64,000 bases of DNA from the NCBI GenBank assembly GCA_963751345.1, contig CAVVUS010000018.1, positions 224,001-288,000 on the forward strand, in the 5' to 3' direction. Position numbers and translations under genes: made by a program. This document shows positions 1-64,000 of the stretch, one piece after another (position 1 is the stretch's first letter; each line of letters begins with the position of its first letter). Under the pieces are notes generated by a model, which was not told where the DNA came from, did not search any database, and saw nothing but the letters and a program-made list of their open reading frames with translations. The DNA is from an uncultured Chloroflexia bacterium. Lineage in GTDB: Bacteria > Chloroflexota > Anaerolineae > B4-G1 > SLSP01.

Positions 1-423
1 GTGTTCGTAGTACTCAATGCGTACCTGATTCACTCCGGGAGGGACGTAGGCGTCGGTGGTGGCCCACGAGGCCGCATGGTCTGCCCAGTAGTCGACGACG
101 AGTGCACTATTGATCCAGATCCTCAGGCCGTCGTCCGAGCGGTAATCGAAGCGGTAGGTACCTCCTTCAAACCAGATATCCTGGGTGAAGCGTGCCGAGA
201 AACCATCCGCCGGGATGCCATCGCCCGGGCTGCCCGTGCCCCACTCGTGGTTGACGTTCGTCTCGTAGCGAGTCAGGGCCGGCCCCCCGCTGAGATCCAT
301 ATTCGCGAAGTATTCGGCATACCACTGTGCTGCGGCGGCCGCGGGCCGTGGCATGCCCACGATGCTGCCAAGCAACGTGAGCAGCATCACAATAGCCAGG
401 TTTGACCGTAGGTGTCTATGCAT
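1..423 (-). CDS. Secreted PA14-domain protein (partial, runs off the window start)
   Basis: Not in the ORF track. Manual translation from ATG 423 (AGGAGG RBS) gives MHRHLRSNLAIVMLLTLLGSIVGMPRPAAAAQWYAEYFANMDLSG...DGFSARFTQDIWFEGGTYRFDYRSDDGLRIWINSALVVDYW...RIEYYEH: a signal peptide plus PA14 motifs (FSAR, SDDG.R.WI). Confidence 0.85.
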   Translation of the reverse strand, partial: MHRHLRSNLAIVMLLTLLGSIVGMPRPAAAAAQWYAEYFANMDLSGGPALTRYETNVNHEWGTGSPGDGIPADGFSARFTQDIWFEGGTYRFDYRSDDGLRIWINSALVVDYWADHAASWATTDAYVPPGVNQVRIEYYEH

Positions 424-530
424 AGATCCTCCTGAAGTTCCGTGCTATCTCTATTATAGTCGAATTGCTGTCCCCATAACGCGCTTCTGTCACTATAGAC
501 GGGATCCGGGCCGCGGAAGTTCCGTCAGAG

Positions 531-728
531 TTTTCCACAGATTGGCACTGCTTATCCACAGGCCATAGACAGCGAGTCCCGGCTCGCGTCCCGAAGTGGG
601 AGGAGAAGGTTGAAAAACGGTTGACGCTGCCGGGTTGTGTGGGGAAAAAGCGCTGGGGCTGCCTCGTAGTGGGGCTATGAGACGCGCCCGCTCTGCGCGC
701 CCCTCGACGACCCTCCGCCTGTGGATAA
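531..728. promoter_or_regulatory. Cluster of DnaA-box-like 9-mers
   Basis: TTTTCCACA 531-539 (1 mismatch), TTATCCACA 552-560 (perfect), TGTGGGGAA 638-646 (2 mismatches), TGTGGATAA 720-728 (perfect, reverse). Confidence 0.6.
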
Positions 729-737
729 GTGGGGCCA

Positions 738-756
738 CCAACCTTGCGAAGGTTTC
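738..756. repeat. REP-like palindrome CCAACCTTGCGAAGGTTTC
   Basis: AACCTT-GCG-AAGGTT hairpin; the same 19-mer recurs at 12731-12749. Confidence 0.65.
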
Positions 757-771
757 GGACTCAGGTGACCT

Positions 772-799
772 TTGACATGTCAGTTGTCTGACATATAAT
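772..799 (+). promoter_or_regulatory. Consensus sigma70 promoter with an embedded palindromic operator (probable GntR site)
   Basis: TTGACA 772-777, 16-bp spacer, TATAAT 794-799; inverted repeat ATGTCAG-TTGT-CTGACAT at 777-794 overlaps the spacer. Confidence 0.85.
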
Positions 800-815
800 G
801 GAAATGGAGGTTGGT

Positions 816-1553
816 ATGGATCTCGATGATCTTCCCAAGGTTCGTTCAACCCGCGACCAGGTGGAGAGCACGCTCTCCCAGCTCATCCTGCAGCAGCAGC
901 CTGGCGATCAGTTGCCCCCCGAGCCCGAGCTAGCCAGACAACTGGGTGTATCCCGTCCAACGCTTCGCGAGGTTCTGCGTACCTTTGCCGAGCGAGGGCT
1001 TCTGGTGCGCCGGCAGGGGGTGGGCACGTTCATCGCATCGCGCCTGCCCGTTCTTGATGCCGGCCTCGAGGTTCTGGAGAGCCTGGAGTGCATGGCGGAC
1101 CGGCTCGGATTGGCTACCGAGATGACGCACCTCAACGTTGTGGAACGTTCGGCAACCGACCCGGAACTCGACGGGCTTGGGCGTGCCGCGCCGACGCAAG
1201 TGCTCGCCGTAAAGCGCGTCATCTCCATAGAGGATGTACCCGTGGCGGATCTCACCGACATCGTGCCCCTTGAGGTCATCTGTAGATCGGACCTGGGGAG
1301 CGACTTCCGGGGCTCGGTACTCGATGTGCTGCTTACCCATGGCTCTCCGGTGTTGAGTACCTCGCGGACCGAGATCTTGGCGGAGCTAGCCGGGCAGGAC
1401 GATGTGCTGCGTTTGCAGGTTGAGCAGGGCGCGCCGTTGTTGGTGCTGATCGCTCAACTCTTCAGTTACGACGACCATGTGGTCGACTACTCGGTGAGCA
1501 GGTTTGTGCCGGGATACTTCAGGTTCCACGTGATGCGGAGGATAGTCAGGTAG
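816..1553 (+). CDS. GntR-family (HutC/UTRA) transcriptional regulator
   Basis: wHTH LPPEPELARQLGVSRPTLREVL...RRQGVGTF plus a C-terminal UTRA-like domain. GGAGG RBS precedes ATG 816; the upstream ATG at 798 overlaps the -10 box. Confidence 0.92.
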   Translation: MDLDDLPKVRSTRDQVESTLSQLILQQQPGDQLPPEPELARQLGVSRPTLREVLRTFAERGLLVRRQGVGTFIASRLPVLDAGLEVLESLECMADRLGLATEMTHLNVVERSATDPELDGLGRAAPTQVLAVKRVISIEDVPVADLTDIVPLEVICRSDLGSDFRGSVLDVLLTHGSPVLSTSRTEILAELAGQDDVLRLQVEQGAPLLVLIAQLFSYDDHVVDYSVSRFVPGYFRFHVMRRIVR

Positions 1554-1646
1554 TCTCGTAGTCAGATGGTCATATAGTCAAGCTAATTGAGCTGAGTTAT
1601 CTGACTATCAGTACCAGACTACCGGACTACTAGACTGCTAGACCAA
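1541..1646. repeat. Inverted pair of degenerate 8-bp tandem arrays (TAGTC / GACTA cores)
   Basis: TAGTCTCG TAGTCAGA TGGTCATA TAGTCAAG ... CCAGACTA CCGGACTA CTAGACTG CTAGACCA. Confidence 0.65.
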
Positions 1647-1675
1647 ACAACTTTACAAACAGGAGGTTTTGAACA

Positions 1676-2656
1676 ATGCGTAGTTTTACGGGTCGTGACA
1701 TTTTGTCTTTGAAAGAGTTTGAACGGAACGAGTTCTTCCACGTCTTCGACGTTGCCACCGAGCTGGAGCCGATTGCGCGCGAGCGCCGCAACGTGGATAT
1801 GCTCGCCGAGAAAACGCTGGTGACGGCATTCTACCAGCCATCGACGCGCACGCGCTTGGCACACGAGGCCGCGATGCACCGCCTGGGTGGGCATGTCAAC
1901 GGCTTCTCCGACGCCAAGATGACGCGGGCGGGCGACTGGTATCAGGAGTCCATCAAGGACACGGTGAAGATGTTGGAGTTCTACGGCGACGCGATCGTGA
2001 TGCGCCACTTCCAGCAGGGCGCGCCGCACGAGGCTGCGAAGTGGGCCAGCGTGCCGATCATCAACGGCGGCGACGGGTGGGGCGAGCATCCCACGCAGAT
2101 CCTCACCGACCTTTACACAGTGCTGCGCGAGAAAGGCCACATCGATGGCCTGCGCTGGCTGGCCGTCGGCGATATGCGGATGCGCACCATGCACTCCCTC
2201 GGCTACGCGCTGACGCAGTTCGATTGCCCGATCACGTTTGTGGCCCCGCCTGCGGACGCACTCTTCGACAACTCGCCCGACATGCAGATGCCGGAAAACT
2301 ACAAGGCCGATTTCCGGCAGTACTCGCTCGACTTCACGGAAGCCGAGCACGTCGAGCAAGCCATCGCCGACGCGGACGTGATCCTGGTCGAGCCGGTGAT
2401 GCAGCCGGACTACACCAAGGCCCGCGACGAGCGCAAAGGTGACGCTGGCTTCACCCCCGACAATTACAAGATCACGCGCGAGTTGCTGACGCAGAAAGCC
2501 AAGTCCGACGCGATCTTGCTGCACTCGCTGCCGCGCATGGACGAAGTTCCGACCGACGTGGACATCACCCGCTGGTCGCGCTACTGGCAGGAAGCCTTCA
2601 ACGGCGTCGTGATGCGGATGGCACTGCTGGCGCTCGTCCTCGGTGCTATGGAGTAA
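1676..2656 (+). CDS. Aspartate-carbamoyltransferase-like carbamoyltransferase with a non-canonical acceptor site
   Basis: FYQPSTRT, VMRH, INGGDGWGEHPTQ and HSLP motifs; lacks the ATCase RxQxER aspartate-binding motif (has EPVMQPDY). Confidence 0.88.
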   Translation: MRSFTGRDILSLKEFERNEFFHVFDVATELEPIARERRNVDMLAEKTLVTAFYQPSTRTRLAHEAAMHRLGGHVNGFSDAKMTRAGDWYQESIKDTVKMLEFYGDAIVMRHFQQGAPHEAAKWASVPIINGGDGWGEHPTQILTDLYTVLREKGHIDGLRWLAVGDMRMRTMHSLGYALTQFDCPITFVAPPADALFDNSPDMQMPENYKADFRQYSLDFTEAEHVEQAIADADVILVEPVMQPDYTKARDERKGDAGFTPDNYKITRELLTQKAKSDAILLHSLPRMDEVPTDVDITRWSRYWQEAFNGVVMRMALLALVLGAME

Positions 2657-2677
2657 ATCCGGCCTGTAGGAACTGCA

Positions 2678-2719
2678 GGATTGTATTGCGAGTGGCAAAG
2701 TCACTCGCAATACAGATCC
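2678..2719. other. Strong intercistronic hairpin
   Basis: TGTATTGCGAGTG (2682-2694) pairs perfectly with CACTCGCAATACA (2702-2714); no U-tract follows. Confidence 0.7.
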
Positions 2720-2751
2720 CTATCGTGAACTTGCTAGAGGAGACACTCACT

Positions 2752-3732
2752 ATGATAACCAGTTTGCGCGGCCGAGATTTGATTGGTGACCTCGACTTCT
2801 CCAAAGAAGAGGTCGAAACGGTACTGGACGTGGCCTGGGATCTGAAGCGCAAGCGAGCGTTGGGCGAGCCACACCCACTGTTGCGTGACAAGACCTTAGG
2901 CATGTTGTTCTTCTTCAGTAGCACGCGCACCCGCTGTTCTTTTGAGTCGGGGATGGCGCAACTCGGTGGGCACGCCGCCTTCATCGAGAGCAAGACCACC
3001 CAGATCTCGCACGGCGATACCGCTACCGAGATCGGCGAGATCCTGGGGCGCTACTTCGATGGTATCGCCATCCGCCACTGCGACTGGAAGGTGGGCAATG
3101 CGTACCTCAACTACGTCGCCAAAGCCTCTCGCGCACCGGTACTGAATATGCAGTGCGATATCTACCACCCCTTCCAGTGCTTGGCCGACCTGATGACGAT
3201 CAAGGAGAAGAAGGGCCGCGATCTCCGCAAGAAGAAGATTGTCGTCTCCTGGGCCTATGCCTCCTCCTATCTTAAGCCGATCTCTGTGCCACAGTCGCTC
3301 ATCCTCCAGATGCCGCGCTTTGGCATGGACGTGACCCTGGCCTATCCGGAGGAGTTCATGCTGATGCCGGATATCGTCGATGAGGCCAAGAGCCAGGCTC
3401 GCAAGTACGGGACGAGCTTCGAGATCGTCCACGACATGGGGGAAGGCTTCGAGGATGCTGACGTCGTCTATGCCAAGTCCTGGGGGCCTCTGCTGACGAC
3501 GGACGATCCGGCCGAGGGGAAGAAGCTGCAGGACAAGTACCAGGACTGGATCACGGATGCCGCGAAGATGCGGCTCGCCGCCCCTGACGCGATCTACATG
3601 CACCCTCTTCCCGCTGATCGAGACATCGAAGTCACCAGCGAGGTGATGGATGGACCGCAGTCCGTGGTCTTCGACCAGGCCGAGAACCGGCTGCACGCCC
3701 AGAAAGCAGCGATGGCCCTCACTATGTGGTAG
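2752..3732 (+). CDS. Knotted-type carbamoyltransferase (YgeW / N-acetylornithine transcarbamylase-like)
   Basis: SSTRTRCSFE, NMQCDIYHPFQ, SWAYASSYLKPISVPQS (YgeW-like), YAKSWG, HPLP, QAENRLH; GAGGAG RBS before ATG 2752. Confidence 0.88.
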   Translation: MITSLRGRDLIGDLDFSKEEVETVLDVAWDLKRKRALGEPHPLLRDKTLGMLFFFSSTRTRCSFESGMAQLGGHAAFIESKTTQISHGDTATEIGEILGRYFDGIAIRHCDWKVGNAYLNYVAKASRAPVLNMQCDIYHPFQCLADLMTIKEKKGRDLRKKKIVVSWAYASSYLKPISVPQSLILQMPRFGMDVTLAYPEEFMLMPDIVDEAKSQARKYGTSFEIVHDMGEGFEDADVVYAKSWGPLLTTDDPAEGKKLQDKYQDWITDAAKMRLAAPDAIYMHPLPADRDIEVTSEVMDGPQSVVFDQAENRLHAQKAAMALTMW

Positions 3733-3750
3733 TCCGAAAGGAGATCCGGA

Positions 3751-4761
3751 ATGAAATCCGCGCAGACGCAGGAGTTCGCGCACACCGAGGCCCGCCGTGA
3801 GGGGGGGCCTGTGAGGCGCACAGGCGTAGTCGCCATCGGCGGCAACTCGCTGATCTTGGACCCGCGGCACCAGACTGTACAGGACCAATACCGGGCAGCT
3901 AGGGAGACCTGCCACCACATCGCAGATATGATTGAGGAGGGGTGGGATATTGCCATCGGCCATGGTAACGGTCCACAGGTAGGTTTCATCCTGCGACGTT
4001 CGGAGATCGCTGCGAAGGTGGCGGGGATGCACGAGGTGCCCCTGGATGCGTGTGGGGCAGACACGCAGGGCGCTCTAGGCTACGCTCTCCAGCAGAATCT
4101 CTGCAACGAATTCCGGCGTCGGGGTATCCACAAGAGCGTGGCCACCGTGGTCACACAGGTGCGCGTCGATCTCGACGATCCGGCGTTCAGTAACCCATCG
4201 AAGCCCATCGGCGGCTTCATGGAAGAGGAAGCGGCACGCGATCGTGCGGCACGCGATGGCTGGTCTATCGTGGAGGACGCTGGGCGAGGGTGGCGACGCG
4301 TCGTAGCGTCGCCTTTGCCTCAGGAGATCGTGGAGCTGAAGGTTGTCGAGTCGTTACTCCACGCCGGGGTCATCACGATCACGGTGGGTGGTGGGGGCAT
4401 TCCGGTCGCGCCAAATGCCGACGGCGACCTTGTCGGGGTGCCTGCCGTCATCGACAAGGACTTCGCGTCATCGCTGTTGGCGCAACGCATCCATGCTGAC
4501 CTGTTCCTGATCTCCACCGCCGTGGAACAGGTCTATGTCAACTACCGCAAGCCTGATCAGCGGGCGATCGATCGCATGACCGTCGCTGAGGCGAAGCGAT
4601 ATCTGGCGGAGGGGCACTTTGCCAAGGGCAGTATGGAGCCCAAGATCCGCGCGATCATCGGTTATCTGGAGGCGGGCGGGAAGCTGGCCATCATCACCGA
4701 TCCGCCTCACATCACGGCGGCACTGCAGGGCAAAACCGGTACGTGGGTGGTGCCCGACTAG
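3751..4761 (+). CDS. arcC: Carbamate kinase
   Basis: VVAIGGNSL, HGNGPQVG, PSKPIG, GWRRVVASP, GGGGIPV, VIDKDFAS, GSMEPK. Confidence 0.95.
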   Translation: MKSAQTQEFAHTEARREGGPVRRTGVVAIGGNSLILDPRHQTVQDQYRAARETCHHIADMIEEGWDIAIGHGNGPQVGFILRRSEIAAKVAGMHEVPLDACGADTQGALGYALQQNLCNEFRRRGIHKSVATVVTQVRVDLDDPAFSNPSKPIGGFMEEEAARDRAARDGWSIVEDAGRGWRRVVASPLPQEIVELKVVESLLHAGVITITVGGGGIPVAPNADGDLVGVPAVIDKDFASSLLAQRIHADLFLISTAVEQVYVNYRKPDQRAIDRMTVAEAKRYLAEGHFAKGSMEPKIRAIIGYLEAGGKLAIITDPPHITAALQGKTGTWVVPD

Positions 4762-4784
4762 TGCTCGGGCAAGAGGAGCGTTCG

Positions 4785-6035
4785 ATGGATCATATCCGTG
4801 GTTTTCGATGCATGCTCTGCGGTGCGGAGTACGGGGTCGGCGAGATCGACTACGTCTGCCCGCTCCATGGCGACGACGGCATCGTGGACGTGCTCTACGA
4901 CTACGACCTGATCCGGGCGACGATCAGCCCGGAGACGTTGTCCTCGAGCCGGGAGATGAGCATCTGGCGCTACAAGGCGCTCTTGCCGGTGGCTGCGGAT
5001 GCCGTGGTGCCGCCGCTGCGTGTGGGGTGGACTCCCCTCTATGAGGCGCCGCGCCTGGCTGAGGGCCTTGGCCTGGCGCACCTATGGGTCAAGGATGATG
5101 GCGTGAACCCCACGGCCTCCTTCAAGGATCGGGCTTCGGCACTGGCCGTCGTGAAGGCTCGGGAGGCCGGGGCCGAGGTGATCACGACCGCCAGCACCGG
5201 CAATGCGGCCGCAGCGCTCGCGGGGCTCTCGGCCAGCGTCGGCCTGCAGGCTGTCATCTTCGTGCCGCGCTCCGCACCTCCTGCCAAGATCGCGCAGCAC
5301 CTGATCTACGGTGCGCGCGTGCTGCTGGTCGATGGGAGCTATGATGACGCGTTCGATCTGACCCTTCAGGTCGCGCGAGAGTTTGGCTGGTACAACCGCA
5401 ACACCGCCTATAATCCCTTCATGACCGAAGGGAAGAAGACCGCCGCCTACGAGATCTGGGAGCAGGCGGGAGGGCAGGTGCCGGACCGGATCTTCGTCCC
5501 CGTGGGCGATGGATGCATCATAGGGGGAATCCACAAGGGTTTCAGGGATCTCCTGGCGCTGGGCTGGACCGACCGCATGCCGCGGCTGATGGGCATCCAG
5601 GCAGAAGGCTCTTCAGCGTTGGTGGATGCCTACGAACGGGGGCTTGCTCCCACTGAGATGCGGCCGATGCCCGCCTCCACGATTGCCGATAGTATCAGTG
5701 CGGCGCTACCACGAGACCGGGCCAAGGCACTGAAGGCCGTGCGCGACACGGATGGGAGCTTCCTGTCGGTGACCGATGAGGAGATCCTGTCAGCTATCCC
5801 CACCGTGGCCCGGAAGACGGGGGTTTTCTGCGAGCCTGCAGCGGCGGCTTCATACGCCGGACTTGCCCGGGCTGTCCGCGAGGGGCTCATCGATCCGCAG
5901 GAGCGGATCGTGCTTCTGCTGACCGGATCGGGTCTCAAGGATATCGCCAGCGCGATGAAGACGGTGTCTGCTCCCCCTGTCATCCCTGCGCAACTGAATG
6001 CGGCGAGAGAGGCCCTGGCGAAGCTTGGTGTCTAG
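4785..6035 (+). CDS. Threonine-synthase-like PLP enzyme (fold type II) with an N-terminal Zn ribbon
   Basis: CMLC...CPLH, NPTASFKDR (PLP lysine), ASTGNAAAA, PVGDG, EPAAAA, TGSGLKD. Confidence 0.88.
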   Translation: MDHIRGFRCMLCGAEYGVGEIDYVCPLHGDDGIVDVLYDYDLIRATISPETLSSSREMSIWRYKALLPVAADAVVPPLRVGWTPLYEAPRLAEGLGLAHLWVKDDGVNPTASFKDRASALAVVKAREAGAEVITTASTGNAAAALAGLSASVGLQAVIFVPRSAPPAKIAQHLIYGARVLLVDGSYDDAFDLTLQVAREFGWYNRNTAYNPFMTEGKKTAAYEIWEQAGGQVPDRIFVPVGDGCIIGGIHKGFRDLLALGWTDRMPRLMGIQAEGSSALVDAYERGLAPTEMRPMPASTIADSISAALPRDRAKALKAVRDTDGSFLSVTDEEILSAIPTVARKTGVFCEPAAAASYAGLARAVREGLIDPQERIVLLLTGSGLKDIASAMKTVSAPPVIPAQLNAAREALAKLGV

Positions 6036-7955
6036 ATGTTTGCGCCGGAGACGATGATGACGGACTATGAGGATCTCAAGCGTCGGTTAGCCAGGGGATG
6101 GAACACGTGGAATACGCGCAGCGTGTTATCCCACGTGCTCCTGCCTGAGGCGTTTGCTCTGAACCTCGGGCTGAAGGAATATGCAACCCGGAGGTACCTG
6201 GGAGAAGCGCTCATCGGGCGGCGAGGGGATGGGGACGAACGAATCCACCCGGGTCCCCGTTCCTACGATGGCGCGTTTACCGAGCTCTCGCTGACCTGGC
6301 AGGGCGTTGAAGTGCTCATCCAGAGCGCGGTTATCCCATCGCCCGAGGGCGCAGCGCAGGACGACCTGGTGCTCCTGGTCACGCCGCACACGAGCCATCG
6401 AAAGGCGCCTCTGTTAGTCGTCGAGCCCGGAATCCTGTGGAATCGACCCGGTCACGTATTGCGCCAGGGCGAAACGCTGGTGTGGGCCGGCGGATCGGGA
6501 GACTCGGCCTCCGTGGTCGCCTACGGGACCTGTGCTTCTGTGGTGGATCCCTATGTCCCTGTTCAGACTCCGTATCTCGCTCTGCCCCTGAATGGCGCCG
6601 TTGGGGTCTCCACGGGGAAGCCCCGGTCGGTTGCCGAGATCCAGACCGTGGTGGCGGAGCGCCGGGCAGAGCGGACGGCAGCCCTCGCCACGTTCGGGGA
6701 GCTTGCGGAGGTCTACGCGGCTATCCAGACGTGCCTGGCCTGGGACACGATCTACGAGCCGGAACACGACCGGGTCGTCTCCCCCGTCAGTCGCATCTGG
6801 AACGTCGACTGGGGCGGCTACGTCCTCTTTGACTGGGACACCTACTTCGCGGCCTATCTCGCGTCTCTGGACAACCGGGATCTCGCCTATGCCAATGCCA
6901 TCGAGATCACGCGCGAGAAGACGGAGCGTGGGTTCATCCCCAATTTCGGCACCGTCATCGATCTCAAGAGCCGGGACCGCTCTCAGCCGCCGGTCGGCTC
7001 GCTCGTGATCCGCGAGCTCTACCGCCGCTTTAGGGATCGGTGGTTGTTGGAAGAGGTATTCGACGACTTGCTCGAGTGGAACCGCTGGTGGGATGCCCAC
7101 CGCAGATGGGGCGAGCTTCTCTGCTGGGGTTCTGATCCCTACGCCCCGCTTGCCGATGCTCACTGGGAGGTGACCGGCGTCGGCAGCCGGTTGGGAGCTG
7201 CTCTGGAATCTGGGCTGGACAACTCCCCGATGTACGACGACGTGCCCTTCGACGGGCGCACGCACTTGATGGCACTGGCAGACGTTGGCCTGAACGGGAT
7301 GTACGTGATGGACTGCGATGCCCTGGCCGAGATCGCCGGGGTGCTGGGGAGGGCTGAGGCCGAGCGCGAGCTACGGGCACGCGCCGATCGGTTCCGTCAG
7401 GCCCTGGTGGCCCTGTGGGATGAGGATACCGGGCTCTTCCATAATCGCCATATGGACACGGGGAGGTTCAGCCATCACCTGTCTCCGACGAACTTCTACG
7501 CGCTTCTCGGGCGAGCCGCAACCCAGGCTCAGGCCGAACGCATGGTCGCAGAGCACTTCTACGACCCTGGGGAGTTCTGGGGAGAGTGGATCCTTCCCTC
7601 GATCGCGCGCAACGACCCCGCATACCCCGAGCAGACCTATTGGCGTGGCCGCATCTGGGCCCCGATGAACTTGCTCGTCTACCTGGGCCTGCGGCGCTAC
7701 GATCTACCACAAGCACAAACTGATCTGGCAAACAAATCAAAAGAGCTCTTGCTGAAAGAGTGGCTGGAGAACGGCCACGTTCACGAGAACTACAACGCCG
7801 ACACGGGTGAAGGCTGCGATAAGCCCAACAGCGACCGTTTCTACCACTGGGGCGGCCTCCTGGGTCTGATCGCGTTCATTGAGGCCGGTGTCCTGGAAGG
7901 ACCCGAGCAACCGCTGAACACCAGCTCACCACCGCCCAGCCGGCGTAACCCCTGA
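6036..7955 (+). CDS. (alpha/alpha)6 glycoside hydrolase, GH63/MGH1/trehalase-like
   Basis: FDWDTYF, DRSQPP, ESGLDNSPMYD, YWRGRIWAPMN, HENYN...G.G motifs. Confidence 0.85.
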   Translation: MFAPETMMTDYEDLKRRLARGWNTWNTRSVLSHVLLPEAFALNLGLKEYATRRYLGEALIGRRGDGDERIHPGPRSYDGAFTELSLTWQGVEVLIQSAVIPSPEGAAQDDLVLLVTPHTSHRKAPLLVVEPGILWNRPGHVLRQGETLVWAGGSGDSASVVAYGTCASVVDPYVPVQTPYLALPLNGAVGVSTGKPRSVAEIQTVVAERRAERTAALATFGELAEVYAAIQTCLAWDTIYEPEHDRVVSPVSRIWNVDWGGYVLFDWDTYFAAYLASLDNRDLAYANAIEITREKTERGFIPNFGTVIDLKSRDRSQPPVGSLVIRELYRRFRDRWLLEEVFDDLLEWNRWWDAHRRWGELLCWGSDPYAPLADAHWEVTGVGSRLGAALESGLDNSPMYDDVPFDGRTHLMALADVGLNGMYVMDCDALAEIAGVLGRAEAERELRARADRFRQALVALWDEDTGLFHNRHMDTGRFSHHLSPTNFYALLGRAATQAQAERMVAEHFYDPGEFWGEWILPSIARNDPAYPEQTYWRGRIWAPMNLLVYLGLRRYDLPQAQTDLANKSKELLLKEWLENGHVHENYNADTGEGCDKPNSDRFYHWGGLLGLIAFIEAGVLEGPEQPLNTSSPPPSRRNP

Positions 7956-7971
7956 CCTGAAAGGCAGTCGA

Positions 7972-9438
7972 ATGATTGATCTTAGTGTAGATCCAAAAGG
8001 ATTGGAGCATGCCGTCGTCCGCGCTCGTGAGCGCAATATCGTGATTCCGACCTTCGCTCAGCAGAAGGACCCCTCGCTGATTCCGCCGTCCATAAAGCGT
8101 GAGCTTCGCGAGATTGGGCTATGGGACATTACCCCACGGAATCTCTTTCGCATCACCTGGAAGAATGAGCCGGTTCCCGCGGGGGGTGGGTTCGGCGGTG
8201 TGAATTACGTGGAGCTGCCACGGGCGCTAACCGGCGTTGACGCGCGGATCATCGCCCTTGTCGGCAAATGGTTCCCTACCGGTGCACACAAGGTTGGGGC
8301 GGCCTTTGGCTGCCTGGTGCCGCGGCTGGTTACAGGGCAGTTCGACCCGACGTGGCAGAAGTCAGTCTGGCCTTCGACCGGGAACTATTGTCGGGGGGGT
8401 GCCTATGATGCGGCGCTGCTGGCCTGTGACTCCGTCGCGATTCTGCCGGAGGGTATGAGTCGGGAGCGTTTCGAGTGGCTGGCAAAGGTTTCCGGCGAGG
8501 TCATTGCCACGCCCGGCAGCGAGTCAAACGTCAAGGAGATTTTCGACAAGTGCCACGAGCTCAAGCGTGAGCGCGGCGATGAGGTCTTCATCTTCAACCA
8601 GTTCGAGGAGTTCGGCAATTACCTCTGGCACTACGAGGTGACCGGGCACGCCATGGAGGAGGTGTTGGCGCGCGAGTTAGCCGCTGGTGACCGTTTCGCC
8701 GGCATCGTCTCCAACACCGGTTCCGGGGGCACCATCGCATGCGGCGATTACCTGAAGCAGCGCTTCCCTGCGTCCAAGGTTGTAGCCAGCGAGGCCCTTC
8801 AGTGTCCGACGCTCCTGCGCAACGGCTTTGGTGCCCACCGCATCGAGGGGATCGGTGACAAGCACGTGCCGTGGATCCATAATGTACGCAATACCGATAT
8901 GGTGACGGCGATCGACGATCAGGCGACGATCGATCTCATCAGGCTGTTCAACGAGCCGCAGGGCCACGAGTATCTCCGCAGCCGTGGTGTGCCCGCGGAC
9001 CTCATCGCCAACCTGAGCCTGATGGGGATCTCGAGCGTGGCTAACGTCCTCAGCGCGATCAAGTTCGCCAAGTGGTTCGAGTTGACGGCTAACGATGTCG
9101 TACTCACGGTGTGGACCGACTCGATGGAGCTCTACGAGAGCCGCCTGCGGGAGCTGCGCGAAGCTCACGGCGAGTATACCGGCCTGGACGCCGCTGCTGA
9201 CTACGAACGTTACCTGCTCGGCGCGGATACGGGCGATATGATGGAGTTCAGCTATCCCGATCGAAAGCGCGTTCACAACCTCAAGTACTACACGTGGGTC
9301 GAGCAGCAGGGCAAGACCTACGATGAGATACAGTCACAGTGGTACGATGCGGCCTATTGGGAGGGATTCCAGAACCAGGTGGAAGCCATCGACGAGCTGA
9401 TTGTGGAGTTCAATGGGCGAACGGGTCTGGTGAAGTAG
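7972..9438 (+). CDS. Long fold-type-II PLP-dependent enzyme (cysteine synthase / TrpB superfamily), function unknown
   Basis: FPTGAHKVG (PLP lysine), PSTGNYCRGG, NQFEEFGN, TGSGGT, HRIEGIG. Confidence 0.85.
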   Translation: MIDLSVDPKGLEHAVVRARERNIVIPTFAQQKDPSLIPPSIKRELREIGLWDITPRNLFRITWKNEPVPAGGGFGGVNYVELPRALTGVDARIIALVGKWFPTGAHKVGAAFGCLVPRLVTGQFDPTWQKSVWPSTGNYCRGGAYDAALLACDSVAILPEGMSRERFEWLAKVSGEVIATPGSESNVKEIFDKCHELKRERGDEVFIFNQFEEFGNYLWHYEVTGHAMEEVLARELAAGDRFAGIVSNTGSGGTIACGDYLKQRFPASKVVASEALQCPTLLRNGFGAHRIEGIGDKHVPWIHNVRNTDMVTAIDDQATIDLIRLFNEPQGHEYLRSRGVPADLIANLSLMGISSVANVLSAIKFAKWFELTANDVVLTVWTDSMELYESRLRELREAHGEYTGLDAAADYERYLLGADTGDMMEFSYPDRKRVHNLKYYTWVEQQGKTYDEIQSQWYDAAYWEGFQNQVEAIDELIVEFNGRTGLVK

Positions 9439-9451
9439 GTGGACTCTCCTT

Positions 9452-9487
9452 ACCTTCCGGGAAGGTTCCGGCCTTCCCGGAAGGTTT
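9452..9487. repeat. Inverted REP-like doublet; may also act as a terminator or mRNA stabiliser
   Basis: ACCTTCCGGGAAGGTT...GCCTTCCCGGAAGGTTT directly after the PLP-enzyme stop codon. Confidence 0.65.
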
Positions 9488-9552
9488 CGCGTCCTAAGGC
9501 GAAAGCTCTGTCGCTGATTTGCGCGAACACTTTACACGGTATACTAGCTGGT

Positions 9553-9592
9553 AGCGTTCGAGCGTCTCGGCGTTCGAACGTTCAAACGTCTT
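9553..9592. repeat. Five degenerate 8-bp tandem repeats (CGT core)
   Basis: AGCGTTCG AGCGTCTC GGCGTTCG AACGTTCA AACGTCTT. Confidence 0.65.
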
Positions 9593-9610
9593 TTGCGTCA
9601 AGGTGAGGGT

Positions 9611-10547
9611 ATGGAGCCACGTATATCCGTCGTCGCGCCCGTGTACAATGAAGAGGCGCTGATTCGCGAGTTCCACCAGCGGATGTCTATCGTCATGGAG
9701 CGATTGGGCGAGCCATGGGAATTGATTCTGGTAGACGATGGTAGCCGCGACCAGACGCCGGAACTGCTCGACGCTATCTACGCCGATGACCCGGAACACG
9801 TGGTGGTCGTGCACTTCGCTCGCAATTTCGGCCATCAACTGGCGATCACGGCCGGTATGGACTATGCGCGCGGCGCGGCTGTCATCACCATCGACTCCGA
9901 CCTCCAGGATCCGCCCGAGGTGATACCGGACCTGGTCAAACGCTGGCAGGAGGGCTACGAGGTCGTCTATGCCGTCCGGGCGGAGCGTGAGGGTGAGACG
10001 TGGTTCAAGCTATTCACGGCTGATCTCTTCTACCGGCTGATCCAACGTCTAACCAGTGTGAAAATACCCGATGGAGGCCGGTGATTTTCGTCTCCTGGAC
10101 CGCAAGGCGTTGGCTTATCTTAGGTCGATGCGGGAGCACGATCGCTTCGTGCGCGCGATGACGTCGTGGGTAGGATTCCGCCAGGTTGGCGTGCCCTATC
10201 GCCGGCAGGCGCGGAAGGCCGGCACGACCAAGTATACGCTGCGGAAGATGGTTCGTCTGGCGGTGGATGCCGTCACCGGTTTTTCCGTTGTGCCCCTCAA
10301 GTTCGCCCTTTGGTCCGGCGCAGCAGCCGTACTCGGCGGCCTGGTCTTGGCGTTGGTGTTGACGATCATTCGGTTAGGTGGAGAGGTCCCGCTTGCCGGC
10401 CAAGGGCTGACGGCCAGCTTGGTTCTCTTCGTTGGAGGCGCGCAACTGCTGACGATTGGCGTCCTCGGGGAGTATGTAGGACGGATCTACGATGAGGTGC
10501 GGCAGCGCCCGCTCTACACGGTCCGCGAAGTCAAGCGTAAGGATTGA
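9611..10547 (+). CDS. GT2 glycosyltransferase, GtrB/DPM1-like (frameshift near 10070)
   Basis: VVAPVYNEE, VDDGSRD, RNFGHQLA, IDSDLQDPPE; the second ORF continues with GDFRLLDR, two TM helices and LGEYVGRIYDEV.RP.Y. Confidence 0.9.
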
Positions 10548-10561
10548 GCGAGGACTGAACA

Positions 10562-12013
10562 ATGAAGCTTTGGGATGTCTACTATACGGCCACCTCTCTG
10601 GACGACGCCGTAAGTCTGTTGGCTGAGTATCGAGACAGGGCGCGCATCATGGCTGGGGGGACCGATCTCATTGTTGAGATTGAGAACGGTGCCCGCACGC
10701 CGGAAGCTATGATCGATGTCACGCGGGTGGGGGGGCTGGATGCCATTCACCTGGAGGATGATGGCCTGCTTCACCTTGGCGCTATGGTAACCCACGCGCA
10801 GGTGGCAGCCTCGCCGCTTATTCAGGAGAAGGCGCTCCCGTTGGCGCAGGCGTGTTGGTGGATCGGGGCCCCGGCGCTTCGGAATCGCGGCACGGTGGTG
10901 GGCAATATCGTCACGGCCTCCCCTGCCAATGACACCATCACTGCGCTGCGCGCGCTGGACGCGAGCGTCGCCTTGCGCAGCACCCGTGGAGAACGAGTTG
11001 TCAAGGTGGCCGATTTCTATCAGGGCGTGCGAAGGACCGTGATGGAACCCGATGAGATGGTAGTCGACATCTCGTTCCAGCCACTTGGCGAGCGACAGCA
11101 AGGGGTCTATCTGAAGATTGGGCTTCGCCGCGTCCTGGCAATTGCCGTGACCAATGTGACAGTCGTGGTGGGGCTTGGTGAAGACGACATTGTCGCCGAC
11201 GCGCGAGTTGCCCTGGGTAGCGTCGCGCCCACTATTGTACGGGCCCCGGCTGCTGAAGCTGCGCTCTTGGGCGGAGCGCTGACGGACGCGCGGATTGCCG
11301 CGGCTGCAGAGCTGGCAGTTGAAGCTGCCCGGCCCATCGATGATGTGCGAGGATCGGCCTGGTACCGGAGTGAGGAAGTACATGCCCTGGTTCGTCGCGC
11401 TCTGGAGACGCTTCGTAGCGGCGATCTGCGGCTTGGGTTGCCGCGCCCGGAGGAGATGGTCAAGCTGTGGGGAAAGACCCGTCGCTGGCCGCGCCTTAGC
11501 GGCCCAACGATTGCTCACCATACCGGTGGTGATGAGCCCATCCAGGCCGTCGTCAATGGGGAAAACGTGATGGTGGAGGGGGCAAACGGCAAGACCTTGC
11601 TCCGTATGCTCCGGGAGGACCTCGGACTGACCGGGTCCAAAGCCGGGTGTGAGGAGGGCGAGTGCGGCGCGTGCACCGTCTGGTTGGATGGGATCGCTAC
11701 GCTGGCGTGCATGACCCCCGCACCCCGTGCCCACGGAGCGCGCATCCGGACTATCGAGGGGCTCTCAGAAGAAGGGTCTATGCATCCGGTGCAGCAGGCG
11801 TTTGTCGACGAAGATGCGGTCCAGTGCGGGTACTGCACGCCTGGCTTCGTCATGAGCGCGGCCAAGCTTCTGGAGGAGGCCCCACACCCAACCCGAGATC
11901 AGATCAAGACCGCCCTCAGTGGGAATCTGTGCCGCTGCACGGGGTATTACAAGATCATCTCCGCCGTGGAGAAGGCAGCCGGCGCGTTGTCGGACTCGGC
12001 ACGAATACAATGA
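10562..12013 (+). CDS. Xanthine-dehydrogenase-family FAD subunit fused to a 2x[2Fe-2S] subunit
   Basis: AGGTDL and RNRGTVVGN FAD motifs; GCEEGECGACTV, QCGYCTPG and NLCRCTGY Fe-S motifs. Confidence 0.92.
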   Translation: MKLWDVYYTATSLDDAVSLLAEYRDRARIMAGGTDLIVEIENGARTPEAMIDVTRVGGLDAIHLEDDGLLHLGAMVTHAQVAASPLIQEKALPLAQACWWIGAPALRNRGTVVGNIVTASPANDTITALRALDASVALRSTRGERVVKVADFYQGVRRTVMEPDEMVVDISFQPLGERQQGVYLKIGLRRVLAIAVTNVTVVVGLGEDDIVADARVALGSVAPTIVRAPAAEAALLGGALTDARIAAAAELAVEAARPIDDVRGSAWYRSEEVHALVRRALETLRSGDLRLGLPRPEEMVKLWGKTRRWPRLSGPTIAHHTGGDEPIQAVVNGENVMVEGANGKTLLRMLREDLGLTGSKAGCEEGECGACTVWLDGIATLACMTPAPRAHGARIRTIEGLSEEGSMHPVQQAFVDEDAVQCGYCTPGFVMSAAKLLEEAPHPTRDQIKTALSGNLCRCTGYYKIISAVEKAAGALSDSARIQ

Positions 12014-13839
12014 AGCGCACCGTTCCGGAGAGGGAGGCCGCCGAGGTCACCCTCTATATGCGGACTTATTACTCACTGTTGCGCACGACGGACGCGGTCC
12101 AGATCCGCACGCTGGAGGAGACCCACTCGGCGATGTCGCCGTCGCTCCACCCCCACGCCGGCTCGATGGATCCCGACATGTCGGCGCTCATCTACACGAG
12201 TCTGCGCCTCTCCCGGTTCATCTTCGACGTGCGGCAGGTGGTGTTGGGGCAGAGCGAGGAGGTCTTCCGCCGGCGTGGATATCCCGATGTAGAGTCTTGG
12301 GAAGTCGCAGTTGCGCCCGCACGCCGGCGCCGTATGTTCTACGATGGCGACGAGACCCTGGCCGTCTATATCGCCAGCATCTCCGACATCGACGACATCG
12401 TTCCGATGTTGACGGCGTTCCAGATCGAGTGGAACAAGATGCACACGCTCATCGGCATGCAGGCGGGTATGACAGAAGACCTGCAATCGTGTGCTGCCAC
12501 CCATTCGTGGGGGAGCCGGATCTGCACGGAGATCCGAACCGTCCTTCGCCTGTCCGAAGACGATTGGGGGCGGTTGGAGACCGTTTGGGGGGACGATCTG
12601 CCCGATCTGCTGGCCCACATTGCAGAAGAGCGCAAGAGGATGTCCGTCACGTTGCTGGCAGGATCCTACGTCGAGTACCATCGCGCCACGCAGAAGTGGT
12701 GGGACCGGGTGAGGGACCTTGCTCAGGGCGCCAACCTTGCGAAGGTTTCCGAACCCTTGGCCCGCAGTGCTTCTGGGCAGGCTTCGCAAGGTTCACAGGA
12801 CAGGCAAGGTTCGAATGCTCCGGCCTCTCTCGATCTCTCGGAGCGTCCCATCTACTTTGTCTCCAGCAACACGCACAGTCTCGTCAATATGGTGACCTGC
12901 TTTGCGCAGCGCCACGAGGCGCGCCTGATGGACTACGTCGCGTCGAAGGTGGATCTGGAGCTCGTCGAGGAGGCCGAGAGGATTCAGCAGCACCAGGTCC
13001 CGAGCAACTGGTCGAACTTCCTCTACTACGTTCTCAAGAAGTATCTTCAGACGGAGGAGGGGCAGGATCTGCTGGAGGTGCGCGATGCTTTCGAGGCCGA
13101 ACGAGGTGTGACGCGCATCCCGAGCCAGCACACCTTCGATCTTGAGGTGCAGCTCATCGATCTTTCGAAGTTGGATCGAGCCTATCTGGACACGCGCCTT
13201 GTCGATAGCCTGTCACTTGCACGGCTCAAAGCCACCAACGCGCTCATCCTCAATATCGACTACCCGCTGGGCTTTGCTGCCTATCATCTCTTGTCCCGTA
13301 TTGCGGTCAACGTTGGGGAGCTCCGCGGAGCCTATGTGATCGGTAAGGCGGCGACGCTGAACGGCCGTATCGGCGATGTGTTGATCCCCAACGTCGTCTA
13401 CGATGAGCATTCCCTCAATACCTATCTGTTCAACAACGTCTTCACGGCGCAGCACGTCGCCCCGTTCCTGGTCTACGGTGACGTTCTGGACAATCAACGT
13501 GCCATCGCCGTGCACGGCACGTTTCTCCAGAACCGATCTTACATGGAGTCGTTTCTGCGGCTCGGCTATACGGATGTTGAGATGGAGTCGGGCCCCTATC
13601 TGTCGGCCCTCTACGAGTTCATCCGGCCCAGGCGCTATCCCGAGGACGAATTGGTCAACCTCTACCCGGTGCCCTTCGAGATCGGCATACTGCACTACGC
13701 GTCCGATACGCCGATGAGCAAAGGGCGCAACCTTGGGACCCATAATCTCTCGTACTACGGCATGGATCCGACCTACGCGACGACCGTGGCCGTGTTGCGG
13801 CGGATTCTATCGCTGGAAACCAGAACGTTGGCACGTTGA
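12010..13839 (+). CDS. Conserved hypothetical protein (DUF6909-like, from recall) with C-terminal nucleoside-phosphorylase-like motifs
   Basis: ATGA overlap with the upstream gene; starts MKRTVPEREAAEVTLYMRTYYSLLR; motifs IGKAATLNGRIGDVLIP, DVEMESG and YASD. Confidence 0.75.
   Translation: MKRTVPEREAAEVTLYMRTYYSLLRTTDAVQIRTLEETHSAMSPSLHPHAGSMDPDMSALIYTSLRLSRFIFDVRQVVLGQSEEVFRRRGYPDVESWEVAVAPARRRRMFYDGDETLAVYIASISDIDDIVPMLTAFQIEWNKMHTLIGMQAGMTEDLQSCAATHSWGSRICTEIRTVLRLSEDDWGRLETVWGDDLPDLLAHIAEERKRMSVTLLAGSYVEYHRATQKWWDRVRDLAQGANLAKVSEPLARSASGQASQGSQDRQGSNAPASLDLSERPIYFVSSNTHSLVNMVTCFAQRHEARLMDYVASKVDLELVEEAERIQQHQVPSNWSNFLYYVLKKYLQTEEGQDLLEVRDAFEAERGVTRIPSQHTFDLEVQLIDLSKLDRAYLDTRLVDSLSLARLKATNALILNIDYPLGFAAYHLLSRIAVNVGELRGAYVIGKAATLNGRIGDVLIPNVVYDEHSLNTYLFNNVFTAQHVAPFLVYGDVLDNQRAIAVHGTFLQNRSYMESFLRLGYTDVEMESGPYLSALYEFIRPRRYPEDELVNLYPVPFEIGILHYASDTPMSKGRNLGTHNLSYYGMDPTYATTVAVLRRILSLETRTLAR
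12731..12813. repeat. Composite REP-like element inserted in frame in the CDS
   Basis: AACCTTGCGAAGGTT 12733-12747, CTTCGCAAGGTT 12782-12793, GCAAGGTTCG 12804-12813; encodes a low-complexity linker ANLAKVSEPLARSASGQASQGSQDRQGS. Confidence 0.6.
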
Positions 13840-13891
13840 CACGTTGGCCCGTTTTCACGTTCAAACGTCTGAACGTGAAAATGTGTCAACG
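13824..13891. repeat. Eight degenerate 8-bp tandem repeats (ACGT core)
   Basis: AACGTTGG CACGTTGA CACGTTGG CCCGTTTT CACGTTCA AACGTCTG AACGTGAA AATGTGTC; supplies the TGA stop at 13837-13839. Confidence 0.7.
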
Positions 13892-13912
13892 CGCATCACG
13901 CACAAAGGATTA

Positions 13913-16259
13913 ATGGCTATGAGCGAAAGCAAGCTTGCGGGAGGAAGATACGTCGGCAGGGCGTTGCCGCGGTTTGAGGCGCCGGACAAAGTGACGGGCG
14001 ACGCACTCTACCCCGGCGACATCGAAATGGACGGTATGCTGACGATGAAGCTGCTCTTCGCAGGACGCCCCCACGCACGCGTCGTGCGCGTCGATACGTC
14101 AGAGGCAGAGGCACTGCCCGGAGTGGTTGCCGTCTTCACTTCCGCTGATGTGCCGGTCAACGAGTATGGCCTGCAGTACCCCGACCAACCGGTCCTCTGT
14201 GGCCCGCCGGGACAGTGGACGAAACTTGAGAAGGCCGGGACCGACGTCGTGCGCTTTGTTGGGGACCAGGTTGCCGCCGTGGTTGCCGAGGATGAGGACG
14301 TGGCGGAACATGCACTGGACTTGATTCGGGTGACCTATGAAGATCTGCCGCCGGTCACCGATCCCCGCGAAGCGCTTAAGTCTGGTGCGCCGGTGCTGCA
14401 TCCTGCCTATCCCGGCATCTCCATCCACCCGGAGTTGGTCTTTGAGGGTAACCTCGTCTCGCGCCACACGATCCTGCGTGGGGATGTCGAATCGGCGTTG
14501 CTGGAAGCCGATGTGGTCGTGGAATCCACGTACGAGGTGCCGGGGCAGGAGCACGCTTACCTGCAGCCGGAGGCGGGTCTGGCGTACGTCGATGATGAGG
14601 GCCGGCTCACGGTGGTGGTCGCGGGCCAATGGGCTCACGAGGATCGCGCGCAGATCGCACACGCCCTGGATTTGCCCGAGGACGGAATCCGCGTGATTTA
14701 CCCCGCGATTGGCGGGGCCTTCGGCGGACGAGAGGATATGTCCGTGCAGATCGTGTTGGCGCTGGCGGTTCAACGCCTGGGGCGGCCGGTCACGATCACC
14801 TGGAGCCGCGAGGAATCTATAGTCGGCCATCACAAGCGGCATAGCCTCTTTGCCCGCGCGCGTTGGGCTGCGACACGCGACGGGAAGACTGCTCGCGGCC
14901 GACTGTGAGGTGGTGGCGGACGCGGGGGCCTACGTCTATACCACCAACAAAGTGATGGGCAACGTCTTGCTGTCGATCAACGGCCCTTACCGCATCCCCA
15001 ACGTTCGCACGAGCGTGCTGGCGGCCTACACCAACAATGTGCCGGGTGGCGCATTTCGGGGTTTTGGGGCGCCGCAGGGCAATTTCGTCGCCGAATCGCA
15101 GATGAACAAATTGGCAGAAGCTCTGGACATAGATCCTGTGATGCTGCGCCTGCAGAACCTCGTCGCCGACGGTGAGCCGATGCCGTGGGGTAAACCTCTG
15201 ACCGACGACGCTCGTGGTCTTCGTCAGAGCCTGATCGCTGCGGCGGAAGCTGTGGGATGGCATCGAGCCGGAGATGCAGACCTCGGTGGAGCTGCCGCCG
15301 GTGAAGTTCGAGGCTCGGGAGAGGAAAGCGAGATCTGGATTGCCCCGGAGTTGGGCGTGCGACGTGGGGACCCTCCCTATCTTCGGCGTGGGTTGGGGAT
15401 CGCGCTGGCCTTTAAGAACGTGGGGTTCTCGTTTGGGTATCAGGATAATGCCTGGGCGGGTGTCGAGCTGTACGGAAAAGCCGAGATCGAGCGGGTGATT
15501 GCCTATGCTGCGAGTGCTGACGTGGGACAGGGAGCCAGGACGGTTGTCCGGCAGATGTTCGCTGAGGCCCTCGACGTCGATATCGACTTAGTCGAGCTTC
15601 GCCCGGTGGATACGACCTTGACCGGCAGCTCGGGCTCCTCCTCGGCCTCGCGCATGACCTTTATGATCGGCAATGCGATCCGCGGCGCGGCTGAGGGAGC
15701 GCTCAACAAATGGCGCGACGAGGAGCGCCCCGCCAAGGCAGAGTACACCTACCTCTCGCCCAAGACGACGCAGATCGATGCGGAGACGGGCTACGGACAT
15801 CCGAATTTCTCCTATGGCTATGCCGCCATTGCCGCTGAGGTCGCGGTCGACCTGCAGACGGGCGCCTGCATCTATCCGCGGATCGTGTGTGCTAACGATG
15901 TGGGTCGGGCGATCAATCCCAGACTCGTCGAGGGACAGGTGGAAGGCGGCGTCGTTCAGGCGCTCGGTTGGGCCACGACGGAGCATTTCGTGCAGCGTGA
16001 TGGGATACCGCTCTCCCGGTCGTTCAGCACCTACCTTATGCCCACGATCGAGGACATTCCCGAGCAGGTCAGGTCGATTCTCATCCAGAACCCGGAGGTG
16101 CACGGGCCGTGGGGGGCCCGCGGCATGGGGGAGATGCCCTTCATCGCCGTGGCCTCGGCGCTCCACCATGCACTGCGGCAAGCCACCGGTGTCTGGTATA
16201 ATGCCTTCCCGTTCAACTCTGAACGAATTCTTCGGGGGCTCAGTGGGACTCGCTCCTAG
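13913..16259 (+). CDS. Xanthine-dehydrogenase-family molybdopterin-binding subunit (frameshift near 14887)
   Basis: DKVTGDALY, QEHAYLQPE, IGGAFGGRE, GAFRGFGAPQ, DVGQGA, GQVEGG, GARGMGEMP. Confidence 0.92.
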
Positions 16260-16273
16260 GTAGGGGGAAGCAA

Positions 16274-16329
16274 TGCTGGATGGCGAATGCTGGATACCGG
16301 ATTTCGGAAGCCGGATGGTAGATTGAAGA
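16274..16329. repeat. Eight degenerate 7-bp tandem repeats (TGCTGGA-like)
   Basis: TGCTGGA TGGCGAA TGCTGGA TACCGGA TTTCGGA AGCCGGA TGGTAGA TTGAAGA. Confidence 0.65.
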
Positions 16330-18056
16330 TGCGTAGAGCCGCATCCCTTCACCACGCTCATTTCCTGCCTCTGCGGGCGCTCTCTCTGCTGGTCCTTGTG
16401 ATGCTCCTCGGCGGCTGCGCGGATCTCGCGCAGTTGTTGCCCGCGGGGGGCGGCGAGACCCCGGTGCCGGCATTCATCGCGCCCACTGCCGAGGCCGCCT
16501 ATCCTCCTACTGCGTCGACCGCCGCGCGCATCCAGGACCGGGGGGCTATCGTGGTTGGCGTGCGTTACGATCTCGAACCATTTTCTTATATCAGTGGAGA
16601 CAGCGAATTAGCCGGCCTGGATATTGACCTGATCCGGGAGCTCGCCCGGCGTTGGCTTGGCTCCTCTGATGCCGTCCGCTTTCGCCAGGTGCGTTCGGAC
16701 TCGGCCTACCAGTACCTTGCCGATGGCTCCGTCGACCTTGTACTGGCAGGACTGGTGCACACGCAAGATGCCGAGGCCCGCGCCGATTTCAGCCCGCCCT
16801 ACTTCGCCGATGGCATGGCGATTCTGACGTTCCCCGATAGCGGTATCACGGGTCTCGCCGATCTGGGCGCGAAGCGCGTTGGGACTGTGACGTGGACGGG
16901 GAGTGCCGATGCGCTTGCAGCCTCGGCTCCGGTCACGCCCACCTATGTTTCCTATGGGAATTACTTCGACGTCGTGGAGGCGCTTCGAACACGCCAGATC
17001 GACGCCTACGTCGACGAGCATCATCGCCTTGAGCGCGCGCGGCGCTCTGTCACCGGATCTATCCTTGTGGGACAGTGGACTCAAGAGCCGGTGGCGATGA
17101 TATTCCGGCAGGACGATCCATTCTTCTACAACCTTGTTGAGTTGACCTTCCTCGATATGGCAGCCGATGGTACCCGGGATGCCCTCTACGACCGTTGGCT
17201 CCCCGGTACATCGCCACCATCGTTGATTCGCCTTCCGGGGAGCGCACCGGCCCCCGCGCTTTCCGAATCACCGCCGGAACTCAGCACGCTCGATGTCGTG
17301 GGACGCATCCGGGATCGCGGGTCGCTTGCGGTCGGGTACTTCCAGGATCGGTGGCCTTACAGTGCGGACCGGGCCGACGGTGTCCCGACCGGGTTTGAGC
17401 TCAGGTTGCTGGAGCGGATGGCCGAGCTGTGGTTGGGGAGTACCTCAGCCGTGACGTTTGTGCCTGTCGTCAGTGAGGCCGACGCCTTGCAGCGTCTCGA
17501 TCGGGGTGAGATAGATCTACTCGCGGGCGACTGGGTGCATACCCGCGATGCTGAACTGCGCTATGATTTCTCGATTCCCATCCTCGACGATGGGGTGAGT
17601 ATTCTGTCCCTGGCGTCGAATCCTGTAGACGACTTGACGCAACTCAGCGGCCAATCCGTTGGGGTGGTGGCCGGCGGCAGCGCCGAAGCCGCGGTGCCCA
17701 CTCTGTCACAGGGGATAGGGCTCTCCGCGGAGGGTTATCCTACCTTCGATGCTGCATTAGCCGGGCTGCAGGCAGGTGAGGTGGCCGCTTTGCTCACGGA
17801 ACGGCTTCCTGCGCTCGGTGTTGCCTTCCGGGAAACCGGGTATGTTGTCACCGACAGCAGGTACACCTTCCGGCCTGTCGCCTACGTACTTCCGCAGGGC
17901 GACTCTGACTTCCGCGATCTCGTCAACCTGACACTGATGGCCCTCCAAGCGCAGGGTGGTTACCAGGAGCTCTACAGCCTCTGGTTTGATGACCCTGTGC
18001 CCGCGCTCGTTGCGTGGCCGGGTCAGGCCGCGATCTCACTCTCGGTCGGGCCGTAG
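16329..18056 (+). CDS. Lipoprotein with two tandem family-3 (polar amino acid) solute-binding domains
   Basis: Lipobox LLGGC; two related halves (RIQDRGAIVVG...GLDIDL and RIRDRGSLAVG...GFELRL), each ending LY..W. Confidence 0.85.
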   Translation: MRRAASLHHAHFLPLRALSLLVLVMLLGGCADLAQLLPAGGGETPVPAFIAPTAEAAYPPTASTAARIQDRGAIVVGVRYDLEPFSYISGDSELAGLDIDLIRELARRWLGSSDAVRFRQVRSDSAYQYLADGSVDLVLAGLVHTQDAEARADFSPPYFADGMAILTFPDSGITGLADLGAKRVGTVTWTGSADALAASAPVTPTYVSYGNYFDVVEALRTRQIDAYVDEHHRLERARRSVTGSILVGQWTQEPVAMIFRQDDPFFYNLVELTFLDMAADGTRDALYDRWLPGTSPPSLIRLPGSAPAPALSESPPELSTLDVVGRIRDRGSLAVGYFQDRWPYSADRADGVPTGFELRLLERMAELWLGSTSAVTFVPVVSEADALQRLDRGEIDLLAGDWVHTRDAELRYDFSIPILDDGVSILSLASNPVDDLTQLSGQSVGVVAGGSAEAAVPTLSQGIGLSAEGYPTFDAALAGLQAGEVAALLTERLPALGVAFRETGYVVTDSRYTFRPVAYVLPQGDSDFRDLVNLTLMALQAQGGYQELYSLWFDDPVPALVAWPGQAAISLSVGP

Positions 18057-18176
18057 CCTGTCTCAGGGCCCGGATTAGTGATTGTATCGCCACCTCCGAA
18101 TCTACAGCTATCTCGCTTGCCGTTTTTGCTCTCACGTGTACGCCTGTATTGAAAACACCTCGTCTTTTCATCCGCT

Positions 18177-18187
18177 TGTGGTAAAAT
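18177..18187 (+). promoter_or_regulatory. Extended -10 promoter (TGTGGTAAAAT), probably leaderless
   Basis: TAAAAT 18182-18187 with TG upstream; GTG start 6 nt downstream with no SD sequence. Confidence 0.5.
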
Positions 18188-18193
18188 AACTAG

Positions 18194-19234
18194 GTGAATC
18201 AGGCAAGTGTATCCCACGAAGAATCACGTCGTCCGATGGGCACCCTGGCCTGCATTACCACGGGGTTTGAGGTCGCTGCACGGAATCCTGTACTCATTGT
18301 CTTGCCCTTGATGCTGGATCTGTTCCTCTGGTTGGGTCCGCGGCTGTCGATCGCTCCGATTTTGCAGGGCGTCATGGTGTTCCTCAACCAGTGGCTGCAG
18401 GTTGATCCGTCCTCAGTCCAGGCCTCCGACGCTGCCTCGTTGCTCAGTCAGATCCTCGAGGAGCTAAGCAAGAGTTTCAACCTCTTCTCGCTGCTCCATC
18501 CGGCTCCGTTGCTGGGTGTGCCGGTGCTGATGTCGGGACGGTTGTCGGCGGTGAGCCCCTTGGGTCCCCAGCCGGCTGTGGAGATAGCATCGATGCTCCT
18601 GCTGTTGGCGTGTGCCGTGGTGCTGACGGTTGCGGGGTTGGGGCTCAGTTCGCTCTATCTGGAGGTCGTTGGGCGCCGCGTAATCTCGGAGACCGATTCG
18701 CCTCTGCCGGGCCCGATGTCTATGTGGGTAATCTGGCAGCAGTTTGTCAAGCTCGCTCTTCTGCTCTTCGTTATTTTGTTCTCATTTTCGATGGTGCTCT
18801 CGTTTTTCGCCGGCCTGATTGGCTTTCTCAGTCTAACACTCGCCGGCCTGGTGATGACGTTGGCTTCATCGGTCGTGCTGTTTATCGGCGTGCACTTGCT
18901 TTTTACCGTGCCCGGCATCGTGCTTTTGCGGCGGGGATTGCTGCGGGCGATGAAAGAGAGCTTGCTGCTCACCAGAGGCGATTTCATTAACGTTATCTTT
19001 CTCCTTGGGCTGATCCTCGTGATCTCTCGGGGGTTAGGCGTGGTCTGGGCGCTGCCCGAGGCGGCGTCCTGGGCGACGATTGTGGGACTGGCAGGACACG
19101 CTTTTGTCAGTACCGCGCTGACGGCGGCGCTTCTGGTCTTCTACCAGGAGCGGCTGAGATACCTTGGTAGCCTGCAACAGCTCTCCGCTGCCCAGCCCGG
19201 TGAGGCAAAAGCACATCCGGTAGCTGGCGAGTGA
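18194..19234 (+). CDS. Multi-pass membrane protein of unknown function
   Basis: 346-aa ORF with about 7 hydrophobic segments. Confidence 0.75.
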   Translation: MNQASVSHEESRRPMGTLACITTGFEVAARNPVLIVLPLMLDLFLWLGPRLSIAPILQGVMVFLNQWLQVDPSSVQASDAASLLSQILEELSKSFNLFSLLHPAPLLGVPVLMSGRLSAVSPLGPQPAVEIASMLLLLACAVVLTVAGLGLSSLYLEVVGRRVISETDSPLPGPMSMWVIWQQFVKLALLLFVILFSFSMVLSFFAGLIGFLSLTLAGLVMTLASSVVLFIGVHLLFTVPGIVLLRRGLLRAMKESLLLTRGDFINVIFLLGLILVISRGLGVVWALPEAASWATIVGLAGHAFVSTALTAALLVFYQERLRYLGSLQQLSAAQPGEAKAHPVAGE

Positions 19235-19265
19235 TGTGCTCCTCCAGGTGTGAGTGTGGGAAAAC

Positions 19266-21198
19266 ATGGCTGTAAAAACTAACAACGCGGTAAAATACGA
19301 CGCATCAACCATCCAGGTACTGGAGGGGCTTGAGGCGGTACGTCGTCGCCCCGGCATGTACGTTGGGGGGACCGATATCCGGGCGCTGCATCACCTCGTC
19401 TACGAGGTCGTGGATAACTCGATCGACGAAGCATTGGCAGAGGCCTGCGATCACATCCGCATCATCATCGAGCCGAACCTCACCGTCTCCGTCATTGATA
19501 ATGGACGTGGTATCCCTGTCGGGATCCATCCCGAGAAGGGGATTTCGGCTCTGACGCTGGTATTGACGACGCTCCATGCCGGCGGGAAGTTCGATGGCGG
19601 CGGCTACAAGGTCTCCGGTGGCCTGCACGGCGTCGGCGTCTCCGCGGTGAATGCGCTCTCTGAATGGATGGAAGTGACCGTGCGGTCGGACGACGGCAAG
19701 GTCTACCGCCAGCGCTTCGAACGCGGCGTGCCGGTCTCCGGTGTGGAAGAGGTCGGCACGTGCGACCCCGAGGATACCGGCACCACCGTCACCTTCCGCT
19801 TCGATCCTGTGATTTTCACCGACGAGACGGCGACCTACAGCTTCGAGACGTTGGCGCAGCGCTTCCGGGAGATGGCATTTGTCACACGGGGTGTGGCCAT
19901 CGATCTGATCGATCGCCGCGAGAGCCCATCACGGCGGATGTCGTTCTACTTCGAGGGTGGCATCCGCTCGTTCGTCAAGTACCTCGACCGCAACCGGCAA
20001 CCGCTACACGAGCCGCTCTATATCGAGAAGGAAGTTGACGGCGTGGTCGTGGAGGTTGCCCTCCAGTACAGCGACACTTTCACCGAGACGGTGCTCTGTT
20101 TCGCCAACACGATCAACACAATCGATGGCGGTTCGCACATGACCGGGTTCCGCTCCGCGATCACGCGGGCGATCAACGATGCGGGCCGCAAGCTCTCGGT
20201 GCTGCGAGAGAGCGATGCCAACCTGAGCGGCGACGATGTCCGCGAGGGGCTGACAGCCGTGATCAGCGTCAAGGTGGCAGAGCCCCAGTTTGAGAGCCAG
20301 ACCAAAGTGAAGTTGATGAACCCCGAGGTCCGCTTTGCCGTCGAGACGGTGACCAGCGACGCGATCTCGGAGTTTTTCGAGACCGACCCCAAGGCAGCGC
20401 GCCGCATCGTGGAAAAGGGCCTCACGGCGCTCAAGGCGCGCGCGGCTGCGCGGAAGGCCCGTGACCTCGTCATCCGCAAGAGCGCGTTGGAGAGCATGAC
20501 GCTCCCTGGCAAGCTTGCGGACTGCTCCAGCCGCGATTCCAGCATCAGTGAGATCTTCATCGTCGAGGGTGACTCGGCAGGTGGTTCGGCCAAACAGGGG
20601 CGCGACCGCCAGTTCCAGGCGATTCTCCCGCTTCGGGGCAAGATCCTCAACACCGAGCGCGCGGGGCTCAACAAAATCCTCGAGCAACCGTGAGATCCAG
20701 GCGATTATCTCCGCACTGGGCTGTGGGATCGGAGATCAATTTGGGGTTGAGGGCCTGCGCTACGACCGCGTGATTATCATGACAGATGCTGACGTGGATG
20801 GGGCGCACATCACCACGTTGCTGCTGACCTTCTTCTTCCGCTATATGACACCGCTGATCGAGACGGGACACCTCTACATCGCCCAGCCGCCGCTCTACCT
20901 GGTCAAGGCGGGGCGGGAGGAGCAGTACGTCTACGCCGAGACCGACCTCGCCCGGACGATCCGCGAGCTGTCTGGTCGGAAGTACTCGCTTCAGCGTTAC
21001 AAGGGTCTGGGCGAGATGAATCCCGATCAGCTTTGGGACACCACGATGGATCCCGGGCAGCGGACGCTGGTCCGCGTGCGGATCGAGGACGCGGTCGAGG
21101 CCGATCGGGTGTTCGATATGCTGATGGGCAGTTCGGTGCCGCCACGCCGCAAGTTCATCCAGTCCCACGCGCAAGAGGTACAGAACCTCGACGTGTAG
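19266..21198 (+). CDS. gyrB: Type IIA topoisomerase subunit B (GyrB/ParE), frameshift near 20681
   Basis: [86 protein letters not shown]. Confidence 0.93.
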
Positions 21199-21269
21199 CG
21201 GGCCTCCCTATAGGTTCCGATTGACGATTAGCCTTATGGCGTTCGCCACCACCAGCAATACAGATCTTC

Positions 21270-21316
21270 CTTCGCGGGATCGAACGCTCTGGCCTGAGCC
21301 GTTCGATCCCGCGAAG
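21270..21316. other. 17-bp perfect inverted repeat (terminator- or REP-like hairpin) between gyrB and the convergent TIR gene
   Basis: CTTCGCGGGATCGAACG (21270-21286) and CGTTCGATCCCGCGAAG (21300-21316). Confidence 0.7.
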
Positions 21317-21380
21317 CTTGAAAGCTGACCCGGGCGCGAAGAAGTCCTGGAACAACGAACTCTTATTCTCCTTCGCTTAC

Positions 21381-21432
21381 GTCTAACGGTGCGCATCAGC
21401 GGCAGCGCACAGCGACGTCTGCTGTTGCTAAA
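21381..21432 (-). mobile_element. Degenerate integron attC-like site downstream of the TIR gene
   Basis: Minus strand reads ...TAGCAAC AGCAGACGTCGCTGTGCGCTGCCGCTGATGCGCACC GTTAGAC: GTTRRRY core and GCTGATGCG L' box present, L'' arm partly deleted. Confidence 0.55.
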
Positions 21433-21442
21433 CGCCCTGCTC

Positions 21443-22286
21443 TTACAGGGCTTTGTTCATATCTACAGGTAGTCCAGCGGCCTTCAGTTCCTTGGCCATC
21501 TGCAGCCGCCAGCCACCCTCCGCGTCAAGCTTGACGTAGAGTACTCCTGAGTAGTCGGAAGGAATCTCGACGCCCTCTACATAAAGGGCACACACACGAG
21601 ACCTTCCGAGCCTCCCGAGGAAGAACCCGAGTTCAAGGATCACGTTCTGTCGCGCACGAGGACGCAGTTGGTCATTCGATGCTGTTGCCAGACCACCGTG
21701 ATCGTCTCCAGTCAGAAGTACGACTGCGAAGCCTACGTCGCTGTAGTCTTCAAACTTCTCAATGATAGTCCAACCGCGATTGGGCTGCTCGCGAAGTAGA
21801 ATTACCTCTTGATCCAGCTTTTCGAGGAAGCGCGCCACCCCCTGGATTGCTCCCTCGTCGTGGCCATGCACTAGGAAAATCTGATGGCCCTTTTGTGCGT
21901 TTGCCGACACGCCGGAGACAGCGCCGGTCTCTTGGAGTTGCCTCTCCGTCTTGAGCAGTTCGATCAATCCCTCAAGACGGGTGAGTTGCGTTTGAAGGCT
22001 TTCGGCCCGTTGATTTTCCCACCATCTTTCACCTGCGTTCATCGGGAAAGCCCCGGACTTTCCCACATTCGTCACGCTGTCTACGTTCGATGAGTAATCG
22101 GCCGAACGCCTTCTCAAGATAATTCCGGGTAACCAGCTCCCACTGCCCATACGAATCATCGGTGAGAGGACGCGACTGCAGGAGTTCGTGCCCCTTCTGG
22201 AGTTGCTCCTCCAGAAGGTGGATCCCTGTAGCAGGATCGACCTGCGGGCGTTCGGTAGGATCTGACTCATTCCGTCTGCGTGTCAC
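21443..22286 (-). CDS. TIR-like nucleotide-binding domain protein (CAP12/Pycsar-effector TIR type), frameshift near 22100
   Basis: IFLVHGHD, IIEKFE, FAVVLLTGDD, RARQNVILELGFF, EIPSD. The N-terminus MTRRRNESDP...EKAFG with an AAGGAG RBS is in the adjacent frame. Confidence 0.88.
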
Positions 22287-22401
22287 TCTGTCTCCTTCTA
22301 CACCGCTCTGTGCGTCTACTTATGATGTATATTAGTTCGAGATCGCGGATTTGGTAACCCAATCTGGTTATTCGAGGGTCTTTTCTGTTTTCGCTGTCCT
22401 A

Positions 22402-22465
22402 TTGCATTTTGGATCGATCAACGATAGAATATAGATGATTAACCTATAGGGTAAATCGGTTAATC
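22402..22465 (+). promoter_or_regulatory. higBA promoter and operator
   Basis: TTGCAT 22402-22407, 17 bp, TAGAAT 22425-22430; inverted repeat GATTAACC (22437-22444) and GGTTAATC (22458-22465). Confidence 0.65.
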
Positions 22466-22484
22466 TGACATAGAGGAGCGTCTC

Positions 22485-22781
22485 TTGCGTTTTCGCTTCG
22501 CTTCCTCCAAACTCCTCAATCTCTACCAAGAAGAGAAAGGGGCGCACAGGTATCCGTCATCTGTGGTCGCCGCCTTCTTCGAAGTCATGGATGTTATTGA
22601 CAGCGCCGCGGATGAGCGTGATCTCTATGCCTTGAGGAGCTTGCGATACGAGAAGCTCAAAGGTGATCGCAGTGGCCGGTATTCGATGCGGTTGAATAGG
22701 CAGTTCAGGCTTGTTCTTGAGCGTGTACGTGATGAAGAAGGGCTTTATCTACTGATCACCGATATCGAGGACTATCATTAA
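22485..22781 (+). CDS. higB: HigB/RelE-family toxin
   Basis: LRYEKLKGDRSGRYSMRLNRQFRL...IEDYH; toxin-first gene order. Confidence 0.9.
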   Translation: MRFRFASSKLLNLYQEEKGAHRYPSSVVAAFFEVMDVIDSAADERDLYALRSLRYEKLKGDRSGRYSMRLNRQFRLVLERVRDEEGLYLLITDIEDYH

Positions 22782-22794
22782 GGATGGAGAAGAG

Positions 22795-23895
22795 ATGAGT
22801 GCGAGACCGATACCTGCCCGGGTTCCGCCGCCTGGCCATATGATCCGCCGGGAGATAGAGGCGCGGGGCTGGACCCAGAAGGACCTAGCGAATATTATGG
22901 ACCGCCCGGAGAAGACGGTCAGCGAGATCGTGAACGGGCACAAGCAGATAACGCCCGAGACGGCGCTGCAGTTGGCTGCCGCTTTCGGGACGTCGGCCGA
23001 TCTATGGCTTAATCTGGAGACGAACTATCAGCTCTTCTTGGCCCGTCAGGCGCAGGATCTATCCGACGTCCAGCGCAAAAGCAGACTCTACAGTGCAGTG
23101 CCGCTGACTGAAATCACTCGCCATGGCTGGGTTCAAACGCGGAGTACTCTAGGCGAACTCGAACAAGAGGTATGTGAGTTTCTAGGTGTAGCTTCACTGG
23201 ATGAACGGCCTGCAGTGGCGGTCAGCCTGCGCCAAAGTGAGGCTCACGATCCTGAAGTAGCTGCCGAGGTGGCCTGGGTCAAGCGCGTAGAGCATCTGGC
23301 GCGTGAACAGACCGTTGGTGCCTTTGGGCAAGGACTCCTCTACGAGGATCTTCCTCACCTTCTCACCTATGCATCACAAGCGGCAGGCGTGACGAAGGTG
23401 TCCGATTTTCTGCGCGAGCACGGGGTTCACTTCCTGATCGTACCCCATCTGGAGCAAACTTATATCGATGGGGCCGCGTTCAGCGTCGATGATCACCCGG
23501 TCATTGCCTTGACCTTGCGGTATGATCGTATCGACAATTTCTGGTTCACGCTCTTGCACGAAGTGGCCCACGTCGTCGCCGGACACGGGGAAGGATATCT
23601 CGATAATTTGGACGAACCGTCCGAAAGCCCTGAGGAGGCGGAGGCCAATCAGATGGCACAGGACTGGCTCGTTGACCGTGGGGCATTGGCCGAATTCGTG
23701 GAGGCAACCCGACCGTATTTTTCCCAAGCGAAGATCGAGACTTTCGCCGCCAGTCTCGGACGCCATCCTGGCATTGTCGTGGGACGACTGCACCACGATA
23801 GGGTGATCGACTATAAGCACTCCCGCCGTTCCCTGATCAAGGTGTCTGATTTTCTCAAAGCTTGGATTGACGTGCCCGAACCTGAGGACGCTTAG
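22795..23895 (+). CDS. higA: HigA antitoxin (XRE HTH) fused to an ImmA/IrrE M78 metallopeptidase domain
   Basis: PPGHMI...WTQKDLA...ITPETALQLAAAFGTSADLWLNL; RYDRIDNFWFTLLHEVAH (HExxH); E.EAN. Confidence 0.9.
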   Translation: MSARPIPARVPPPGHMIRREIEARGWTQKDLANIMDRPEKTVSEIVNGHKQITPETALQLAAAFGTSADLWLNLETNYQLFLARQAQDLSDVQRKSRLYSAVPLTEITRHGWVQTRSTLGELEQEVCEFLGVASLDERPAVAVSLRQSEAHDPEVAAEVAWVKRVEHLAREQTVGAFGQGLLYEDLPHLLTYASQAAGVTKVSDFLREHGVHFLIVPHLEQTYIDGAAFSVDDHPVIALTLRYDRIDNFWFTLLHEVAHVVAGHGEGYLDNLDEPSESPEEAEANQMAQDWLVDRGALAEFVEATRPYFSQAKIETFAASLGRHPGIVVGRLHHDRVIDYKHSRRSLIKVSDFLKAWIDVPEPEDA

Positions 23896-23992
23896 CGCCA
23901 AGTCTGTAAGGTCTGGCATTATGGCACAATGCGCGACGACAGAACAACAAGCCCGCCTTCGCTCCCGCAGTTGCACTGCAGTTATGGTTTAC

Positions 23993-24644
23993 TCAATACG
24001 CTGCATCCATCACCGGCGAGGTCTTTTCAGCAACGTGAACCTTGATCGGGTATGTCACCAACTTGCTACCAGGTGCTTGAGCCCCGCCGCCGGAAACATC
24101 GCTCGATAGTCTGAGCTGCTATAGAACTTGGCGTGCTCACGCTCCCGTTGTCTGACCCGGCCATCAATCCAGCGCATGAGAAAGTCATCCGTGGTCACGT
24201 CCAGCACGTAGAGGCGGCCCGCCGTCGTAAGCACAGGTGAAATCTCGACAATACCTTCGATGGGGATGGGTAGCGATGAAAGGAATTGGTGCAGATAGCA
24301 CAGTCCACGGAGCCGCCCTCAAGTGGGATTTGCTCGACGTTGGCCTTGTAGACATGTACGTTCCTAAAGCCACGAGATTGGCTCTGGGCTGCTTCAATCA
24401 TGCCTGCCTGAAATGTCGACGCCATAGAACTCACCCTCGTCTTGCAGAAGGCGGCTACATAGCGTACTGCCCAGCCCGTACCACATCCGATGTCGAGAAA
24501 ATGGAGGCCGGGTCTCAGGTCAATGAGTCGAACGACCCTCTTCTGCATCCACCGAAAATAGTCGAAACGCTTCCGGTCGTAGGTGGCGGCACGGGAATCC
24601 CACTTGCGTTCATTCAGTCTCGTATGTTCGGTATGTGGGTCCAT
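23993..24644 (-). CDS. Class I SAM methyltransferase (several frameshifts; pseudogene or assembly error)
   Basis: LDIGCGTG, ANVEQIP...VDCAICTNSFH; the reading frame breaks repeatedly and the 3' end is approximate. Confidence 0.7.
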
Positions 24645-24694
24645 TGCAGGTAATCCAATCTCAGTCCTCATCCCAGCGAACGTCCATCGGCTGG

Positions 24695-25688
24695 TCAATC
24701 CCGGGCAGGGGTAGAGAGTTCGCTTCCGCCTCTACCGCATCGCGTCTGCGCTTGGGAAAGCCCGCGCCATAGCTGAATCGTCAGCACGTGCCCCGCCCGC
24801 CGCCAGGTGCCGGCAGTCTCACCCTCGACGAGGAGGGCGCCGGGCCAGACACGGGACGTCCACAGCGCGCGGCGTTGACGCTCGTCGGGCACCAGGAGTT
24901 CGCGGTCGGCGCCTTGCAGCAAGAACCAGGTATCCCCGCTTGGCAGGAGCCGGGCCGGTGCCGCTGGGCCGGGCGCCGCGCGGAACAGGGCCTCGTCTTC
25001 GCTCAGGATCCACGCTTCCCCGATGGGCGTGCGCACCGGCATCAACGAGGTGCCGAGCGTTTCGAAGGCAGCGATCCCGCGGGTAGGGCGTATGCCCGCC
25101 CACGTCGCGAAGGCTTCGGGCGTGCTGGGGCCGAACACGTGCAGAAACCGCCGGGCAAGTTCGAGGCGCGCCTCGTGCGGGTCCATGTCAGGCGCCGGCA
25201 CAGTCCGGATCTCGGGTTGGCGCGAACCGTCCCAGCGCATCACGACCGTCCCCGTCGGCGCGGCGTAACGCAGCCGGTTGGGATGCTTTCTCTCCCATGG
25301 CGCGCGCCGCCGCGCTGTAAGTCATCCGGCTGCCGGCCAGCGCTGCGCCCAACCGGGCTGCGATATCCTGGGCACGCTTCAACTGCCTGCCCTCATCCGG
25401 GAGCCTGCCGAGGGTAAACACCGCGAGATCGCGTTTTGCCACGACGTAGGCGCTGAACCGGGGTCCCCAAATCTGGACAAGCGAGGGATCCTCCCAACTC
25501 GCCGGCTCGGTTCCCGCCATGCGCGCATGGATCGAGAGAAGCGCGGCCCGCGGCATGCTGTCCTGCAGACCGGCCCACGCTGCACGTCGCAGCGCGCACC
25601 GGCCACGTGGCAATCGCTCGTCGAGTGACGTGACACGGCGCCGAAACGCGAGAATCTGCGAACGGGTGAGTTCCAGGTTGGTTGTCAT
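24695..25688 (-). CDS. AlkZ/YcaQ-like (HTH_42) winged-helix DNA glycosylase family protein (frameshifted)
   Basis: GLQDSMPRAALLSIHAR; ELARRFLHVFGPSTPEAFATWAG; RLLPSGD; LLVEGETAGTWR. Confidence 0.75.
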
Positions 25689-25981
25689 GTGCGACCGCGC
25701 CTCTCTCTGGCTAGAACGTACATCCATCTTACCGGTGCGACTTCAACCTGTAGCCTTGATTGGCCCCACAAACCGGCGTACAATAGAACAAAAGATCTAT
25801 TTTGGGACCGGGGCACCAGCATGAGCCAATGGACACACGCACCCTTACGGCAGATCACCTCTAGGGCCACCCTTCAGTGCCCGACAGAGGTGTCCTGCTT
25901 TCTCCTGTCCCTTCTCCCTTATACCCCTATTTTACGAAACGAACCCATTTTCGGGCCGCCCAGGGTGGCCGACCACGGCCC

Positions 25982-26802
25982 TCATATCGGTTTCCAGCCG
26001 ACGACCTCCACGTGGACGTTGGCGAAGAAGGCGTCGGGGTGCTCGCCCCAGGCACGGATGGTCATCTTCAGGCTCCTCGACGGTAGCGGAATTCGCCCCA
26101 GCCATTGTCGACGATAGCCCGGCCAAAGGGCCCATCGAGCAGGGAGATCGTGATCTCCGCATGAGAGCGGACTGACGCGGGGTCTCCCTTGGTGTCGGCG
26201 GAGACGCTCTTGAGGGTGCCGGTGAAGCCGGCTTCGCGCAGAATCCCCGGAAGCCGCCTGCCGAGGGTGATGTCACTTCCTCTGCTCTGCTGCCACGCGA
26301 TCATCAGCCTGTCCAACTCCTTGATGGCGTCGGTCCGATGGCCCCACACCACGGCTCCACGTCGACGTCGCGCGCAGCAAAGAAGCCGCCCGGCTTGAGC
26401 ACGCGCATGCATTTCCGCTCGCCGCCCGCCCGGCATGCCTGCGAGAGGTGGACAAGCACGTTGTTCTCGAAGGCGGCGTCGAAGGTACCGTCCTCGAAGG
26501 GCAGCAGGAGCGCGTCCCCGATCTGGAAGATCACGTTGGGCGATCCTCCAGTGCTGCAGCCAGCGCGCTGCGCCGCTTCGACGTGCGGCGCGTCGTGATC
26601 GATCCCGGTCACGTGGCCGGGAGCCACCGCCTCGGGCGAGCCCGAGGGTGATAGTGCCGGGCCCACAGCCAATGTCCAGCAGATTCATTCCCGGACGCAG
26701 GTAGGGCGCGACGAATGCGGCTTGTCGATCTGCCGTCCTGTCCGCGTAATCCCGACTCAGCCCCGGCGTCACGCCATGTGCGCGCTCCTCCTGTGGTGCC
26801 AT
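25982..26802 (-). CDS. UbiE-like class I SAM methyltransferase (several frameshifts)
   Basis: LRPGMNLLDIGCGPGTIT; GDALLLPFEDGTFDA; RVLKPGG; C-terminus AWGEHPDAFFANVHVEVVGWKPI*; AGGAGG RBS. Confidence 0.75.
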
Positions 26803-26991
26803 TGGGCATACCTCCTCTTACGGCCAAACCAGATTGCAGAATGCGTCCAAATGTGTGCTCATGATGCAAGCTTGAGTGTGCTTGTCAAGCCGCCGGCCCA
26901 CGAACTATTGACCCAAAGGCCATTCTTGATAGACTATCCGCAGACGTATGCATCTTGTTGGTGATGGCTGCGAATACCGTGGGGGTGCTGC

Positions 26992-27708
26992 ATGGCGGGT
27001 GAGGACTTGACCGAACGCAGAAGGGTTGACGAGGCGCTGGCCCGGCGAACTCAAGAACTGGAAGCGCTGAACGAAACCCACCTCGCGCTTCTGCACGAGA
27101 TGAACCACCGGGTCAAGAACAATCTATCTGTTATCCTCGGCCTGATCTACACCGAGAAGCGATACATCAGTCGGGAAGATCCCCCGTGCTGCGAGGCCAT
27201 TCTTGATGATCTCGCGTGCCGGGTGCGCAGCATGGCTGCAGCCTACTCGATGCTGTCGGCGAGCCAGTGGCAGCCGCTGGCACTCAGTGGATTGGCTGAA
27301 GAGGTGATCGACGCTGCGATATCGACGGCGCCAGATTTGCAGGAGGTCGTCGTAGAGGTGAGCCCCTCGCAGGTGCACATACTCCCCGAACAGGCCCATC
27401 ATCTGGCGCTGGTGCTAGGTGAGTTGGCGACGAACACCGTAAAGTACGGATGTCACGAAGGGGCGCTGAGGGTCAAGATCGATACGTTCCTTGAGGATGG
27501 GCAGATTCATCTCGTCTACGCTGACGCCGGTCCGGGTTACCCGCCTGAGGTCCTGGCAGGCGCCTATTCGGTGGGTCTCGAACTGCTGAACACAGTGGTC
27601 ACCCTGAGCCTGCGCGGTACGTGGGCTATTCATAACGACGATGGGGCGGTAACCGATCTGCGTTTTCCCGCCGGCCTTGAAGAGAACCGGGACTTGGGCG
27701 ATGAGTAG
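26992..27708 (+). CDS. Soluble HisKA_2/HWE-type histidine kinase
   Basis: HEMNHRVKNNL, ELATNTVKYG, DAGPG. Confidence 0.88.
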   Translation: MAGEDLTERRRVDEALARRTQELEALNETHLALLHEMNHRVKNNLSVILGLIYTEKRYISREDPPCCEAILDDLACRVRSMAAAYSMLSASQWQPLALSGLAEEVIDAAISTAPDLQEVVVEVSPSQVHILPEQAHHLALVLGELATNTVKYGCHEGALRVKIDTFLEDGQIHLVYADAGPGYPPEVLAGAYSVGLELLNTVVTLSLRGTWAIHNDDGAVTDLRFPAGLEENRDLGDE

Positions 27709-28759
27709 CCAGCAGAAGGGCCGCGTGCTGATTGCCGAGGATGATGGCTTGGTCGCCGAGATGATCCGGGGGATACTGGAGGATGAGGACTACCAGGTCG
27801 AAGGTATCGTAGGGGATGGGCTCGCAGCATTGGAGGCGGTGGCACGCCTTCAGCCCGATGTCGTCGTGATGGATCTCCGGATGCCGGAGATGGATGGGAT
27901 TGAGACCACTCGCCGGATCCAGCAAATCCGTCCTACTCCCGTGGTTATGCTGACGGCCTACGACAGTATGCAGTTGACGTCCGAAGCTGCCGCAGCCGGC
28001 GTAGGGGCCTACCTGGTGAAGCCTCCCAACGGGCGCGATCTGGCCCGCGCCATCACCGTGGCGCGGGCGCGCTTCGAGGAGGCGCAGAGCCTGGACGCCT
28101 TTGCGCATACGGTAGCTCACGATCTGAAAAGCGCCATGACGCCCATTCTGTGCGTTGCCGAGCTGCTGAGTGAAGACCTTGAGGTGACCTCGGTGGAAAG
28201 CGCGCGGCAACAATTGGACATGATTGCTGAGAGTGGCTACAAGTTGGGGCGTATGGTCGACGATCTGTTGATGTTGGCAGAGATACGCTATCGGGATGTG
28301 ACGCCGCGACCCCTCGATATGGCCCCCATTGTGCAGGAGGCGCAGAGCCGATTGGCATCTGTCGCCGACCGACTGGGCGCTACCATGGATGCACCGTCGA
28401 CGTGGCCGACGGTTCTTGGTCGCGAGTCCTGGGTGACGGAGGTGTGGGTTAACTATCTCAGCAATGCACTCAAGTATGGTGGCAGGCCGCCGGAACTGAC
28501 CTTGGGGTGGAACAAGCCTTCCTCAGATAAGGCGCACGTGCGCTTCTGGGTGCGCGATAACGGCAGTGGGCTCACATCAGAGGAGCAGGCACAGCTCTTC
28601 GCGCGCTACACTAGACTGCGGCCCACGGAGGCGGACGGTCACGGGTTGGGTCTGTCCATTGTGCAGCAGATCGTGAGGAAACTTGGCGGCAGCGTCGGCG
28701 TCGAGAGTCAGGTAGATCGAGGCTGTACGTTCTGGTTTACGCTGCCTGTCGTCCCCTGA
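27701..28759 (+). CDS. Hybrid receiver-histidine kinase
   Basis: REC domain (IAEDD, MDLRMPEMDG, YLVKP) plus HDLK, NYLSNALKY, DNGSG and GLGLSIV. Confidence 0.9.
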   Translation: MSSQQKGRVLIAEDDGLVAEMIRGILEDEDYQVEGIVGDGLAALEAVARLQPDVVVMDLRMPEMDGIETTRRIQQIRPTPVVMLTAYDSMQLTSEAAAAGVGAYLVKPPNGRDLARAITVARARFEEAQSLDAFAHTVAHDLKSAMTPILCVAELLSEDLEVTSVESARQQLDMIAESGYKLGRMVDDLLMLAEIRYRDVTPRPLDMAPIVQEAQSRLASVADRLGATMDAPSTWPTVLGRESWVTEVWVNYLSNALKYGGRPPELTLGWNKPSSDKAHVRFWVRDNGSGLTSEEQAQLFARYTRLRPTEADGHGLGLSIVQQIVRKLGGSVGVESQVDRGCTFWFTLPVVP

Positions 28760-28934
28760 GGGCAGTGGGTTACATACTCCCCACTTTGCGGAACGAACCC
28801 ATCTTTGCGACCGTAGACCCATCTCCAGAAGGCGATGTCCTGATAGGAGTAGCCGCTGGCGGAGTCCGCTGCGATATGGTATGCTGGACCCTGCAAACTA
28901 CCTGCTCCCTCGTGGTTAAGGAGGACGTTGCCCA

Positions 28935-29600
28935 ATGGGTATAACCTGTGGTATTGCGCGCTCAGCCCGGAATCGTCGCCGTGTTGTGGGGATCCTCGTG
29001 TTTTCCTCGGCTTTGGTTGGCTTGCTATGGCCGGGACTCCCCTCGTTGGCCCAAGCGCGGGTCAGCGCATTGGAAGCGGGCTCTAGGTTGGCCCCCGTCG
29101 CGACACTCCCACCAAGGGTGACCGCGGTACCCCAGCCCGTCACACAGTCCCCCGCGGTTCCAGCGACGGCGATCCACCTGGCTGTGCAGGACAACGATCC
29201 GACCCTTAGTATCGCGGATCTTTGGGCGCAGGTGGAATGGCAGGATAGTGCGGGCGTCTGGCATGCCGTGGAGGGCTGGCAAGGGGCCCTGGTCGACATC
29301 TCCGGGAACGTGGGCAGCGCCACGTGGTACCTCGGCGCCGATGAATTGGGGGCCGGCCCGTTTCGCTGGGGCCTATACGCTGGACGGGGCGGTGCGTTGC
29401 TGTCGAGCAGTGCCCCCTTTGCCCTGCCCGCAACGGAGGGCAGCACGGTGACGGTCGAGATGCAGATGTCACCTCAGCCGCTGCTCCCCCAGAGCGGCGG
29501 CATTTCGATAGCCGCCCTTGTCGCAGCAATGGCAATCGCTGCGGGTGCAATCGTGACCCGCCTCGTGAGTCTCCGCTCTGACCCCCGCCGCGAGGTGTGA
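28935..29600 (+). CDS. Secreted protein with a C-terminal LPxSG sorting-like signal
   Basis: Signal-like N-terminus (...PSLAQA); LLPQSGG followed by a hydrophobic helix and a basic tail (RSDPRREV). Confidence 0.7.
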   Translation: MGITCGIARSARNRRRVVGILVFSSALVGLLWPGLPSLAQARVSALEAGSRLAPVATLPPRVTAVPQPVTQSPAVPATAIHLAVQDNDPTLSIADLWAQVEWQDSAGVWHAVEGWQGALVDISGNVGSATWYLGADELGAGPFRWGLYAGRGGALLSSSAPFALPATEGSTVTVEMQMSPQPLLPQSGGISIAALVAAMAIAAGAIVTRLVSLRSDPRREV

Positions 29601-29648
29601 GACGGTGTCTCTGTCCGGCGGTCGCCTAAGTCACAGAGAGGTCAGCTT

Positions 29649-29945
29649 CTAGGCCGCTTCCTCTTCTTCCGACTTGGCCTCCTCCGGCTCTGCGCTGGCC
29701 AACTTCTCGACGACGATCGATCCGTGGCCGATCAGGGCCGCGATAGCGCCCAGCGCCGCCAGTTGTGGTGCGATGACAGTGCCCACCACGCCCCAGGTGA
29801 GAGGGAGGTCGATCAGGGGGCGTCCATCCTCGTTCTTGATGACGACGCGGCGGACGTTGCCCTTCTGGACGAGCTCTTTGACCTTGGCGAGCATCTTCTC
29901 GCCGCTCACGCGGAACTCCTCGGTGCGAACCTCTTCCTCGCTCAT
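29649..29945 (-). CDS. DUF4342-domain protein
   Basis: EEFRVSGEKMLAKVKELVQKGNVRRVVIKNEDG..LIDLPLT.GVVG. Confidence 0.8.
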   Translation of the reverse strand: MSEEEVRTEEFRVSGEKMLAKVKELVQKGNVRRVVIKNEDGRPLIDLPLTWGVVGTVIAPQLAALGAIAALIGHGSIVVEKLASAEPEEAKSEEEEAA

Positions 29946-30106
29946 GTTAGCTCCTTTCGGTGAAACGAACTTACACCTATTGTACAACGGAAGTGGCGCA
30001 GATGGAACGGGTAGAGGCACAGCATCTCGGGTAATCGTCATCTCCGTGTCACAGGGATGTCATATGGGGATGGTATCCTGTCCATATCTTGATGCAGGAG
30101 GTGAGG

Positions 30107-30786
30107 ATGAGGCCAAGAGAAATCTCCTCGTGGGTGCTCATCGCGCTCGTCGTTGTTGGCAGCCTGGGCTGTGCGCGCGCAACCGGACGGAGCACGGCTT
30201 CGGTACAGCCGATGGTTGGCGCCGGGAAGGTCGCTGGGTCGAACCGCCATCGTGCAGGACCACCGGGTCTGCAGCGACCACACGCGCTGGCCCTCGCCTG
30301 GACGTCAACCAGGGGGCACCCCCGGGGGCGGCGTTCACGATTACGTTGACCGGCGATGGCGTCACGCCGGCGGATCTGCTCGCGGTCGATGATCTCGGCG
30401 ATGTCACGCTCGCTGCCGAGCCGCTTCTGACGGCGGATGATCTCCTGGCCTATGACGTCACCTCGCACGTCTTCACGCTTACGATGGAGGCTGCCGGGCG
30501 GGTGGCTGCGCTGGATGTGCCGACGAATGGTCGCGGCTTTGTCGTGGCGGTGGAGGGCACACCCATCTACGCCGGGGCCTTCTGGGCGCCCTACTCGTCA
30601 CTTTCATACGACGGGGTGGTCATTCTGGTCCTTCCCGGATACTCCGCTGGGGCCGGTTTTCCCTCGGAGAGCGGGACGTTTCGGCTGGAGCTGGGCTATC
30701 CCGGCAGTGGCTTCTTCAGAGGTAGCGATCCACGGTCAGACCCACGGGTCGTCGATGCCCTGGTTGAGCTGGGTATTGCGAGGTAA
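30107..30786 (+). CDS. Hypothetical lipoprotein (frameshifted)
   Basis: MRPREISSWVLIALVVVGSLGC lipobox in one frame; the body (EPLLTADDLLAYD...IYAGAFWAPYSS...DPRSDPRV) is in another. Confidence 0.65.
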
Positions 30787-30869
30787 GATCTCGGCCCTAC
30801 ATTCGCGTCAATAATACCAGGCCAAACACGACACCTCGTGTGACGGCACCTCTTGCCGTAGCTCGAGGT

Positions 30870-30908
30870 CCCATCGGCGGACACTCAACTTGAGTGTCCG
30901 CCGATGGG
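30870..30908. repeat. 39-bp palindrome with 19-bp perfect arms and a 1-nt centre
   Basis: CCCATCGGCGGACACTCAA-C-TTGAGTGTCCGCCGATGGG. Confidence 0.8.
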
Positions 30909-30972
30909 CGTGTCTAGGGCTTCCGTGGTCACCTGGTAAGATCTCAGCTCGATGCCGTGTCAATATAGTACG

Positions 30973-31072
30973 ATGAAGGCTAAGTCCCTCGTCCGGGGGT
31001 CGGAACCCGCCTTTCGACGCCAGGACATCCTTCACCCGGAGCCGGGCTCCTGTAAAGGGGCCCGGTTTCCAA
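30973..31072 (+). ncRNA. Candidate small structured RNA or cis-regulatory leader
   Basis: TATAGT -10 at 30964-30969; nested stems TGAAGG/CCTTCA, GTCC/GGAC, CGTC/GACG and GGGT-CGGA-ACCC; then a 14-bp hairpin with a GTAA (GNRA) loop at 31038-31069. Confidence 0.4.
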
Positions 31073-31126
31073 TGTCAGGTATCGTGCCCGCAGTGGGGCG
31101 GGGGGGGGCGAGGAGGTAGATGACGA

Positions 31127-31925
31127 ATGACGTGGCAATTGCACGAAGGCGATCTCAGGTTTCTGCTGGGGGACCAAGCGGCAGGAGATCCTGATAGGAT
31201 CGCGATGGTGGATGAGGCGTGGTTGGATGGCGTCCTCGAGGACGATACTCTTTTCGATCGCCTCATCGGGGATGACTTACATTTGCTTGGGGTCTCACCG
31301 TGGCTATTTTTCAGCATTCTTCTGAGGCGCGCAAAGCGCGATCTGGTCAGTGAAGCCTTCACGATGGAACGGCGTGCCAACCAGAAGGTCGTCATCTTCG
31401 ACACCGATCAGGTGGTCGAGTTGTTGGATCAGGAGGTCATTCGCGATTACCTCGCCACGTTACTGGCCTCTTTCACGCGGATCGCAGAGCATGACGGTGC
31501 GCGTGAATGTAGGCCGGGGCGTCTGGCGCCGATATAGGACGAACGACCTGGACGTTGAGGGGTTGATGCGCTACGCGGAAGCTGTGGATGAGCCCCTTCG
31601 CTTTGAGCCCTACAAGCGCATCGGCGATGCGTGTCTGTTTATGGTGGGTATGTTCTCCGAGGCGATCGAGACTAAGTATCGTTATGCTGCCAGCCGGCAG
31701 ATCCGTCCCGGGGCAAGAGGCCATCTGCTTCAGAGCCGCGAGGACTATGAGCGGTACGGGCGCGCGTTCTACCAGATGGCGGCAGAACACCGGCGCGCGG
31801 AGGTCGGCGGGCTGGATGCTGTGCTGTCCAAGTTGTCCGACGATTTTATTCTGGCGGAGAAGCCCCTGGCATTCCTGGCTGACCGTTACCTGTGGACCAC
31901 ACGCCACCAGATCTTCAAGTTGTAG
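31127..31925 (+). CDS. Conserved hypothetical all-helical protein (frameshift near 31488)
   Basis: Two overlapping ORFs join as ...LLASFTRI / SMTVRV...YKRIGDACLFMVGMF...YERYGRAFY; GGAGG RBS. Confidence 0.65.
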
Positions 31926-31963
31926 GAATGCCCCGGTCCTGCCGATCGGCAGCGATGGTTGGC

Positions 31964-33523
31964 CTAATGGGCTGATTCGATCAATTCCTGTTTGAGTTCC
32001 CACAGCTTCGACGTGAGAGAGACGTGGTAGAGATGGGGGTTCATGATCCGGCGAACGCCCGGGTAGAGCCGCCCGATGTCGGCCTCACGCCGAGCGCGAA
32101 TCTCCTCGAGCGTGGGGAGCTCACAGACGAGTTTGCCCTCGTTGAGGATCTCAACCAGCAGCGGTTCGATCTCCGAGATGTTCTCCTGACGAAGACCCCG
32201 GTGCGCAGTGTGATCCGTAGGATGGCGCAAAACCAATGGATCCTGTTCGCTGGGTTTCTCGGCTGCCAGACTCAGGAGGTCCGCAACGGCCTTACCGTAG
32301 GTGTCATAGACACGCCAGACGCGCTTGTTGCCGGGATTGGGGATCTTGGTTGGGGTCTCCGATATCTTGATGGCGGGCAGCCATCGACCTCCCGCGGCGT
32401 TCGATCCCCTGTCCTGTATCGCGACCAACTTGTAGACGCCATCCAGCGCGGCGTCACCACCTGAGGTGATGAGGCGCGTGCCGACGCCGTAGACGAGGCG
32501 TCCGATCACAGACTCGGCGTCAAGACCGTTTCGTGGCGCCTCCTCCTGGATCTGGGTGAGGATCTGCAGGATCACCAACTCGTCAAGCTGATTCGACAGC
32601 ACGATGGAGACATCGGAGAAGCCGGCTTCGTTGAGCTGCTTGGCTGCGCGAATCGCCAAAAAAGCCAGGTCCCCGGAATCCAGCCGGATGCCGACGGGCC
32701 GGTGCCCCTTGCGCCTCAGTTCTTCGAAGACCTTGATCGCGTTGGGAACGCCGCTGCCCAATGTGTCGATCGTGTCCACGAGCAGGAGAGAGTCGTCGGG
32801 GTAGATATCGGCGTAGGCGCGGAAGGCATCCAGCTCTGAACCGCCCAGGGCCATAAAGACCTGCACCATGCTGTGGGCATGCGTTCCCTTTGGAGGGAGT
32901 CCGAGCACGTGGGAGATCCCCACGTTCGACGTGAAATCGGCACCTCCAATCAGGGCGGCGCGTGCACCCGCGTTGGCTCCACGCTCCTGTGCCCTCCGCA
33001 GCCCGAACTCCAGGAGAAGCTGGCCCCTGCCGCTTTGCCGGATACGGGCGGCCTTGGTTGCGATGAGAGTTTGGTAGTTCAGGTGGTTCAAGAGGGCCGT
33101 CTCCAGGATCTGGGCCATCGCCAGCGGCCCCTGAACGACGGTCAAAGGAACGTTGGGGTGGACGACTCGGCCCTCGGGGATAGCCTGCAGCGTGATGGCG
33201 TCCATCGTGCCATTTGCCTTGAGCCACTGGAGGAAGTCCTCCGCGAAGAGCGGCGAGTCGTCGCTGCTCCTCTGTCCGCGCAGGTAGTCCAGGTCCTGCT
33301 CGCGGAAGCGGGCGTCCGCCATCCAGTCGAGCAGCCATTCGAGCCCTGCGTTGATGCAGTACCCGGCCTGATGGGAGCCGTAATCCGGGTAGCTGCGGAA
33401 GAAGTGGTCGAACTGGGCCAAGCGCTCGTGCAGTCCCATCCGATAGTAGAGCTGTGCCATCGTCAATTGATACTGGTCTGTGTAGAGGATGCCGTAGGCT
33501 GTAGCTTGCTCCGACCTGTTCAT
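31964..33523 (-). CDS. pncB: Nicotinate phosphoribosyltransferase
   Basis: [51 protein letters not shown]. Confidence 0.95.
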
Positions 33524-34431
33524 TCTGCCTCGTTGTCGTTTTCCGGTGTGATGATGGAGACTGCCCGGTGGACAATGTCGACGGTCAGGGCGCCGCGGCC
33601 GAGAAGCTCGCCATCGCCTTGTACAGGGACAGTCCGACTGGGCTCAACGCTGACACTCTTCTTCGCCGTCATACATCGAATGCGCTGCGAGCGTTCCGGG
33701 ACGTCGAAGACAATGTTGAGGGCGGCGATCAGGTAGTCAATGGCTGACCGAGCACGGATGAAGCAGACAGCGATCTCACCGTCATCCAGGCTGATGTCAG
33801 GAGCTAGTTGAAGCGAGGACAGACCGACGGCGCCGCTGTTGGCGATGATCACGTCTGACGCGCGGACCCGATGGGTGGCGCCGCCATCTATCCTGACTTT
33901 GAACTGCACGGGCTGCAGTCCGATTATCGTCCTCACGAAGGTGACGATGTAGGCTAGGAATCCGAACCGATTCTTGTCCTCGCGGCTCGAGTCCTGCATC
34001 ACCTTTGCAGCAAGCCCAACGCTGAGGTTCAGGAGGAAATACCGATCCCGGGCATAGAGTGCGTCGACAACTCGGAGCGCGTGAGGGCCCGTGATTAGCG
34101 CCATTGCTTTCCGCGTGTTGATCGGGATACCCAGGTCGCGCGCCAGCCCATTGGCGGTGCCGGAGGGAACCAAGCCCAACGGAATGTCGCTGTCGACCAA
34201 GCCGCCGGCAGCCCAGCACACCGTGCCGTCACCGCCGGACGCGATGACGACGTCGGGACCTTCGGGCACCTTCTGCTTGACCAGCGACGCAAGATCCTCA
34301 TTCTCCGACGTCTCGTGCACGTCGTAGGCCCACTGCGCCTTATCGAGAGCGTCCTCGATCTGCTCTCGGACAGAGACGCCGTCCCCTTTGCCCGCGGCAG
34401 GATTCATCACGACGAACGCGCGTTGGTTCAT
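33520..34431 (-). CDS. Diacylglycerol/lipid kinase family protein (YegS/DagK)
   Basis: [30 protein letters not shown]. Confidence 0.9.
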
Positions 34432-35879
34432 ATTGTTTCCTTCCAATCGATGGCTGCGGTAAGGTGAGCGCCAAAGAGTGCGACGGAGGCGCTGAGGTAG
34501 ACCCAGAAGATGAGGGCGACTACGCTGCCCAGCGAGCCGTAGACGAGGTTGTACGTGCTCAAACCGCTGCCGACAAACCAACTGAAGGCTGCCTTTGCGA
34601 GCTCCCACGCCACCGCCGTGACGCCGGAACCCCAAAGTACGGCGCGCCAGCTCGGTTTGGTCGCTGGGACCCAGCGGTAGAGGGCCAGAAAGAGCAGCAT
34701 GCTCAGAGGAACGGGATGAGCTGGGTCAGGACAAGCGACCAGAGCACCGACTTGAAGAACTCAAGCCTGGGATTGGAGAGGTCGAGTCGGGGCAGGAGTC
34801 CCCCGATGGCACTGGCTGCCAATGAGAGAAAGAGCAGCAGCACGAGCACCCCGACCATCGCCAGGGCGGTGAGCCGCTGTTTGAGAAATCCTTGTTCCTT
34901 TGTCTGCGACCAGGCCTGGTTCACGTTCCGCGTGAGCACCGCAAAAGCGCTGGATGCGCTCCAGATCGTGCCGATGAGACTGACGATGCCGATGGTCCCT
35001 CGTCTGTTTCAGCACCGCCTGGAGGTTGTCGCTGATCACGCTGCGCGAGATCGGGATGGCCTGTGAGATGAAGTTCACGGCCTGCTGGAACGCTTGGCTG
35101 CTGTTCAGGTCCCAGACGTAGGTGGCGGCTGTCACCAGGACGAGGAGGAGGGGGAAGAGCGAGAAGAAGAGGTAGTAGGCCAATCCGGCTGCTGCCTCCG
35201 AAGTGTTGGTCTCACCGGCTGGGACCCAACGATACAGGGCCAGAAAGAGCAGCATGCTCAGTAAGAACGGGATAAGCTGGGTCAGGACAAGCGACCAGAG
35301 CACCGACTTGAGGAACTCAAGTCTTGGGTTAAGGAGGTCGAGCCGGGGAAGGAGCCCCCCAACGGCGCTCGCCGCCAGCGAGAGAAAGAGCAGCAGTACG
35401 AGCACGCCGACTATCGCCAGGGCGGTCAGCCGCTGTTTGAGGAATCCCCGCTCCTTTGTCTGCGACCAGGCCTGGTTCACGTTTCGCGTAAGCACCGCGA
35501 ACGCGCTGGACGCGCTCCAGATCGTGCCGATCAGACTGACGATGCCGATGGTGCCTCTCTGTTTCAACACCGCCTGGAGATTGTCGCTGATCACGCCGCG
35601 CGAGATCGGGATGGCCTGTGAGATGAAATTCACGGCCCGCTGAAACGCCTGGCCGCTGTTCAGGTCCCAGACGTAGGTGGCAGCCGTCACCAGCACGAGG
35701 AGGAGGGGGAAGAGCGAGAAGAAGAGGTAGTAGGCCAACCCGGCTGCCGCCTCCGCTGTATTGGTTTCGCCGTAGCGCGCGATCGTGCGCTGCAGGATCT
35801 TCGGCGCCCCGCCGGTCCGCCGGTTGAGCTCCAGGTAGATACGACGGGCACGCGTACGCACTCTCTCGGGAAGCTTCAT
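34428..35879 (-). CDS. YihY/BrkB membrane protein with a 555-bp internal tandem duplication (second copy frameshifted twice)
   Basis: AAAGLAYYLFFSLFPLLL occurs twice; C-terminus YGSLGSVVALIFWVYLSA. Confidence 0.8.
34663..35772. repeat. Tandem duplication, 2 x 555 bp, diverged
   Basis: GGGACCCA at 34666 and 35221, and CCCAGACGTAGGTGGC at 35111 and 35666, both offset by 555. Confidence 0.9.
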
Positions 35880-35895
35880 GTCGAGATCCGTTTGC

Positions 35896-36429
35896 CTATT
35901 CGACTTCCTCGGCCGGCGCCTGACGCGATCTCACAGCGCGACGGCGCCAGAAGACAAAGAGCAGCACGAGTGACGTGACCATCCCGAACCACGTGATCCA
36001 GTAGTCAAACGGAAGCACCCGCCCTGCAAGCTCTTGCTTGCGTGCTTGGAGTTCGTCGACGAAGGCGCGAGCGGCGATCGGATTGTCGATGCGCCCTCCG
36101 ATCAAGGTAATCGCGCCACCCCGCAGGCCGGCCACCCGGACCCAACCGCGGATCGTAAGGACCTCGCCCTCCACCTCCGCATCGATGTCGGCGATGTCGA
36201 AAGGGCCTGTCCCGCGCTCGACCAAGGCCACGGCAAGCGGTCTGAGCCACAGCTCTGTTTCCCTAGCCGCCGCTTCTTCCTCACTGCCGGTCACCTTGGC
36301 GACGGCGGCCTCGATCTGCTCCAGAGGCGCGCCCACGCCGACGGACATCTGGCGGTCGTGCAGCGTGAACGTTACCACCCTCTCGGGGTGATCCACACTG
36401 CGCGCTGTATACGTATATGTGTTTTGCAT
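35896..36429 (-). CDS. Hypothetical protein with a C-terminal membrane anchor
   Basis: 177-aa ORF, AAGGA RBS, terminal TM segment followed by RRR. Confidence 0.7.
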   Translation of the reverse strand: MQNTYTYTARSVDHPERVVTFTLHDRQMSVGVGAPLEQIEAAVAKVTGSEEEAAARETELWLRPLAVALVERGTGPFDIADIDAEVEGEVLTIRGWVRVAGLRGGAITLIGGRIDNPIAARAFVDELQARKQELAGRVLPFDYWITWFGMVTSLVLLFVFWRRRAVRSRQAPAEEVE

Positions 36430-36487
36430 CGTTATTATCCTTTCGCTGTTCTACACTATCGAAAACCTGTGCCCTGAGAGAGGCCAT

Positions 36488-37444
36488 CTAAGGGCTTTTG
36501 ATACTCAGCACAATCTTGCCCTTGACTCCTCCGCTCTCGAGGCGCCGGTGCGCCTCTCCAACCTGTTCGAGGGGCAGCACTGAGTCGATCACGGGCTTGA
36601 TTTGGCCACGCTCGATCAGCACGCGCAGCGCGTCCAGCTTGTAGGCCGCGCGCTGAAGGAAGGTGGGGAAGAAGCTGATGTTCTTGCGCTGCGCTCTGTG
36701 CGTATCCACCCTGGTGCCCACGATACCGACGATGCGACCCAGTGTCTTGGTTACTTCGACGCTGCGGGTCATTGTGTCGCTGCCCACCGTGTCGAACACG
36801 ACGTCCACGTCGTAGCCGTCGGTAGCTTCCTTGACAGCGGGAACGAAATCCTCGGTCTTGTAGTTGATGGCTCGGTCGGCGCCCAACTGCCTGACGAGAT
36901 CGACCATATAATCGCTGCAGACGGCGATCACATATGCGCCCGCAGCCTTCGCCAGCTGAATCGCCAGCGACCCGACGCCACCGGCGCCGTGGATGAGAAT
37001 GCTCTCCCCTACGTGCAACTTTGCCTTCTCGATGAGTCCATCCCAGGCCGTGGATCCCACGAGCGGGATACTCGCCGACTCGGCGTGCGATAGGTTCACG
37101 GGCCTGTGGGCGACGATGGATTCGGTCACGACGTGAAACTCGGCGTAAGTGCCGGATGCCTGGCCGACGATGGCGGGAGTGTAGTAGACTTCATCGCCCA
37201 CGGTGAAGCGGCTCACGCCGCTGCCTACGGCCCTGACGACCCCTGACGCATCGTATCCGATCACGGCTGGCGGTTTCACACCTGCCCATCGTCCGTTGCG
37301 CCGGACTCCGGTGTCCACCGGATTGACCGAGGTCGCGTAGACTTCGACCAGAAGCTCGTTTGGTTCGATCTCTGGCTCGCCTACGGTGGCTTCCTCGAAG
37401 ACCTCGGGGCCGCCGAACTCTCGAATAATCATCGTTTTCATCAA
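36488..37444 (-). CDS. Zn-independent MDR / NADPH:quinone oxidoreductase
   Basis: SVNPVD, GYDASGVV, IHGAGGVG, GKIVL. Confidence 0.9.
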   Translation of the reverse strand: MMKTMIIREFGGPEVFEEATVGEPEIEPNELLVEVYATSVNPVDTGVRRNGRWAGVKPPAVIGYDASGVVRAVGSGVSRFTVGDEVYYTPAIVGQASGTYAEFHVVTESIVAHRPVNLSHAESASIPLVGSTAWDGLIEKAKLHVGESILIHGAGGVGSLAIQLAKAAGAYVIAVCSDYMVDLVRQLGADRAINYKTEDFVPAVKEATDGYDVDVVFDTVGSDTMTRSVEVTKTLGRIVGIVGTRVDTHRAQRKNISFFPTFLQRAAYKLDALRVLIERGQIKPVIDSVLPLEQVGEAHRRLESGGVKGKIVLSIKSP

Positions 37445-37467
37445 CTAGACTTTCCTTTCCAATCGAG

Positions 37468-38091
37468 CTACTTGAACCTAACGTCCGCCGTAGACCGCAG
37501 CACGGTGCCATTGTACAGGCTGGAGACCTGGCGAAGAGTCAACGCTTGGTCGAAAGTCGTGAGTGCGGAGATGCCATCGGCGGGCACGACAACGTGAAAC
37601 CAGCGTAGCCCCGCCGAGGCCGCGGTGTGCAGCACGCAGATGTTCGAGACCGTCCCTACAATGATCAGGTTTTCCACCTTCCAGAGTCGGGTTAGATAGT
37701 GATCGAGACCTGTCCCATAGAAGCCATCATACCGATTCTTGCGAAAGACCGTGTCCTCCGGCTGGGGCGCGAGCTCCTCGATGATCTCCCAGCCCCAGGT
37801 ACCGGGGCGGCAATGCTCGGGCCAGATGTCGAACTCCGGATCGCCCTCGATTGCTGTGTCCTGCGTGTAGACGACCCTTACCGCGTGCTCGTGCGCAGAT
37901 GCGATCAACGCCTGGATGTGGCCGATGGTCTCCTGAGCCGCCGGCACGACGAGACTTCCCCCCGGCGTGACGAAGTCGTTCTGCATATCCACGACAATGA
38001 CAGCGCTCGCACCTTCAGGAAGTACGATCGTGGACTGCACCGGTATTTCGGGAACTTCCACCTTCCCCGTGGGTACCCACTCAATTGGCAT
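37468..38091 (-). CDS. Isochorismatase-family cysteine hydrolase (nicotinamidase PncA-like)
   Basis: VVDMQNDF, WPEHC..GTWG, KNRYDGF, GTVSNICV (D-K-C triad). Confidence 0.85.
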   Translation of the reverse strand: MPIEWVPTGKVEVPEIPVQSTIVLPEGASAVIVVDMQNDFVTPGGSLVVPAAQETIGHIQALIASAHEHAVRVVYTQDTAIEGDPEFDIWPEHCRPGTWGWEIIEELAPQPEDTVFRKNRYDGFYGTGLDHYLTRLWKVENLIIVGTVSNICVLHTAASAGLRWFHVVVPADGISALTTFDQALTLRQVSSLYNGTVLRSTADVRFK

Positions 38092-38971
38092 GACCCGTTC
38101 TCTCCTCGTAGTATCTGCGGCATTCGGCCTCTCTGCCGCGAACGACGCGCTTGCCTTCGAGCGAGCCGTGGGTCTCGGTGACAACCGTGACCTGGTGTTC
38201 GTTGTCGTCGCGCTTGAAGTAGACGACCACCCAATCGTGCGTCTTGTCGAGATCGTGGGCCCGTGCTGTGTTGGAGAAGAGGGCCGTGAAGTGCCACCCC
38301 TCCCTGTCGGCATCCATCACGGGCAGCCGGGCCTTTCCCTCGGGGTTGAAGCGCTTGGGGGCGATGGTCCGAAGGTCCCCGGCGGCTGCGCGCTCCCGGT
38401 AGTCGCGATCTATGCCCAGGAGCAGGCCGATCGACGGTTCGTCTGAATCTCCGCCCAGATCGCTCTTCTCCACGTCGCGTGCATGGCGCTGCGCGGCACC
38501 GCTGAGGATACCGGCAAGGCTTAGACGCACGTTCTCGACGCGCTTCTCACCGAATCCCGGAACGTGGACGAGGCGCCCGTCGTGGGCGGCTTGCTCCAAC
38601 TCCTCCAGCGACGTGACGTCGAGGTGCTCGACGATCCGCTGTGCCAGTTCCTCCCCGATGCCCGGCACTTCCTCGAAGAGCTTGGTTGGATCGGTCTCGC
38701 TCTGCAGGCGACTGAGCAGGCTGGCGCGTCCGCTGTGAACGATCTCGACGATCATCGCCGCCAAGCTTGACCCGATCCCCGGGATCTGTTCCAGCGCCTC
38801 CTTGCCCTGCGAGGCCAGTGTGTTGGCGACCGGCTCTTTCTGGACGCGAACTTGCCTTGCGGCCTCACGGTAGGAGCGCACCCGAAAGGGGTTGGCCCCC
38901 CGGAGTTCCAGCAGATGCGCTATCTGCTCGAACTGCGTGGCAATCTGTTCATTCGTCACGTGCGATGCCAT
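38081..38971 (-). CDS. Stand-alone PolX N-terminal (8-kDa lyase + HhH) protein with an unknown C-terminal domain
   Basis: NEQIATQFEQIAHLLE..GANPFRVRSYREAA and three HhH motifs (IPGIG, VPGIG, VPGFG); no palm DxD; C-terminus IAPKRFNP...FSNTARAH...DWVV...RVVRGRE. Confidence 0.8.
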   Translation of the reverse strand: MASHVTNEQIATQFEQIAHLLELRGANPFRVRSYREAARQVRVQKEPVANTLASQGKEALEQIPGIGSSLAAMIVEIVHSGRASLLSRLQSETDPTKLFEEVPGIGEELAQRIVEHLDVTSLEELEQAAHDGRLVHVPGFGEKRVENVRLSLAGILSGAAQRHARDVEKSDLGGDSDEPSIGLLLGIDRDYRERAAAGDLRTIAPKRFNPEGKARLPVMDADREGWHFTALFSNTARAHDLDKTHDWVVVYFKRDDNEHQVTVVTETHGSLEGKRVVRGREAECRRYYEERTGHAN

Positions 38972-39000
38972 ATGTCTCCGGACCTTGCTGCTCTATCTCC

Positions 39001-39987
39001 CTATCCCTTGTCACTTTTTTCCTGATCGCGATAGTCTCCGTAGGCGGCGCTCAGGGCCGTCGCGATCTGATGGGGCGCCGGCACCTCGCCCCTCCCGGCA
39101 GGCCAGCCCTCTCGCTGCCGCCTGCGGTTGCCATCCGTCTCTTCGGTCTGATCGTGGAAGAGCACCTGCTGCGTTGGGAAGGGCAAGTCGATGCCGTTGC
39201 TCTGGAGGGCTTTCTTCACAGCACTCAACACGCGCGTTCTGGTTTCCATCGCATCGCGGCGCCGTGGCGGCATAATCCACCAGCGTGCGCGGAGTGTCAC
39301 CTGGTAGCTCGCGAGATCCACGACAAGGACCTCCGGCTCCGGCGTCTGCTCTACCTCTGGCAGACTCTCAAGTGTCTCCAGGATCACACGGCTCGCGGTC
39401 TCAATGTCGTCACCATAGCCGATCCCAATATCGTATTGGATTCGCCGGCGTTTATAGGCGGTGTTGACGGTGACGATGTTGGTGAATAGGTCCGAGTTTG
39501 GCACAATGACGCGGCGCCCATCGTACGTGCGAATCGACGTAGTGCGCGCCTCTATGCTCTCAATTGTGCCCTCGTAGTCCTGGAGGATGATCTGGTCGCC
39601 TACGACGAAGGTCTGGTTGAGGAGCAGCAGCACACCGGAGAAGAAATCTTCGAAGATGTTGCGAAAGGCAATGCCCGCCGCCAGCCCTCCCAGCCCCAGT
39701 AGCTGGACGAGTTGACCGAGCGAGAAGCCGGGAAAAGCGATCAGCAGGGAGATGAGCATGCCCAAGCTGACCACCGACCACCGGGTCAGCCGCCCCAACA
39801 AAACTCCAAGGCTGTCGGGGCGGTTAGAGGATTTCACGATCTTGCGGACCAGGGTCCGAGCGTATCTCGCCAGCAAGAGAGATGCGATGAAGAAGAGCAG
39901 AGCGATAAGGAGATCAGGAATGCGGACGAGCGTATCCGTGAGAATGCCCTGCAGGCGTTTGATCGCCGCAGAAAAGTCGAAACTCAT
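39001..39987 (-). CDS. MscS-family mechanosensitive channel
   Basis: GIAFRNIF...SGVLLL...VGDQI...GTIESI..RTT...DGRRVIVPN; GIDLPFP. Confidence 0.9.
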   Translation of the reverse strand: MSFDFSAAIKRLQGILTDTLVRIPDLLIALLFFIASLLLARYARTLVRKIVKSSNRPDSLGVLLGRLTRWSVVSLGMLISLLIAFPGFSLGQLVQLLGLGGLAAGIAFRNIFEDFFSGVLLLLNQTFVVGDQIILQDYEGTIESIEARTTSIRTYDGRRVIVPNSDLFTNIVTVNTAYKRRRIQYDIGIGYGDDIETASRVILETLESLPEVEQTPEPEVLVVDLASYQVTLRARWWIMPPRRRDAMETRTRVLSAVKKALQSNGIDLPFPTQQVLFHDQTEETDGNRRRQREGWPAGRGEVPAPHQIATALSAAYGDYRDQEKSDKG

Positions 39988-40050
39988 TACATCCTTTCTC
40001 TCATACTGCACCCGGGGCCCTGACCCCGGGCTGTGGCAGTAAGATCTTCC

Positions 40051-41286
40051 CTACACCAGGTCCTCCAGATCCGAGGCCTCATCCTCGAGCTTCTCTGCCA
40101 CGTCCCGATACGCCACGCGCGCTTTGACGAGCGCCTGCATAGGATCTCGCTCCTCGTCCGGGCGGCCCATCGCCAGCACACCGGTGAGGCGTCCTTCGTT
40201 GAAGTAGTAAAGCGCAAAGTCGCGCGTCTCGAAGTGCCCTCGCTGCACCGTCTGGTCCCACGCGGTCATGTCCCCCCAAACCTCAAAACTGAGGTCAAAG
40301 AGATCGGAGAAGAAGTAAGGAATGACGTCATAGCCCTCCCCCGCTCCGGCCATGTTGCGACCCGCCTGTAGACCCTGGGCGCGGGCCACGTCCCAGTGTT
40401 CCACGCGCAGTCGTTTCTTGTAGGTGGGATCCGGCCAGGCGGCAATGTCACCGGCAGCATAGATCCGAGGGTCGCTGGTCTGCAGGTATTCATTCACCAT
40501 AATGGCGCGATCCTGGTCGCGGACTTCCAGACCGGCTTCCTGCGCCAACTCCGTGTTGAGCGAGATGCCTACGCCCATCACGGCCATATCGATCGGCGGC
40601 ATCGCGCCGTTGCTCAGTTCCACCTGTGTGACGTGGCGCTCGCCGATGAAGCGCTGTGGTGTGATCCCGGCCAAGATTCGCACACCGTGCGCTGCATAGA
40701 TCTGCTGCAGCCATGCACTCATCTCTCGCGTGACGATGCGTTCCAGCAGGCGTTCCTCCGGAAAGGCCATTGTGACGTCGGCACCGAGTGTTGCCAATCC
40801 AGCGGCTACCTCTGAGCCGATGAAGCTGCCCCCCAGGACCAGCGCCTGCTTGCCCGGGCCGGCCATTTCGCGGAGACGTGTTGAGTCCTCAATCGTCCGG
40901 AGTGTGCGAACGCCCTCGAGATCGTTGCCCGGCAATGGCAGTCGTCGGGGCCGCCCTCCGGTCGCCAACAGCAGGGTCTCATATCGCAGGGCGCGTCCAT
41001 CCGCCAGGGCAATGCTCCGGGCCTCACGGTCGATCGAGATCACCCGGGTGCTTGTCAGTAGCTCAACGTTGTGTTCCGGATAATATGCCTCCGGGTCGAC
41101 ATAGACGCTATCTACCGGACGCTTGCCCATGAGGTAACCTTTAGAGAGCGGCGGGCGCTCGTAGGGACGATGCGGCTCCTGAGTGACTAGAGCGATGCTT
41201 CCCGCGTTGTCTTGCTCCCGGATTCCCTCAACGGCTTTCCCGCCGGCCATCCCCCCTCCAACAATAATGTATTTGTAGCTTGCCAT
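40051..41286 (-). CDS. FAD/NAD(P)H ferredoxin-reductase-like oxidoreductase
   Basis: GGGMAG, YERPPLSK, LLATGG, GGSFIGSE, AAGD, RVEHW, PYFFSD. Confidence 0.9.
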   Translation of the reverse strand: MASYKYIIVGGGMAGGKAVEGIREQDNAGSIALVTQEPHRPYERPPLSKGYLMGKRPVDSVYVDPEAYYPEHNVELLTSTRVISIDREARSIALADGRALRYETLLLATGGRPRRLPLPGNDLEGVRTLRTIEDSTRLREMAGPGKQALVLGGSFIGSEVAAGLATLGADVTMAFPEERLLERIVTREMSAWLQQIYAAHGVRILAGITPQRFIGERHVTQVELSNGAMPPIDMAVMGVGISLNTELAQEAGLEVRDQDRAIMVNEYLQTSDPRIYAAGDIAAWPDPTYKKRLRVEHWDVARAQGLQAGRNMAGAGEGYDVIPYFFSDLFDLSFEVWGDMTAWDQTVQRGHFETRDFALYYFNEGRLTGVLAMGRPDEERDPMQALVKARVAYRDVAEKLEDEASDLEDLV

Positions 41287-41336
41287 CGAGGACTCCTTAT
41301 CGTGTTCTAAAGTCAATTCAGTTCGGTTTTCTCAAA

Positions 41337-42716
41337 CTACAGCTCCAGCGGGCACGCGGTCGAATCCCATCCCGCCACGCCACCCAGGACTACGGTGAGA
41401 TCGGACCAGCCTTTGCGCTGCAGAAAGCTTGCCACCACCATCGATCGTAGGCCACTGCCGCAGAAGATGTGGACCGGTCTGTCTCTTGGCACCTCGTCGA
41501 TGTGCACCGGGATTTGCGTGATGTGTATATGGTGGGCATCGGTGATCTCACCCTCGCTCGCGAGCTCTTCGTCACTGCGGACGTCGAGAATCCAGGCCGG
41601 TTTGCCGCTGTCCAACTGGCGGCATAGCTTGTGTGTCGTGGTCGTCTCGGTCTGCGTGCTTTCGCGCCCTGCAATGTGCCACGTTAACATCCCGCCTGCA
41701 AGTGTGCCCACGATGTTGTCATATCCGAGACGGACCAGCGTTCGCACCGCGAGGCTGGGATCATCGTCAGACGTCACGAGCAGGAGGGGCTTGTCATAAG
41801 GCAAGAACCAACCCGCGAAACTCGCCAGCCCTCTCTGCCAGATCGAGAGTGAGTCGGGCACGTGGCCCGCACTGAACCCCAGCTCCATTCGGGTGTCGAC
41901 CACGATGGCGTTCTGGGCCGCCCGCGCGAAGGCGTCAGCCTTCAGTTGCGGTATGACAGGCAAGGCCCCGAGCGTGGGCGCACCGGTGAGATTGAGCTGT
42001 TCGACCTGTCTGAAGTAGGGGGGGCGTTCCAGCATATGAGCCACGTTGGCGACAAAGGTGTCTTTGCGGCTATCCTGCAATTTCGGGTTGTGCTTGCGCT
42101 CCAGGCCGATCGTCGTCCATACGCGCTCTGCGATGGAAGTCCCACAGACGGAGCCGGCGCCGTGTGCCGGGCATACGATCACCTCATCGCCCAAGGGCAG
42201 GAGGATGTCGAAGAGCGTCCGATGAAGCGAGGCTGCCATTTCGGGCATCTCCTCCTCGCCCAGCAGGTCCACGCGTCCTACGTCGCCGGCGAAGAGAGCG
42301 TCGCCCGTGAAGACAATCCACCGATTGCCGTCCGGGTCTCGCAGTAGATAACTCATATGGCCCGGCGTGTGTCCGGGCGTGTGCAACGCCCGGACTTCCA
42401 GCCGCCCCACCTTCCATATCTGACCATCCATCACGGGAGAGCCGTACTCATACCCCAGCTCGCCATCGGCGTGCCATATTTCAACGCCCTCACCCGTCGT
42501 CTTTGTGAGGCGTGCGAGCAGCTCCTGCGACCCAACCGCATAATCCTCGTTGCGGTGCGTTTCCAGGATCGCCTTGATCCGATACCCCGCGCCGGCTGCG
42601 AGGTCCAGATAGACCTCGCAGTCGCGCCGCGGATCGATGACCACAGCCTCGTGTTGGTCACCGACCAAGTAGGAATAGTGCGCCAGCCCCTGTGACTCGA
42701 CACGCTCAAAGAGCAT
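41337..42716 (-). CDS. MBL-fold protein fused to rhodanese domains (CstB/Blh-like architecture)
   Basis: ETHRNEDY, TPGHTPGH, FTGDALFAGDVGR, PAHGAGSVCG; C-terminal CGSGLRS. Confidence 0.88.
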   Translation of the reverse strand: MLFERVESQGLAHYSYLVGDQHEAVVIDPRRDCEVYLDLAAGAGYRIKAILETHRNEDYAVGSQELLARLTKTTGEGVEIWHADGELGYEYGSPVMDGQIWKVGRLEVRALHTPGHTPGHMSYLLRDPDGNRWIVFTGDALFAGDVGRVDLLGEEEMPEMAASLHRTLFDILLPLGDEVIVCPAHGAGSVCGTSIAERVWTTIGLERKHNPKLQDSRKDTFVANVAHMLERPPYFRQVEQLNLTGAPTLGALPVIPQLKADAFARAAQNAIVVDTRMELGFSAGHVPDSLSIWQRGLASFAGWFLPYDKPLLLVTSDDDPSLAVRTLVRLGYDNIVGTLAGGMLTWHIAGRESTQTETTTTHKLCRQLDSGKPAWILDVRSDEELASEGEITDAHHIHITQIPVHIDEVPRDRPVHIFCGSGLRSMVVASFLQRKGWSDLTVVLGGVAGWDSTACPLEL

Positions 42717-42737
42717 ATGCCCCTCCCTGTTTCGCGA

Positions 42738-43610
42738 TTACCAGGGCGAAGGCCCTGTCACAACGGGGTTATCGGGATATGAGGACCATTCGGTGAACGA
42801 TCCCTCGTATATCTTCACCTTGGGGAAGCCGAGGTACCATTTGAAGAGCAGAAATTCGTTGGTCGCCTCCCTGCCCGTGCCGCAAGAGCAGATGATCGTC
42901 TTGTCAGGTGTGAGGTCGTTCTGGTCCAGGATTACCTGGATCTCGGAGTCGGGTCTGAGCAGGCGAGGATTCTTGGGATCCATCAAGCTAGCCCACGGCA
43001 CGTTGATTGCCCCCGGGATATGGCCGGGCTTCGGCCACGGGCCCTGGCCCTGGTAGATGGACGCGGGCCGGGCATCCAGGACTGCAACACCATCTTCGTC
43101 CTTCAGCATCGCAAACGTGTCGTAGAGTAGAAAGTAGTCTTCGTGCACGTCGACGGCGAAGTGTGATGCTTCGACCTCCGGGAAAACTTGGGATACCGGA
43201 CCTTCATCCGCAATCCACGCCTCCAGCCCGCCATCCAGGACGTAGACGTTGTTGTGGCCGAAGCGTGCCAGGCTGTAGGCAACCATCGTCTGCTCCAGGC
43301 CATCACCCCATCCCTTGAATGCTCCCTTGCCGGTGTAGACGACCACTGGGACGTCGCTGTTGAGGCCCACGCGGCGAAAGATGTGCTCCGCGGCTTCCTC
43401 AGGGATGTAGTTTCCGGGCATCCCTCCCAGGGGCACCCGGAGCAGCGACTCATTCATATAAACGGCGTGCGGAATGTGCTGCTGGATGTAGTCATGAATG
43501 TTGGGCTGCGTATCGAGGATCATCAGGTCGTCGTCATTCATGTGGTTGCCCAACCAGTCTGGAGAAACCCACTTCACGATGCCCTTGCCGAAAGGATATT
43601 GCTTTGCCAT
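42738..43610 (-). CDS. Thiosulfate/3-mercaptopyruvate sulfurtransferase (tandem rhodanese)
   Basis: [39 protein letters not shown]. Confidence 0.9.
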
Positions 43611-43754
43611 TGGAACCCCCTGTTGGCCAAAAGTAGACAGATTCGTGAGCATTTGCTCATGTGGATGCTAGCATCAAAGTGGAGTGTCAGGTGGTGGAGA
43701 TGGTTGGTGCTGGTGCCGACTTACGTTTGCTGCGTTGGACCTGCGTTTGGGAAG

Positions 43755-44170
43755 CTAATACTCGGGAGGCAATTTTCGGTGACGTATTCTCTCGCTGCGG
43801 CGCCGCTTGTTTTCGAGCCGACGTTCTCGTGCCCCCCTTGGCGTGTGCGTTGCGCGGCGAAGCTTGGGCTCATGCGCAGCTTGTCGGATCATCGCTTTCA
43901 GACGCCGGACTGCCTCGTTGCGGTTGCGACTCTGCGAGCGATACTCGCTGGCGTCGATCACCAGCACTCCTTCCTGCGTCATCCGGTTCCCCGCCAACTC
44001 GATCAGCCTCTGACGCACCCCTGCGGGCAGGGAGAGGCTGTTGGCCACGTCGAAACGTAGTTGTACGGCTGTGGCTGACTTGTTGACGTGCTGTCCGCCA
44101 GGTCCGGATGCCCGGATGAAACTGAAATTCAACTCGGACTCATCGATTGAGATCTGTTCGGTGACCTCGA

Positions 44171-44174
<4 letters not shown>
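43755..44174 (-). CDS. arfB: Ribosome rescue peptidyl-tRNA hydrolase ArfB
   Basis: RASGPGGQHVNK, RSQSRNR, basic C-terminal tail. Confidence 0.93.
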
Positions 44175-46304
<2,130 letters not shown>

Positions 46305-46332
46305 TCAGCCACTACGGCGGCGAATTGCGGAC

Positions 46333-47865
46333 TTACTCTTGCTTCAAGCGGCGCTGCAACAATGCAAGGTCGGCGACAAACGTGACGATGCCGATCGATA
46401 ACAGCCCGACAAGCAGCAGCGGGTTTGGTCGTTGGCCCCGTAGCATCGTCGTCTGCAGAAGCTGTGTCCCATAGGTCGCGGGCAGACACCACGAGATGAC
46501 GTGAACCCAGGGCTTCAGGGATTCGATGTCCTGGAGAAATCCCGTAAAAAAGACGCTCGAGAGCAGCAAGATCATTGAGGCCTGGACTGCCTGGCTTGTT
46601 GAGCGCGCCACCAACGAAATCAGGAAGCCGATTCCCAACGAAGCGAAGATGAGTGCCACGATCTCCAGTGTGTAGAAGCCCCAATTGCCCAACAATGGCA
46701 CGTGGAGAACGTAGACGATCAGGGCGGAGAGGACCACAGAAAGTAACCCATTGAAGACGACGTAGCTCAAGAACTTGCCCGTTAGGAGCTCGACCGAGGT
46801 TAAGGGCGCGATCTGGAAAAGTTCGAGGGATCCGAGTTGATCTTCCTGGACGATGGAGAGGGCGGCGAAGGTCACGCAGATGTGTTGCAGGAGAAGGGCG
46901 ATGACGCCCGGCGTATAGTAGTCCGTCATCTTGATATTAACACCGGTGATGCTCAGATTCTTCGCCTTGAAGGGACTGACGATCACGCGCCGGGGAGACA
47001 TTCTCGCACGGCGCCAAGCGCGGCATCGAGTTGTTTGAGATCTCGTTGGTGCGGGCAAGCGTTTGCGTCTCTTGGCCTGTGGTGCCGAGTCCTGAATGCT
47101 GGAGCGCGCTCGCGTCTCGCTGCAGTGTCAGGAGAAGGGCTGCCGTGGTGCCCAACTCGGCGGCGCCGCCGCTCGCTAACGGCCCCGAGAGCGGGTCCGC
47201 CCACCGTATCCGGTGATCGTCTGGAGTGTCGGCGATATCTCTTGGATATTCCTGAACGAGTGCCCGAACATCCTGCTCGGCCTGGACGGTATTCTCATCG
47301 GAAAGGGACCGGTTTATCTGGTCGACAGCGTCCAAAGCCGACTGTACATCCCCTTGCATCGTCGCAGCTTGGCTCTGCTGGCCCTGGATCGCACCCGTGA
47401 GCACCCTGCGGTTCATCTCATTCAGGTAGAGATTCATCGTATACTCGAATGTAGCTGGCTAGCGTCGGCAGGATCTCGTTATGATAGACAAAAAGGTCGC
47501 CTGATCGCCCTGCCGGATCGTCTCTGGGGCGTTCTCCGGGACCACGACGACGGCATCGACCGTGCCTTGGTGCTAAGTTCCTGAGCGCTGAGGGCAGATC
47601 TTCGGTGATGCCTGCGAATACAAGCTGTGGGCCCAACGAAGTCGCGTACTGCTCAATATACGGCTGCAGGACGTTGTCGGGCGCAGTGACGAAGAGCGTC
47701 CTGGATAGGCCGGGCCTCCTCACGAAAGCCGAGGCCGTAGACGAGGAGGATGACGAAAGGGCCCAGGACCAGCGTAAGGACCAGCCGCGGCTGTCGTAGC
47801 ACGTTGACGATTTCTTTGCGCAGGAAGGCAGAGGCCCGGATGAAGGAGTGCCAGATCTCACGCAT
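46333..47865 (-). CDS. ABC-2 type exporter permease (several frameshifts)
   Basis: AFLRKEIVNVLRQPRL...; YYTPGVIALLLQH...E..LGSLE...APL...LTGK; SWCLPATY. Confidence 0.8.
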
Positions 47866-48808
47866 CGTCCTTGTTCCCCGTTACCAGCGCGACAAAGACG
47901 TCGTCGAAGGGAGGGGCGTACTCCTCGACGTTGGTGACCTCGATGCCACGCTCCTCGATCCATTTCATCAGCATCGGGATAGAGCGTCCCGGCTTGCTCC
48001 GTCGTCACCTTGAGATGGATGGGGCCGATGCGGGATGACGCCCTTCACCCACGGGAAGTGCCTCGAGTTCCGAATCGAACTCGCGCGGGAGTGGGATCGC
48101 GGTCTCCAAGGTGACAATGTCCCCGCCGAGTGCCTTCTTCCGTAGATGTTCAGGCGTGTCGAGCGCAAGAAGCTCGCCCTCGACGAGAACGCCGACCTGG
48201 TCGCAGTTCGCCGCCTCGTTCACGTACTGGGTCGTTACAAAGAGGGTCTTGCCCTCTTCCTTGAGGGCGTGGAAGTGGTGCCAGAATTTCTGGCGGAGCA
48301 CCGGATCAAGCCCCGTCGTGGGTTCATCGAGAAAGAAGAGGTCAGGGTCGTGGATCAATGCTGCAGCAAGGCTCAACCGTCGCTGCATCCCCCCGGAGAT
48401 CTTGCGCACCGGTTTTCGCGCGTGATCCGTAAGTTCAACGAAGTCCAAGATCTCCCGCAGCCGCTTGCGTCGCCTAAAACCGACCCCATAGATGGACGCG
48501 GCAAAGTTGAGGTTCTCCCATATCGTCAGGTCGGGGTAGAGGGCAAAGAGCTGGGGCATATAGCCGATCCGGGCTCGGGTCTGCAGGCTGAAGGCGGACG
48601 GAGCTTCTCCGAGGACGTCGACCTTCCCGCTGGTCGGCTCGTAGCCCCCGGTCAGCATGCGAATCGTCGTGGTCTTGCCGCTTCCGCTCGGGCCCATGAA
48701 ACCGAAGATCGTGCCCTTCTGAACCTCAAGGCTCACCGCCCGGACGGCATAGGATTTCTCGAAACGTTTGCTGAGATTGTCGGTGCGGATAACGATATCT
48801 GGGTCCAT
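47858..48808 (-). CDS. ABC exporter ATP-binding protein (3' frameshifts)
   Basis: GPSGSGKTT, ISGGMQRR, LDEPT; C-terminus ...PPFDDVFVALV in a shifted frame. Confidence 0.88.
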
Positions 48809-48820
48809 GTCCGGTCGCCT

Positions 48821-50575
48821 CTACGAACGTTTGAGCAGCACCTTGAGGTCGCGCCAGCTCCGCGTGTTCAGCACGTCAGAGGGTGTCAGCCAACCCCGGC
48901 GGGCCTGGTCGATCCCATAGTGCATATAGGCCAACGAGGAGATACTGTGGGCGTCGGTGGAGATCGCCAGCTTGAGTCCCATCTCCTTGGCCATCTTTGC
49001 GTGGACGCCGTCGAGGTCGAGGCGCTCCGGATGTGCGTTGATCTCCATATAGCAGCCCCGGTCGAGGGCAGCCTCCATCAGGCGCTCGAGATCCACGTCA
49101 TAGGGCTCGCGCTGCAAGCGGCTTCCACGCCTTTGGATGAGGCGGCCCGTCGGATGGGCCAGGATGTGCACGTTGGGATTATCCATCGCCCGGATGATCC
49201 GCTCGGTCTGCTTGTCCCTGGGTAGATTGAAACGTGTGTGCACGGAGATGAGGCAGACGTCGAGCTTACTCAGCACATCGTCAGGCAAATCCAGCGACCC
49301 ATCCTCGCGGATGTCCACCTCAATACCTTTGAGGACGCGAATGCCATCCAGCCCCTCATTGAGACCGTCGATCTCGTCAATCCGCTTTGCCAGAGCATCT
49401 GCATTGAGTCCCTGGGTGACGCTGACCAGGGTCGAGTGATCGGTCACCGCGACGTAGTCATAGCCGCGTTCGCGGGCAGCCTGCACCATCTCCTTGAGCG
49501 AGGCTTTGCCATCGCTTGCGGTAGTATGCATCTGGAGGTCCCCACGGATGTCATCGAGCGTGACCAGACCCGGAAGCTCGTGCTTCTGCGCAGCTGCGAC
49601 TTCGCCGTGATCCTCACGGAGCTCGGGCTCCACGTACGACAAGCCCAGCAGCTCGTAGATGCCGGTTTCCGTCTCTCCGGCGACACGTTTCCCCTCCTCG
49701 CCATTCTTGACCTCGAAGACACCGTACTCGTTGATCTTGAGGTCACGGTCGACGGCCATATTGCGCAGCTTGATGTTGTGCGCCTTCGAGCCGGTGAAAT
49801 AGAGAAGGGCGGCTCCATAGCTCTCCTCCGGGACAACCCGTAGATCGACCTGCAAACCGGAGCGCAGGATCACAGTGGATCGCGTGGAGCCTTTCGATAC
49901 GACGTCGGTGACGTCCTCGTATTCGGCAAAGCGTTCAATGGTCGCTCCGCCGATGTCGCTGATCGCCAGAATGTCCAGGTCTCCAACCGTGGCTCGACGT
50001 CTCCGGTAACTCCCTGCCACCTCGACGCGCTCTACGTGTTCGTCGTTCGCAAGGTACGCCACCAGGGGCGCTGCCGCCTCTTCTGCCAGGTCGATGCGGG
50101 TCCGGGTTTCGCCCTTCTCTATGTCCTCCAGCGCCTTCAGGATGTCTTCCTGAGTCTTCTTGCCCAGCCCGGGGACGTCCTCGATCTCTCCGCGCTCGGC
50201 TGCCGCTTTAAGGTCGGCCAAAGTCTCGATCCCGAGATGGTCGTGGATTGCCTGCACCCTCTTAGGTCCCAGACCTTCGATCGTGAGCATCTTCGCCAGC
50301 TCGGCGGGCGTGCGGTCCTCGAGCTTCTTCAACTGGGACAGCTCGCCCGTCTCGACCATCGTCTTGATCTTCTCGGCCAACTCCTTTCCGATGCCCGAGA
50401 GGTCGGTCAAGTCCTTTCCGCTCTCTACCATATCGCGCACGTTTGTCGGGAGCTCCTCGATCGTGCGGGCGGCATTGCGGTAGGCACGGACCCGGAATTG
50501 GTTCGCTCCCTCGATCTCCAGGAGATCGGCCATCTCGCGGAATGCTTCAGCGATATCCGAATTCAGGACGGGCAT
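48821..50575 (-). CDS. polX: DNA polymerase X with PHP domain
   Basis: AGSYRR, GDLDIL, QVDLR, FTGSKAHN, GDLQMHT..SDG, TDHS, AHPTGR, STDAH. Confidence 0.95.
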   Translation of the reverse strand: MPVLNSDIAEAFREMADLLEIEGANQFRVRAYRNAARTIEELPTNVRDMVESGKDLTDLSGIGKELAEKIKTMVETGELSQLKKLEDRTPAELAKMLTIEGLGPKRVQAIHDHLGIETLADLKAAAERGEIEDVPGLGKKTQEDILKALEDIEKGETRTRIDLAEEAAAPLVAYLANDEHVERVEVAGSYRRRRATVGDLDILAISDIGGATIERFAEYEDVTDVVSKGSTRSTVILRSGLQVDLRVVPEESYGAALLYFTGSKAHNIKLRNMAVDRDLKINEYGVFEVKNGEEGKRVAGETETGIYELLGLSYVEPELREDHGEVAAAQKHELPGLVTLDDIRGDLQMHTTASDGKASLKEMVQAARERGYDYVAVTDHSTLVSVTQGLNADALAKRIDEIDGLNEGLDGIRVLKGIEVDIREDGSLDLPDDVLSKLDVCLISVHTRFNLPRDKQTERIIRAMDNPNVHILAHPTGRLIQRRGSRLQREPYDVDLERLMEAALDRGCYMEINAHPERLDLDGVHAKMAKEMGLKLAISTDAHSISSLAYMHYGIDQARRGWLTPSDVLNTRSWRDLKVLLKRS

Positions 50576-50617
50576 TGTGGCCCCCGGTCCAATCCGTAGC
50601 CAGTTCGCGCCACTGCC

Positions 50618-51854
50618 TTATTGGGCGGGGCGTGGCTGTAACGTCAGGTCGATCTGCTGCTCCTGACCGCCGCGGAGGATGGTGAGCGTGACGGCATCAC
50701 CGGGTTCGTGCTGCGAGATGATGATCTGTAGCTGGCTGTAGTCCTCAATCAGCGTCCCATCAATGGCGGTGATGACATCACCGCCCGTGGGCACACCGTC
50801 GACACCAAGCACGCTCTGGGTGCCGGTTGATCCTCGGAGCCCTACTTGCTGCGCAGGCCCTCCAACGACGCTGTCGACATATGCACCGTGTTGGCTGGGG
50901 AGGTTGTTAGCCTCCTGGATGAAAAGGCCGACGGATCCGCCTGTGATACCCAACCAAGGCCACGAATACGCTCCAGCATCGATCAGGACCGGTGCGATCC
51001 GTCGCACGATGTTGACCGGAATCGCGAAGCCCACGCCTGAGTTGGTATTGCTCGTGCCCCCAGTGGCGATCTGCGCGTTAACACCGATCACCTCTCCGTT
51101 GAGATTCAACAGAGGGCCACCCGAATTTCCGGGGTTGATGGCGGCATCGGTCTGAATGGCTTGGGGAATCGCAAAGGGCGTTGCCCCGGATGCGATAGTG
51201 CGCCCGACGGCGCTGACGACGCCTACCGTCAGGCTGCTCCCCAAGGCAAAGGGATTGCCGATAGCGGCGACCCACTCACCCACTTGGACCGCGTCCGAGT
51301 TGCCCAATGCCAACGGGTGAACGTTATCGGGCAACTGGTCCACTTTGATGACCGCCAAGTCGCTGTCAGGATCAAGCCCAACAGTCTGAGCCTGGGCCTC
51401 GAACCCATCAAAGAAGACCACGGTAATCACGTCCGCGTCGGCAACCACGTGGTTGTTCGTGATGATGTGTCCTGCTGTGTCCAGGATGAAGCCGGAGCCT
51501 GCGCCCTGTCCCTGTACACCTTGCTGCCTAATGTAGACTTGGATGTTGACGACACCGGGTTCGGCCTGCTGGTACAGGGGCGTGAATTCCTCCTCTGCTG
51601 CGGAGACAGGACCCTGGCCCGACGAGGCGACCGGCGTCAGTGTAGGTACCGCGGCCTGGGTTGCAGGCAAGCCCGGCACCTGGGTTACCCCCACAGTCGG
51701 GGGTAACGTAGACTGCGCACCCGGTATCTGTGCTCCCTCTGCCCAAAGAGCCCGGCAGAACGAGCAGAAGTGCACCCCCAGCAAGAATCACGAGAAGCAC
51801 AAGTGCACCGCAACCGAGACCCGCAATGAGCCAGAAGCTCCTGTTATTATTCAT
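50618..51854 (-). CDS. HtrA/DegP-like S1C serine protease with PDZ domain (5' frameshift)
   Basis: GSGF, TNNHV, DLAVIK, QTDAAINPGNSGGPL; N-terminal TM anchor in another frame. Confidence 0.9.
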
Positions 51855-51910
51855 CCCCTCGCTCCACTGTGTCTTTAGTACCTAGCAGATCGCCCGTCAG
51901 CAGTCTGACT

Positions 51911-52154
51911 CTAGTCTTCCATAGACGCCGTGTCATCTCTTAGGCTGGCGCTATTAGGCAGCAGCCGGCGCACACGGTGACGCAGCCCTTTGCTTCTCCA
52001 CCACCGTCATCTGGTAGAAGAGGCGTTTCCTGCTATTACGCCGATTGCGGCGAAAGTGTCCTTGACCGGCCCGCGTTCTGACTAGTTTCCCTTTCCCGCC
52101 CTTCGTGCGGCGAAAGCGTTTTGATGTTGATTTGTGGGACTTGAGTTTCGGCAT
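51911..52154 (-). CDS. rpmI: 50S ribosomal protein L35 (orphan copy, frameshift near 51992)
   Basis: MPKLKSHKSTSKRFRRT..GKGK...RAGQGH; the shifted frame gives SKGLRHRVRRLLPNSASLRDDTASMED*. Confidence 0.8.
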
Positions 52155-52292
52155 GTTCGAACTCCTTTTCGTAACTGAAAGCCAAGCGAGAGACTACACC
52201 CCCGCTACAGTTATCTTAGCGCAGGAAGCTGGCGTCCAGCGATGGGCTTCGTTGGGCGAGCTATGGGGTGAGTTGGAATAGTTGGGGAGCAG

Positions 52293-54728
52293 TTATGCGG
52301 GCAGCCACACGGTGAAGGAGGTCCCTTGGCTCGGACTGCTTTCCACTCTGATGTCGCCACTGAGATCTTTCACGATGGCCTGACTGATGAAGAGTCCCAG
52401 CCCGAGGCCCTCCGGCTTCGTCGTCTGAAATGGGTCGAAGAGACGCGCTTGGACGTCAGGGGGGATTCCCCCTCCCGTATCGTGCAGGACAGTCCGGACG
52501 CCGGCAGGGTCATCGGTCCTCGTGAGTGACACGGCCAATTTGCCGCCGTCCGGCATTGCGTCAATCGCGTTGAGCATTAGGTTCAGAAATACCTGCTGGA
52601 GACGATCGGGCACGACCAGCAACTCGGGCAGGTCAGGCTCCTCTGATATCTCGACGACAATGCCACGGTCTCGAGCTTGTTTGCGGGTGATGATGAGTGC
52701 CTCGTCGATGGCAGAGCGAATGGATTGATACTCTTTTTCATCCGGTGTTGACTGACGATTGAGGTCCCTAAGGCGTCCGACGATCCCGGCAGCACGCTTT
52801 AGCTCTTCGGAGGCCATTTGCATATACAGACCGATGGAGTCACCCTTGGCGTTTGCGAGCACGTCCAGTTCTTGCAGGCTCTCGTCAGCCAGGCCAAGGC
52901 AACCGATGACCGTCTGGAGCGGGTTGTTGATCTCATGGGCGAAGGAGGCAGCTAGCTGCCCCGTCAGTGCCAGTTTTTCGTTTTGTATCATTGCAGCTTG
53001 GGCTTCTCGCCGGTCGGTGATGTCCTCCACCATAGCGACTGCCAGCCTCGGGCGTTGTTCTACGTCTCGAACCAGCGAGATGGTGACATTACACCACAGA
53101 GTTTGGCCGTCCGAGCGGATGAAACGGACATCAGTACGGTATTCCTCCGAGGTACCGCCCATCAGGTCCTCGAACATCCTCGATCCCGCCGTGCCATCTT
53201 TCTGGTCCATATAGCTGAAGAGGGACATCTCGCTTAGCTCAGTGTCGTCCCTATGCAGGATGGTCGCCAGGGCTGTGTTACTCTGGATGATCCTGCCCCT
53301 ATCGTCGAGAAGCGCAATCCCTACAGGAGCGTCCTCGAAGATCGCTCGGAATCGGGCTTCACTGATACGCAGTGCCGCGGTGCGCCATACGACGCGCCGC
53401 TCCAAATCCTCAGCATGATCCTGTACCTGCTGGTGTAGTCTCGCTTGCTGAATCGCAATGGCCAACTGAACCGCCAGTTCGTTTGCCAGTCCAATGGATT
53501 GGTTTGCCACCCGGCCCGGACCGCTCAGCCCGAGTGTCAGCACGCCGAGCAGCGTGCCCTTAACCCGGAGAGGCTGAAGCAAGAGCGTGCGGATGCCCGG
53601 GGCCCGCTCTGTGGCCATCAGCGGCGAGTCGAGAGGAAGTGTTCCCACATCCTCCACCACGATATGCTCTCCGCGCTGGAGTTTTTGTACCAACTCGGCC
53701 CACCCCTTGGCCAGCGTCGCCTGCCACCCCTCATCCGTATGTGACTGACTCCCCGCGGTATACGCGGCAAGCAGTGAGACCTTGTGAGATTCGAAATCGA
53801 AGAGCATCACGCTGGCCCGTACACAGTCGATCATCTGCGGAAGCCGCGCCAACGCAGCTTGGGCGATGTCCTGCACCGACTGGGCCGACAGGATGGCTTG
53901 ATCGATCTGGTGAAGAGCACGTAGCCGGCTCGCATACTGTCGGAGCGAGCTCTGCACGCGCCTTAGTTCGGTCACCTCCATCCCATAGAGGTTAACGTAG
54001 CCATCAGTTGAGGGAGCGATAGTCAGCGAATAAACTCGCCGATCACAGATGATCTCCGCACTGCCGACGCTGTGGGTACGATTAGCTTCACGGACGTGGT
54101 CCAGCCAGCGAGGCGGGACCTTCTGACCGATCCAGGAATTCCAGGTATCCAGCACCGGCTTGCTTCCGGCATTTGCATAGACCAGGACGCCGTCTGCCGC
54201 AATTCGCATGACCGGATGGGGGTTCTCAGTTGGGAAGCGGGTTATGCTCATGATCTCGGCCTCCGCCCTTTGACGCTCGGTCACATCGTGCAGTGACAGC
54301 ACCAGCCCCTTGATCCCACCGGCGTCGTCAATTATCGGGGTCAGAGTCCAGTCCCAATAGGTGGTCCCGAACTCGGGACGGTCGGGGTACACAAATGGCC
54401 TTGCATTGAAGGAGGCGGCTTCTCCGGTATCTCGCACATGCTCGAAGATCGACTGGTTCGCCGTGTTCGGGAAGAGGGCGAAGTGATTCTTGCCGATCAG
54501 CTCTTCCCTCGTCTTGCCGGCTCCCAGCGCGTAGGCGGCGTTTGTCCAGACAAAGTTGAACTCGGTGTCGAGGTAGGCAAGTTGGGTATTCGTGTTCTCT
54601 ATGATGGCTGCAAGCATATCGCGCTCGCGCTCAAGTTGCGTCGTTGGCTCCGCAGATGGACGCCGTGCGGCACTGATTCGCGCTACCGGCGCTTGATCGG
54701 CGGCTCTTTCTTTGCTTGTCACGTTCAT
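52293..54728 (-). CDS. Cytoplasmic PAS-PAS-GAF-PAS histidine kinase
   Basis: PAS/PAC motifs, GAF, EKLA..GQLAASFAHEINNPL, NLMLNAIDAM, DTGGG, GLGLGL. Confidence 0.92.
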   Translation of the reverse strand: MNVTSKERAADQAPVARISAARRPSAEPTTQLERERDMLAAIIENTNTQLAYLDTEFNFVWTNAAYALGAGKTREELIGKNHFALFPNTANQSIFEHVRDTGEAASFNARPFVYPDRPEFGTTYWDWTLTPIIDDAGGIKGLVLSLHDVTERQRAEAEIMSITRFPTENPHPVMRIAADGVLVYANAGSKPVLDTWNSWIGQKVPPRWLDHVREANRTHSVGSAEIICDRRVYSLTIAPSTDGYVNLYGMEVTELRRVQSSLRQYASRLRALHQIDQAILSAQSVQDIAQAALARLPQMIDCVRASVMLFDFESHKVSLLAAYTAGSQSHTDEGWQATLAKGWAELVQKLQRGEHIVVEDVGTLPLDSPLMATERAPGIRTLLLQPLRVKGTLLGVLTLGLSGPGRVANQSIGLANELAVQLAIAIQQARLHQQVQDHAEDLERRVVWRTAALRISEARFRAIFEDAPVGIALLDDRGRIIQSNTALATILHRDDTELSEMSLFSYMDQKDGTAGSRMFEDLMGGTSEEYRTDVRFIRSDGQTLWCNVTISLVRDVEQRPRLAVAMVEDITDRREAQAAMIQNEKLALTGQLAASFAHEINNPLQTVIGCLGLADESLQELDVLANAKGDSIGLYMQMASEELKRAAGIVGRLRDLNRQSTPDEKEYQSIRSAIDEALIITRKQARDRGIVVEISEEPDLPELLVVPDRLQQVFLNLMLNAIDAMPDGGKLAVSLTRTDDPAGVRTVLHDTGGGIPPDVQARLFDPFQTTKPEGLGLGLFISQAIVKDLSGDIRVESSPSQGTSFTVWLPA

Positions 54729-54965
54729 CTCCGTACGAGTGTCATCTCTAGGGCCTCTTTGACCAGGCTGATCATAGGCCGGAACTCAGACTTCGCCAAG
54801 GCGATCCCATCTATCAAGATTCTACCTCGGTTTACACGGGAGCTCAGTCACCCCAACCGCGTCCCAACCCTAAGCAACGCACGTCACCCACAAATCCAAC
54901 ACATTCCGGCACAGATAGCACCGGTGCCGGTGCTAGACTCAGACTGAAGGATAGGGAGGTGAAAT

Positions 54966-55971
54966 ATGCAGAACCGACCCCAGGGATCCGCTCTGTTCGT
55001 CGCATCAGCCTACGGTATAGGTGTATTTGAGCAGCGACGCGAACGCTGGGTGCAGATGCGTGGTGGGCTGGATGAGTTCCACGTTACCAGTGTTGCAGCT
55101 CACGCGGGCGCTATACTGGCAGGCACGCTTGATGGCGTCTACCGCTCTGTGGATTTCGGTGCGAGTTGGTGGCCCTACAATGAGGGGCTCGCGGATCGCC
55201 ACGTTCGCTGGATCGCCTATCGCCAGGATGGATCGGGCGGCGCGGTGGTGGGCACCGAACCTGCTGCCATCTACGTCTCCAAGGGGGATGGGGCTGGGTG
55301 GCGGCTTTGCCACGAGGTAACGGAGCTCAGGGATCGACTGGGCTGGTATCTGCCCTACTCACCCGAAGCCGGATGCGTCCGGGGCTTCGCTTTCCACGGT
55401 GCGCGGGGCTATGCGGCCGTTGAGCAGGGTGGACTGCTCCGTACCAGTGACGGTGGCGAAAGCTGGCGGTTAGTGGACGGCACCGATGGGGTGCCTCGTG
55501 TGCCCCAAGACGAGACGATGATCCATCCGGATGTACATTCTATCACGGTTCATCCGTCGTCCCCCGAGTTGTTGACCGCCCCGACGGGAGGGGGGCTCTA
55601 TTCAAGCAATGATGGCGGCGCGACTTGGCGCCGTCTCTATGACTGCTACTGTCGGGCGGTGTGGGTAGATCCAGGACGGGCCGATCACATCATTTTCGGT
55701 CCGGCGGATTCGGTTTCCGTAAATGGGCGGATCGAGAGATCCATCAACGGTGGGCAGACTTGGCAACCGGTTATGGCGGAGACTTCCGGACGTGTGGGCG
55801 GAGTATATGGTCGAGCGCTTTTATCAGGTTGACGGTTCGCTCATGGCTGTGTTATCGAACGGTGAGCTCATTGCCGCCGCTTTGGAGCCGGGCAGCGCGC
55901 CAGCCGATCTGAAATGGCAGGTGGTGCTTCCGTCCGTTCAAGGCGTAAAAGCTGTGGCGACTATGAGATAG
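54966..55971 (+). CDS. BNR/Asp-box beta-propeller protein (frameshift near 55785)
   Basis: Repeated SxDxGxSW/TW motifs; HPDVH. Confidence 0.8.
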
Positions 55972-56032
55972 ATGTGCGCCACGTAAGCATTCACAGAAAT
56001 CAAGCCAACCGATCAATAGGAGGGAACATCTG

Positions 56033-58544
56033 ATGGAGAATCATAATCTCGGTCTCAATCCCGATCAGTTGTATCGGAAGACGAACCTTGCCGATATGAA
56101 TTTCGAGACGACGGACGATCTAGAGGAACTGAAGGACGTCATCGGTCAGCCTCGCGCGGTAGATGCTATCAGGTTTGGGGCGGGTATGCAGGATGGGGGC
56201 TTCAATATCTACGCCTTAGGGCCCACCGGATTGGACAAGCGGGGCCTTGTGCAGAGGTTCTTCGAGTCACATGCGAAGGATGCGCCGACGCCGTCTGATT
56301 GGTGCTATGTGCACAATATGGCGGAGGAGCACAGACCGCTCGCGATCGAGTTGCCTGCCGGAAAGGGCGCGCTGTTCCGCAAGGATATGGACGGCCTGGT
56401 CCAAGAGCTTCGCACTGCCCTGTCAGCCGCATTTGAGAGTGAGGAATACCAGTCGCGACGTCAGACGATTGTGGATCGACCTTCGGGAGCAGCAGTCCGA
56501 GGCTTTCGACGAACTGCAAGGCCGGGCTCGAGAAGAGGATATGGCCCTGATCCGTACGCCGGGTGGGATTGCCGTGGCCCCGGTTCGCGACGGGGAAGTG
56601 CTGTCTCAGGAGGAGATTCTGAAGCTCTCTCAAGACGCACAGGGGGCGCTGCAGAAGAAGGTGGAGGAGCTGCAGGAGGAGCTTCAGCGTATCCTGCGTC
56701 AGGTGCCAACCTGGCAACGGTCGATGCGGGAGGAGCTCAATGATCTCAATCGGGAGATGGCGAGTCTCGCCGTAGGGGCACGGATTGATGAGCTGCGAGA
56801 GAGTTACGCCGATTACCCCAAGGTCGTTGCTCACCTGAATGCCGTCCAAGAAGACGTCGTCGAGAATGCGGAGCAGTTCCTGCCCCAATCAGATGACGGC
56901 GGTCCGCAGTTTATGCAGGCAATGCGGCGCCAAACCGAGGCGCAGTCCCTCCGGCGCTACAGTGTCAATGTGTTGGTTGATCATACAGATAGTAAAGGCG
57001 CGCCTGTCATCTATGAGGACAACCCGACGTACCAGAATCTCATTGGCCGCATCGAGCATCAAGCGCAGTTGGGCGCCCTTCTGACCGATTTCACCCTCAT
57101 CAAGGCCGGAGCGCTCCACAGGGCGAACGGCGGGTACCTGATCCTCGACGCCAACAAGTTGCTCCAGCAGCCGATGGCGTGGGAAGGCCTTAAGCGGGCC
57201 CTGAAGAGCGAGCGTCTGACGATTGAGCCACTTGGCCAGCAGTATGGTCTGATCAGCACGGTGTCGCTGGACCCCGAACCAATACCTCTGAGCGTCAGGA
57301 TTGCCCTGATTGGCGATGCAAGGCTCTACTATTTGCTCTACCAACTCGACCCGGAGTTCGCCGAGCTCTTCAAGGTTGCCGCCGACTTTGACGAGCAAAT
57401 GTCGCGAGACGAAGGGAATCAACCGCTTTATGCACGCCTGATTGCGACGCTTGCTCGACGTGGAAACCTGCGGCCCTTCGACCGAAGCGCCGTGGAACGG
57501 ATCATAGAACGCAGCGCGCGCATCGTCGGGGATTCCGAGCGGCTCTCCGCCCGGATGCGGGAAATCGGGGATCTGATGAGAGAGGCCAGTTACTGGGCCG
57601 GGAAGTCCGACGGCGATATCGTCACCGCTGCAGATGTGCAGCGCGCGATTGATGCTCAGATCTACAGAGCGGATCGTATTCGCCAACGCGTGCATGAAGC
57701 CATCTTGCGGAATATCATTCTGATTGACACCGAGGGGGCAGTCGTTGGACAGACGAACGGGCTTTCGGTGCTGATGATGGGAAACTTCGCCTTCGGCCAG
57801 CCCTCACGGATCACGGCGCGCGTCACCTTGGGTAGGGGGCAAGTCGTGGACATCGAGCGAGAGGCCGAACTGGGTGGGCCGATTCACTCCAAGGGCGTCA
57901 TGATCCTGACTGGGTTCCTCCGTGGCCGCTACGCACAGGAACGTCCGCTATCTCTCTCGGCCAGTCTCGTCTTTGAACAATCCTACGGCGGCGTCGAAGG
58001 AGATAGTGCTTCGTCTGCGGAGCTCTATACACTCCTCTCGGCTATCGCTGAGGTGCCGATCAAGCAGTCGCTCGCGGTCACCGGATCCGTCAATCAGAGA
58101 GGCGAGATCCAGGCTATCGGCGGTGTAAACGAGAAAATCGAGGGTTTCTACGATATCTGCAAGGCGCGCGGGCTGACCGGTGATCAAGGCGTCCTCATTC
58201 CTGCGTCGAATGTCAAGCACTTGATGCTGCGGCACGATGTCGTCGAGGCGGTCGCTGCAGGAGTTTTCCACGTCTACGCAATCGAGACCGTCGACCAGGG
58301 AATCGAGATGCTGACCGGAATGCCGGCGGGCGAGCTTGATGAAGAGGGCAACTATCCCGAAGGTACGATCAACCACCTCGTCGATGCGCGGTTTGAAGCG
58401 ATGGCTGAGAAAGCACAGACGTTGGGTCAACAAGCCCTGAGTGCCTTGACCCCGGTAGGGGTAAGCGCCTCGGACGGCGGAAGCGCCTCGGACGGCGGAA
58501 GCGCCTCAGTGAAGGGAAACGCCCCGGAGGGGTCACGTGAATGA
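56033..58544 (+). CDS. LonC-like / AAA_32 S16 protease (frameshift near 56472)
   Basis: IGQPRA, DWCYVHN, GALHRANGGYL, GGPIHSKG, EGDSASSAE, IGGVNEKIEGF. Confidence 0.9.
58463..58509. repeat. 18-bp tandem repeat (about 2.6 copies) in the 3' end of the Lon-like gene
   Basis: AAGCGCCTCGGACGGCGG x2 plus AAGCGCCTCAG, encoding SASDGG SASDGG SAS. Confidence 0.8.
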
Positions 58545-59443
58545 GTCCAGCCAGCCTTCGATGTCCCTCAGTCGAATCCTTGTCGCCGTAGACGCATCCC
58601 CACACAGCCAAGCCGCCCTGGAGGCAGCCGTCGACATGGCATCTCGTTTCCATGCCGAGTTGGTGGTCCTCTTCGTGGAGGACATCAATGTCTTCCGGAT
58701 AGCCGAATTGCCCTTCGCGCACGAGGTCGGACAATACTCCGCCCGTCGACGTGTGCTGGAAATCGAGCGCATCGAGCGACGGCTCCGCTCCCGCTCCCGG
58801 GCGATCAAAGAGCAGTTCCAGGCGCTGATTCTGCGGGAGTCCGTGCAGGGCACGTTCCGCGTCGCTCGCGGTGTCATCAGGACAGAGATCCAGACCGCTG
58901 CTCAGGAAGCCGATGTGCTTATCGTCGGGCGAGCCGGGTGGTCCGAGATACGCCAGTTGCGTCTTGGGTCGACGGCACGTGCCGCCTGCTGTGACGAGAT
59001 ACCGAGCGTCACTGCAGTCCTGCACGAGGGTAGGCCGATCGTGTCGCCTATCCTGGTTGTCTATGATGGCTCATCGATTGGGGACCATGCCCTGATGCTG
59101 GGAGCAGATCTGGCCGACCGTCTCACGGGCCCGCTCCATGTTTTGCTGGTCGCCGCCAGTGCCGATCAGATGCCTCTCTTAAGGGCTCAAGCCGACGAAC
59201 ACCTGCGGACCTACAATATCATGCGCCAGTATCAGGGATTGGTGGCATCATCCGTCGCCAGGTTGGCCGCGGCCATTCGCGACAACCTAAGCGATGGTCG
59301 AGCCTTCGCGGAGCGCGAAGATCATGCGTCGCGCTGCGGAACACGGCACCCTGGTCCTGCCGGCAGCTTCCGCGCTCTTTGAGAATGACGCTCTGTTGGA
59401 CCTCATCGAGGAAGTCGACATCCCTGTCTTGCTGGTACGCTAG
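58537..59443 (+). CDS. Universal stress protein (two USP domains, 3' frameshift)
   Basis: RILVAVDAS, ADVLIVG...LGSTAR, ILVVYDGS; C-terminus IPVLLVR*. Confidence 0.85.
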
Positions 59444-59787
59444 GCGTGGAGGTATGTGCCACAACTGCGACAGAAGCGGTCGCTCTCGCCTATGGCCTTT
59501 CCACAGTTCGGGCAGACGTGGCCGGTTTGGCTGCCGATGCTGTAGGTGTCGTTGTCGACTGCACGCGGCATCGCATTCTTGTGCCTGAAGGCGTTGTAGA
59601 AGGCCAATCCTGCCCCAATCAGGCCGAGGGCAATCAATGCGGTCCGGACGACGTTCATCGTCGTCCCGCTGCCTGGCATACTGTCCGCAAAGCTCGGGCC
59701 CCGTATCGAGAATATGCCCACGATCGCGACAATCAGGATCGCGATCCCTGCGATCAGGGAGCGGATCTTGCCCGCTTGCCCCCTCAT
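59440..59787 (-). CDS. Two-TM protein with a C-terminal zinc ribbon
   Basis: CPNCG...FCRSCG. Confidence 0.8.
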   Translation of the reverse strand: MRGQAGKIRSLIAGIAILIVAIVGIFSIRGPSFADSMPGSGTTMNVVRTALIALGLIGAGLAFYNAFRHKNAMPRAVDNDTYSIGSQTGHVCPNCGKAIGESDRFCRSCGTYLHA

Positions 59788-60734
59788 CGTCTGCTCGTTT
59801 CAAGGTCCGACAGAGCCTCTTTGAGGATACCGGCAGATCGCTGGAGCGCCTGCTGTTCGTCCGGCTCCAGTGCGCTCTCCATTATGCGGTCGATGCCGTT
59901 CTGGTAGACGATACAGGGCACGCTCAGGCTCACGTCAGTGAGTCCATACTCTCCTTCCAGGGGCGTTGAGACCGTCAAGACACTGTGCTCGTTTCGGAGG
60001 ATGGCGCTGACGATTCGCGTGAGCGCAAGCCCAACGGCATAGTAGGTCGATCCCTTATAGTCGATGATGTGATAAGCCGAGTCGCGCACGGCCTTCTCGA
60101 TGCTCTCACGCTCCGCCTGCCAGTCCGAGCACCGATTGCAGATAGTGCAGAACCCATCGATGCTCAGGCCGGCCAGGTGTGTCATCGACCAAGCTGCGAA
60201 CTCACTATCCCCGTGCTCGCCCAGGATATAGGCGTGAACGTTGTGGATATCGACGTTGCAGTGCTGGCTAAGGAGATAGCGAAATCTGGCGCTGTCGAGA
60301 ACGGTGCCCGACCCAATGACGCGACCCCGAGGCCATCCGGACCGCTGGTGGGCCACGTGGGTCAAGATGTCCACCGGATTGGTGACGATGACGATGACGG
60401 CCTTCGATTGCTGGGCAACGATGTCATCCACGATCCTCTCGATGATTCCTGCATTACGCTGCAGGAGATCGAGCCGGGATTCCCCCGGCTTCTGGCCGGT
60501 ACCGGCCGTGACGATAATCACGTGAGAGTCGGCATAGTCTTCCGTCCGCCCGACGTGTATGGAGACCGAGGGGAAGAAGAACCGGCCATGGCTAAGGTCG
60601 AGTACTTGTCCGGAGGCCAGCTCTTCGTTGAGATCGACCAAGGCGATGTCGTCGGCAACGCCACTCTGTGCGAGGGCATAAGCGAAGGTTGCCCCAACGT
60701 GGCCTGCGCCGACAATCGACACCTTTCGCGCCAT
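59784..60734 (-). CDS. ldh: L-lactate dehydrogenase
   Basis: GAGHVG, QKPGESRLDL, TNPVD, LDSARFR, GEHGDSE. Confidence 0.92.
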   Translation of the reverse strand: MARKVSIVGAGHVGATFAYALAQSGVADDIALVDLNEELASGQVLDLSHGRFFFPSVSIHVGRTEDYADSHVIIVTAGTGQKPGESRLDLLQRNAGIIERIVDDIVAQQSKAVIVIVTNPVDILTHVAHQRSGWPRGRVIGSGTVLDSARFRYLLSQHCNVDIHNVHAYILGEHGDSEFAAWSMTHLAGLSIDGFCTICNRCSDWQAERESIEKAVRDSAYHIIDYKGSTYYAVGLALTRIVSAILRNEHSVLTVSTPLEGEYGLTDVSLSVPCIVYQNGIDRIMESALEPDEQQALQRSAGILKEALSDLETSRR

Positions 60735-60791
60735 CCAATTCCTACCGTTCAACAGCCAATCTCCTTTTCACGGGCGCAATTGGCCCGGGAC

Positions 60792-61739
60792 CTATCCCAG
60801 ATATCCGCGTAGCTTTCTGCCGTTGTAAGGGTGACGTAGCTTGCGCAGCGCCGTACGCTCGACCTGCCGCGCACGCTCCCGGCTAACGTGGAGTTCTTCC
60901 GCCACTTCGCTGAGTGTATGGCTGCGACGACCCTCCAGCCCGAACCGTTCGCGAAGGACCTCGAGCTCGCGTGGTGTCAAGACATCGCGCATGACCTCCT
61001 CCAGATCCTCGTGCATCAGGTGAGACTGAGCAGACTCCGCCGGCGTGGGGGCGTCGTCATCGGCGATGAGATTCAGCAGTTCGCTGTCACCATCGTCACC
61101 CACCGAGACGTTGAGCGATGTCGTGGTCCTCGAGATCTCCATCAGCCAACTTAGCCCGGCGACATCATCCATGCCGAGGACATCGGCGATCTCTTCGACG
61201 GTTGGTGTACGGTCCGACTCACTCTCAAGACGGTCGGAGACCTCGCGAATCTCTCGGAGGCGCTTGCGAAGATAGGCTGGTAGGCGGATGGTGTGACCTT
61301 GTTGCGTCAGCGATCGCATGATCGACTGTCGGATCCACCAGGTCGCATAGGTGCTGAAGCGATTGCCCTTTAGGCCGTCGAACTTGTCGACCGCGCGAAT
61401 CAGGCCGATATTGCCCGCCTGGATCAGATCCTGGAACGGTAGGCCATAGTTGCGATAGTGTTTGGCTATGCTGACCACGAGTCGCGTGTTAGCCTCGATG
61501 AAGTGCGCGCGGGCCATCTCACCGTCGAGCACGAGTTGCTCCAGGTGCTGGATCTCATCGGGCGATGGCTCTTCGGCGACGTGAATCAGGTTTTCTTTGG
61601 CAGTTCTTCCCGCCTCAATGCGGCTGGCGAGATTCCTTTCCTCCTCTGCTGTCAGTAGCGAAACTTCACCAATGCTTTGGAGGTAGAGTGCCAGATGATC
61701 GAATTCGAATCCGCCAGCATCGATATTATCGACTGTCAT
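60792..61739 (-). CDS. Group-2 sigma70 factor (RpoD/RpoS-like, no region 1.1)
   Basis: LYLQSIG..LLTAEEE, NTRLVVSIAKHY, GNIGLIRAVDKFD, FSTYATWWIRQ, TL.EVA.ELHVSRERARQ. Confidence 0.92.
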   Translation of the reverse strand: MTVDNIDAGGFEFDHLALYLQSIGEVSLLTAEEERNLASRIEAGRTAKENLIHVAEEPSPDEIQHLEQLVLDGEMARAHFIEANTRLVVSIAKHYRNYGLPFQDLIQAGNIGLIRAVDKFDGLKGNRFSTYATWWIRQSIMRSLTQQGHTIRLPAYLRKRLREIREVSDRLESESDRTPTVEEIADVLGMDDVAGLSWLMEISRTTTSLNVSVGDDGDSELLNLIADDDAPTPAESAQSHLMHEDLEEVMRDVLTPRELEVLRERFGLEGRRSHTLSEVAEELHVSRERARQVERTALRKLRHPYNGRKLRGYLG

Positions 61740-61822
61740 CGTGGTCCTCACTTATCTAAGCATTCCCGGCAAGGCTATATGGCCGACCAGACCTTTGGAC
61801 TGTCTGTCGTGGTTGTGTCCGG

Positions 61823-62098
61823 TCAGTCTGTGATCATTTCCAGGTGGGCCACTTCCGGTGTGCCTTCCGGATATGTCTCCAGCTCGCCCCTGTCGATGCG
61901 CAAATGAACGCCGCGGTCGTCTACATAATCCGTTAAGGCGACAGGTATCATTCGGCTTGTCTTCCGCGCCTGAGCCGATGCCGGCTCAATAATCAGATCC
62001 GTGATGCGACCCCTTGCGCGATTCATCACCACCGAGTACAGATCCCCGCAGTATTCGTCATGGCAGTATACCTTTGCTCCCACGTGAAGACTCATTGT
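61823..62098 (-). CDS. Small PRC-barrel-like protein
   Basis: LHVGAKVYCHD..CG.L..VV.N...ITDLII...MIPV. Confidence 0.6.
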   Translation of the reverse strand, partial: TMSLHVGAKVYCHDEYCGDLYSVVMNRARGRITDLIIEPASAQARKTSRMIPVALTDYVDDRGVHLRIDRGELETYPEGTPEVAHLEMITD

Positions 62099-62168
62099 AA
62101 TCATCTGTCATCTCTCAATCGACTCGTTCTCGACCTGCAAGGATCTTATATGCGAGTGTCGCTGCGAT

Positions 62169-63190
62169 CTAGGTCCCCTGCATACCGATTCCTGCAACCG
62201 GCGTTTGACATGTTGGGCACTTGCCCTCCACGGTCACGCGGTTCTTTACGATGGTATACCCTGAGCGATGGATCAGGGTCTCGCCACAAGCTGTGACAGT
62301 TCGTGTCGGCAGATTGCCGCGAGTTCCCCGCATAGACGTATCGCACGCCTGCGGCTTTGGCGATCTCACTGGCCCGTGTTACCGTGGCCTCCGGTGTAGG
62401 CGGAACGTCTTGCATCTTGTAGGTGGGGAAGAACCGGCTCAGGTGCCACGGCGTTTCCGGCCCGAGCTCCTCGACAATGAACTGGGCCGCCTCTTTGAGT
62501 TCCGCTGGATCGTCATTCAGGCCGGGAATCAGCAGCGTTGTGACCTCCACCCAGATCCCCAGTTGCTTCATCAGGCGCAGGCTGTCCAGGACGGGCTGGA
62601 GTCTCGCGCCAATGTGGTGCCGGTAGGTCTCGTCGCGAAACGCCTTCAGGTCCACGTTGGCCGCATCCAGGAATTCGTGAATGGTCTCCGCTGCAACATC
62701 ACTCATATAGCCATTGGTCACATAGACATTCCCAATTCCGGCGTCCTGTGCGAGACGGGCGATATCGTACGTGTATTCGAAGAAGATCGTAGGTTCGGTG
62801 TACGTGTAAGCGATGCTGCGACAGCGGCTGGCTTGCGCCAGTGCAACGACCTGTTCCGGCGTGACCTCGTCCCCAAGGATCATCCGCTGATCGCGGGGCA
62901 TCTGCGAGATGTCGAAGTTCTGGCACCAGTCACAGCGGAAGTTGCACCCCGCAGTGGCGACGGAGTAAGCATCCGATCCCGGATAGTAGTGGAAGAGCGG
63001 CTTCTTCTCGACGGGATCGACGTGATGGGCGATGAGCTTGCCATATACGAGCGTATAGAGCTTCCCGTCGCGATTCTCGCGAACCTGGCAGATCCCCCGA
63101 CCGTCGGGCGCAACGATGCAATGGTGGGCGCATAGATGACAGCGCACCCGATCCTCGGACCATCGATTCGTAGAACATCGCTTCCTTCAT
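62169..63190 (-). CDS. amrS: AmmeMemoRadiSam system radical SAM enzyme (frameshifts at both ends)
   Basis: MKEAMFY / CHLCAHHC, DPVEKKPL.H, GCNFRCDWCQN, YTYTEP, C-terminal Zn ribbon (CGETLIHR...CPTC). Confidence 0.9.
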
Positions 63191-63256
63191 ACGCCATGCT
63201 CTCCTGCGCTGGGGCATAGGGAACCAGAAAGCTCGTGGTGTAGGCTCGATCTATGA

Positions 63257-64000
63257 CTAGGCGGACATCTCACCGCGGGTGCTACGCTTGTTTGTCTGAA
63301 GCTGCATCCACTTCACGATATCAGTTCTCCGCATGAGACCCTCAAGACGCCCATCTTTGACGACGGGGATCTGACGAATATCCCGACTTGCCAGAATATC
63401 GAGAGCCTTGCCGGCCTTATCCTCGGGCGCGAGCGTGACCAACTCAGCCGCCGGCGTCATAATCTCGCGCACGTACGTGTTCTCCCATTCCTCTCGGGGG
63501 ACCTTGCGCACGTCCTCCAGTGTCGCGATGCCGATAAGCTCTCCCTGATCCACCACCGGGAATCCGTGGTCATCTGACTGCATGATGAAACCGTGGACGA
63601 ACTCCGCCACGGTTCTGTTAGATGAGACGGTCGGGGGATCACGCCGCATCACGGAGGAGACAGGGACATCGTCCAGGGCCTGATGAACCACCATCTGCTG
63701 ATAACTCTGGACTGCCGAAGAGTGCAAGAACCATCCGATGAAGGCGAGCCAGAGACCGTTGATCAACCCCGCCCCAACGAGCGGCACCGGCACTCCGAAG
63801 GCTGCGGCAACCCCCCCGATGATCATCAACCAGGAAACGCCTTGCCCCACGGCAGATGCCCACTGTGTGGCCAACTTGAGGTTGTCCGTGATGGCCCACA
63901 GGATGGACCGCAGCACGCGTCCGCCGTCAAGGGGAAAACCCGGGATGAGATTGAAGATACCGAGGAGGATGTTGACCGATCCTAACCATGCTATCACCGT
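63257..64000 (-). CDS. Site-2 protease (M50) with CBS pair (5' partial)
   Basis: FNLIPGFPLDGGR plus two CBS domains. Confidence 0.9.
   Translation of the reverse strand, partial: TVIAWLGSVNILLGIFNLIPGFPLDGGRVLRSILWAITDNLKLATQWASAVGQGVSWLMIIGGVAAAFGVPVPLVGAGLINGLWLAFIGWFLHSSAVQSYQQMVVHQALDDVPVSSVMRRDPPTVSSNRTVAEFVHGFIMQSDDHGFPVVDQGELIGIATLEDVRKVPREEWENTYVREIMTPAAELVTLAPEDKAGKALDILASRDIRQIPVVKDGRLEGLMRRTDIVKWMQLQTNKRSTRGEMSA

What the first reader, a model, noticed from the sequence alone, without database searches (positions are those of the whole stretch)
816..18056. Candidate new anaerobic purine/ureide fermentation pathway with two different carbamoyltransferases feeding carbamate kinase
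Seen: one co-oriented cluster behind a GntR operator-promoter encodes an ATCase-like carbamoyltransferase, a knotted YgeW/AOTCase-like carbamoyltransferase, ArcC, two fold-type-II PLP enzymes, an Xdh-family molybdoenzyme, a nucleosidase-like unknown and a solute-binding protein. Known: the E. coli ygeW-dpaL-ygeY-hyuA-yqeA plus xdh locus degrades urate/purines anaerobically via ureido-propionate intermediates, using one carbamoyltransferase, a hydrolase (YgeY) and DpaL. No ygeY, dpaL or arginine deiminase is in this window. Inference: both ureido groups of a diureido intermediate could be removed by phosphorolysis (the alpha-N group by the ATCase-like enzyme, the side-chain group by the knotted enzyme). 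That would double carbamoyl-phosphate/ATP yield, with a ThrC-like or the long PLP enzyme replacing DpaL.
Basis: partly seen in the sequence, partly recalled or inferred. Interest (0 to 1): 0.8.

Follow-up and report, generated by a model that had tools for sequence, protein, structure and literature searches.

The report
Two-carbamoyltransferase purine-breakdown ATP module
An uncultured Anaerolineae bacterium carries a regulated gene cluster that most likely makes ATP from the urea-like groups left after oxygen-free purine breakdown, using two different carbamoyltransferases where E. coli uses one plus a hydrolase.

Summary
The genes are there as described, with corrections. GT2, the Xdh Mo subunit and gyrB are each split by a frameshift; for the first two a single-base indel was shown. 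A hairpin after the CysK-like gene suggests two transcription units.

CT1 and CT2 are not the genome's pyrB and argF. True copies, carB, an SsnA and a hydantoinase lie elsewhere. No dpaL, arcA or aguA was found.

CT1 is a pseudo-ATCase that lacks the aspartate RxQ motif. CT2 shares YgeW's active-site blocks.

CT1 is 82-96% identical in the best 80 of 545 Chloroflexota loci. CT2 follows it in 71 of 72 assessable loci and carbamate kinase in 67 of 70. Neighbours include adenine deaminase (47/80), a Bmp-type ABC ATPase (41/80), Xdh-family genes (12/80), and true YgfK, SsnA and Se-XDH in a few loci. This ties the module to the 2,8-dioxopurine pathway.

The predicted CT1/YgeY exclusion holds among 41 relatives (10 CT1, 19 YgeY, 0 both). 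It fails phylum-wide, where 43 of 80 CT1 loci also carry YgeY.

Double phosphorolysis is therefore plausible but unproven. This scan reported the same module before on other genomes.

Verdict: a new variant of a known kind.

The parts
772..799 (+). Perfect sigma-70-type promoter (TTGACA-16-TATAAT) overlapped by the palindrome TGACATGTCA and TGTCTGACA. Likely an autoregulated gntR promoter. The -10 box overlaps the annotated ATG at 798, so the true start is probably a little downstream.
   Evidence: relatives align to GntR from residue 7
798..1553 (+). GntR/HutC-family regulator (GntR HTH + UTRA effector domain)
   Evidence: PF00392 62.8 bits, PF07702 57.7 bits; upstream of CT1 in 70 of 80 loci
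1541..1636 (+). Inverted repeats in the gntR-CT1 spacer (GATAGTCAGGTA / TATCTGACTATC and a longer 31-nt pair). Candidate operator; shares a TCTGAC core with the gntR promoter region.
   Evidence: function inferred
1676..2656 (+). CT1: pseudo-ATCase (ATCase-like carbamoyltransferase paralogue). Proposed phosphorolysis of an alpha-N-carbamoyl (2-ureido) group.
   Evidence: activity inferred
2749..3732 (+). CT2: short YgeW-like carbamoyltransferase (ORF opens at 2686; probable start 2749). Proposed phosphorolysis of the other ureido group.
   Evidence: activity inferred
3751..4761 (+). Carbamate kinase (ArcC/YqeA type), the only one found in the genome
   Evidence: TIGR00746 366.7 > 358.25; 46% identical to E. 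coli YqeA
4743..6035 (+). ThrC-family PLP enzyme with an N-terminal Cys-rich extension. Candidate stand-in for diaminopropionate ammonia-lyase.
   Evidence: in 30 of 80 CT1 loci; role inferred
6036..7955 (+). GH63/MGH1-like glycoside hydrolase. Variable passenger: an APC transporter or an MBL hydrolase sits here in other genomes.
   Evidence: 0 of 80 CT1 loci
7972..9438 (+). Long (488 aa) CysK-like fold-type-II PLP enzyme of an uncharacterised family
   Evidence: in 22 of 80 CT1 loci
9452..9485 (+). Perfect 14-bp inverted repeat (hairpin) in the 155-bp gap after the CysK-like gene. Possible boundary between two transcription units.
9593..10547 (+). GT2 polyprenyl-phosphate glycosyltransferase (PgfS/ArnC-like) with 2 C-terminal TM helices, split by a 1-base insertion near 10070
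   Evidence: intact in L016, L017 and L025
10562..12013 (+). Xdh-family FAD-binding + 2Fe-2S fusion subunit
12010..13839 (+). DUF6909 protein: N-terminal domain plus a C-terminal NP-I (nucleoside phosphorylase / AMP nucleosidase) fold. Its start overlaps the Xdh stop by 4 nt.
13733..16259 (+). Xdh-family molybdopterin subunit, split by a 1-base insertion near 14886. Below every equivalog cut-off (pucD is the closest).
   Evidence: single genes of 754-789 aa in relatives
16287..18056 (+). Lipoprotein-like solute-binding protein with two SBP_bac_3 (polar amino acid type) domains
18194..19234 (+). Multi-TM membrane protein of no known family, conserved next to the SBP in congeners

Best explanation
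The first operon (gntR, CT1, CT2, carbamate kinase, ThrC-like, CysK-like) is a Chloroflexota version of the lower, ATP-yielding part of the reductive (2,8-dioxopurine) purine and urate pathway.

Proposed steps. A diureide such as 2,3-diureidopropionate loses one ureido group by phosphorolysis on the YgeW-like CT2. It loses the remaining alpha-N-carbamoyl group by phosphorolysis on the pseudo-ATCase CT1. In E. coli, and in 19 congeners, that second step is done hydrolytically by YgeY. Carbamate kinase turns each carbamoyl phosphate into ATP, giving up to 2 ATP per purine. One of the two fold-type-II PLP enzymes then deaminates 2,3-diaminopropionate to pyruvate in place of the missing DpaL.

The GntR/HutC repressor gates the operon. 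The second unit (GT2, Xdh, DUF6909, Xdh, SBP) is a lineage-specific add-on that may supply or import N-heterocyclic or amino-acid-like substrates.

Shown: gene identities, paralogy, motif changes, synteny and co-occurrence. Inferred: every substrate, the order of cleavage, the ATP yield and the roles of the PLP enzymes. I put about 0.8 on 'ATP-yielding ureide/purine catabolic module' and about 0.45 on the specific double phosphorolysis.
For: (1) Extra paralogues. The genome has a true pyrB (365 bits, in pyrC-pyrB-pyrF-pyrD), a true argF (433 bits) and carB.

(2) CT1 keeps STRT, R105, HPTQ and R167. It loses the ATCase RxQ motif and the K84 loop, has HSLP for HPLP and carries an 8-residue insertion. 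The genome's own PyrB keeps all of these.

(3) CT2 shares YgeW's SWAYxxSYxKPxSVPQ, KSWxP and GxGNxY blocks and lacks the OTC DxxxSMG motif. It is the best match to E. coli YgeW in this genome (35% over 357 aa). The window's kinase is the best YqeA match (46%).

(4) No arcA, aguA or dpaL was found in the genome, and dpaL was found in 0 of 41 relatives.

(5) Among 41 relatives, the slot before CT2 holds CT1 in 10 and a true YgeY (457-473 bits, cut-off 321.5) in 19, and never both. Family f2 instead has two tandem CT2-like genes plus CK. Every variant seen therefore keeps at least two decarbamoylases beside one CK.

(6) In the best 80 of 545 CT1 loci, CT2 is next in 71 of 72 assessable and CK in 67 of 70. 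Adenine deaminase is present in 47/80, a second amidohydrolase in 45/80, a Bmp-type ABC ATPase in 41/80 and Xdh-family genes in 12/80. True YgfK occurs in L125 (933 > 835) and L067, true SsnA in L064 (521 > 444) and Se-XDH in L065 (945 > 830).

(7) Published pathway: YgeW + YqeA give ATP from 2,3-diureidopropanoate, and YgeY hydrolyses the remaining ureido group (bioRxiv 10.1101/2025.04.24.650524, sections 6-7 as passages; PMC12507026, Results part 1 of 3).

(8) Precedent for a catabolic pseudo-ATCase beside carbamate kinase: the Rubrobacter UGTCase (PMC4016543, sections 6-7 and passages).
Against: 43 of 80 CT1 loci also carry YgeY (37 adjacent), so CT1 and YgeY often coexist and may have different substrates.

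The genome keeps a YgeY-family paralogue elsewhere.

The upper pathway is not assembled here. No YgfK hit was found. The window's Xdh is not XdhD- or Se-XDH-like, and the best XdhD match is on contig C30. SsnA and hydantoinase are isolated singletons here, and SsnA was an isolated singleton in the 3 relatives inspected.

CT2 scores far below the YgeW cut-offs (191-201 vs 453-500) and slightly better against OTC models.

The ThrC-like protein passes the threonine synthase cut-offs. It travels with a GT2 glycosyltransferase in several genomes, which no purine logic explains.

The pathway intermediates are reported as D-configured (R), whereas ATCase, ThrC and CysK relatives usually act on L-amino acids (passage from the bioRxiv paper; PMC12990295, part 1 of 2).

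Phosphorolysis of ureido groups is thermodynamically unfavourable (PMC12507026; PMC4016543, passages).
Confidence: 0.5

Rival explanations
1. The module degrades ureides, but CT1 acts on a different carbamoyl compound from the one YgeY acts on. Candidates are allantoate/ureidoglycine (as for the Rubrobacter UGTCase), N-carbamoyl-aspartate or beta-ureidopropionate from pyrimidines, or a ring-closed ureido intermediate. The cluster would then handle several ureides, and the second diureidopropionate step would still be hydrolytic, through the unlinked YgeY-family paralogue.
For: YgeY, CT1 and CT2 coexist in 43 of 80 loci. A YgeY-family gene exists on C22. A pseudo-ATCase with ureidoglycine carbamoyltransferase activity is published (PMC4016543). 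The SBP and, in other genomes, an APC transporter are of the amino-acid type.
Against: CT1 and the high-scoring YgeY never co-occur among the 41 relatives, and the one present always sits directly upstream of CT2. YgeY presence flips at least 10 times on the CT2+CK tree while CT1 stays, which fits redundancy. No allantoinase, uricase or dihydroorotase was among the products identified at these loci: two relatives' loci were scanned for families across most of their length and others only in part, and these enzymes were not among the tblastn queries. The C22 paralogue lies among unrelated sugar genes.
Confidence: 0.27
2. The second half (GT2, Xdh, DUF6909, Xdh, SBP, membrane protein) is functionally unrelated to the carbamoyltransferase operon, and its adjacency is a lineage-specific accident.
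For: A hairpin and a 155-bp gap separate the halves. DUF6909 and the GH63-like gene occur in 0 of 80 CT1 loci. DUF6909 is flanked by Xdh in only 2 of 30 loci. The window's Xdh is not of the XdhD or Se-XDH type.
Against: The order CysK-like, GT2, Xdh, DUF6909, Xdh, SBP is kept in the four genus loci examined, at 60-98% identity. L053 keeps it only as far as the start of the Xdh FAD/Fe-S gene, where the locus ends. Xdh-family genes lie near CT1 in 12 of 80 other loci. An NP-I fold enzyme inside an Xdh operon fits nucleoside or purine processing.
Confidence: 0.4
3. This is an arginine deiminase-type or agmatine deiminase-type pathway: citrulline or carbamoylputrescine phosphorolysis plus carbamate kinase. 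The homologous Thermoflexus genes were annotated this way.
For: PMC8129789 (passages) files two 'ornithine carbamoyltransferases' and a carbamate kinase under the ADI pathway. One relative (G040) has aguA upstream of CT1. CT2 scores best against OTC models.
Against: No arcA or aguA was found in this 93%-complete genome, and aguA occurs in 0 of 80 CT1 loci. CT2 lacks the ornithine-binding DxxxSMG motif. All OTC and PTC scores are below cut-off. A true argF exists elsewhere.
Confidence: 0.05
4. The genes are anabolic isozymes: carbamate kinase supplies carbamoyl phosphate to a second ATCase and a second OTCase.
For: CT1 is 3 bits below the ATCase equivalog cut-off (233.9 vs 236.95). CK-type carbamoyl phosphate synthesis is known in some archaea (recalled; also named in the PMC6022934 abstract listing).
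Against: carB, pyrB and argF are all present elsewhere. The substrate-binding motifs are changed. The genes sit under a GntR/HutC catabolic-type regulator with YgeY, deaminases and transporters as neighbours.
Confidence: 0.03

Closest known systems
E. coli / Clostridium sporogenes reductive urate (2,8-dioxopurine) pathway: xdhD-ygfM, ygfK, ssnA, hyuA, ygeW, yqeA, ygeY, ygeX (PMC12507026; bioRxiv 10.1101/2025.04.24.650524)
   Same: A YgeW-type carbamoyltransferase sits directly before a carbamate kinase. A fold-type-II PLP enzyme lies downstream. An Xdh-family enzyme is nearby. YgeY occupies the neighbouring slot in congeners. YgfK, SsnA and Se-XDH are linked to the same core in some Chloroflexota.
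   Different: A second, ATCase-derived carbamoyltransferase is present. There is no YgeY in this locus and no DpaL in the genome or in 41 relatives. ThrC-like and long CysK-like enzymes are present instead. CT2 lacks YgeW's two large insertions and scores below its cut-offs. YgfK was not found. SsnA and HyuA homologues are unlinked. The regulator is GntR rather than the sigma-54 activator YgeV.
Pseudo-ATCases of Barba et al. 2013 (PMC4016543), especially subgroup 2 (Nocardioides sp. JS614, next to a ygeW homologue, xdhABC and hyuA) and subgroup 1 (Rubrobacter Rxyl_2847, ureidoglycine carbamoyltransferase beside carbamate kinase)
   Same: An ATCase paralogue sits beside a genuine PyrB in the same genome. 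It keeps STRT and HPTQ, has HSLP in place of HP[LG]P and has lost the RxQ motif. It lies next to a YgeW-like gene, carbamate kinase and Xdh genes.
   Different: Motif 4 reads K[AS]R (alignment A1) or PV[MV] (A5). It matches none of the three published subgroup signatures (AI[AS]/SIA, GX[SC], VXP). The clade is very large and tightly conserved in Chloroflexota (545 loci, the best 80 at 82-96% identity). Its phylogenetic placement against the published subgroups was not tested.
Arginine deiminase and agmatine deiminase pathways (catabolic OTCase/PTCase + ArcC)
   Same: The logic is the same: phosphorolysis of a ureido group to carbamoyl phosphate, then substrate-level ATP synthesis by carbamate kinase.
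   Different: No deiminase gene was found in the genome. CT2 lacks the ornithine-binding motif. Two transferases of different subfamilies are present.
AMP nucleosidase and NP-I nucleoside phosphorylases (for DUF6909)
   Same: The C-terminal roughly 230 residues fold like NP-I enzymes, and AMP nucleosidase likewise has a large N-terminal domain.
   Different: No sequence-level match to any solved structure. Catalytic residues were not checked. The N-terminal roughly 400 residues match nothing identified.

Membership tests
Aspartate carbamoyltransferase PyrB (for CT1) | Scores over the equivalog cut-off (TIGR00670, 236.95 bits) | tested here: not met
   233.9 bits, and 212.8 vs 263 for NF002032. 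The genome's real PyrB scores 365.4.
Aspartate carbamoyltransferase PyrB (for CT1) | Aspartate-binding RxQ motif (E. coli R229/Q231), K84 loop and HP[LG]P motif (motif table of PMC4016543; residue roles recalled) | tested here: not met
   TRVQKER becomes TKARDER (A1) or EPV[MV]Q plus an insertion (A5). The 80s loop becomes TRAGDWYQE. HPLP becomes HSLP.
Aspartate carbamoyltransferase PyrB (for CT1) | Pyrimidine-biosynthesis gene context, or sole copy in the genome | tested here: not met
   pyrC-pyrB-pyrF-pyrD lies on contig C11. CT1 sits behind GntR with CT2 and CK.
Pseudo-ATCase (Barba et al. 2013) | ATCase-like paralogue coexisting with a genuine ATCase, with STRT and HPTQ kept and motifs 3 and 4 altered | tested here: met
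   criteria read in PMC4016543 section 6
Pseudo-ATCase (Barba et al. 2013) | Assignment to published subgroup 1, 2 or 3 by the motif 3/4 signature and by tree | tested here: inconclusive
   HSLP fits subgroups 2 and 3. Motif 4 (K[AS]R or PV[MV], depending on the alignment) fits none. No published member sequence was available for a tree.
Knotted carbamoyltransferase YgeW (for CT2) | Scores over the equivalog cut-off (TIGR03316 500; NF005538 453) | tested here: not met
   190.7 and 200.9 bits
Knotted carbamoyltransferase YgeW (for CT2) | Shared active-site sequence blocks that differ from OTCase | tested here: met
   The SWAYxxSYxKPxSVPQ, KSWxP and GxGNxY blocks are shared with E. coli YgeW and absent from ArgI/ArgF. 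CT2 is the best YgeW match in the genome.
Knotted carbamoyltransferase YgeW (for CT2) | Trefoil knot in the fold | not tested
   No model of CT2 was made. YgeW's two long insertions are missing.
Ornithine carbamoyltransferase (for CT2) | Equivalog cut-off (TIGR00658 280.85) and the DxxxSMG ornithine motif (motif recalled) | tested here: not met
   246.2 bits. AKSWGPL stands in place of DVWVSMG.
Carbamate kinase ArcC | Equivalog cut-off (TIGR00746 358.25) | tested here: met
   366.7 bits, and NF009007 389.4 vs 266
Diaminopropionate ammonia-lyase DpaL/YgeX (for the two PLP enzymes) | Equivalog cut-off (TIGR03528 532.25) | tested here: not met
   The best match in the genome is 32.8 bits, on the ThrC-like gene. 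0 of 41 relatives have a match.
Threonine synthase (for the ThrC-like enzyme) | Equivalog cut-offs (TIGR00260 167.1; NF006050 303) | tested here: met
   231.7 and 303.6 bits. Two further ThrC-like genes exist in the genome, so family membership does not settle its role here.
2,8-dioxopurine pathway gene set | XdhD/DOPDH-type molybdoenzyme, YgfK (or UacX / F420 reductase), SsnA and HyuA present and linked | tested here: not met
   The window's Xdh is below the TIGR03313 and TIGR03311 cut-offs. There is no YgfK hit. SsnA (478.6 > 455.5) and hydantoinase (432 > 393) are present but unlinked. An F420 reductase was not searched for.
NP-I nucleoside phosphorylase/nucleosidase fold (for DUF6909) | Structural similarity of the C-terminal domain | tested here: met
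   Foldseek vs PDB: 2guw, 1rxc, 6po4 and 9mg9, E about 4e-6 to 1e-5, TMt 0.33-0.64. The model has mean pLDDT 74. Catalytic residues were not examined.

The most novel reading that the evidence does not exclude
Chloroflexota run a fully phosphorolytic end of the 2,8-dioxopurine pathway. A pseudo-ATCase takes the alpha-ureido group and a short YgeW-like enzyme takes the side-chain ureido group of 2,3-diureidopropionate, so that one carbamate kinase harvests two ATP per purine. Non-DpaL PLP enzymes (ThrC-like and a 488-aa CysK-like family) finish the carbon skeleton. YgeY is kept in many genomes as a hydrolytic bypass. The division of labour between an ATCase-type and an OTC-type active site would also settle the published dispute over which ureido group YgeW cleaves first.
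Probability: 0.33. Interest if true: 0.75.

Novelty: new variant of a known kind. Interest (0 to 1): 0.6.

Why it matters
The anaerobic urate pathway was solved only in 2025. Its authors and a commentary leave open which ureido group is cleaved first and how widely the enzymes vary (PMC12990295, part 1 of 2 read).

This module occurs in at least 545 Chloroflexota species genomes. Databases label its enzymes as biosynthetic ATCase, OTCase, threonine synthase and cysteine synthase (names; PMC8129789, passages).

If both ureido groups are phosphorolysed, purine fermentation would yield twice the substrate-level ATP. That would change energy budgets for abundant sediment, digester and hot-spring Anaerolineae.

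It would also assign functions to a pseudo-ATCase clade and to two uncharacterised PLP families, and it would correct systematic mis-annotation.

My searches for 'pseudo-ATCase', 'diureidopropionate' and variants and for Anaerolineae with carbamate kinase, carbamoyltransferase and purine found no paper proposing this. The supplements of the two 2025 papers could not be seen and may show Chloroflexota clusters.

Tried and rejected
(1) A simple 'CT1 replaces YgeY' swap. This was my reading after (10 CT1, 19 YgeY, 0 both among 41 relatives). I dropped it as a general rule when 43 of 80 wider loci showed both.

(2) An upper pathway next to SsnA. The SsnA neighbourhoods in the own genome and in 3 relatives hold unrelated genes. 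The hydantoinase neighbourhood is also unrelated.

(3) The XdhD-like locus on C30. It holds an Fe-S subunit, DUF4914 and a Cu-oxidase_4 gene, and no uricolytic genes.

(4) DUF6909 as a general Xdh partner. Only 2 of 30 loci show Xdh flanks within 1.5 kb.

(5) A sequence match of DUF6909 to solved structures. Nothing was found (best E 0.89). 'DUF6909' occurs in no paper of the library.

(6) Taxonomic range of CT1 beyond Chloroflexota. The representative search gave full-length relatives at 68-71% and then 42-48% identity.

(7) Protein Atlas for the CysK-like enzyme. The window's sequence was not held. A 81%-identical stored homologue gave only unnamed PLP clusters in Spirochaetota, Chloroflexota, Pseudomonadota and Bacillota. 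This is a lead only.

(8) The promoter/terminator scan as a whole is at chance level (4 found vs 4.5 expected; 15 vs 11.3). Only the 12/12 promoter at 772-799 stands out.

(9) No complex prediction, no CT2 or CT1 model and no knot test were run.

Full report
WHAT IS THERE

The window is G000:C18:224001-288000 of a 49-contig, 93%-complete genome. Public names of near-identical proteins place it in the Anaerolineae, phylum Chloroflexota.

On the + strand between 798 and 19234 lie these genes:
- a GntR/UTRA regulator
- an ATCase-like carbamoyltransferase (CT1)
- a second carbamoyltransferase (CT2)
- a carbamate kinase
- a ThrC-family PLP enzyme
- a GH63/MGH1-like hydrolase
- a 488-aa CysK-like PLP enzyme
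- a GT2 polyprenyl-phosphate glycosyltransferase
- an Xdh FAD/2Fe-2S fusion
- DUF6909
- an Xdh Mo subunit
- a double SBP_bac_3 lipoprotein
- a multi-TM protein

GT2 and the Xdh Mo subunit are each split by one extra base relative to the 96%-identical relative G002. gyrB and ligA in the window, and trmD and carB elsewhere, are split too. I read these as assembly errors, not pseudogenes.

A perfect sigma-70 consensus overlapped by palindromes precedes gntR. A perfect 14-bp hairpin in a 155-bp gap follows the CysK-like gene, so there are probably two transcription units.

NOT THE HOUSEKEEPING ENZYMES

tblastn finds five carbamoyltransferase genes in the genome:
- The one on C11 is a true PyrB (365 bits) inside pyrC-pyrB-pyrF-pyrD.
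- The one on C24 is a true ArgF (433 bits).
- A third OTC-like gene lies on C30.

carB is present.

CT1 scores 233.9 against a cut-off of 236.95 for ATCase. It keeps the carbamoyl-phosphate motifs. It changes the aspartate-binding RxQ motif, the 80s loop and HPLP (to HSLP), and it carries an 8-residue insertion. The genome's own PyrB keeps all of these.

These are the criteria by which Barba et al. defined 'pseudo-ATCases' (PMC4016543, sections 6 and 7 read). One of those enzymes is a proven ureidoglycine carbamoyltransferase beside a carbamate kinase. Another, in Nocardioides, lies next to a ygeW homologue and xdhABC.

CT2 is below every cut-off (OTC 246-259, AOTC 250, YgeW 191-201). It nevertheless shares three sequence blocks with E. 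coli YgeW that OTCases lack, and it has no DxxxSMG motif. It is the best YgeW match in the genome, and the kinase is the best YqeA match.

REST OF THE GENOME

- SsnA (478.6 > 455.5) and a D-hydantoinase (432 > 393) exist, but as isolated genes.
- A YgeY-family paralogue lies on C22 among sugar genes.
- No DpaL, ArcA or AguA was found.
- No YgfK match was found, and the best XdhD match is on C30, not in the window.

RELATIVES

In 41 genomes of the same order, a CT2 orthologue (74% identity or more) is present in 30.
- Immediately upstream lies a CT1 orthologue in 10 genomes.
- A true YgeY (457-473 bits, cut-off 321.5) lies there in 19.
- No genome has both.
- One contig (G031) is too short to tell.

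Family f2 has two tandem CT2-like genes before the kinase instead. DpaL was found in 0 of 41 genomes and SsnA in 35 of 41, always unlinked.

The wider scan changed that reading.

THE WIDER SCAN

CT1 patterns hit 598 stretches in the species-genome collection, and 545 were confirmed. The best 80 are all Chloroflexota at 82-96% identity. Counts for those 80 loci follow:

- CT2 follows CT1: 71 of 72 assessable
- Kinase follows: 67 of 70 assessable
- YgeY adjacent to CT1: 37
- YgeY elsewhere in the locus: 6
- YgeY absent: 35
- YgeY undetermined: 2
- ThrC-like enzyme: 30
- CysK-like enzyme: 22
- Xdh-family genes: 12
- Adenine deaminase: 47
- Second amidohydrolase: 45
- Bmp-type ABC ATPase: 41

NCBIfam confirms a true YgfK in L125 (933 > 835) and in L067 (820, cut by the contig end). 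It also confirms a true SsnA in L064 (521 > 444), a Se-dependent XDH in L065 (945 > 830) and YgeY in L125 and L064.

I built a CT2+CK tree from 58 loci, those with unbroken full-length matches out of the 89 given. On it, YgeY presence changes at least 10 times (shuffles: mean 19.2, minimum 13) and CT1 presence changes 2 times.

HOW IT MOST LIKELY WORKS

The published pathway ends as follows. 2,3-Diureidopropionate is cleaved by YgeW to carbamoyl phosphate, which YqeA converts to ATP. YgeY then hydrolyses the second ureido group, and YgeX deaminates diaminopropionate (PMC12507026, Results part 1; bioRxiv 10.1101/2025.04.24.650524, section 7 and passages).

The two papers disagree on which ureido group goes first (PMC12990295, part 1 of 2).

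Every Chloroflexota variant seen here keeps at least two decarbamoylases beside one kinase. This genome has CT1 and CT2 and no YgeY in the locus.

I therefore propose that both groups are phosphorolysed. CT1, ATCase-derived and built for alpha-N-carbamoyl amino acids, would do the YgeY-type step. One of the PLP enzymes would replace DpaL. All substrates are inferred.

Against the proposal:
- YgeY often coexists with CT1.
- The upper pathway is scattered or missing in this genome.
- The intermediates are reported as D-configured.
- The ThrC-like enzyme passes threonine synthase cut-offs.

THE SECOND UNIT

The DUF6909 model has an NP-I fold. DUF6909 occurs in 38 of 151 sampled Chloroflexota genomes. 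It is flanked by Xdh subunits in only 2 of the 30 loci examined. The Xdh-DUF6909 arrangement is therefore a lineage-specific add-on whose link to the first operon is uncertain.

NOVELTY

This is a variant of a known pathway, and a pseudo-ATCase next to a YgeW homologue has a published precedent. My searches found no paper proposing double phosphorolysis or describing this Chloroflexota module. Supplements were closed.

This scan has reported the same module on other genomes. Those notes agree with my reading but are not independent evidence.

Noticed in passing
window 21443-22270 (-) and 22795-23895 (+): A CAP12/Pycsar-type TIR effector-domain protein (PF10137, 116 bits) lies next to an HTH_3 + M78 (ImmA/IrrE-like) protein. 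This is a possible small defence or mobile island just after gyrB.
   Followed up: no
window 19254-21198, 44171-46247; G000 C10 (trmD), C14 (carB), C22 (YgeY-like): Essential genes (gyrB, ligA, trmD, carB) are each split into two overlapping or adjacent ORFs. Single-base indels therefore look like a general fault of this assembly.
   Followed up: partly
L103, L111, L117 (ThrC-like, GT2, CysK-like); window 4743-10547: A PgfS/ArnC-like GT2 glycosyltransferase travels with the ThrC-like and CysK-like genes in several genomes, even when they are 5-8 kb from the kinase. No purine logic explains this.
   Followed up: partly
G000 C30:312175-313077 (L003:7175-8077, -): A third, divergent OTC-like carbamoyltransferase (242 bits, below cut-off) lies next to a 402-aa protein of no family and signal peptidase I.
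   Followed up: no
G000 C30:160939-167958 (L049): The genome's best XdhD-like molybdoenzyme sits with an Fe-S subunit, a DUF4914 protein (1023 bits) and a Cu-oxidase_4 (YfiH/LACC1-type) gene. This is another uncharacterised Xdh context.
   Followed up: partly
L058:16003-16428 and 14868-15353: In one relative, a PemK/MazF-like toxin gene and a DUF3368 gene are inserted between the ThrC-like gene and the APC transporter of the cluster.
   Followed up: no
L053:15303-17579, L058:16473-18755: An APC-family amino-acid permease fused to a universal stress protein domain occupies the slot where the window has the GH63-like gene. It hints at import or exchange of an amino-acid-like ureide.
   Followed up: partly
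L020:19044-19895 (G040): A true agmatine deiminase gene (470 bits, cut by the locus end) lies 424 bp upstream of CT1 in one relative only. aguA occurs in 0 of the 80 wider loci.
   Followed up: partly
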